Shown piece by piece: positions 1-29,356 of a stretch of DNA of 29,356 nucleotides; position 1 is the first letter of the stretch, and the number at the start of each line of letters is the position of its first letter. A program made the translations under genes and the position numbers. Below the pieces are notes generated by a model. The model made no database searches and was not told where the DNA came from. It was given only the letters and a program-made list of their open reading frames with translations. Source of the DNA: a virus (lineage: Duplodnaviria > Caudoviricetes); the IMG/VR virus record IMGVR_UViG_3300020042_006411, positions 1 to 29,356 of that record; one strand, 5' to 3'.

Positions 1-104
1 GGTCAGCATTGACCCGTAAAAAGAAAAGCGAAAGTGGTTGGGCTTTTGCCGCGAGCACAATGGAGGTCCGCATTGGATTCCTTATCAGCGATTGAGAAAA
101 AGGC

Positions 105-133
105 TTGCGACTTCTCAAAAGTGAGAGAGAATC
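105..133 (+). promoter_or_regulatory. Putative late promoter with palindromic operator (copy 1)
   Basis: TTGCGA (105-110), N16, GAGAAT (127-132), with TCTCA-AAAG-TGAGA (113-126) in the spacer; immediately before the ATG at 142. The motif recurs at 4534 and 22130. Confidence 0.55.
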
Positions 134-141
134 GCTCAATT

Positions 142-423
142 ATGGGAGGAAGTCCAAAGCCACAAAAACCCAAAGCGCCACCGCCTACGCCTGCGCCAGT
201 TCGCGCCGACTCCGCTGACGGAGAGCAGGCCAGCACAGCCGCATATCGTCGCATGGGCCTTGATAAAACAATAAACCCGATGAATCCGCTGGCACCAAAA
301 ACGGCGCTTGGCTCAATTGGTGCGCTTGGTTCTGGCGGTGAAGGCGTGATGATTAACACGCGAGCACCTAAGCCGAAGCCCACTAATATCGGCGGGTTTA
401 TGACTCAATTCCCATCTCGCTAA
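142..423 (+). CDS. Small pre-portal virion-associated protein (Pro/Lys-rich N-terminus)
   Basis: ATG at 142 in the frame of ORF 34..423. MGGSPKPQKPKAPPP start and position just before the portal are typical of small virion proteins of T7/BPP-1-like phages. Confidence 0.7.
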   Translation: MGGSPKPQKPKAPPPTPAPVRADSADGEQASTAAYRRMGLDKTINPMNPLAPKTALGSIGALGSGGEGVMINTRAPKPKPTNIGGFMTQFPSR

Positions 424-424
424 T

Positions 425-2107
425 ATGAACGACGAAGGCACGGAGCAAACAAAGAAGTGGCTTAGCTGTTATCAGCGGCTCAAAGATCAGCGCGTGTCGA
501 CTCAAGATCAAATCTGGCAGGACATCGCCAACTACGTAAGCCCGCGCAAGGCAGGCATTACAGAAAAGCGCTACATGCCAGACAGCAACAAAGAGGCGCA
601 AATCTACGACGCGACTGCCACTGACTCCGTGCAACGCGCCGTCTCTGCTTACACGTCGTGGACAACTCCGGCATCACAGCCATGGATTTCGCTGAAACCT
701 AATCTGAAGCTGAAAAATGACGACTCGGTGAAAGGCTGGTTGTCTGAGTGCTCGCAGATTCTCAATCAAGAGGTGAACAGTCGCAGTAACTTCCAACTCG
801 AGCGCCTTGAATCCGTGGCCGACCTTTGGAACTTTGGCACAACTGCCATTTTCTCCGAGATGGGCGAGGGCAATCGCCTGCGCTTTGAGAAAATCAAGAT
901 TGGCACCTACGTCTTTGAGCTTGATCCATTTGGCAAATGCTACCGATTCATCCGCGAGTTTGAACTAACAGCAGAACAGGCACGTCAGCAATTTGGCGAA
1001 GACAATCTTCCCAAGGTTATCAAAGACTGCTTTCAGGGCGATTACAGCAAAGGGAAGAGCTTCACATTTATTCACATCGTCGAGCCTCGCGAGCCTTCCA
1101 AAGTTGGCGCATACGGATACAACATTAAGACGCGCAAGAAGTATGTCTCGGCATACGTCGAGATGTCGTCAAAGAAGATGGTTCAAGAGGGCGGTTACGA
1201 CGGGTTTCCTTTTACCGTTGGCCGTTATTTGTCCTATGACGCAATGATCGGCTCTACTGGATGGGGCTACGGCCCAGGGTTTGCCATTTTGCCAGAAGCT
1301 CGGCAGCTTAATTTCATTCAGCAGATGATGGACGTGTTTGCCGAGAAGCAAGTCTTCCCGCCGATGCTTGTGCCTGACACTTTTGAAGGCAGTCTCAAAA
1401 CGGCAGCACGGGCGCTGAATTACTATCCTTCCGGCATGGGGCCTGAAAGCGTTTATCCTGTGCCTGTAACTGGCGAATGGAGCGTTGCTTTGGAGCGTGT
1501 GCGGATGCGTCAAGACATGATCAAGCGCCTCTGCTCGCTCGATATGTTCCAGATGTTTGCCAGCATTGATCGCGAGATGACTGCTTATGAGGTAGCGCAA
1601 CGTGCGGGTGAAAAGCTGGACACCGTGGGGCCGATTTACCATCGTGACGTTCGTGAGACTATTGAGCCGCATCTACGCCGTGCCTTCGAGCTTTGCGCTG
1701 AGAATGGCTTACTTCCACCACCGCCACAAGAAGCTTATGAACTTGTCGGCCGTGGCTTTGTGCAAGTGGCCGATCCAGAGATTGCGCTCACGTCACGTCT
1801 TGCGATGGCGATTGATAGCTGGAACGCACGCGGAGCCGATGAGGTCATGCAAACGGCCGCTTCGATTGCTGCCATTGATCCTACGGTCATGGACAATATC
1901 GACACGGCTTTTTACATCCGCGAGAAATCGAGGCTTGTCGGTGCTCCTGAAGGGCTGCTCCGCAAGCGTGAAGATGTCCAAGCGATCCAACAACAACGCG
2001 CACAGGCACAGCAAATGCAGCAAGCGGCCATGATGGCTAAGGATGTCGGCAGCGCTGTAAATAGTGCTGGCGGCATCGACAAAGTGAAGGAATTAGTCGG
2101 GGCGTAA
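425..2107 (+). CDS. Portal protein (head-to-tail connector, T7 gp8/BPP-1-like)
   Basis: 560 aa with connector-family motifs: IYDATA..V, TPASQPW, SNF..E...DL.NFGT, GWGYGPG...LPEARQLN, MTAYEVAQRAGEK...GP, and a Gln-rich C-terminus. Confidence 0.92.
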   Translation: MNDEGTEQTKKWLSCYQRLKDQRVSTQDQIWQDIANYVSPRKAGITEKRYMPDSNKEAQIYDATATDSVQRAVSAYTSWTTPASQPWISLKPNLKLKNDDSVKGWLSECSQILNQEVNSRSNFQLERLESVADLWNFGTTAIFSEMGEGNRLRFEKIKIGTYVFELDPFGKCYRFIREFELTAEQARQQFGEDNLPKVIKDCFQGDYSKGKSFTFIHIVEPREPSKVGAYGYNIKTRKKYVSAYVEMSSKKMVQEGGYDGFPFTVGRYLSYDAMIGSTGWGYGPGFAILPEARQLNFIQQMMDVFAEKQVFPPMLVPDTFEGSLKTAARALNYYPSGMGPESVYPVPVTGEWSVALERVRMRQDMIKRLCSLDMFQMFASIDREMTAYEVAQRAGEKLDTVGPIYHRDVRETIEPHLRRAFELCAENGLLPPPPQEAYELVGRGFVQVADPEIALTSRLAMAIDSWNARGADEVMQTAASIAAIDPTVMDNIDTAFYIREKSRLVGAPEGLLRKREDVQAIQQQRAQAQQMQQAAMMAKDVGSAVNSAGGIDKVKELVGA

Positions 2108-2116
2108 TCATCACAC

Positions 2117-2398
2117 ATGACACCATCATCACCTGAGTTACTAACGCCGCTGACGGCCGACGAAAAAAAGGACGTGCTAAAAGCCGCTCTCCGACTTTTC
2201 GACAAGCCGGATTTTCAGCTAGTCTTCCGCTCACTCAATGCGGACGTGGGCGGCATCCTAAATCCTGCCTTCGAGCAAGGCGGCGATGTAGTTAAAGCAG
2301 CATTCCGAGAAGGGCAGAAAGAGCCGCTTCGATGGCTATTCACGATGCACCTAAAGGGCATTCCAGAAACCGAAAAACCGCAAGAACAAGAAACATGA
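2117..2398 (+). CDS. Bbp19-like small head-associated protein
   Basis: 93 aa directly after the portal; AAFREGQKEPLRWL resembles the AFxEGxR motif of post-portal proteins in BPP-1-like phages. Confidence 0.7.
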   Translation: MTPSSPELLTPLTADEKKDVLKAALRLFDKPDFQLVFRSLNADVGGILNPAFEQGGDVVKAAFREGQKEPLRWLFTMHLKGIPETEKPQEQET

Positions 2399-2622
2399 CT
2401 GAAAAAAAACTCACATTTAAAGAATTTGCATTATCTAACCTGACGCTATCCGATCTTTCGAGGTCTGAGATTGTAGCGTTGTTAGAGGATAAACAAATGA
2501 CATCCGCCGTGTATGTCGCAGTTCAGTCTGAACTCATTAACAGGATTTCAGCGCCTAATCGTGCGAATTTTATGACAGGAGAATTGAACCCACTGCTACT
2601 AAAGGAAATTGACAGATTATGA
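2395..2622 (+). CDS. Hypothetical protein (75 aa)
   Basis: ATG at 2395; ATGA overlaps at both ends (2395-2398 and 2619-2622) indicate translational coupling. Confidence 0.65.
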   Translation: MTEKKLTFKEFALSNLTLSDLSRSEIVALLEDKQMTSAVYVAVQSELINRISAPNRANFMTGELNPLLLKEIDRL

Positions 2623-3011
2623 TCACGATCACACCAGACAATCAAATTGACCGCGACGGTGAAATCATCGGCAATATCATCGGCAATATCGCATGGATGA
2701 ACGCCAAGCCAGCGCCGCGCATTATTGGGCAAATTCGCCAAGTCGCAGGCATTGATGGTCTAACCTTTGAAGTCGCCGAAGCGCCAACTGTTAACGAATC
2801 CTTAACTGTTGAACCAATTTCCGCGCCGGAGGTTGTCGGTAATCCGTCGGCGTCGGAGCCTGCCGCTAGTTGTGATGATCTAGCGGCAGGCATTACTTTT
2901 GCCATTAGTTCTGACTGGGGCACGCTAGGCACGCCATACTTTGCGCGATGCTTCGTTAATCATTACGGCAACGACGCCTACTCGCAATTCTGCAAAGCTA
3001 ACGGCATCTAA
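2619..3011 (+). CDS. Hypothetical protein (130 aa) whose middle is encoded by palindromic/hairpin DNA
   Basis: Coupled to the upstream gene by ATGA; ends 9 nt before the scaffold gene. Confidence 0.65.
   Translation: MITITPDNQIDRDGEIIGNIIGNIAWMNAKPAPRIIGQIRQVAGIDGLTFEVAEAPTVNESLTVEPISAPEVVGNPSASEPAASCDDLAAGITFAISSDWGTLGTPYFARCFVNHYGNDAYSQFCKANGI
2858..2900 (+). other. Perfect 12-bp hairpin with loop TTGTGATGAT, followed by ATTACTTTT
   Basis: GCCTGCCGCTAG (2858-2869) and CTAGCGGCAGGC (2880-2891) are exact reverse complements. Confidence 0.75.
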
Positions 3012-3020
3012 TTTCTCCAT

Positions 3021-3878
3021 ATGGAAACCGAAACTACACCACCACCAGCGGACAACGCATTGCAAACGCAAGCAGCGACCACAACTGAAACGACAACGAC
3101 GCCAATTGAGGCAGCGCCATCTACGGCGACACGGCCTGATTACATCCCTGAAAAGTTTTGGGATGCGCAGAAGGGCGAGCCAAAAGTTGACCAACTTGGC
3201 GCTTCTTATCTTCAGCTTGAAAAGGCTTTCGGCGCTAAATCGCAGGCTCCAAAGAAACCTGGGGCCGACGCATCGCCAGAGGATCAGGCCAAGTATTATG
3301 CCGATCTTCGCAAGTTCACCGGAGCGCCAGAGAAGCCAGAAGATTACGGCATTAAGGCACCTGACAACCTTCCTGCAGGCGTTGAATGGAATGCTGAATT
3401 AGCCGGAAAAGCTGCGGGCATTGCTCACAAATACGGAGTGCCACCGGAAGCGCTGCATGAGTTAATTGCTCTCAATAATGAGAATATCAGCAGCATTGTG
3501 GCAAAGTCTGAAGATTTTGTAAAAATTTCACATAAAGATCATTTTGTTGATATTCTGACGAAAGAATGGGGAAACGACGCCGTGAGCAACTGGCAAGCAA
3601 TTGATCGAGGCGCATCGGCATCACGCGTGGACAAGACTGCTTTTGACCCTGATGCTGATGTAAGGATGGTTCAGCGAGAACTGGCAAAACTAGTGCTTCA
3701 ACGTGATCAAGATTTTCGCGACGACAAAGGGCTGATCAGCTCTGACTCTCAAGTTACTTATAAAGAGCAAGAGCAGCGGATTCTAAAGGGCGACGATTTT
3801 AACGGCAAAAACGGGCCGGAAGCTCAACAGGCAGCATTGGCAAAGCTAAAAGGATTGTTTGAGGCTTCTCAGCGCTAA
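3021..3878 (+). CDS. Capsid assembly scaffolding protein
   Basis: Low-complexity Thr/Pro/Ala N-terminus, RPDYIPEKFWD, SYLQLEKAFG, GAPEKPEDY, KEWG motifs; located between portal and capsid. Confidence 0.82.
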   Translation: METETTPPPADNALQTQAATTTETTTTPIEAAPSTATRPDYIPEKFWDAQKGEPKVDQLGASYLQLEKAFGAKSQAPKKPGADASPEDQAKYYADLRKFTGAPEKPEDYGIKAPDNLPAGVEWNAELAGKAAGIAHKYGVPPEALHELIALNNENISSIVAKSEDFVKISHKDHFVDILTKEWGNDAVSNWQAIDRGASASRVDKTAFDPDADVRMVQRELAKLVLQRDQDFRDDKGLISSDSQVTYKEQEQRILKGDDFNGKNGPEAQQAALAKLKGLFEASQR

Positions 3879-3880
3879 TT

Positions 3881-4516
3881 ATGCGAAACGTAAATTGTCC
3901 AAAAGCTAGGGTGTATATTCGCTGTGATGCCTTTGGCGGATCGGTGAATGAATATGAACCGGCATGGCTCGTATCTGTGCGGGCCATGCGTAATAGGCCA
4001 CTTTGCTTTCAAGTGTGGGTTGATAAATATGCGGCTTGTTACGACAAAGTTCCGCCGCATTGCGTGTTATGGTTTGAACCGGACGAAGACAACAAGCCTA
4101 ATTTGCCACTGCATAAAGTGCAAATGTGGGAATGCCTTTCCGGCTCCATTGAAGTCTGGCGCAAAGATCAACTGGCTGATGTTCCTGTGCTGATTAATTT
4201 AGGTAAAGGCTTCGCTCCAGCTAGAGGCCATTACTGGTTCACTATCGACTACCTCCCAGAAGGTCAATCGTCCGGGTTGTTTGACATCGGAGATGCCGAG
4301 CTACTCGAGGAGCACAAAGAAGCCAACGTGATCAAGTTGGAGAATGGGCAACTGGCCATTTACCCGAATAACCGCATTAAATGGCTTCCGGTTTCGCTGA
4401 CTGGAAAAGACGCTGCATCGGCGATTCCAGATTGGGACGCTGCCACCAACGCGCAATGGGATGAAAGCTGGATGGATTCCGACGAGATTTTAGGAGATGC
4501 AAAGTGGGCTTATTAA
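3881..4516 (+). CDS. Conserved phage protein of unknown function
   Basis: 211 aa with QMWEC, YWFTIDY and EEHK...KLENGQLAIYPNNRIKW; I recognise this pattern from uncharacterised proteins of aquatic phages. Confidence 0.75.
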   Translation: MRNVNCPKARVYIRCDAFGGSVNEYEPAWLVSVRAMRNRPLCFQVWVDKYAACYDKVPPHCVLWFEPDEDNKPNLPLHKVQMWECLSGSIEVWRKDQLADVPVLINLGKGFAPARGHYWFTIDYLPEGQSSGLFDIGDAELLEEHKEANVIKLENGQLAIYPNNRIKWLPVSLTGKDAASAIPDWDAATNAQWDESWMDSDEILGDAKWAY

Positions 4517-4533
4517 TTGGCGTCATTTTGCGC

Positions 4534-4563
4534 TTGCATCTTTTCTCAGATGTGAGAATCTAG
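4534..4563 (+). promoter_or_regulatory. Putative late promoter with palindromic operator (copy 2), upstream of the capsid gene
   Basis: TTGCAT (4534-4539), N16, GAATCT (4556-4561) preceded by TGn; TTCTCA-GATG-TGAGAA (4543-4558). Confidence 0.6.
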
Positions 4564-4570
4564 GTTAACA

Positions 4571-4637
4571 ACGGCCCCGCAAGGATAAGCTGTATGCCGG
4601 ACATAGGCCCGCAAACAGCGGAGAACCGAAGAACCGG
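4571..4637 (+). promoter_or_regulatory. Twin structured RNA hairpins in the major capsid leader
   Basis: ACGGC-C-CC-GCAA-GG-ATAA-GCTGT (4571-4593) and GG-C-CCGC-AAACA-GCGG-AGAA-CC (4606-4627), the second flanked by CCGG/CCGG; both share a C / ANAA internal loop. Confidence 0.55.
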
Positions 4638-4705
4638 GAAGACATGACACTTCCTCAGTCGCTCACAAGTGCGGCTCAACTTCACCTCTCTAATTCCCTG
4701 CCAAT

Positions 4706-5605
4706 ATGGCTACTATTGATACCTTCTACCCAACGATGTTCCAGACATCGTTCGACCAAGTTCTACAGCAGATGGATTCCCGTTTGCTTGGCTCCATTAC
4801 TCGCGCCGATTTCACTGGCAAGAAGAAATGGTTCAACCTCCTGAATGACAGCGAGGCACAAGACATTCTTACCCGCAAAGGCGACACTCCAGACGGCGAG
4901 TTTGACGGCTCCAAGTATTGGCTTACCCAGCGCCCAAAGGAAAAGGTTACGACCTTCGACGAATGGGACAAGCACTTCCTTGGCACCATTGTTCTGCCAA
5001 CTTCTGACGAAGTTCAAAGCCACGCGATGGCCTTCAACCGCGCCACCGATGACGTGATCATCAGCGCTTTTGATGCTACCCGCTACATTGGCGAAGACGG
5101 CACTACGACTGACAGCTTCCCAGCTGGTCAATCTATCGCTTCAGGCTATGTTGAAACTGGTTCTGATACTCCATCTGGTATGACGCTCGCAAAGTTGCGC
5201 CGCGCTAAGTATCTCATGGATCTTAGCGAAGTGCCTGATTCCGAGCGTTACATCGTTATCGGTGCAAAGCAGGAGCAAGACCTCCTTCGCGACACCAACC
5301 TGACAAGCGCTGACTTCAACACGGTCAAAGCTCTGGTTGATGGCAAGGTTGACACCTTCCTCGGATTCAAATTCCTGAAGTCTCAGCGTCTGCCAGTTGG
5401 CACCGTTTCCGGTGTTGCTGACATCCGCAGCTGCTTCGCCTTCCACAAGTCTGCAATCAAGTTCGCCATGAGCGACCGCCAGACCCGCATGGACATCCTG
5501 CCACAGCGTCGTCACGCCCTCCAGATCCGCTCGACCATGATGCTCGGTGCCGTCCGCACTGAGAATGAAAAGGTTGTTCGTATCTACAGCGACGAAACTC
5601 CATAA
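4706..5605 (+). CDS. Major capsid protein
   Basis: 299 aa; LQQMDSRL start, AMAFNRATDDVIISA, TSADFNTVKALVDGKVDTFLGFKF, GAVRTENEKVV end; follows the scaffold and precedes a terminator. Confidence 0.92.
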   Translation: MATIDTFYPTMFQTSFDQVLQQMDSRLLGSITRADFTGKKKWFNLLNDSEAQDILTRKGDTPDGEFDGSKYWLTQRPKEKVTTFDEWDKHFLGTIVLPTSDEVQSHAMAFNRATDDVIISAFDATRYIGEDGTTTDSFPAGQSIASGYVETGSDTPSGMTLAKLRRAKYLMDLSEVPDSERYIVIGAKQEQDLLRDTNLTSADFNTVKALVDGKVDTFLGFKFLKSQRLPVGTVSGVADIRSCFAFHKSAIKFAMSDRQTRMDILPQRRHALQIRSTMMLGAVRTENEKVVRIYSDETP

Positions 5606-5617
5606 CCTGAACTGATC

Positions 5618-5645
5618 GGGGCGGTGTAAAAACCGCCCCTTTTTT
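5618..5645 (+). terminator. Intrinsic terminator after the capsid gene
   Basis: GGGGCGGT-GTAAAA-ACCGCCCC followed by T6. Confidence 0.85.
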
Positions 5646-5672
5646 AAACCTTTACCCTCACAAAATACTCTT

Positions 5673-6149
5673 ATGGCTGCTCTTACTCCAACAGATACAT
5701 TCTACCTCGGCCAAGTCGCCGCACTCCTAGACGGTTCCGAACGTCCGACAAAATCACCGCTTCAAGGCGGCACGCTTCACAGCATTCGCGTTAGCTACGC
5801 TCTCACCGATGCCGAAGCTACCAATGATACACTGAATCTTTGCTACCTTCCTAAAGGTGCGTTGGTTCATCGCAACCTAAGTTACATTGAACTGATCGAC
5901 CCAGGCACTGGCACGCTCACTGTCGATGTTGGCACCTCCAGCAACGGAGACTGCTACGCGGACGGCATCGCCCTTTCCTCGGGTGGTTCCATCAGCTTTG
6001 GCTCAACCGTTGCGGGCACGGCTGGCGATCTTGCATCTTCAGTGCTTACCACCACGGATAACACGCTTGTAACGCTGACATGTGCAACTGCTAGCGGTGA
6101 TCTCGCGGGAACGATTTATGTCACCATCGTTTATTCGATCTTCAATTAA
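5673..6149 (+). CDS. Probable capsid decoration/cement protein
   Basis: 158 aa, beta-rich (LPKGALV, TLTVDVG, GTIYVTIVY); directly after the capsid gene and bracketed by terminators. Confidence 0.65.
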   Translation: MAALTPTDTFYLGQVAALLDGSERPTKSPLQGGTLHSIRVSYALTDAEATNDTLNLCYLPKGALVHRNLSYIELIDPGTGTLTVDVGTSSNGDCYADGIALSSGGSISFGSTVAGTAGDLASSVLTTTDNTLVTLTCATASGDLAGTIYVTIVYSIFN

Positions 6150-6169
6150 CCTTCCCGTTGGTTGACCTC

Positions 6170-6208
6170 GGGAGGCTCCTTGTGTATTAAGGGGCCTCCC
6201 TTTTTCTT
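6170..6208 (+). terminator. Intrinsic terminator
   Basis: GGGAGGCTCCTT-GTGTATT-AAGGGGCCTCCC followed by TTTTTCTT. Confidence 0.85.
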
Positions 6209-6222
6209 GAATCATTACCATT

Positions 6223-7098
6223 ATGGCCGCTACTGCTACAGAGATCGCAAACCTTGCAATTGCCCATCTTGGTGGAAGGGCGCTGACTGCGCTTTCCACT
6301 GACACGACTCAACAAGCGGCTAGTTTGCGGAAGTGGTATAATCCAGACGCAGGAACGCCAGTTTATACGGCACTTGATGAGGCATTACGGGCGCATCCGT
6401 GGAATTTTGCTACAGCTAGAAAGCGGCAAACTGTCACCTATCACACGCTAACAGGAGGCGCATCTGTTTCTGATGCAAGCGGACTCATCAAGATTACGCA
6501 CGCTGGACATGGTTATACCACAGGAGACCGTGTTTATGTAAAGGATGTGCAAGGCGTAACCGTTGCCAATGGTCAATGGTATGTCACCGTAATCAATTCA
6601 AACAACTTCACGCTCGACGAATCTGTTTTTGCTGGCACTTACACGGCGGCGACAGGCAGCGTCGTCGGTATTCCACAGTTTGATTGGGATTTTCAGCATA
6701 CGCCACCAACGGATTGTTTGCGCGTGATTTCACTCAATGCAGGCGGCGGGCAGATGGAAGATGCAGGCGCTGATTTTACCGTTGAAAAAGGGCTAATCCT
6801 TACCGATGAGGAGACTATCAACCTTAAATACATTCAGCGAATTACAGACGTGACCGATTACCCGGCTGATTTTGTGACGGCATTCTCATTTTTGCTTGCC
6901 TCTTGCATCGCACAAGATACACAAGGCGCATCAGGACAGGCTCAACAAATGCGGCAGTTTTACGAAAAGGCAGTAGCGCCACCTGTTAAAGCTCGCGATT
7001 CAAACGAGGGCAAAGCGCGGCGCATTCCACCGTTCAACGATTCACAAGTCATCTCTGCCAGAATGGGCGGTTACTGGACTGGCGGCATAACTGAATAA
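6223..7098 (+). CDS. Tail tubular protein A / head-tail adaptor (T7 gp11-like) with inserted beta domain
   Basis: EIANLAIAHLG, ALRAHPWNFAT, P.DCLRVI, LKYIQRITD...PADFVTA motifs; insertion HGYTTGDRVYVKDVQG...NGQWYVTVINSNNFTL. Confidence 0.85.
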   Translation: MAATATEIANLAIAHLGGRALTALSTDTTQQAASLRKWYNPDAGTPVYTALDEALRAHPWNFATARKRQTVTYHTLTGGASVSDASGLIKITHAGHGYTTGDRVYVKDVQGVTVANGQWYVTVINSNNFTLDESVFAGTYTAATGSVVGIPQFDWDFQHTPPTDCLRVISLNAGGGQMEDAGADFTVEKGLILTDEETINLKYIQRITDVTDYPADFVTAFSFLLASCIAQDTQGASGQAQQMRQFYEKAVAPPVKARDSNEGKARRIPPFNDSQVISARMGGYWTGGITE

Positions 7099-7102
7099 TC
7101 TC

Positions 7103-9823
7103 ATGGCTCAATTCCAAACGATCAAATCAGTGTTCAACGGCGGCGAGATGTCGCCTATCATGGACGGGCGCACGGACTCGGAGAAATACGCGACTGGGTG
7201 TAAGCTCCTAGAAAACTTCATGGTGCGCTCATACGGTGGCGCATTTAAACGCCCTGGAACTCGATTCGGCGCGGCTAATTCAGACGTGACTGGATGCGTC
7301 CGATTAGTTCCTTTCCGTAGATCAACAAGCGTTAACTTTGTTTTGGGATTCAAAACAAACGCCATAAAGGTATGGTCGTATTCATCGGGCGCTTTTACGC
7401 TCATTACAACTTTAACAACGACTTACACTGAATCAGAAATTGCTGATTTGCATTACATTCAGCTTAACGATGTAATGTATCTGACGGTGTCCACCAAGCA
7501 TCCTAAGATCATTACACGCGCCAGTGATGGCACTTGGTCATTCACTGACGTGCCTTTTCAGTTTGCTCCCGCCCTTGATCCTCCAAGTGATGGCGTGACA
7601 ATGACGATTGAGTATGATGCTGATGACTGGGTGGCTAATAAATCACCAAGCTATGCAGTCGGCGCATTTGTCCTTTATTTAAACGATCTTTATCGGTGCA
7701 AAACGTCAAACGGTGACGCTGCATTTACCTTGGCGAAATGGGATAAGGCTACTTACAAGCAGTCATGGAATGTTGGCCAAAGTTATGTTGCTGGCGACAT
7801 TACTGAATATTTTGGCAGTAACTACTTTTGTATTACCGCGCACACTTCAGATACGTCTAATAGGCCGGGAACTGGCGCTCAATGGGTGCTAATTACGATT
7901 ACAGATTACAGGCTCATTTCTAGCTCTACCGTATTTGACGCTAATGAAGTTGGAAGCACTTGGTTATTGTCTCCAGGCTCAAGTGGAAGAATTGCAACTG
8001 AGCCTATTGCCACGGCTCCAGCGACGACAACCACTGCGGCTATTTTCATTCAAGGTTCCTACGTTGCGCGAACAAGCTGGGCAGTTGGTGTTGCACCGGC
8101 TGGAACTATTATTCAGCTTCAAGAATCTCTTGATAGGATCAATTTTACGAACATTCGCGAATGGTCTATTAGCGGCATTCTTGATGGAACAATTAGCTAT
8201 ACGGCGGAGGCTCCAAACACTGGCGGATGGTATCGAATGGTTGCCATTCGAACGGGAACAAATTCAAATTCGTCAAGCATGACCATTGAGCCAATTTCTG
8301 GCAAATTGGATATTCCCTTTCAAATTCAAAGCTACGTCTCGACAACTCAGGTCAGAGGTATTCCAAAGCTAGCCGTTGATTCTCTTATTCCTAATGAAGT
8401 CGTAGGTTTTACTTTTCCGGTCTGGCGAAAGGGTGCGTTTTCTGTAACTCGAGGTTATCCAAGAACGTGCGCTTTCCATGATAACAGGCTATTTTTTGCC
8501 AGCACGGATTTGTATCCTACTCGGATTTGGGGCAGTCAGATTTCGGATTTTTACACATTCCTGACCGGATCTCTGGACACTTCCGCATTGGATTTAACGC
8601 TAGCAGCAACGCAGGCGAATGTTATTCAATGGCTTTCCAGCTTCAAACGCACGCTTGTGATTGGCACAACTGGCGAAGAGTGGACGATGGATAGCGGCGA
8701 CCAGGATAACGCATTGACGCCAAGCAACGCAAGGCTTCGCAGATGGAGCCGATATGGATCATCAAAATTCCAACCCGTGCTTTCAGGCGATGGTTTGCTT
8801 TGGCTTACCCGAGATAACCGATTGCGCGAGTTTGCCTATGTCTTTGAACGTGATGGATACTCAGCGCCGGAAATGACATTGCTGGCAGAGCATGTCGTTT
8901 GCCGTTCTAATGTTATTCAGATGTTTTACAGCCAATCTCCAGATCCGGTGATATGGCTAGTTCATGCAGATGGAACGTGGAGCGGATTCACCTATGATCG
9001 AGAGAACAATATTACCGCATGGCACCGTCACCGCTCACAGATGTCATGTAAGTCAATGTGCAGTATTTATTCGTCGTCATCTGCAGCTGATTCTTTGATG
9101 TTTTTGATGAATTACCAAGTGCTTTCTTTAGAAAGCATTGATGGCGAAGATATGCGAAACGCTATGACTTCAGCCAATCTTGGCGCTCGCGTTAATTGCA
9201 TGGATTCGTGGATACAGCCTACCTCTGGCAATATTAGCGTTAGCGGAGGCAATACAACTTTCACCAATCTTGCCACTGTTAACCCGCAACTCGCAGCCAA
9301 TGATAACCTTGTTTTAATTGCTGGAGATACGGCATCTAAGTCGGATGGATCGCCGCATATAACTTCTATTACCGGAGGATCAGGGACGGCTGTTTTTACA
9401 GGTCTGGCAGTAAATACTGCGGCTCCTCAATATGTAGGCCTTTATTTTACCGCTTACCTTGTCCCAAATCGTTTTGAGATTCAACTTGGAGATGGAACTG
9501 CTCAGATGCGTAAATGGCGCATTACTCGCGCATCATTCCGTCTTTTCAGGTCATATCACGGTTATGTGTGGCCAAAGATTACCCAAGATGATTTCACTAA
9601 TTACTCTCGCATCATAGATGAAACAGATGAGTTTCCAATTGCGCCGGATGAGGCTGTGCAAGATTACTTTGACAGAACAGGGCAAACGCTCCCGCAATCT
9701 TTGAATTTTGACTGGGGCCGGGCTTGTGACATTGTTATTGCTTCGCGTCATGCCGTGGCATTCAATATCCTTGGAATGATCTTAGAGATCGAAGTTGAAG
9801 GAACGTCTGGCGCAGGAGCTTGA
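7103..9823 (+). CDS. Tail tubular protein B / nozzle (T7 gp12, P22 gp10-like) with CBM5/12-like repeats
   Basis: FNGGEMSP...GRTD.EKY..GC..LENF.V..YGGAFKRPGTRF, GYPRTCAFHDNRLFF, LVIGTTGEEW, AWHRH motifs. Confidence 0.9.
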   Translation: MAQFQTIKSVFNGGEMSPIMDGRTDSEKYATGCKLLENFMVRSYGGAFKRPGTRFGAANSDVTGCVRLVPFRRSTSVNFVLGFKTNAIKVWSYSSGAFTLITTLTTTYTESEIADLHYIQLNDVMYLTVSTKHPKIITRASDGTWSFTDVPFQFAPALDPPSDGVTMTIEYDADDWVANKSPSYAVGAFVLYLNDLYRCKTSNGDAAFTLAKWDKATYKQSWNVGQSYVAGDITEYFGSNYFCITAHTSDTSNRPGTGAQWVLITITDYRLISSSTVFDANEVGSTWLLSPGSSGRIATEPIATAPATTTTAAIFIQGSYVARTSWAVGVAPAGTIIQLQESLDRINFTNIREWSISGILDGTISYTAEAPNTGGWYRMVAIRTGTNSNSSSMTIEPISGKLDIPFQIQSYVSTTQVRGIPKLAVDSLIPNEVVGFTFPVWRKGAFSVTRGYPRTCAFHDNRLFFASTDLYPTRIWGSQISDFYTFLTGSLDTSALDLTLAATQANVIQWLSSFKRTLVIGTTGEEWTMDSGDQDNALTPSNARLRRWSRYGSSKFQPVLSGDGLLWLTRDNRLREFAYVFERDGYSAPEMTLLAEHVVCRSNVIQMFYSQSPDPVIWLVHADGTWSGFTYDRENNITAWHRHRSQMSCKSMCSIYSSSSAADSLMFLMNYQVLSLESIDGEDMRNAMTSANLGARVNCMDSWIQPTSGNISVSGGNTTFTNLATVNPQLAANDNLVLIAGDTASKSDGSPHITSITGGSGTAVFTGLAVNTAAPQYVGLYFTAYLVPNRFEIQLGDGTAQMRKWRITRASFRLFRSYHGYVWPKITQDDFTNYSRIIDETDEFPIAPDEAVQDYFDRTGQTLPQSLNFDWGRACDIVIASRHAVAFNILGMILEIEVEGTSGAGA

Positions 9824-9864
9824 CTTTAATATCAAATCGTGATGAACTGATAGGAAATCATCAC

Positions 9865-10281
9865 ATGACCATTAGAGCTTATACTCCCGAAGATTTCCCG
9901 CTTATTGAGGCGTGGGCCAAAGCTCGCGACATGGTAATGATCCCGCAGCTTCTTAGCCCGAATGGCTTTATCGTCGAGGACGAAAGCGGGCCTTTTGCCG
10001 TGTGCTTTGTGTATCTGGCGTTTGGATGTCCGGTTGCCTCACTAGACAATCTTTTCACTAAACCGGGCACCTCGTTTGCTAAATGCCGCAAGGGTTGGCC
10101 GATACTTTGGCGAACAATTCTTTCCTTTCTCTCAAATTTGAGAACTTGCGATGACGTGCCTTTGAGTTATAAGATAGTCAGGATATACACCCGCACTCCG
10201 CTTGCTAGGTTTCTACGCAACTCTGAGGGTTGGAGCGTATCCGAACATACAAGCACACAGGCCATTTATGCGATACCGTGA
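9865..10281 (+). CDS. GNAT-fold-like protein at the T7 gp13 position
   Basis: ATG at 9865 in the frame of ORF 9820..10281; MTIRAYTPEDFPLIEAW start; lies between nozzle and ejection genes. Confidence 0.6.
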   Translation: MTIRAYTPEDFPLIEAWAKARDMVMIPQLLSPNGFIVEDESGPFAVCFVYLAFGCPVASLDNLFTKPGTSFAKCRKGWPILWRTILSFLSNLRTCDDVPLSYKIVRIYTRTPLARFLRNSEGWSVSEHTSTQAIYAIP

Positions 10282-10927
10282 CCATCTTGATTACATCCCG
10301 CTAAATACTGGCGGGCCGATTGGCATTCATTGCTCTACACGTCCGCCTTGTAATGAGCCTACTACTATTGCTATAGCGCTTGCTAGTGCATCGTTAGTTG
10401 CAGGTGCAGCTGGAACATACATGCAGTATGACTCTGCTCAGAATGCAGCTAAACAGGCCGAATATAACGCACAGGCACAAGCTGACGCCATTGGCGAAGA
10501 GCGCAAAAGGCAGGCACTTGAGAGCCAAGAGAATCAACGTCGAGCAGTTCAAGAGCAACGCAGGCAAAGGGCGACACAACTCGCGGCAATGGCTGGCAGT
10601 GGCGCTATGCTTGGCACTGGATCGTCCCTTGCTTTGGAAGCTGATACTTGGGCCAAGCAGCAAACAGAGCTAGCAGATCAGCAATACGTCAATCAATTGT
10701 CTCAACGGCAGCTTGCCTATCAGCGAACGTCCACACTTCAGATGGGACAGCAAACAGCCGCAGGAATACGCAGCGACGCCACAGGGCAGGCTATCGGCAA
10801 TATTGGATCAACGCTCGGGCAGGCTTATCAAGCATGGTCAACACGGCCCCAAGCGGCGGGTGGAGCATCTACAATACCAGCGGGCTACCAGCCTCGCACA
10901 GTTTCACAACGTCCAGCAGGACTGTAA
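10268..10927 (+). CDS. Internal virion / ejection protein (T7 gp14-like)
   Basis: CNEPTTIAIALASASLVAGAAG hydrophobic segment, Gln/Ala coiled coil, AAMAGSGA..GTGSSL motif. ATG at 10268; exact start uncertain. Confidence 0.75.
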   Translation: MRYRDHLDYIPLNTGGPIGIHCSTRPPCNEPTTIAIALASASLVAGAAGTYMQYDSAQNAAKQAEYNAQAQADAIGEERKRQALESQENQRRAVQEQRRQRATQLAAMAGSGAMLGTGSSLALEADTWAKQQTELADQQYVNQLSQRQLAYQRTSTLQMGQQTAAGIRSDATGQAIGNIGSTLGQAYQAWSTRPQAAGGASTIPAGYQPRTVSQRPAGL

Positions 10928-10930
10928 TTT

Positions 10931-12511
10931 ATGGCACGCATTCCAATCCTTCAAGAACCTGGGCAGCTTAACACGGGCAACCAGACGATCCGCACGCCCG
11001 ACCTTCCAGCCGTCACAAACGCCAGCGTGGGCAAGGCAATCGGCAATTTAGGCAACGTGATGTTCGACATCGCGGAGAAGGCCAAGCGCGCAAATGACGT
11101 GACCAAGCTCACGGAAGCTAGCCTTGCGATGAACAAAGCGCAGATGGATTTTGCGACGTTTCAGCAATCGCCAGAAGGGCAGGATGAAAAGCAGTGGCTT
11201 CCAAAGTGGCAGAGTTTGCAGAACGACATCAAAGCTCAATTTGATCAAGCTGAATTGACGCCTGAAGCAAGAATGCAGTTTAACGACAGGCTTTCAAACT
11301 GGGCGACTCGCGGGACAATTCAAGTTCAAGCTAGCGCCATCAAGCAGACGGGGCAAAGAATGGAGCAGAGCTTTGATAATGCCGTTAAATCTAAAGATTT
11401 TAACGCAGCTAGACAGGGCGTTGATGATGCCACAAAAGCTGGGCTTATATTACCAGAGCAAGCGCAGGCAAAGCGCTTGTTTATTGACTCAGCTGAAAAG
11501 GATTCAAAATGGAATAGCTACATTTTACAGCGTGAACGTTTGGCCGATCCTGCATCAAGAACGCAAGAAAGCATTTTTCAGCTTGAGCAAATGCTTGACG
11601 CTTCCCGTGATTCCATGGAGCCGGAGCGTTATCAGCTTGAAATTGATAATCTTAACGACATGAAGGATGAGACTTTTGTTTATCAAGAGATTCAAAAGAA
11701 TCCTGAGCGAGTCGTAGAAATGATGAATAATCCAGATTTTGCGCCAAGTCTTAGCGCTCCACAGCAGCGAGAAAGAATTAAAAATCAAGCAATTGCACGC
11801 ATTGAGGAAATGCAGATGGAAGAACAGCGAGCCGTGATGAATGGAATTCTAGGCGGCAGCATTCAAAACATGAAGCAAGCGGAAACGCTTATGCCGCGCT
11901 CTGATGCTATTGCAAAAGCCAAGATTCAGAGCGTGTTTGACAAAAAGCCACCGACTCAATACGAGGCTTCAATCCTTAAGCGTGCTCTAGAAAAGGCCGT
12001 GGAAGAATACGATCCAACAAACGATCCTGAAGATGCAAAGACGTTTCAGATCGTTGACACAATCAACCGTCTCAATCTTTACGACGAAAAACTGACAAGT
12101 TCATTGCGTGAGAAGTTTTACAAAAAGCAACAACAACGCACGCCACCATCTCCAATCGAAAGTGAAATTGCCAATCATAAAAAATTTCTCGATTACGTTT
12201 ATGAGCCTAAGCTTAAAGCGCTTATGGATGAAGACACAAAAGAGGTTCCCGTTGATAAACAAGCTGAGTTCAGGTCTTTACTTTCCATTCGCGATCAATT
12301 AGCCACTGATTTTGAGCGCATGGTTGAATCGGGAGAAATTAAGACACGCGAGCAAGCTCGTAATGCATCGGTGCGGATGTTAGCGGAACCATATGCCGAT
12401 CAGGTTATGGCTTATTTTCGTTATGCGCCATCATCGGAAGGTAAGAGTGGACAAATTCAACTAACGCCAGAAGAAATTCAGCAAATCGAAAAACAACGAC
12501 TTTCAAAATAA
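10931..12511 (+). CDS. Internal virion / ejection protein (T7 gp15-like position)
   Basis: 526 aa, helical; MARIP start; lies between the gp14-like gene and the giant protein, with TAATG coupling to the latter. Confidence 0.7.
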   Translation: MARIPILQEPGQLNTGNQTIRTPDLPAVTNASVGKAIGNLGNVMFDIAEKAKRANDVTKLTEASLAMNKAQMDFATFQQSPEGQDEKQWLPKWQSLQNDIKAQFDQAELTPEARMQFNDRLSNWATRGTIQVQASAIKQTGQRMEQSFDNAVKSKDFNAARQGVDDATKAGLILPEQAQAKRLFIDSAEKDSKWNSYILQRERLADPASRTQESIFQLEQMLDASRDSMEPERYQLEIDNLNDMKDETFVYQEIQKNPERVVEMMNNPDFAPSLSAPQQRERIKNQAIARIEEMQMEEQRAVMNGILGGSIQNMKQAETLMPRSDAIAKAKIQSVFDKKPPTQYEASILKRALEKAVEEYDPTNDPEDAKTFQIVDTINRLNLYDEKLTSSLREKFYKKQQQRTPPSPIESEIANHKKFLDYVYEPKLKALMDEDTKEVPVDKQAEFRSLLSIRDQLATDFERMVESGEIKTREQARNASVRMLAEPYADQVMAYFRYAPSSEGKSGQIQLTPEEIQQIEKQRLSK

Positions 12512-15500
12512 TGCCAATCACTCGACCATCTACACAAGAGGACGCCGACAATCGACTTCGAGAAGCCTTTATTATTCAGGATTTTGGCGCTCTTGGTGGC
12601 GAAGTGGAGTCATATCCACTTCCAGACAGGAATGCGCTTTTGTATTCTTCGGCAACTTCGGCATGGGCCGAGCGAATTCTTGGCGCTCCAGCAAATCCTT
12701 ATCATCCTGGATGGCAGGGACAAAAAGACGGCATTGTCAGAAGTTACTTTGGCGAGCGTGAAGCGAAAGATGTTTCTGATGAAGATCTTTTTGGCAAAAT
12801 TGCCACCGATTACAGAGCGCAAGAAAAGATTGCAAACGCTGCCCGCATTGCTGCGGCTCGCGGTGAATCGTGGCTTGGCAAGTTTCGTGAGGTTGAGACA
12901 CAAGAAGCCGGATCAATAATTCCCGGCAGAATGACAAATTACCTTGGGCTTGCTAGGGCTGCTCACGATGAAATGGCCGCAAAGGTAAATCCATACCGAA
13001 ACACGATTAAAGCCGTGGCGGATATGGCGCGAAACATTGACACATCAGCGGAAGGCATGGACTGGGGCGCAATGGCTAGCGAGCTTGTAAAGATTCCCAA
13101 AGAGGATCGTCCATACGTTCTTGAAGCTCTTTCTCTGCAAACTCCAGGAGAGTCTAAAGCTGGTGATGCCGAGCGAATCAAAACGGCTTTTGTCCGTGGA
13201 ATGGAGCGTTATCTTGATACGGCCGTAAGCTCATTAGAGACGGCAGGAGAAAGCACAGCTGGCGAGTTTTTACGGCAGTCGTATGGATTTGATGTCGAAG
13301 CGCAAACGCCAGAACAAAAGGCGCAACGCGCTGATTTTCTCGATCTTCGCGACGACATGCGCGACATCGCTACTGGAAAACTTGCGCCGTTGAAAGCGGT
13401 AAAGATTGCAGGCATGAACATTGCCGGGGCTGCTGAAATGCTGCCAATGACGTTGGGGTCTTTTGTGCCTTACGTTGGCGCTGCTGTAACGCTTGGCAGT
13501 TTTCAGCGGTCAACTTATAACGACATCAGGCGGAGCAATCCTGAAATGTCGCGTGATTCGGCAAATGCCATCGCTACCGTGTCAGCGCCGTTTCAAGCAA
13601 TCACGGAAATTGCGTCAGATCGTTTTCTTTTCGGCAGACTTCCTAATCTTAAACGTGCATTTACTCAGCCAATTTTTAGCGCAACTGGGGCGCTTGGCAT
13701 GTTTGCCACACGGGCGGCAATCGGCACAGCTACGGAGGTCAGTGAAGAGTTTATTCAAGGCGTTACACCGCTTGCTATTCAAGACCTTTCCAAAGCTCTA
13801 GGTCAGGATCTTCCTGGCTCTGATTGGAACGGATTTCTTGGCGAGTTTGCACAAAGCTTGCCTGAGCTTATTTCGACAATCTTGCCGCTCGCTATTGTTG
13901 GCGCTGGAACTGGTCAGTTGTCAGATTTTCGTGCTGGTCGTCAACTTGCGCGCTCGCCTGACATGCTGATAGCTGCTCAGTATTCGCCAGAATCTGCCGC
14001 AAAAATTAGCGAGCTAGCTAATGCTGGCAAATGGAGCGAAGCGGAAGACGCTATACGTTTGGATTGGGCGAAGATTAATGCAAAAGGCGCTGACATGGCG
14101 CAAGTAAAGGCTACGGCAGAACAACGCATTCAAGCTGCTGAACGTATAAAAAGCTTACAAAGAGAGCAAGTGAGCGCCGAAGGATTGCAAACAACCTCGC
14201 CCGATTTCACTGCAAGCGTCACGCGCTCGCCTACAGGCTGGCAAGTAACGACAGGCGAGGGCACTATCATTCCTGTGGATTCTGCCGAAGCTGCAAATCA
14301 AATTTATAGCAAGCTTCGCCAAGTCGGAAGCCAGCAAGAGGCCGATGCGCTGGTAAGCGTGATTGACGGCTATTACGAGCAAGGCAGGCAGGCTGAAACT
14401 GTATTCACTGGCGAGACTGTTCAAGCGTCTGACGTTGAAGCGGTTGGGGTCGTGGCTACTCGGCGCGATGCTGGCGGGGCTATTCTTTCACAGCGCCAGC
14501 TTGGCCCTCAAGCTCTTGAAACCGTCCGTGCAGAAGCGGAAGTTGCGGGCATCAAGTCGGGCACTCAAGGGATTTTCGCGCACATTAACGGATCGAACGA
14601 GGTCTTCCCAATGCGCGTGGCCAATGGGGCTAAAGAGATCTTTCGCAGGATGAACCTCTACAAATCACAGGCTGAAGGACAGCCGCAGGTGATTACGTTC
14701 CTGCATGAGAATTTTGAATCAACGTGGCGATTGGGCATGGAAAACGGCACGTTCTCAGATCAAGAAACACGCACGGCAATGCGCGCGCTTTTGCCTGCTT
14801 TTGAAGGCGTGACGACACTTAATGCCGAAGAGGCTCAATTCATTGACAATCTACGCACGCTAGCAAGCGGCAAGGGCAATGAAACCATGCTGCGTGAAAC
14901 CGTGTCGGAAATGGTCATTCGTGACGTGCTAGGACGTGATCGACAAGGCCTTGCCACGGGCATGAAACCTGGTTCAATCTCTCGCGCTATTGAGGCGTCT
15001 GTCATGGGCGCGAATACTCAGGAAGAAGTCAGCGCGTTAAAAAGCATTTTGGCTGCAATCAAGGCATTTACCGCCTACCTCAAAGGCGTGTTTGGCACCG
15101 TTGACGCCATCACCAAAGCTCGCGATGAAGGCAAGCTCGGCGAGGAATACGATACGTTTATCAACAAAGTCCTCGGCATCGACGAGGTAAAGCAGATGGA
15201 AGGGCAGGCGATAGACGAGGCGAAGGCGATGCTTGGCGTTGATGAGGAAGCGCAGGCTGTGATCGACGCTGGAAATATGGCGTTTTCCATTGCTCCTCTC
15301 CGTGCATTTACAACCAAGGCGGAAAAAGAATACGCATTTGGTGATGGTCGTTACACGCATCCTGTCACGCTCACGAATGGCACGCGGCTTTCCGGTGAAA
15401 CCTTTGATTATAAATGGGGCAGCAAGATTGAAATTGGCAAAGCTGGCGGCATTCCGACTTTCTTTGGTTACACTAAAAACGGCGATGAAATCACCATTCA

Positions 15501-18500
15501 AGCGCGTGACGTTCGCCCTGATATGGTTGCAAGTTCGCGTGACAATAACCGTTCAGCGAACGATCTTCGTGATCGTTTAATGATGTGGCACAACAAAGCT
15601 AAAGAGCAGGGATTTAATTTCTTAGACGCCGGGAATATGGCGTTTAGCATCTCGCCCGTCACTCCAGAGCAGGATGCCGAATACCTTGCGGCAGTGGAGT
15701 CGGCGATTGAAACATTCTCCGACCTATCGCCCAAGCAGGCCGAGAATTTGCGCGACCTACTTGAAGCGGAGGGATGGGCGATAGAATATGAAGGCAGTAA
15801 CGGGGCGCTGGTTTACACCAGCGCCGAAGATCTTCAGGAAAGAGGGATTCCTCGCGCAGTTATTTATGCTGATTTTTCCAGTCAGGCAGACCCCCAATCA
15901 TTGGAGGATGCCATAGATTATCTTATTGCTGGCGGCTTCATTGACGGAGATTCAAGAAAGGTTGCTGAAAGCTATTGGAGCAAGGTTGTCCCGGTAGTTC
16001 CATCCAAGAACGCTATTACAGGTCTGGATTACATTGCAGAAAGCGATAAGGGGCCATTCCCAGTTCAGGCGCGTGATTTAGCATCTAAATACCAACTCAC
16101 GCCAGATCAGCAGCGCCAGCTTGTGGAGGCGCGTAGCATGGTTGCCTTTGAGGTTTTGAAGAAAGACTTGATTGCAAGTGCCGACATGGTTCCGATAAAG
16201 AGAGTAGGGTCCATGGCTGAACTCCGCGCTCTGGTGGAAGCCAGTTATCCATCAATGCCAGCAGAGCATGTGAGGGCTGCCGTTGAGAAAGCGTGGCAAC
16301 GCAATCAGGGAGATTATTCGTTTCTCGAAGGAAACGACTTTAATATCGCCAATGCTGTAGTGCGACCCTATGCCAGACACAATTTCACCAATTACGATTC
16401 AATCATTAGGCGGGCGGGCGGAAAGAGCGATGCACGTGAAGCCACATTTGATGAGGTTGAGGGCCTTTTAAGTGAGTGGCACGCCAACCCCGCTCGATTC
16501 TCCATCTCGCCCATTCGCAATCTTAACGAACTCAGCGATCAAGTGGAGCGCAACTTTGCGGAGAATCCAGCGGGCGCGTTAGAGGTTAAGTCCAAAGTTA
16601 TTCGCCAGTTTGCCAAGCTTGCCGATAAATGGAGCAACGAGCGATGGACACCGCAAGGCAACAAGATCAGGCCGATTAGCGAAAAGCGCACGGTTAAGAG
16701 CTTGGACAAGGAACAGGCAATGCGGCAGGCGCAGCGTGAAGTTGAGCTTGTAAATGAAGGCATGGACAAGCTGACGCCAAACACGATAATGGCGTATTCT
16801 GAAGGTGTTGGCACACTGGAAGACGATCCTCTTGTGAAGAAGATGCTTCACGACAATGGAAAGCTCATGTCAAAAGCTACGGCTGAACGTGAAAGTCGAA
16901 ACATCAAAGATCAATACGAGGATGCTGGCTGGATTCCGCCGTCCTGGTATTCAGGCGGGACAACAATCACAACGGTTATCGTCACCCGCGCAGATGGATC
17001 AAATGAGAGCTACGACGCTAGGAAAGTGCCTGACGAAGTGAAGTCGGAGATTTCAAACGGAGCGGCTAAGGCGGTCATCAAAAAGCATCGCACTCCCGCA
17101 ACGGGCGGCATCATGCCTGACGTAATGGCGAATAATCTCGGCTTTGATTACGCTTCTGAGATGTGGGCTGCTTTGGAGTCGTCTATCAAATCGCATCGTA
17201 ATGCTAAGGCCGATTATGCCAAAGCAGAGGCCGCAGTTAAAGCGGTCGAAAAAGCAGCGTTTGAGCAGGCACGCCAAGAAGCACAAGCATGGCGCGACGA
17301 GACAGATGCAATGCAGAAAGAGGACTGGTCGCCGCGTGAATCGCTTGTGCGTGACCTCATCACCCTCGAGGCTATTGTTGCCATGTTCCCGCAGGAGATT
17401 CGTGGCAAGATCGGCGGATTTGTTACCCTAGCACGCAAGGCTAGCGAGGCGGCACGTTTGAAGGTGCTGCAACGCCAACTTGAACGTGGGCAGGAGTTGC
17501 TGGAGAAGCATCTCAAGGAGCAGTATGGAACGGCGGTTGATAAATTGCTTGAACGCTATCAATCAAAGCGTGATTCAAGCGGGCGAATCTCCGGCAAGAT
17601 TCTTTCCACAGCAACGGAGCAAGTAGACTATGCTGCCGAGTTTATTGACTTAGACATTGTAAGCCAAGCCAAAGAGCAGGCCGCGCTAGAAAAGCAGGTC
17701 GAGGAATCGGAGTCTGCTGAAGAAGTGCAAGATGCACTTACGAAACTTGGCATTGCTCGCTTGTTTGAAGTCTGGGATACAAAAGACTCTGCATCCCGCG
17801 AGTCCGCTTTCTTGTGGCTAAACGAGACAATTGAGCAGGGCAAACAGGGCAAGAAGCTACTTGATGAAGAGCGCAAGGCGTTTCTCGATGACATGCGCCA
17901 GAGCGGGCAAGCGTCAATTCTGCAAGGTGACGAGTTGAATGCTGCCGTGGCTGACAACCTTACAAATTTGAACAAGGGCGTGATGCGTCGCGCCTTGCTC
18001 GGTATGCGTGGAGTTTTGTCGGAGTCGTTATGGACTACCCTCCAACGTCTTGAATTGATCTTTGGCGAAGACTCTAAAATCTTGGATTACTTCTCAAGCA
18101 AGATCATCAACGCGGCGAATCTTTCCACCGACATTAAGCGGATGGTCGAGGCGCAGAAGAAAGAAGCGCTTTCCATTATCTTCAACTCTGACAGCAAGTT
18201 TCAACACGCTCGCGGCATCGCTGAATTGCAGAAGCTCAAAGACTCGGGAATCATGATTTCCAAAGTCACAAAGAAGGAAATCAAGCTAGACATCGACACA
18301 CTGACTAAGCTCGCTGACGGCACGATGGACGCGAAGACGGCAGGGCTTGAACAGGCCGAGGTTGACGCCGCGCTTGAAGAGTTTGCCGCTAACGCACGCA
18401 AGCGCACGGTGACAATTGAGAAAGTGACGAGTCGAGCCGCTCCAACATCTCGCACGATGTCGGAGACGCAAGGCATTCAGTGGTGGCTATGGTCGATGCA

Positions 18501-20127
18501 GGATGCGAGTCGCAAGCAAATGGAGCGCGATGGCTGGGACGCTGACAGTTTCGCACAGCTTGAAAAGTTTCTTTCGCCAGAAGCTAAGGCGCTGGGACGG
18601 TGGATTTCTGGCAGCTATCAAGATGCGGCTGGCATGATTGATCCGATTTATCGTAGGCTGTTCAATGCACCACTTCCGCGCATTAAGAACTATTCACCGA
18701 TCTATAGGCGCAACATGAACGCGGGCGGAGAGGTGATGGACTTGGACAGTTCAGACATGAATAGCGGCCTAGCTGCTGGCTTTACAAAGTCCCGCGTGAA
18801 TACGACGGCTTCACTTGTGGAGAGTGACGCGCTTGCCGTGTTCTTGGCTCATTGGGAAAACGTCTCTCATTGGGTGGCGCACGCTGAAATGATGCGGGAT
18901 ATGAAGGCTATCTTGTTGGATAAAGATACTGCCGTGGCAATCCGTCAGAAAAAGAGTGAGGGTTATCTGCAACGGCTCAAACAAGACATCAGCACAATTG
19001 AAAAGAACGGCACGAACAATGCAAACGAGCTTGTGAATATGTCGCGTTTCTGGCGCTGGCTTATGCAGTATCGAGCTTATAAAGGCTTGGCGTTTCGTAT
19101 TTCTCCCATTATCAAACAAACTCCAGCGCTGCTAAATCCACTCTTGGCTGACGTGCCTGCTCACAATTACATGATGGGGCTTTCTCGCGCATTTATTGAG
19201 CCGCAGGCATTTGCTAGTGAAGTTTCCGCAATGTGGAAATCTGACATTATCCGCCGTCGTATTGAGTCGGGTTTCTCCGCTGAATCTCGCGTTGCGATGC
19301 AGGGTTCAAGCATGACCGGATCTCAAGCCATTCTTGCTATGCAAGCAGGCATGATGCCTATGGGCATGGTTGACGGTGGGTGGACTGCCCTGGGCGCTGC
19401 TATTTCCTTTGATTATTATCGGCGCGGATACATGCGTGAAAACCCGCAGATGACGCCAGAGATTGCAGATGCCAAGGCCATTGCACGTGTTGAAAAGATG
19501 ATTGCCACGTCGGCGCAACCTTCCGACGTTTATGCCCGCGCTCTTTACGAGCGTAATGGCAATGCGTTTATGCGTTCAATGTCAATGTTTGTATCTGACC
19601 AACGTAAGGCTCTTGCGATTGAGCTAATGGCAATTCGCAAGCTGGCAACGGGCAAGTCTAAAAACAAATCGCTGGACGTTCAGCGGGCGTTTGTGGCTCA
19701 TATCGTGCAAGCTGCTGTTTCGCAGGTAATGGCTGGTGTGATTGCTTCGCTATTAGGTGACGATGAAGATCGTGATCGCGAGTGGAGCACAGATCAGTGG
19801 ACGCTTGCGCTTACACTTGGCCCTGTAAATGGGCTATTTGTAGCTGGTCGATTGATCGACAAAGGCCTCCGTTCGATTCTTGGACTTCGCGTGTTTCCGA
19901 GTGATAACCTTGCCGATAAGGCATTTGTGGACATTTGGCGCGCTGGCAAAAATATAGATGATATTTTTAGTGATGATCCTGAAGATGTGATTAATGAAAT
20001 TGACAACTTATCTGCCGCCGCTGGCGCTGGCTTATCCGCTGCATTTGGCCCCGCCGCTGGCGCTGTCGATGTCGGCGCTAACGTGCTACGCGAAGCCCGC
20101 AAGATTCAAGATCGGCTAAGTGAGTAA
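12511..20127 (+). CDS. Giant internal virion / large polyvalent protein (gp16-like position)
   Basis: 2538-aa uninterrupted ORF; Gly/Ala hydrophobic segments with ATEVSEEFIQG, FSI(A/S)P linker repeats, DAEYLAAVES motif, helical C-terminal region. Confidence 0.85.
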   Translation: MPITRPSTQEDADNRLREAFIIQDFGALGGEVESYPLPDRNALLYSSATSAWAERILGAPANPYHPGWQGQKDGIVRSYFGEREAKDVSDEDLFGKIATDYRAQEKIANAARIAAARGESWLGKFREVETQEAGSIIPGRMTNYLGLARAAHDEMAAKVNPYRNTIKAVADMARNIDTSAEGMDWGAMASELVKIPKEDRPYVLEALSLQTPGESKAGDAERIKTAFVRGMERYLDTAVSSLETAGESTAGEFLRQSYGFDVEAQTPEQKAQRADFLDLRDDMRDIATGKLAPLKAVKIAGMNIAGAAEMLPMTLGSFVPYVGAAVTLGSFQRSTYNDIRRSNPEMSRDSANAIATVSAPFQAITEIASDRFLFGRLPNLKRAFTQPIFSATGALGMFATRAAIGTATEVSEEFIQGVTPLAIQDLSKALGQDLPGSDWNGFLGEFAQSLPELISTILPLAIVGAGTGQLSDFRAGRQLARSPDMLIAAQYSPESAAKISELANAGKWSEAEDAIRLDWAKINAKGADMAQVKATAEQRIQAAERIKSLQREQVSAEGLQTTSPDFTASVTRSPTGWQVTTGEGTIIPVDSAEAANQIYSKLRQVGSQQEADALVSVIDGYYEQGRQAETVFTGETVQASDVEAVGVVATRRDAGGAILSQRQLGPQALETVRAEAEVAGIKSGTQGIFAHINGSNEVFPMRVANGAKEIFRRMNLYKSQAEGQPQVITFLHENFESTWRLGMENGTFSDQETRTAMRALLPAFEGVTTLNAEEAQFIDNLRTLASGKGNETMLRETVSEMVIRDVLGRDRQGLATGMKPGSISRAIEASVMGANTQEEVSALKSILAAIKAFTAYLKGVFGTVDAITKARDEGKLGEEYDTFINKVLGIDEVKQMEGQAIDEAKAMLGVDEEAQAVIDAGNMAFSIAPLRAFTTKAEKEYAFGDGRYTHPVTLTNGTRLSGETFDYKWGSKIEIGKAGGIPTFFGYTKNGDEITIQARDVRPDMVASSRDNNRSANDLRDRLMMWHNKAKEQGFNFLDAGNMAFSISPVTPEQDAEYLAAVESAIETFSDLSPKQAENLRDLLEAEGWAIEYEGSNGALVYTSAEDLQERGIPRAVIYADFSSQADPQSLEDAIDYLIAGGFIDGDSRKVAESYWSKVVPVVPSKNAITGLDYIAESDKGPFPVQARDLASKYQLTPDQQRQLVEARSMVAFEVLKKDLIASADMVPIKRVGSMAELRALVEASYPSMPAEHVRAAVEKAWQRNQGDYSFLEGNDFNIANAVVRPYARHNFTNYDSIIRRAGGKSDAREATFDEVEGLLSEWHANPARFSISPIRNLNELSDQVERNFAENPAGALEVKSKVIRQFAKLADKWSNERWTPQGNKIRPISEKRTVKSLDKEQAMRQAQREVELVNEGMDKLTPNTIMAYSEGVGTLEDDPLVKKMLHDNGKLMSKATAERESRNIKDQYEDAGWIPPSWYSGGTTITTVIVTRADGSNESYDARKVPDEVKSEISNGAAKAVIKKHRTPATGGIMPDVMANNLGFDYASEMWAALESSIKSHRNAKADYAKAEAAVKAVEKAAFEQARQEAQAWRDETDAMQKEDWSPRESLVRDLITLEAIVAMFPQEIRGKIGGFVTLARKASEAARLKVLQRQLERGQELLEKHLKEQYGTAVDKLLERYQSKRDSSGRISGKILSTATEQVDYAAEFIDLDIVSQAKEQAALEKQVEESESAEEVQDALTKLGIARLFEVWDTKDSASRESAFLWLNETIEQGKQGKKLLDEERKAFLDDMRQSGQASILQGDELNAAVADNLTNLNKGVMRRALLGMRGVLSESLWTTLQRLELIFGEDSKILDYFSSKIINAANLSTDIKRMVEAQKKEALSIIFNSDSKFQHARGIAELQKLKDSGIMISKVTKKEIKLDIDTLTKLADGTMDAKTAGLEQAEVDAALEEFAANARKRTVTIEKVTSRAAPTSRTMSETQGIQWWLWSMQDASRKQMERDGWDADSFAQLEKFLSPEAKALGRWISGSYQDAAGMIDPIYRRLFNAPLPRIKNYSPIYRRNMNAGGEVMDLDSSDMNSGLAAGFTKSRVNTTASLVESDALAVFLAHWENVSHWVAHAEMMRDMKAILLDKDTAVAIRQKKSEGYLQRLKQDISTIEKNGTNNANELVNMSRFWRWLMQYRAYKGLAFRISPIIKQTPALLNPLLADVPAHNYMMGLSRAFIEPQAFASEVSAMWKSDIIRRRIESGFSAESRVAMQGSSMTGSQAILAMQAGMMPMGMVDGGWTALGAAISFDYYRRGYMRENPQMTPEIADAKAIARVEKMIATSAQPSDVYARALYERNGNAFMRSMSMFVSDQRKALAIELMAIRKLATGKSKNKSLDVQRAFVAHIVQAAVSQVMAGVIASLLGDDEDRDREWSTDQWTLALTLGPVNGLFVAGRLIDKGLRSILGLRVFPSDNLADKAFVDIWRAGKNIDDIFSDDPEDVINEIDNLSAAAGAGLSAAFGPAAGAVDVGANVLREARKIQDRLSE

Positions 20128-20432
20128 ATATCAGCAAGCACAGCCTTTAGCCTGTCGATCTTGACGGCCTGTTGTTGGATCGTCTGAACCTTTCTGGCTG
20201 TTGCTATTAGGTGAGACTCACGGGCTTCCTGTAGACGCTCTAGAAGCTCGGCGTTGGCTGCTAGTGCTGCGTTGAGTTCGCGCTCCAGTTGGCGTGCAAA
20301 GTCTGCTAAAACTATGTCTCCGTAAACTATCTTGGAGTCTCGCTTAACATAGATGTCAATGCAGCTATCATCGCAGTCGATTAATGTTAGCTCTGCCTCT
20401 GAATCGGTTTTAGGTGTTGGTGTATCGCTCAT
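20106..20432 (-). CDS. Island gene A (MSDTPTP... ADFARQLERE, coiled coil)
   Basis: 108 aa; ATGA-coupled to gene B; its 3' end overlaps the 3' end of the giant gene by 22 nt. Confidence 0.8.
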   Translation of the reverse strand: MSDTPTPKTDSEAELTLIDCDDSCIDIYVKRDSKIVYGDIVLADFARQLERELNAALAANAELLERLQEARESHLIATARKVQTIQQQAVKIDRLKAVLADIYSLSRS

Positions 20433-20755
20433 GGTTTGGTGAAGGGGTAAAGTCTGGCGAGGGCGTGATTCTGCCTATCATCAAGTAGCCAAGACGCATC
20501 ACTCGGAGGATCGTCAGCAAAGGAATGAAAAACCTCCCTGATAGCCTCGCGCATGGCGGTGTTATCAGCTAAAACCTTGTCTAGAGCTTCGTTGAGGGAC
20601 GATCTAGCTCTTTCACTACTTCTAAACAAAGAAAGCGCAGTATCTCGCTCGCGTTCTAGTTGTCGGGCAAAGTCTGCCGAAACAGGATCATTTGGGCAAG
20701 TTTTTGAGCGTTTGTGCCTTTTTCTCTCTGCGTCTGTTCTCGGTGTATCGTTCAT
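20429..20755 (-). CDS. Island gene B (MNDTPRTD... ADFARQLERE... NTAMREAIR... LARLYPFTKP)
   Basis: 108 aa; ATGA-coupled on both sides; shares modules with genes A, C and D. Confidence 0.8.
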   Translation of the reverse strand: MNDTPRTDAERKRHKRSKTCPNDPVSADFARQLERERDTALSLFRSSERARSSLNEALDKVLADNTAMREAIREVFHSFADDPPSDASWLLDDRQNHALARLYPFTKP

Positions 20756-21081
20756 GGTGTGATGAATGGTTGGAGTTTGGCGAGGGCTTGTTGGTCTGGA
20801 TACGGGGATGCCTTGATGGCATCATGCGCCTTTCTGATAGCCTCGCGCATGGCGGTGTTTTCATCCCTGACTTGGCGCAAGTGCTCAGCGTTGCAGCTTG
20901 CATCTAGCTCCATTTTAAGGTTGGCAATCTCCGCAGCCGGATCAGCCATGCCAGCGCAAGCGTTGACGCATTCTGCTATTCGGCGCTCATCTCCAGCGCT
21001 GCCGTTGCGGGTTAGCGCAAGATCGAAATCGTAGTTATAATTCCACGGCTCGCCGTAGTCGGGTGTTGGTGTAGTACTCAT
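20752..21081 (-). CDS. Island gene C (MSTTPTP... RRIAECVNACAG... NTAMREAIR... LAKLQPFITP)
   Basis: 109 aa; ATGA-coupled; RRIxxCVNACxG is a motif I recognise from small phage proteins. Confidence 0.8.
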   Translation of the reverse strand: MSTTPTPDYGEPWNYNYDFDLALTRNGSAGDERRIAECVNACAGMADPAAEIANLKMELDASCNAEHLRQVRDENTAMREAIRKAHDAIKASPYPDQQALAKLQPFITP

Positions 21082-21350
21082 GGTGTGGTGAAAGGTTGGA
21101 GTTTGGAAGCTGCTTTCATTCCGAGATTGCGTAACCTGTGACTATCATCTTGGTCATACTCCGGCATCGTGGCGATCTTAAACAAGTCGTCGTGGGCTGT
21201 TTTGATAGCCTCGCGCATCTCTTTAATCGTCGCCATGTCTTCCGCTCGAAGGTTGGCCAGTTTCAAAGCAAGCTCTGCAAGCTCGTCATACTCGCGTTGT
21301 TCGACGAGTTCGATGATGCCTTCCGGCGTGTGGTAAGGGTAGGTTTTCAT
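21078..21350 (-). CDS. Island gene D (MKTYPYHTP... EMREAIK... ASKLQPFTTP)
   Basis: Start placed at 21350 because of the ATGA overlap with gene E's stop (21347-21349); 90 aa. Confidence 0.78.
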   Translation of the reverse strand: MKTYPYHTPEGIIELVEQREYDELAELALKLANLRAEDMATIKEMREAIKTAHDDLFKIATMPEYDQDDSHRLRNLGMKAASKLQPFTTP

Positions 21351-21985
21351 TGTGCGTTTTCCTTTCGTGCTGCGAGCATTGCGTCTGCTATATCGTAGCA
21401 ATCAGCGGCAAGAAGGTCTCGATGTTCATGAGGGTTGCTTAGCCTTGTGGCTTTACCTTGAAGTGCCATCCCTGCGAACCAGTCGCGGAGGGACATGTCT
21501 TGCATGGGATTGACATCGCCGACTTGCGGAGTCCATTCTGATTTCGTTACCAAAGGCTCGTCGGCGTAGCGCCAGCCTCGAACGGTTGTCCATTTTTCCC
21601 AATTCCAATTAATCGCTTTATCGGCTGGACGTTTTCGCAAGTCTTCGCCTATACAAACTTCAACCATTGCCTCCCAATCGCAAGGCATCGGATCGCCGGG
21701 AGTGTAGCGAGTCCAAGTCTTGCCGTGGGCTTCAAAGGTTTCTGGCTCTTGCTTATCGGCTGGCACTGGCAAGCGGATGTCAGCGAAGTGGGTGTCTTGT
21801 GTTGTTAGGCAGATTGCGTATAGAAGCCAATCTCCATTTTTGCAGTATCCCGTCATTCTCACGCACCCTTCCGGCACCTCACCAGCTTCGGAAAGTGGGC
21901 GGAGTTGTGATATGTTCAAAACTTCCCGCTCACTCATGCGGTCGCAGGCAGCTTGGAGTTGTTCGTTTGTGTATGTCGTTTTCAT
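21347..21985 (-). CDS. Island gene E, mosaic protein with C-terminal MSLRDWFAGMALQG...CYDIADAMLAAR module
   Basis: 212 aa; the C-terminal module matches the widespread small phage domain MTLRDYFA...AYxxADAMLxAR; middle part HGKTWTRYTPGDPMPC...GWRYAD. Confidence 0.78.
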   Translation of the reverse strand: MKTTYTNEQLQAACDRMSEREVLNISQLRPLSEAGEVPEGCVRMTGYCKNGDWLLYAICLTTQDTHFADIRLPVPADKQEPETFEAHGKTWTRYTPGDPMPCDWEAMVEVCIGEDLRKRPADKAINWNWEKWTTVRGWRYADEPLVTKSEWTPQVGDVNPMQDMSLRDWFAGMALQGKATRLSNPHEHRDLLAADCYDIADAMLAARKENAQ

Positions 21986-21996
21986 GTGATGATTTT

Positions 21997-22032
21997 AAAA
22001 CAAAAAGGCCGACTCGGGCAAGGAGTCGGCCT
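21997..22032 (-). terminator. Intrinsic terminator in the leader of the reverse island (attenuator-like)
   Basis: Minus strand AGGCCGACTC-CTTGCCC-GAGTCGGCCT followed by TTTTGTTTT, ending 11 nt before the gene E ATG. Confidence 0.75.
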
Positions 22033-22129
22033 AATGCGGTTCATCGCAAGTTGGACGGTCACGCCTTGCCCGCGAGAACCATTTCCCTTTTATTGATCGG
22101 ATTCCTCATCGCGTCAAATTAAAATGAGT

Positions 22130-22159
22130 TTGCTTTTAATCGCATTTGTGAGAATCTGG
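22130..22159 (+). promoter_or_regulatory. Putative late promoter with operator (copy 3), upstream of the fibre/lysis module
   Basis: TTGCTTTTAATCGCATTTGTGAGAATCTGG aligns without gaps to TTGCATCTTTTCTCAGATGTGAGAATCTAG at 4534. Confidence 0.6.
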
Positions 22160-22163
22160 CGAT

Positions 22164-22430
22164 ATGACTCTGAACCGAGAACACTCCTCTAAGGGCTACA
22201 AGATTAACGCTGGCACCTCAACCGTGACGTATAATTTCTACGGGTTCACGGTTTTGGCTGAGTCCGTTATTAACGCCATTACCGCTCCAACTGGCGGAGG
22301 CATTGAGAACAACTCATACGACGGCGACGAAGCTGGGCTTGCTGGCGTCACGTTGCCAGTTGGTTATTATCCAATTCGCGGAAGTGCGATTGATTTGACC
22401 TCCGGCACAGTCATCCTTTGGACTGAATAA
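22164..22430 (+). CDS. Small beta-rich putative virion protein
   Basis: 88 aa; GVTLPVG...GSAIDLTSGTVILW C-terminus; first gene of the fibre module. Confidence 0.7.
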   Translation: MTLNREHSSKGYKINAGTSTVTYNFYGFTVLAESVINAITAPTGGGIENNSYDGDEAGLAGVTLPVGYYPIRGSAIDLTSGTVILWTE

Positions 22431-22432
22431 AT

Positions 22433-22801
22433 ATGCCCGCCATGTGCCTCAGCTTAAACTTGCCCTCTGGCGTAGCTGATCGCACGTTGACACCTCCGAC
22501 CGTTGCGCCTGTGCTAACGGTTACGGCAGATCTAGGCAGCACAGTGGCACAGCTTGAATGGACGGCTAGCAATAAGACGGGTTCTTCGGGTTTTCTATAT
22601 TATCTTTATAGAAATGCAGGATCAGCTCCTGTTCCTGGAGTTGATTCTCCAATTAAATCTTACGCGGGATCAACTTTGACTGACTCTGATAATGTCACGA
22701 CGGCCACAGGTGAAACGTATTATTACATCATTGTGCCTAGCAATTCCGCAGGTGATGGCCCTGCCAGCAACGCAGTTAACATAATATTGCCCGGCATATG
22801 A
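22433..22801 (+). CDS. Fibronectin type III-like domain virion protein
   Basis: LEWTAS...YYLYRN...DSDNVT..GETYYYIIVPSNSAGDGPASN fits the FN3 pattern. Confidence 0.75.
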   Translation: MPAMCLSLNLPSGVADRTLTPPTVAPVLTVTADLGSTVAQLEWTASNKTGSSGFLYYLYRNAGSAPVPGVDSPIKSYAGSTLTDSDNVTTATGETYYYIIVPSNSAGDGPASNAVNIILPGI

Positions 22802-22935
22802 ACGCGCTTTCTCTCGGACTTCCTTTCGGTATTTCTCCGCCGACTTCGGCCCCTCCGCCTGGAACGTGGATACTTGCAGCTAATACTTGGGATGATACTG
22901 GCGTTTGGCTAGATAACGAAACTTGGAACGATTAA
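22798..22935 (+). CDS. 45-aa Trp/Asp-repeat peptide (not in ORF track)
   Basis: MNALSLGLPFGISPPTSAPPPGTWILAANTWDDTGVWLDNETWND; ATGA overlap with the upstream stop; ends 6 nt before the fibre ATG. Confidence 0.72.
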   Translation: MNALSLGLPFGISPPTSAPPPGTWILAANTWDDTGVWLDNETWND

Positions 22936-22941
22936 TAAAAT

Positions 22942-24645
22942 ATGCCTATCGGAACTATCACAAACGGCGAGTCGGGTTCATCCGTAAGGGCGAAACTCAA
23001 CAGCGTTATCTCTGCGACTAACTCGGCTCCTACGGATTACGCCACAGCCGCACAAGGTGCTACGGCTGACACGACGGCTAGTAGTCTTTCCTCGCACGTT
23101 GGAAACACAAGCAACCCGCACAGCGTCACCAAGTCGCAAGTCGGCCTCGCTAACGTAACAAATGACGCGCAGACTATTGCGTCAATCGTGCCGAATACCG
23201 CGCCAAGTGCAGGCCAGGTCTTAGTTGGCAACGCAGGCGGCACAGCTTACGCGCCGGTTTCCGCTTCGGGAGATGCTACGCTTGCGAGCACAGGCGCTTT
23301 AACATTGGCAACGGTTAACAGCAACGTCGGCAGTTTTGGCAGTGTCACGGCAGCGCCAGCGGTCACGGTAAACGCTAAAGGACTTGTTACGGCAGTTTCA
23401 ACGAATACGATCACGCCCGCAGTTGGTAGCATCACAGGACTAGGCACTGGTGTTGCTACGGCATTGGCTCAAAACGTCACTGGCAGCGGTAGCGTTGTTC
23501 TCGGGACATCTCCGACTCTTACGACTCCGGCGATTGGGACGCCATCAAGCGGCACACTGACAAGCTGCACCGGATTACCATTGAGCACTGGCGTCACTGG
23601 GACTCTGCCAATCGCTAACGGCGGCACAGGTCAAACGGCGCAGACAGCGGCATTTGACGCGCTTGCTCCGACCACGACCAAGGGCGATTTGATCGTGCAT
23701 AACGGCACCGATAACATCCGCGTGGCAGTTGGCGGCACTAATGGGCATGTGCTTACGGTGGATAGCGCAGAGGCCAGTGGCGTGAAATGGGCTGCTAGCG
23801 GCGGCGGTGGAAGCGGCCCTGACGTTCAGCTTTATACAGCCGATGCAACTTGGACGAATCCAAGCCCATCAACGGCCAAGCGCGTTTTTGTGCGTCTTGT
23901 TGGTGGCGGAGGCGGTGGTGGATCAGGGCGTAAAGGCGTGGCCGGAGTTAACAGATTCGGCGGTGGTGGAGCCGCCGCTGGCGCTGTCACTGAGTTTTGG
24001 ACTCTGACAACTGAGTTAGGATCTACAGCATCAGTCACAATTGGCGCTGGTGGCACAGGAGGAGCGGCGGTATCTACTGATACAACAAACGGCAACTCTG
24101 GAACGGCTGGCGGCAGCACTACGTTTGCAGGCATGACTGCTGTGGGCGGTGAGTTTGGGGTTGCTGGCGGTTCAAGCTCTGGAACAGCGGGCGCAGGTGT
24201 TGCCAACTCTTGTGTTTCCGGTGTTATTAGCACCATTAATGGCGCAGGCGGAGCTGGGGCTGCTGTTGCTGGCGCAGCAGGAACAACAATTAGTGGTGCC
24301 CTTCCAACTGGCGGCGGTGGCGGTGGTGGGCTTGATACCTCGAACACTAACCGTGCAGGCGGAGCAGGTGGAAGCATTGGAACTGCCGCAGGCATAACAG
24401 TCTTGGCAGGAGGAACGGCTGGAACTTCTGGTGGCGGCGCAGGCGGCAACGGCACTGCAGGTCGAGGATCAGGCACAGGTGGCGGAGGAGGTGGATCTAA
24501 CGGCGCTGGCGCTGGTGGCGCAGGCGGCAACGGCGGCGGCTTTGGCTCAGGGGGCGGCGGAGGAGCAGCTGGAACAAATAGCGTTGGCAATTCTGGCGCT
24601 GGCGGAAATGGTGCTCAGGGTTACGCGCTCATCATCACTTACTAA
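22942..24645 (+). CDS. Tail fibre protein with glycine-rich C-terminal domain
   Basis: [29 protein letters not shown] and [17 protein letters not shown] fibre modules; long Gly-rich domain starting [11 protein letters not shown] and ending GYALIITY. Confidence 0.85.
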
Positions 24646-24647
24646 TT

Positions 24648-25037
24648 ATGAAACGAATTGCTCACATCGACGGAACCACGATCATCAATGTTTCTTTGGC
24701 ACCTAATGACGCGCCATTGGCACCGAATACCATGCTTGAAAGCGATGCTATCGCGGCTGGCTATACTTACAAAAGCGCCAGTGATACGCTGCCAATCGTC
24801 GTTTCCATGCGGAGCTTTCGCGAAGCGTGCGGGCGTGACCTTACAATCAGGATCAACGCTTACGTTGCCAGCATTGAAGATCTCAATGAGCGGTTTAAAG
24901 CTCAGACTGATTTTGAGTTTGCCACTACGGTTTCACGCGCTCATTTTCGCGTTTCGCAGATTGCTTCAGCTTTAAGCAAGACTGAATCCGAGATCGACGA
25001 AGTGTTTGCACTAGCTCAACAATTAGACTTAAATTGA
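24648..25037 (+). CDS. Probable tail fibre assembly/accessory protein
   Basis: Directly after the fibre gene; VSMRSFREA...EFATTVSR...IASAL..TESEIDEVF pattern seen in post-fibre genes. Confidence 0.65.
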   Translation: MKRIAHIDGTTIINVSLAPNDAPLAPNTMLESDAIAAGYTYKSASDTLPIVVSMRSFREACGRDLTIRINAYVASIEDLNERFKAQTDFEFATTVSRAHFRVSQIASALSKTESEIDEVFALAQQLDLN

Positions 25038-25040
25038 CTT

Positions 25041-25208
25041 ATGCAAGACAATCACCTCACTCCTTTCATTGGATCGCTAATCGCCTTTGCAAGCACGGTG
25101 ACAAGTCTTGCAGAAATCGAAGTTTGGCTCAAGCTGAGTTCTTTAGCAGTCGGAACTTTAGCTGGAATTTTAGGCTGCATTTCAGCAATCAACAACCTCC
25201 GCAAATAA
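25041..25208 (+). CDS. Holin-like membrane peptide, 55 aa (not in ORF track)
   Basis: MQDNHLTPFIGSLIAFASTVTSLAEIEVWLKLSSLAVGTLAGILGCISAINNLRK: two hydrophobic stretches and a basic C-terminus. Confidence 0.65.
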   Translation: MQDNHLTPFIGSLIAFASTVTSLAEIEVWLKLSSLAVGTLAGILGCISAINNLRK

Positions 25209-25209
25209 T

Positions 25210-25383
25210 ATGAAAAACGTCTTCAAAAACTGGAAAACTACCCTCGCTGGCATCTTTGGTTTTGCATCCGTAGTGGTGCCCGTCGTGCTGCCACAATATG
25301 CGCCAATCGCTCACCAAGTGACGGCTCTTGCTGTTAGTCTTGGGCTGATTGTAGCCAAGGACGGCGACAAGACTGGCTTGTAA
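25210..25383 (+). CDS. Holin-like membrane peptide, 57 aa (not in ORF track)
   Basis: MKNVFKNWKTTLAGIFGFASVVVPVVLPQYAPIAHQVTALAVSLGLIVAKDGDKTGL; NWKTT...GLIxAKD pattern of small phage two-TM proteins. Confidence 0.7.
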   Translation: MKNVFKNWKTTLAGIFGFASVVVPVVLPQYAPIAHQVTALAVSLGLIVAKDGDKTGL

Positions 25384-25390
25384 TTTCACA

Positions 25391-25455
25391 CATTGGGAAT
25401 AAAGCGGCCTTCTAAACCGTAGCCTGCAGTCGGGTGCAAGTCCTGCCCTAATGCC
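25391..25455 (+). pseudogene. Degenerate tRNA-Arg(TCT)-like element lacking a D-arm
   Basis: Acceptor-like stem CATTGGG/CCTAATG, anticodon arm GCGGC-CTTCTAA-ACCGT, T-arm CGGG-TGCAAGT-CCTG; followed by T9. Confidence 0.5.
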
Positions 25456-25472
25456 TTTTTTTTTAAAGGATT

Positions 25473-25715
25473 ATGCCAAAACCGCCAAAAATAACAGAGC
25501 GCAAACTTGGCAAGCATCAAGCTATTGGCCTTTGCTGGAACGACGGCAGAATTGAAATTGATTCAAGGTTAACAGGCAAAAAGCGCCTTGAAATCGTTTG
25601 TCACGAAATCATCCATCACATCGCGCCCGATTGGGACGAGGCAAAAGTCTTGCATACAGGCCGAATCATAGGCAATGCGCTTTGGAAACAGGGTTACCGA
25701 AAAACTGACAGCTAA
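25473..25715 (+). CDS. Small HExxH (zincin-like) protein
   Basis: IGLC..DGRIEIDSRL...LEIVCHEIIHH..PDWDE. Confidence 0.72.
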   Translation: MPKPPKITERKLGKHQAIGLCWNDGRIEIDSRLTGKKRLEIVCHEIIHHIAPDWDEAKVLHTGRIIGNALWKQGYRKTDS

Positions 25716-25723
25716 CAAATATT

Positions 25724-26707
25724 ATGACTAAAGCCGCAATTGTTAGATCGTATCTTGAGCGCTTTCCAGAAACGGAAAATCGGACATTGGCTAAACTCTT
25801 GCATAAGGAATTGCCCACGGTTTTTATGTCGCCCGAATCAGCTCGCGACATTATAAGAAGACTTCGGGGGGCCAAAGGAAAACGTCATATCAAATACGCT
25901 ATAGACAAATCGGCATTTAAGCCGCTTGGCTGGCAGAAGGATGTGATACCTAAAACGCTTGCAAGAACTCGGGAGCCAATCGTTTTAAGCGGGGCCTTGA
26001 AGGTGCTGATTTTGTCAGACATCCACATCCCGTATCACGACGAGGTGGCTGTAGCTGCCGCTATCGCGCACGGCAAAAAGAAAAAGCCGGACGTAATTAT
26101 CCTCAACGGTGACATCGGTGATTTTTATGGCGTGTCACGTCACGACAAAGATCCGCGCCGCTCGCTTGCTGATGAGTTGGACGCCATTCGCCAGTTTCTT
26201 TTCCACCTTCGCAAGCAGTTCCCGAACGCACGCATTTTTTACAAAATTGGAAATCATGAGGCACGCATGGAGATGTTTTTGGTCAAGAATGCGCCCGTGC
26301 TTCTCGGCGTTTCAGATTTTGAGCTTCCCGTGTTGCTGAAATTTGATGAGTCGAGGATCGAGCTTGTCCCATCGCTGACGCTCATTCGACTCGGCAGTTT
26401 GCCGATTTATCACGGGCACGAATTGCCGCAGGGTATGTCATCGCCAGTCAATCCTGCGCGAGGCATTTGGATGCGCGTGCAGGAGTCGCTTATCTGTGGC
26501 CATTGGCATCGCACAAGCGAGCACACTGAGAGCACGGGACTAAACAAAAAGCTGTCTTCGTGCTGGTCAACGGGATGCCTTTGCGACCTGACGCCGGATT
26601 ACGCTATCGTGAACCGCTGGAATCACGGCTTTGCATGGGTAGAAACGCAATCCGATGGCAACTATGAAGTGACGAATCACAAGATCATTAATGGGAGGGT
26701 TTATTAA
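25724..26707 (+). CDS. Calcineurin-like metallophosphoesterase with N-terminal helical domain
   Basis: Full motif set: SDIH, NGDIGD, GNHE, HGH, GHWH. Confidence 0.9.
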   Translation: MTKAAIVRSYLERFPETENRTLAKLLHKELPTVFMSPESARDIIRRLRGAKGKRHIKYAIDKSAFKPLGWQKDVIPKTLARTREPIVLSGALKVLILSDIHIPYHDEVAVAAAIAHGKKKKPDVIILNGDIGDFYGVSRHDKDPRRSLADELDAIRQFLFHLRKQFPNARIFYKIGNHEARMEMFLVKNAPVLLGVSDFELPVLLKFDESRIELVPSLTLIRLGSLPIYHGHELPQGMSSPVNPARGIWMRVQESLICGHWHRTSEHTESTGLNKKLSSCWSTGCLCDLTPDYAIVNRWNHGFAWVETQSDGNYEVTNHKIINGRVY

Positions 26708-27250
26708 ATGAAAACTGTATGCCTAGATCCTGGCCATGGAATGAGCAATCGCCGCGCGGGCGCTTATGATCCTGGGGCGTGTGCTTTTGGTAAAAAGGAA
26801 GCCGAGATAGCAATGGACTGGGTTAACGAGCTGCGCGTCATCTTGCAAGCTCGCGGCCATAAGGTTGTCAGAACTCGAATCAACGGCAGCGATCCCGCGC
26901 CAGTTGGCGAGCGTGCTGGCATCGCGGAAGAATACGGCTGCGACATCATGCTATCTATCCACTGCAATGCTGCAAATGGGGCAGCAAATGGCACAGAGAC
27001 GTTTTACCGTGGCGAGTTTAACAAAGGCCTTGCTGCAAAAATCAACGCGGCTTTATGCGCTGTTCTTGGCACCAAGTCGAGGGGCGTTAAAACTGAAAGC
27101 GCAAGCCAGCATTCACGGCTTGCCGTCATGGCTTTCCAGCCGTGTTTCCTGATCGAGCTTGGATTCATCGACAACGCAGGCGATCTTGAAAAGATGATTG
27201 ATCCCGTGCGGAGGCTGGCAGCTTGCGAGGCCATCGCTGAATTGCTATGA
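26708..27250 (+). CDS. N-acetylmuramoyl-L-alanine amidase (Amidase_3-type endolysin)
   Basis: LDPGHG, E (KEAE), SIHCNA, GTETFY and LIELGFIDN motifs. Confidence 0.92.
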   Translation: MKTVCLDPGHGMSNRRAGAYDPGACAFGKKEAEIAMDWVNELRVILQARGHKVVRTRINGSDPAPVGERAGIAEEYGCDIMLSIHCNAANGAANGTETFYRGEFNKGLAAKINAALCAVLGTKSRGVKTESASQHSRLAVMAFQPCFLIELGFIDNAGDLEKMIDPVRRLAACEAIAELL

Positions 27251-27372
27251 GGCGTGCAATTTGGCCATACAGTTTCTATTTCTTGGCCGTCTATTGTTTT
27301 GGCTTCATGTATGGCACGGCCTTGTTCATTATTGTGTGGTTTATCCAGCTTGTTATCGAATGCGCCGATTAA
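27247..27372 (+). CDS. 41-aa hydrophobic membrane peptide (not in ORF track)
   Basis: MRRAIWPYSFYFLAVYCFGFMYGTALFIIVWFIQLVIECAD; ATGA overlap with the amidase stop and TAATG overlap with the next gene. Confidence 0.6.
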   Translation: MRRAIWPYSFYFLAVYCFGFMYGTALFIIVWFIQLVIECAD

Positions 27373-27527
27373 TGGAAGTTCCTCTTGGCTGGAAGCTCTA
27401 TGACGGGCCGAAAGATTGGCGCTTAATCAAAGGTGCGAAGTTTTGGGACGCTGCTCAATTGCGTTGGCGCAAGATAAACGGCGGCGCGTTTGCAACTGGC
27501 GACGGGCCAATTATTGTGAAGTCATGA
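27372..27527 (+). CDS. Hypothetical protein (51 aa, Trp-rich)
   Basis: ATG at 27372 in the frame of ORF 27198..27527; coupled at both ends. Confidence 0.55.
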   Translation: MEVPLGWKLYDGPKDWRLIKGAKFWDAAQLRWRKINGGAFATGDGPIIVKS

Positions 27528-27727
27528 CTGACTGGCAACGCATCGCAGACCACTTCAATGCAACGGCAAAATGCCGACGGCTCAAAACGGCACAGCCTAA
27601 AGTAAGCCATGAGCCGGGATGCACGTTTGTTGAATGCCAACATTATAAATGCGTTTGCCGCATGAATGACCACGGTGACGATCCGCTTAGTGCATTCCTT
27701 GCTAAGTGGCAAAATAGGCACGGGTGA
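27524..27727 (+). CDS. Cys/His-rich hypothetical protein (67 aa)
   Basis: ATG at 27524 via ATGA overlap; five Cys, including CTFVECQHYKCVC. Confidence 0.55.
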   Translation: MTDWQRIADHFNATAKCRRLKTAQPKVSHEPGCTFVECQHYKCVCRMNDHGDDPLSAFLAKWQNRHG

Positions 27728-27800
27728 AAAGATTTCTACTTTTACACTTGCGCGAGTTTGGCGCGTGTGATTAGATGCGTTGTCATCACGACATCATCAC

Positions 27801-27983
27801 ATGAAAACCTTAAAAATTAGCGAGACATTGCACTCGCAACTACGCATCAACGCAGCCAATCAAGGCTGTAGTCTTCAGTCCCTCGCTGAGGGATTTATCA
27901 CCAATGGCATTGCAGATTTGTTTAAACGCAAGCAGGCCAAGACTGGCAATCCTCTACGCCTTCGGAAAGGATCAGCAATATGA
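27801..27983 (+). CDS. Ribbon-helix-helix-type DNA-binding protein
   Basis: MKTLKISETLHSQLRINAANQGCSLQSLAEGFI fits the Arc/CopG beta-alpha-alpha pattern; first gene after an intergenic gap. Confidence 0.72.
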   Translation: MKTLKISETLHSQLRINAANQGCSLQSLAEGFITNGIADLFKRKQAKTGNPLRLRKGSAI

Positions 27984-28306
27984 ACGACTTAACTCCATGG
28001 CTTGACTCCATCAACGAAGGTCCGCGCAAGCGTGCATTTTTTGCAGCCGTTTTCAGTAAGTTGGAAGAGCTTGGCTTCATTCTTAATAACCCTGACGCCA
28101 TCGACGGCGGTTATCGCTTGGAGTTTTTCAATGAAGGCAATCTCACTTGGGTTGTTGCTGACCGTTACACATCTTTCCCTGTAGCTGGCGAAGATCCCGG
28201 CATTCAGCTTTATTCTGAAAATGAAGCGTGGGAAGCATCATTCCGCGCTCGCACTCCAGTTCAACTTGCACTTGATGCACTCGAATACCTTACCGCTAAT
28301 GAATAA
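27980..28306 (+). CDS. Hypothetical protein (108 aa)
   Basis: ATGA-coupled to the RHH gene. Confidence 0.7.
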   Translation: MNDLTPWLDSINEGPRKRAFFAAVFSKLEELGFILNNPDAIDGGYRLEFFNEGNLTWVVADRYTSFPVAGEDPGIQLYSENEAWEASFRARTPVQLALDALEYLTANE

Positions 28307-28532
28307 TCTATCCTCATTTCATTTCCGTTCCGGCATGGGCGACCGTGTAACCGACAACCGCGCAGAGTGGTTGATTAAGCTAGACGATCACATCCGCGCC
28401 AATTCACCACGGCAGCGCAGGCTGGAAGCGGAGCGCCGCTTTCTTCTTGCTCGCTACCACGAAACATTTTCAGCCATTGCAGGCGGCATCCTGCTGGTTG
28501 TTATTATCCTCTGCCTTGCATTCATCGCCTAA
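28299..28532 (+). CDS. Hypothetical protein with C-terminal transmembrane segment (77 aa)
   Basis: ATG at 28299 overlaps the upstream end; AIAGGILLVVIILCLAFIA C-terminus. Confidence 0.62.
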   Translation: MNNLSSFHFRSGMGDRVTDNRAEWLIKLDDHIRANSPRQRRLEAERRFLLARYHETFSAIAGGILLVVIILCLAFIA

Positions 28533-28545
28533 CATCATCACTACT

Positions 28546-29356
28546 ATGTCATCACAACTTATTACTACCGAAACAGACGTGCAAATCGCCCGTGAATCCG
28601 CAGCTTTTGAAATGCTGCAACGCCAAGCCAAGATGTTTGCCTCCGCGACTCTTGTTCCCAAAGAGTTTCAAGGCAACATTGCCAACTGTGCAATCGGCCT
28701 AAACATTGCTAAACGATTGGGCGCTGATCCGTTCATGGTCTTGCAAAATATCGACATCATCCACGGACGGCCAAGCTTTCGCGCTACGTTCTTGATTGCC
28801 ATGGTGAACGCCTCGGGACGTTTTGAGCCTCTTCAATTTGAGATGACCGAAACTGGGAAGGAGACAACTAAAGCTGTCACGTTTGAAGTCTGGGAAAACC
28901 AGAAAAAGGTTTCTCGCGAGATCAAATACACCTACACGCCGACAACTTGCATCGCCTACGCCAAAGACAAGTCCAGCGGAGCGGTTATCAAAGGGCCTCC
29001 AGTATCGTATGACATGGCAATCTCTGAGGGATGGGTAGGCAAGTCTGGCAGCAAGTGGCAAACCGATATGCGAGAATTAATGATCCGCTACCGCGCCGCT
29101 GCATTCTTTGCCAGACTCTACGCGCCAGACATTACCTTGGGCATGTTGACGGCAGAGGAAGCTTACGACATTGCAGAACGCGATGTAACGCCACGCGCTG
29201 AATCATCACCACTTTTTAAGACTCTCGCGGCAAAATCGCCGCAGACTGCACTCCCACCTGAAGTAGGCGAAAAAACAGGTAATCAAAACAGGAGTGCAGA
29301 ATCATCTTTGACTGCAGTCAAGGCCGTCACGACGCTTGATCAGGTCACAGGCAAGA
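28546..29356 (+). CDS. recT: RecT-like single-strand annealing protein (3' truncated by window; not in ORF track)
   Basis: LVPKEFQGNIANC, ADPFMVLQNIDIIHGRPSF, EGWVGKSGSKWQT, LMIRYRAAAFFARLYAPDITLGMLTAEE; open to the window end. Confidence 0.82.
   Translation, partial: MSSQLITTETDVQIARESAAFEMLQRQAKMFASATLVPKEFQGNIANCAIGLNIAKRLGADPFMVLQNIDIIHGRPSFRATFLIAMVNASGRFEPLQFEMTETGKETTKAVTFEVWENQKKVSREIKYTYTPTTCIAYAKDKSSGAVIKGPPVSYDMAISEGWVGKSGSKWQTDMRELMIRYRAAAFFARLYAPDITLGMLTAEEAYDIAERDVTPRAESSPLFKTLAAKSPQTALPPEVGEKTGNQNRSAESSLTAVKAVTTLDQVTGK

Follow-up and report, generated by a model that had tools for sequence, protein, structure and literature searches.

The stretch of DNA analysed here, which we call the window, is a record of 29,356 nt from a tailed virus (Caudoviricetes; IMGVR_UViG_3300020042_006411). 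Between the gene that follows the portal gene (2117–2398, + strand) and the gene in scaffold position lies an ORF of 130 codons without any family match (2619–3011, + strand). Within this ORF we find a candidate small RNA of 72 nt (2820–2891, + strand) that is made up of two adjoining hairpins, hairpin 1 (2820–2857, + strand) and, as the 3' half of the element, hairpin 2 (2858–2891, + strand), the latter with a perfect stem of 12 bp and a loop of 10 nt. The loop displays the seed GTGATGA (2872–2878, + strand), the complement of a short G-free word of 7–9 nt that recurs in front of start codons, e.g. as TCATCAC, and that we refer to as the start tag. Hairpin 2 is the longest perfect close inverted repeat among those listed for the window, and the region 2800–2920 folds with a z-score of −4.09. 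A preliminary description of this DNA had presented hairpin 2 as a perfect 12-bp hairpin followed by a T-run. The perfect stem stands, while the notion of a terminator-ended intergenic gene falls: the hairpin is intragenic with a second hairpin adjoining, and the T-run amounts to four T after a gap of 5 nt and is not kept in relatives. The location inside ORF 2619–3011 had been overlooked in that description. The reading as an intrinsic terminator was rejected, as hairpin 2 is not called by terminator prediction, its loop measures 8–10 nt across copies (3–8 expected; seed 7–9 nt), and the 3' tail varies, with several copies lacking a T-run. Promoter and terminator prediction at the ends of the element gave no call and nothing conserved, and a promoter at constant distance on the 5' side was discarded because the flank lengths differ among lineages. 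The ORF continues in frame across the element, which is translated as part of it. Homologues of the ORF exist both with and without it; after removal of chance matches by folding and translation (3/26, 14/42 and 7/21 in our pattern scans), every true match lay inside a homologue of the 130-codon ORF.

The fold is conserved among relatives. The 22 distinct copies of the element align without gaps, and 99.5% of the 374 cells (22 copies, 17 pairs) are paired. Changes on both sides are found in 10 of the 17 pairs, which none of 500 shuffles matched (slid controls: 28–46%), and RNAalifold predicts the same 17 pairs. In hairpin 2, 8 of the 12 stem pairs have changed on both sides; in hairpin 1, whose individual copies fold with a shifting register, this holds for 2 of the 5 scored basal pairs. 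Hairpin 1 is probably structural, since its base is conserved and its loop variable; the same variation among copies ruled out a second seed in its loop. The loop core GTGATG of hairpin 2, by comparison, is invariant in 22/22 copies and is followed, as the seventh base, by A in 19 copies and by T in the other 3. Among 10 distinct stems we counted 12 G-U pairs vs 0 A-C pairs, and the + strand is more stable than the minus strand in 22/22 copies, which points to the + strand. Across 8 close relatives none of the 34 columns of hairpin 2 varies (flanking ORF: 34/201 and 41/117), and third codon positions vary at 24/67 and 24/39 sites outside the element vs 0/24 inside. Within the loop codons the encoded residues change (C/S/R, D/V) while GTGATG and the synonymous positions stay. 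We count this pattern in favour of a constraint on the element that would act on RNA rather than on protein.

Start tags are strongly enriched in the window. The octamer ATCATCAC occurs 11 times (0.92 expected; 0 of 100 shuffles reach 11), and TCATCAC is present at positions −20 to −1 of 7 out of 36 hand-picked gene starts. In 20,000 shuffles of each leader the mean was 0.09; none reached 7, and neither did any 7-mer of any kind. The tag coordinates and the loop complement given in the preliminary description all check, and the enrichment at starts that it had put forward as a test is borne out. The first tag on the + strand (2107–2114, gap to the ATG 2 nt) belongs to the post-portal gene 2117–2398, which is weakly Bbp19-like (Pfam PF25181, E 0.0014, below cut-off) and carries a second copy in codons 3–6 (2125–2132, + strand). 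This is the most conserved tag site, often with tandem tags: a tag past the portal stop or in the first codons of the next gene is found in 19/19 element-lineage records listed and in 0/6 others. Another tag (9857–9864, + strand, gap 0) precedes a 138-codon gene after tail tube B (9865–10281) and is kept in G001, G002, G003, G005, G006, G007 and G036. Tandem tags (27783–27789 and 27793–27800, + strand, gap 0) stand before 27801–27983, a small, ribbon-helix-helix (RHH)-like gene (Pfam RHH-type matches below cut-off) that opens the early block. A RecT-like gene with its ATG at 28546 has one tag in its leader (28534–28541, + strand, gap 4 nt) and another in its first codons (28549–28555, + strand). 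On the minus strand a tag (21986–21993, gap 0) precedes the first gene of an accessory operon and thus sits on a different transcript from the element; a further one, TTCATCAC (20759–20765, minus strand), lies 3 nt before the accessory gene 20755–20429 and is also present in G001 and G005.

Three further sites from the preliminary description fared less well. The tag-like sequence at 24631–24638 (+ strand, gap 9 nt) falls in the last codons of a tail-fibre gene and is probably incidental; the downstream gene occurs in 4 genomes, of which 1 has this sequence. The variant ATCATTAC before tail tube A (6211–6218, + strand, gap 4 nt) is shared by 4 of the 24 records, each of them nearly the same sequence as the window, and is a weak candidate tag. 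The cis pairing proposed between GTGATGA at 9839–9845 (+ strand) and the 9857 tag is not conserved, the upstream word being GTGGGAT in G002, G003 and G007 and facing an imperfect partner in G019. A TTGAC shared with the hairpin-less G004 stands 12–13 nt before this word, which may be part of a promoter.

Using one automatic rule to count tagged starts in all genome groups, we found that loop and tag covary among relatives. In the 16 genomes with the loop GTGATGA, 69/73 tagged starts read TCATCAC, and in the 3 genomes with the loop GTGATGT all of the 7 tagged starts read ACATCAC. In 7 close relatives that lack the hairpin, 1 of 1203 candidate starts is tagged, and in 10 distant relatives 2 of 1258 are. 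The sister lineages G036 and L056 vs G019, G037 and G020 differ at both tandem post-portal copies, at the opposite-strand operon and at copies inside ORFs; e.g. the equivalent of the 21986 site in G019, before the matching gene, reads ACATCAC. Hairpin loss was accompanied by tag loss in two lineages. The loop-displayed antisense element suggested in the preliminary description is therefore supported by both the enrichment at starts and the covariation. The same text had offered an SD-independent initiation element as an alternative. C/A-rich words can indeed enhance translation (PMC3879156), and the leaders here are rich in A, C and T. However, close relatives without the hairpin are also without the tag, which largely refutes such an element; a 3.2-Mb Opitutae genome holds 37 pattern matches vs 5 in the 29 kb here, and the tag tracks the change in the loop. 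A general initiation element of the host that matches the loop by chance deserves next to no credence.

The loop–tag change is a single evolutionary event of one base in one subclade (quick version of a major-capsid tree). The pooled Fisher test (P = 3e-9) overstates the covariation because the genomes are related; single pairs gave 0.008, 0.012 and 0.33. The key sister genome, G036, offers no more than 2–3 tagged starts, and G039 has none under the strict rule. When loops were swapped in energy calculations, the differences were weak: the own loop was better at 6/7 targets of G019 and G020, often by <1 kcal/mol, and worse at 1/3 targets of G036. In G038 the start-proximal copy of one early leader is ACATCAC although the loop is GTGATGA.

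We considered two readings in which the tags act as DNA or bind protein. Tags could be sites for a protein, either as a DNA operator or as a translational repressor site, with the hairpin as an extra site or decoy. Tandem copies 8–14 nt apart would suit a dimeric protein, the genes include ones for small RHH- and HTH-like proteins, and a changed protein specificity could shift all sites at once. A decoy, though, would need the minus strand, whereas G-U pairs and energies favour the plus strand; a DNA operator has no need for compensatory changes in an RNA stem, or for sites that all face the same way relative to the start, and the tags were lost along with the hairpin in two lineages. We regard this explanation as very unlikely. 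Fainter still is the prospect that the tags are short homologies by which a phage recombinase swaps accessory genes, the loop match being secondary. A RecT is encoded and the post-portal slot holds different accessory genes (G000, G008, G038, G019, G020, L056), but the compensated hairpin, the polarity and the matched loop change are left unexplained, and hairpin-less relatives carry inserted genes in this region too, without tags.

The geometry of the tags bears on the direction of any effect. The gap between tag and ATG is 0–3 nt at 69 of 79 tagged starts, tandem tags occur at 29, and 14 have a copy among their first 30 coding bases. A single seed matches 3–11 starts on both strands, including those of terminase small subunit and post-portal genes; the tagged starts are mostly not translationally coupled, and tags move together with genes that have been newly inserted. 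In the window, the genes for portal, scaffold and major capsid are untagged. The leaders are poor in G (13.75%), with an SD-like word in 5/36. Named relatives of the amidase come from Prosthecobacter, Luteolibacter and Chthoniobacterales, and the hosts of the clade are probably Verrucomicrobia, some of which are described as SD-scarce (PMC10783764). The pairing might instead switch translation on, with the RNA working as an adaptor supplied by the phage, or helping leaders to unfold, where the host seldom relies on SD pairing; SD-poor leaders and the uncoupled, travelling tagged starts would fit. Yet the short gap and the in-ORF copies would mask the start, the untagged genes include major capsid, scaffold and portal, and hairpin-less relatives express the same genes without a tag. 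We therefore hold activation to be quite improbable.

Comparison of the sequences establishes a conserved, compensated structure, + polarity, the clade-wide co-occurrence of hairpin and tags and the matched base change in loop and tag. As the probable explanation we propose that the double hairpin is a small RNA that pairs with start tags in trans, blocks ribosome loading and acts as a late-phase damper. The RNA would probably be cut out of the head-operon message and released in stable form, and its loop would pair with the start tags of some six other genes of the phage, lowering the translation of these genes. Repression is the likely direction because the tags lie directly against the start codon or run into it, and further copies stand in first codons. 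Late-phase action is suggested because the RNA would be made with the head genes, gene position being the basis of this timing. The damper would act on early, regulatory, accessory and low-dose morphogenesis genes (the RHH-like gene, RecT, helicase-methylase, terminase small subunit and the post-portal gene), and portal, scaffold and major capsid would be spared; the nearest upstream tag, in the element's own operon, would provide negative feedback. Counted against this scheme are the in-frame, translated-through position of an element without conserved promoter or terminator at its ends, and the short duplex expected from a 7–9-nt seed in an 8–10-nt loop. Bolder versions, in which this mid-gene RNA is the genome's master translational switch with tagged starts as plug-in slots for acquired genes, or in which the RNA even licenses translation in place of SD pairing where the host hardly uses it, have a slim chance of being correct.

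The closest precedents are phage antisense RNAs. In c4 RNA of P1 and P7, as proposed here, short complements thought to be loop-borne pair near the ribosome-binding site and block translation, and sequence differences set the specificity among related phages (PMC12197685). The c4 RNA targets the antirepressor message (PMC12197685), whereas here 3–11 starts on both strands are matched by an RNA inside a coding sequence. P4 CI RNA likewise has short complements to pair with, including one farther upstream on the same transcript (PMC4825925), and is processed from a longer transcript (PMC4825925), which is only proposed here. It derives from an untranslated transcript and acts on the flanking seqA and seqC, leading to termination in the lysogen (PMC4825925); here, by contrast, the targets are start codons throughout the genome, and no lysogeny genes were found in the ORFs scanned. 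In common with both RNAs the antisense lies in a conserved loop whose specificity follows the target, but the tags are not confined to an immunity operon of their own and occur genome-wide, on the opposite strand too. The same pairing could serve as an immunity or carrier-state repressor that silences the first lytic-operon genes of resident and incoming phage, a changed loop founding a new immunity group. Tags often sit on the first gene behind a putative promoter (terminase small subunit, early block, minus-strand operon), no CI-type repressor family was matched among the ORFs scanned, and the heteroimmunity of P1 and P7 through c4 is a precedent (PMC12197685). Against this, neither integrase nor partition families were matched in the scanned ORFs of G001 and 107 ORFs of G003, G005 and G019 (part of each), a search of 185,579 GTDB genomes for the major capsid gave 53 loci, the best at 42%, and no close prophage, and the RNA lies within the head operon, where no separate promoter for it was found. 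We consider immunity unlikely.

Outside phage antisense control, the SAS of Cluster K mycobacteriophages resemble the tag in being asymmetric, phage-specific repeats in one orientation, a few bases before the ATG of a subset of genes (PMC3203893), and the tag, too, is specific to a phage group. SAS comprise 13 bp with an SD core, 3–7 bp from the start of non-structural genes only (PMC3203893). The tag, unlike SAS, has 7–9 nt and no SD core, abuts the ATG, is not restricted to non-structural genes and has a covarying partner in a loop; the passages describing SAS name no complementary RNA (PMC3203893). GcvB of enteric bacteria is similar in that one small RNA pairs with C/A-rich sites near the starts of many messages, which GcvB represses (PMC3879156), and a G/U-rich seed matching C/A-rich sites near many starts is also what we find. 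It is a chromosomal RNA acting upstream of the SD on host metabolic genes (PMC3879156), whereas the seed here is phage-internal, displayed in a loop inside an ORF and faces SD-poor leaders; in place of a free-standing gene with promoter and terminator there is an intragenic element whose tail is not conserved. Rfam gave 0 matches at the gathering score in the window; with E values up to 5 allowed, the only matches were weak and unrelated, none fell on the element and none was to the c4 or P4 CI families. Our model R1 recovered only the 7 known copies from 80 sources (78–105 bits; remainder ≤26 bits), and 151 genomes from the same class as an Opitutae genome yielded no element and 2 weak matches without the loop. 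No description of the element was found among titles and abstract openings outside subscription journals and supplements.

Taken together, we judge the double hairpin with its start tags to be a probable new form of phage antisense control. In the cited literature phage antisense RNAs target a single phage message or operon, or host genes; the proposed mechanism, if true, would be a genome-wide, seed-based regulon run by an RNA hidden within coding sequence. The natural variant pair GTGATGA/TCATCAC and GTGATGT/ACATCAC is a ready-made compensatory experiment. The finding also suggests that other unexplained start-associated repeats, e.g. the Cluster K SAS, may have hidden RNA partners, and it touches on the Verrucomicrobia, the group that these phages probably infect and in which translation control without SD pairing is poorly understood.

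In the window ATCATCAC occurs 11 times (0.92 expected), and all sites that the preliminary description had listed for the tag TCATCAC just before start codons were found in place. Within the 20 bases before 36 starts picked by hand, TCATCAC is present in seven, compared to a mean of 0.09 after per-leader shuffling, so that the enrichment near starts is borne out; in 20 000 shuffle rounds neither TCATCAC nor any other 7-mer reached seven. Some single sites fared worse: the tag at 24631 is present in only one of four genomes carrying the downstream gene, and the variant at 6211 in 4 of 24 records. The cis pairing proposed for GTGATGA at 9839-9845 was not upheld either, as the related phage genomes G002, G003 and G007 read GTGGGAT; since the TTGAC preceding GTGATGA is also found in the hairpin-less G004, this stretch may be part of a promoter.

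The 12-bp hairpin at 2858-2891, which displays the tag complement GTGATGA, is real and lies within a 130-codon ORF (2619-3011), with a second hairpin (2820-2857) directly 5' of it. The T-run noted after it is not conserved in relatives; we rejected a terminator reading, as the hairpin is not terminator-like, and no promoter or terminator marks the ends of this double-hairpin element. Just 5' of the element, the ORF contains an imperfect 27-base palindrome (2785-2811), possibly a protein-binding site, which also occurs in the element-less G004 and G014 and is unmatched in G003 and G011.

Three pattern scans that left the loop free gave 23 true copies among 26 matches, 28 among 42 and 14 among 21, the remainder being chance matches that were dropped after folding and translation; every true copy is housed in a homologue of the 130-codon ORF. 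The 22 distinct copies align without gaps, 99.5% of 374 cells are paired in the named structure, both sides have changed in 10 of 17 pairs (8 of 12 in the 3' hairpin alone), and none of 500 shuffles attained this, with slid controls pairing at 28-46%; relatedness among the sequences, and their retrieval by a stem pattern, bias these counts upward. An unconstrained consensus fold returned the same 17 pairs. Across 10 distinct stems there are 12 G-U and no A-C pairs, and the + strand gives the better fold in 22/22 copies; therefore what the loop displays is complementary to the tag rather than identical with it. At third codon positions of eight close relatives, variable columns amount to 24/67 and 24/39 outside the element and 0/24 inside, and the loop codons switch among C, S and R and between D and V while GTGATG is kept in all 22 copies. 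Thus the constraint acts on RNA.

Loop and tag were compared by an automatic rule (CATCAC at most 12 bases from the first ATG of an ORF of at least 40 codons), run on 36 of 37 records; G033, which ends before the element, was omitted, and five records were covered only to base 20 000. In 16 genomes with the loop GTGATGA, T precedes CATCAC at 69 of 73 tagged starts; in three with GTGATGT, A does so at 7/7, so that loop and leader motif vary together. Seven close relatives without the element have one tagged among 1203 candidate starts, and 10 distant phages two among 1258; a search of the hairpin-less genomes with the model built for the element (R1) found no copy. The portal tree places the element in three deep lineages, two others lacking it; the genomes with GTGATGT fall into a single supported clade, and its sister, G036, retains GTGATGA. 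The slot after the portal stop holds two TCATCAC copies in G036 and a further relative, L056, and two ACATCAC copies in G019, G037 and G020. The same T to A switch is seen at the opposite-strand operon, at RecT of G020 and in copies inside first codons; that a site is on another transcript implies action in trans. The loop-tag change is one event at one base. The pooled P of 3e-9 overstates the independence of the genomes, single genome pairs giving 0.008, 0.012 and 0.33. Tags are few in G036 and, under the strict rule, zero in G039. Duplex energies favour a target's own loop for 8/8 targets in the window, 6/7 in G019/G020 and 2/3 in G036, with margins that are often small. Relic TCATTAC sites remain in G019 and G020.

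The window, a viral contig of 29,356 bases, encodes a portal-type connector (425-2107), a major head protein (4706-5605), tail proteins, an internal virion protein, an amidase and a RecT-like protein; gene names like scaffold, GNAT-like and RHH-like are tentative where no family passed the cut-off, reflecting position or weak matches. Related records with direct terminal repeats measure 38-41 kb. Named amidase relatives (64-67% identity) come from Prosthecobacter, Luteolibacter and Chthoniobacterales, so the host, judged from this one gene, is probably a verrucomicrobium. Gene leaders in the window are G-poor (13.75% G, 36 starts), and 5/36 hold an SD-like word; some Verrucomicrobia are listed as SD-scarce in an excerpt of PMC10783764.

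Further features were observed in these phages. On the minus strand, 22006-22090 is a second RNA-like element, a hairpin and then a terminator-like stem; the loop of this stem is able to pair with a stretch lying some 40 bases upstream. Between the window and its counterparts (G019 L139, G036 L294, G037 L296, G015 L133 and G017 L137) the two paired segments differ between lineages and remain complementary, which suggests a pseudoknot or attenuator. It also occurs in phages without the double hairpin, and at another genome position. In the major-capsid leader (4545-4705), a promoter-like stretch that is led by TTGC and contains a palindrome within the spacer precedes about 130 conserved, apparently structured bases in 13/13 genomes shown, with or without the element. 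Rfam gave no match for either. A second copy of this promoter-like arrangement, TTGC then GTGAGAATCT (22140-22156), lies 5' of the tail-fibre/lysis block, back to back with the minus-strand leader. At 20106-21350 (minus strand) four tandem short accessory genes share related starts (TP-rich N-terminus) and ends ('LARL/KL.PF' C-terminus), and their copy number varies among relatives.

As far as excerpts of the respective papers describe them, c4 of P1/P7 (PMC12197685) and P4 CI (PMC4825925) likewise show a short antisense sequence in a loop, GcvB (PMC3879156) shares a G/U-rich seed against C/A-rich sites at many starts, and the start tags recall the unexplained SAS repeats of Cluster K (PMC3203893). 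The element is intragenic, its targets are dispersed and its tag lacks an SD core; for these reasons, and because Rfam gave no match, it is not a member of any of these systems. It was not described in the literature listings searched, mostly open-access.

Across 16 records 91 tagged starts were listed, of which 79, including two duplicates from overlapping pieces, passed a filter that removed internal methionines. The tag lies 0-3 bases from the start codon in 69 of the 79; 29 have tandem tags and 14 a further copy within the first 30 coding bases. Tagged genes include those for terminase small subunit, RecT/Bet-like protein, helicase and methyltransferase, small RHH- and HTH-like genes, the gene after the portal and numerous unnamed accessory genes; no tag precedes the portal, scaffold-position or major capsid gene of the window. 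Relatives often carry different genes behind a tag that is itself retained. The RecT-like gene of the window (28546-29355) keeps its tagged start and has no tblastn match to RecT of G001/G005 past the first few codons, pointing to gene replacement directly behind the tag. The portal-to-scaffold-position region (2395-2622 in the window; also G001, G004, G008, G019 and G020) holds small inserted genes that differ among relatives and are joined by ATGA-type overlaps.

Pairing over an initiation region generally blocks 30S binding, and as a tag duplex would cover the start region, tag position argues for repression. An RNA pairing in trans is the best reading of our data; that pairing of some kind takes place we regard as very probable, and late translational repression by the element RNA as rather probable. 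Because neither 107 ORFs selected from G003, G005 and G019 nor the scanned ORFs of G001 matched an integrase or CI-type family, and no close relative of the major capsid was found in GTDB, we prefer a role in lytic timing over one in immunity. The element RNA would be released from a translated message and pair in trans with the start tags, and the duplex over tagged start regions would repress their translation in the late phase.

Follow-up and report, generated by a model that had tools for sequence, protein, structure and literature searches.

Small accessory genes in the hyperplastic regions of T4-type phages are shuffled by means of PeSLs, intergenic promoter-terminator units of about 100 bp which, as described, move whole genes and avoid chimeras (Arbiol 2010, PMC2839356). 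Shuffling below the level of the gene has been described for gp38, the tail-fiber-tip adhesin of T-even phages, encoded by one virion gene in which conserved glycine-rich motifs of fixed order lie between hypervariable segments (Trojet 2011, PMC3157838). Rad52-like recombinases are reported to favor short, diverged homologies (De Paepe 2014, PMC3945230), and a study of domain mosaicism expects accessory proteins of unknown function to show mosaicism that has yet to be reported (bioRxiv 10.1101/2022.12.27.521992).

The locus described here lies in a 29,356-nucleotide stretch of DNA from an uncultured lake phage, analyzed as a whole and referred to as the window. It works in the manner of PeSL and gp38 shuffling without belonging to either. 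As with PeSLs, repeated conserved sequence would let small accessory genes be added, dropped or swapped through general recombination, with no integrase, and genes have been gained or lost at repeats between close relatives (L078 versus L075, L007, L088). Unlike PeSLs as published, these repeats are coding: joints of 16-53 nt lie within genes and across stop/start overlaps and give chimeric proteins, and ATGA overlaps and one leader are found instead of repeated intergenic promoter and stem-loop units. As with gp38, variable segments belong to a population-wide pool and are re-sorted through exchange within or close to conserved coding motifs. In contrast to gp38 as published, for which the function is known, the array has several genes, variable in number, with stackable middles, and its proteins are helical, not glycine-rich, and lack a match to a tail PHROG. 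The general mechanism and phenomenon are the same as in the two latter studies, but recurrent joints below the gene level, within a coupled array of proteins of 80-110 aa, are described in the accessible text of neither. No paper on this module family was among those listed by the literature searches. The array offers a concrete route to new small phage proteins, in which sub-gene pieces are re-dealt at fixed coding joints, beyond the movement of whole genes.

Organization of the array and its anchors

Exactly as claimed in a preliminary description of the window, five minus-strand genes (A-E, spanning 20106-21985) are chained by ATGA overlaps, with no intergenic DNA between them (Table 1). 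Gene A shares 22 nt with the end of a convergent gene of 2538 aa. Relatives of gene E encode 61-349 aa and contain other subsets of its blocks, some of them ending in DUF2158 and not in the RDWFAG block; in a search of cultured phages the last block of E weakly matched Burkholderia phage proteins. Modules are co-directional in all arrays listed among the relatives.

Table 1. Positions of the array genes, anchors, leader and RecT-like gene in the window.
Feature	Position	Strand	Description
Gene A	20106..20432	-	108 aa; head h8, FARQLERE anchor, terminal tail
Gene B	20429..20755	-	108 aa; start anchor, head h1, FARQLERE, middle m1, MREAI, tail t3, junction anchor
Gene C	20752..21081	-	109 aa; PDYGEPW..CVNACAGM head, middle, MREAI, tail t2, junction anchor
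Gene D	21078..21350	-	90 aa, ATG start; MKTYPY head, MREAI, tail t1, junction anchor
Gene E	21347..21985	-	212 aa; also mosaic; residues 162-210 match PHROG 2201
Junction anchor J1	20412..20464	-	end of B, stop/start overlap, start of A
Junction anchor J2	20735..20787	-	C/B junction
Junction anchor J3	21061..21113	-	D/C junction
FARQLERE anchor, gene A	20277..20306	-	ADFARQLERE copy
FARQLERE anchor, gene B	20648..20677	-	25/30 nt identical to copy in A
MREAI anchor, gene B	20538..20563	-	26-mer
MREAI anchor, gene C	20834..20859	-	26-mer identical to copy in B
MREAI anchor, gene D	21203..21218	-	16 nt identical to the 26-mer
Constant leader	21986..22117	-	upstream fixed edge of the array; two hairpins
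RecT-like single-strand annealing protein	28546..29356	+	PHROG 561, E 4e-68; runs off the window

The leader (z -3.8) carries a promoter-like TTGACG, read by eye, at 22112-22117 with a 17-nt spacer, and a terminator-like stem (22006-22032) followed by a U-tract. Five relatives carry the leader at 99-100% identity over 125 nt, and it has no second copy within the window. An Rfam search for RNA families in the leader and anchors gave no match.

The anchors are of four kinds, unlike each other, and all are direct repeats, none occurring among the inverted repeats listed for the window. Coordinates and counts given earlier for a repeat of about 53 nt at three junctions were reproduced, with pairwise matches of 41/53, 38/53 and 38/53 and spacings of 323 and 326 nt. 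Likewise, ADFARQLERE was recovered in A and B, with five mismatches that all fall at third codon positions, and MREAI in B, C and D. The 26-mer identical in B and C is the longest exact direct repeat of the whole window. Exact repeats did not exceed 13 nt in any of 500 base shuffles or 18 nt in 86 other genome windows of equal size, and when codons were redrawn with the proteins fixed, a repeat of at least 26 nt arose in 3 of 1000 trials. Exact identity at the anchors often extends over just 16-36 nt. FARQLERE and MREAI are separated by 9 aa in 53 of the 80 parsed proteins; a heptad register was discarded as the spacer rule, since spacers of 30 and 37 aa fit it but just 4 of 18 distinct longer lengths do (p=0.25).

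The segments between the anchors had been described as looking unrelated, a statement to be softened, since weak alignment links the stem-and-tail halves of genes B, C and D (37% over 73 aa for C and D). This weak alignment is what would be expected had ordinary tandem paralogues diverged in place around a few conserved motifs, an explanation to which the relatives of the array lend hardly any credence, as described below.

Reassortment of modules among relatives

Five close relatives with the same leader have 5 (L001), 3 (L007), 6 (L012), 7 (L075) and 7 (L076) genes at the array, and long flank blocks of L001, L007, L012 and L075 share 83-94% identity with the window. Array length, order and module combination all differ among them, as had been anticipated. 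Fixed genes with no new combinations in relatives had been named beforehand as the finding that would speak against reshuffling; instead, new combinations are abundant. The gene A tail occurs under heads h3, h9, h12 and the D head, the gene C head carries tail t6 in L012 and L013, and the gene D head is found with three other tails. In L007 the leader is joined directly to D, and the starts of E and D have 8 nt in common. Moreover, L078 has the sequence of L075 (99.75% over 800 nt and 98.5% over 329 nt) with an extra gene of 239 nt lying between start anchors.

Among relative proteins picked by anchor profile and de-duplicated at 90%, 126 of 151 could be parsed into modules, giving 56 head clusters, 49 tail clusters, 99 pairings and 11 cycles. 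Near-identical heads occur on unlike tails in 82 of 102 pairs, and near-identical tails under unlike heads in 92 of 114 (threshold 0.8), shares that are inflated because the set was selected and de-duplicated in this way. The heads are variable, as stated originally, but so to an equal extent are tails and middles. Twelve strict four-gamete sets were found among 99 of 124 proteins, one of them consisting of B, P0003, P0010 and P0068; such natural sets constitute a ready-made design to ask which piece sets the target. These unlike pairings, together with the differences in gene number and order among close relatives, make divergence of paralogues in place an extremely improbable account, refuted by the four-gamete sets unless they are assembly errors.

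Exchange also reaches distant lineages. The array of G003 shares 876 nt at 95.1% with G004, a 65.5-kb genome of another lineage encoding DNA polymerase A and an Enc34-type SSB, while elsewhere the two have just three blocks at 75-84%. In total, 2310 proteins of the family were found at E<=0.001 among 8000 candidates scored.

The evidence base consists of assembled contigs, not raw reads, and the combinations might accordingly be metagenome assembly chimeras across repeats, the more so as several variants occur together in single runs and some tails of L078 are repeated over about 150 nt inside one array. On the other hand, most anchors, with 16-36 exact nt, would lie near or below the usual assembly word length, the same pairings recur in separate contigs, and the genome of G002 is complete and has terminal repeats. 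In run X5, which may be near the source sample, one contig bridges J2 with 0 differences to the window, and an X5 piece (21043-21233) covers J3, also with 0 differences, extending 35 nt beyond the stop/start overlap. Taken together, we consider assembly chimeras a very improbable source of the combinations. From J2, a contig in X5 and a like joint in X6 lead back to a C head, a structure for which a tandem copy and an excised circle look alike in contigs.

To locate the exchanges, 75 loci were compared, breakpoints being defined as the positions where homology to the window starts or stops, and those within 10 nt of an anchor being scored as anchor-proximal. Twelve of 14 breakpoint clusters fell at anchors against an expectation of 37.8% of the array (p=3e-4), and within genes 6 of 8 did so against 22.8% (p=0.0025); these p-values are to be read with the clusters not being independent events. 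Two clusters (20134-20146 and 20926) lie off the anchors. In addition, not every joint is anchor-to-anchor, since the D-head break at 21220-21223, scored as at an anchor, sits immediately beyond the edge of MREAI, in relatives lacking this anchor at that place. A crossover is seen at FARQLERE in L088, which before this anchor matches an h3 gene at 54/57 positions and after it matches gene A of the window at 108/120, compared to just 46/120 for the h3 gene's own tail. This exact crossover, the clustering of breakpoints and the gains and losses of single units bear out the proposal that the anchors may act as homology points for swap, gain and loss.

Alternatively, joining could be random and illegitimate, with selection retaining the anchors as tolerated joints that keep frame, helix and coupling. 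The off-anchor clusters and the D-head joint, which is not MREAI-to-MREAI, agree with such filtering, as do the confinement of FARQLERE differences to third codon positions and the location of anchors at helix ends in the gene B model. In contrast, filtering by selection would not predict that MREAI codons are identical in 14 of 14 unlike-tail pairs (close pool), exceeding the 0.66-0.89 of core orthologues and the 0.37 expected from codon usage, nor that L088 changes parent inside the common anchor, nor that four-gamete rectangles are repeatedly closed by the same pairings. We therefore regard this alternative as improbable, albeit less so than assembly chimeras.

The reading that we favor, and hold to be quite probable, is that of a reverse-oriented operon of coupled small genes, the heads, middles and tails of which are reassorted at four kinds of in-frame anchor, the most likely process being general homologous recombination with no dedicated recombinase. 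Within one genome, crossing over between like anchors would delete or duplicate one unit, whereas between co-infecting genomes it would swap units. Products would stay in frame and coupled, given that like anchors share their frame and that the ATGA stop/start overlap forms part of the junction anchor. The persistence of the anchors suggests mixed causes: FARQLERE, at the start of the long helix, would be held at the protein level, and MREAI appears to be homogenized at the DNA level. The junction anchor probably also serves translation restart, its A/C-rich end motif, found at 3 of 35 starts in G002 versus 34 of 5422 background windows, weakly supporting a translation-start signature.

Candidate recombination functions

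The cassette-like layout behind a constant leader is reminiscent of a dedicated site-specific system of the integron, shufflon or diversity-generating retroelement type. In one distant phage (L014), moreover, a module gene adjoins an ORF which we tentatively label, by its motif, as tyrosine-recombinase-like. Yet integrase (PF00589), resolvase/invertase (PF00239) and reverse transcriptase (PF00078) were each absent from 5 of 5 records, 4 of them near-complete, in agreement with the earlier view of an integrase-free array. No IntI was found in these records and no palindromic attC in the window, as an integron would have, and no opposed modules, as in a shufflon, in the arrays listed. The anchors comprise four dissimilar kinds of direct repeat, and breakpoint positions shift by several bases. 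A dedicated system acting on the anchors is hence most unlikely.

The RecT-like annealase gene reported downstream was verified by its PHROG match (Table 1), although its match to Pfam RecT (E 5e-4) is below the family cut-off. A RecT-type annealase would fit as the driver of general recombination between anchors. RecT can be regarded as a candidate catalyst of array exchange and not as an established one, since the window allele differs from that of its closest relatives and RecT occurs in just 4 of 10 near-complete module-carrying genomes. AAA_24 was likewise present in 4 of these 10 (3 above cut-off), both counts standing without a phage-wide baseline. RecT is present in G001 and G002, in the latter adjoined by a PD-(D/E)XK nuclease. 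Among the module-carrying genomes scanned, ERF was found in 0 of 10 and Rad52 in 0 of 3, and G013 has neither RecT, AAA_24, ERF nor Rad52.

Predicted nature of the array proteins

Proteins A-D had no Pfam, PHROG or PADLOC match over cut-off, weak Pfam and PADLOC matches below it being set aside as coiled-coil noise, and no Pfam or PHROG family fits the module family. Modeled as a single chain, gene B contains a helix of 58 residues (24-81), with pLDDT mostly >90 at residues 31-70 and 55-65 at the ends. A fold search with this model gave nothing at E<=0.001, and a search of cultured phages no match for B or C. The gene C model (pLDDT 60.7) was too weak for use.

A comparable layout is known from Ea22, an early accessory protein of lambdoid phages in which, as described, a coiled coil follows a short N-terminal part and precedes a C-terminal domain varying among phages (PMC10834534). 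One relative of the array proteins, P0061, carries the UniRef label Ead/Ea22-like, and the Atlas feature score for Ea22 was 0.83, which we treat as a lead only; PF13935 (Ead/Ea22-like) matched none of 124 proteins and none of 5 genomes.

The array and its relatives together amount to a large natural protein library built from interchangeable pieces, predicted to act probably on the host. Specifically, the proteins may be early host-directed effectors with a helical, probably oligomeric stem and variable heads and tails binding host targets such as defense proteins, a prediction for and against which we see the balance as roughly equal. If they do counter host defenses, the array would supply inhibitors of these defenses combinatorially. 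We put forward more tentatively, and as a rather doubtful extension, that the anchors are kept as recombination joints per se, providing enzyme-free diversification across unrelated freshwater phages, with dozens of heads, stackable middles and tails yielding anti-defense or host-takeover proteins on a common helical scaffold behind one constant structured leader. Host assignment through the capsid failed, its matches (27-42% identical) being spread over many phyla; the capsid is 34-37% identical to those of HTVC010P-like pelagiphages.

Shuffling of the array among related phages

The array is real, and the reading of its genes as a shuffled array is well supported. On recomputation, all coordinates and counts in the preliminary description of its repeats proved correct. 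The longest of the window's exact direct repeats is the 26-mer common to genes B and C. The longest exact repeat was at most 13 nt in 500 of 500 base shuffles; when codons were redrawn without changing the proteins, 3 of 1000 redraws produced one at least as long as the 26-mer.

The array had been predicted to vary among related phages, and it does so. Five relatives share a 125-nt leader at 99-100% identity, four of them with long flank blocks at 83-94%, and their arrays hold 5, 3, 6, 7 and 7 genes; one contig (L076, 2.9 kb) covers the leader and array end only. We compared the ends of alignments of at least 90 nt, from 75 loci, with anchors (short shared coding stretches) defined from the window alone. 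Twelve of 14 breakpoint clusters lay within 10 nt of an anchor, against 37.8% of positions (p=3e-4), and within genes 6 of 8, against 22.8% (p=0.0025), the clusters behind both values not being independent events. The other two of the 14 lay off the anchors. The D-head break falls just outside the MREAI anchor, in relatives without MREAI at that place, and this joint is therefore not an anchor-to-anchor crossover. Single sequencing runs contain several array variants, which may represent different phage species.

Individual rearrangements can be read from assembled contigs. Up to the FARQLERE anchor, locus L088 matches a gene with head type h3 (54/57), and beyond it window gene A (108/120, versus 46/120 to the h3 gene's own tail), as would be expected from a crossover between FARQLERE copies of neighbouring genes. 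L078 equals L075 plus one extra 239-nt gene between two start anchors with 16 exact bases in common. In L007 the leader is joined directly to D, whose start has 8 nt in common with that of E. The 65.5-kb phage G004 and G003 have 876 nt of array in common at 95.1% and only three blocks (75-84%) outside it, and the replication module of G004 differs. Where they cross the C/B and D/C junctions, contigs from run X5 show no differences to the window. The B/A junction is spanned by an X13 contig (20044-20464, 34 differences); among the contig pieces listed, none bridged the middle-tail link of B. A contig in X5 (record 10) returns from the C/B junction repeat to a C head, with a like case in X6, and represents either C-headed genes in tandem or an excised circle.

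Anchors and the protein family

In the close pool, every one of the 14 unlike-tail pairs has identical MREAI codons; over all 241 pairs codon identity is 0.66. As yardsticks, core orthologues give 0.66-0.89 and codon usage predicts 0.37. Because the close-pool pairs exceed both yardsticks, MREAI appears to be homogenised at the DNA level. FARQLERE, which opens the long helix in the model of B, appears to be under protein-level constraint, since its copies in A and B differ only at (five) third positions. Besides the ATGA overlap, junction anchors contain an A/C-rich run that recurs at 3 of 35 other starts, and a translation role is weakly suggested. The joints may be selected as such, or they may be just a useful by-product.

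Scoring 8000 candidates with a 15-member profile yielded 2310 proteins at E<=0.001 (120 listed). Their consensus order is a TPETD start, variable head, FARxLERE, optional middle, AMREAI, variable tail and ALAKLQPF end. Parsing succeeded for 126 of 151 sequences, whose 56 head clusters and 49 tail clusters form 99 pairings, with 11 cycles. Strict thresholds left 12 four-gamete sets (two heads and two tails in all four pairings) from 99 of 124 proteins, with B itself in one. Because proteins entered the set by their anchors and de-duplication was at 90%, shares of unlike pairings are biased upward; the existence of four-gamete rectangles is unaffected. Middles are stacked in tandem at internal LERERDEA repeats, and gene E is likewise mosaic. 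The best Pfam and PHROG families matched at most 2 and 3 of 124 members, respectively, and neither fits. A literature search, in a library with few subscription journals, listed no paper on this head/tail-shuffled family.

The model of B is a 58-residue helix with low-confidence ends on either side, and that of C is weak. Chances are about even that the array proteins are, as predicted, host-directed effectors on a helical stem. Their layout recalls that of Ea22, as parts of PMC10834534 describe it. Membership of the Ead/Ea22-like family was rejected, its profile matching 0 of 124 proteins and 0 of five genomes.

Recombination route

The array had been proposed to be integrase-free, and tyrosine integrase, resolvase and reverse transcriptase were each absent from all five records scanned. 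In a distant phage (L014), the ORF directly after a module gene is, judged by a motif, presumably tyrosine-recombinase-like. The complete relatives G001 (~42 kb) and G002 (~38 kb) encode RecT, adjoined in G002 by a PD-(D/E)XK nuclease. The RecT allele in the window is not theirs, and because homology to the closest relatives (G001-G003) stops ~25-30 nt into the gene, with the other allele beyond, the RecT gene itself was swapped. Among 10 near-complete module-carrying genomes, four have RecT and four AAA_24; G004 has an Enc34-type SSB, and G013 matched none of the four families searched (RecT, AAA_24, ERF and Rad52). Shuffling by general annealing-type recombination, which favours short diverged homologies according to passages of PMC3945230, would be the best-fitting route.

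Judged from parts of the respective papers, the array operates like PeSL shuffling (PMC2839356) and resembles gp38 (PMC3157838) in segment exchange at conserved motifs, yet belongs to neither. Its joints are coding, of four kinds, lie both within and between coupled genes, and alter protein composition as well as gene number.

Leader and genomic setting

The window (29 kb) is part of the genome of an uncultured podophage-like virus. PHROG matches mark genes for a connector, a capsid, a tail tube, an internal virion protein, a tail fibre, an endolysin and a RecT-like protein. Identity of the capsid to those of HTVC010P-like phages is 34-37%. Runs containing most of the window are freshwater metagenomes. 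A 2538-aa and an 88-aa gene flank the array, which is on the minus strand, and more distant relatives carry other small reverse-oriented genes in this slot.

Features and their locations (window positions unless a relative's locus is named)
Feature	Location	Strand	Observation
Array genes A, B, C, D, E	20106-20432, 20429-20755, 20752-21081, 21078-21350, 21347-21985	minus
Two-hairpin element (also L160/L167)	21998-22085	minus	U-tract at end; second hairpin's loop complementary to 8 nt within the first
Promoter-like site	21992-22021	minus	Overlaps terminator hairpin; start would fall on E's ATG, giving a leaderless message
2538-aa gene	12511-20127		Mosaic versus G001 and G002, matched blocks alternating with unmatched; DUF2293 match at residues 1243-1323
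RecT-like gene	28546-29356	plus	Runs off the window
CATCAC runs	27790-27803, 28533-28545; also L057-L059, L160		Before several early-gene starts without Shine-Dalgarno-like motif
Second array	L058, 7600-9085	minus	Same gene types (E-, Y-, D-like), ~3 kb from the first
ORF after module gene	L014, 5203-6423

A sigma-70-like promoter was read by eye in the leader and, with the orientation opposite to the virion genes, suggests early expression of the array. Promoter-like sites numbered 2, versus 2.1 expected by chance. The two-hairpin element has no Rfam family match, is matched in four viral contigs and may be a small RNA; its loop complementarity could form a pseudoknot or switch. Downstream of its array, G022 carries an 87% copy whose terminator stem has a compensatory change. 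The CATCAC runs are possibly a host translation signature.
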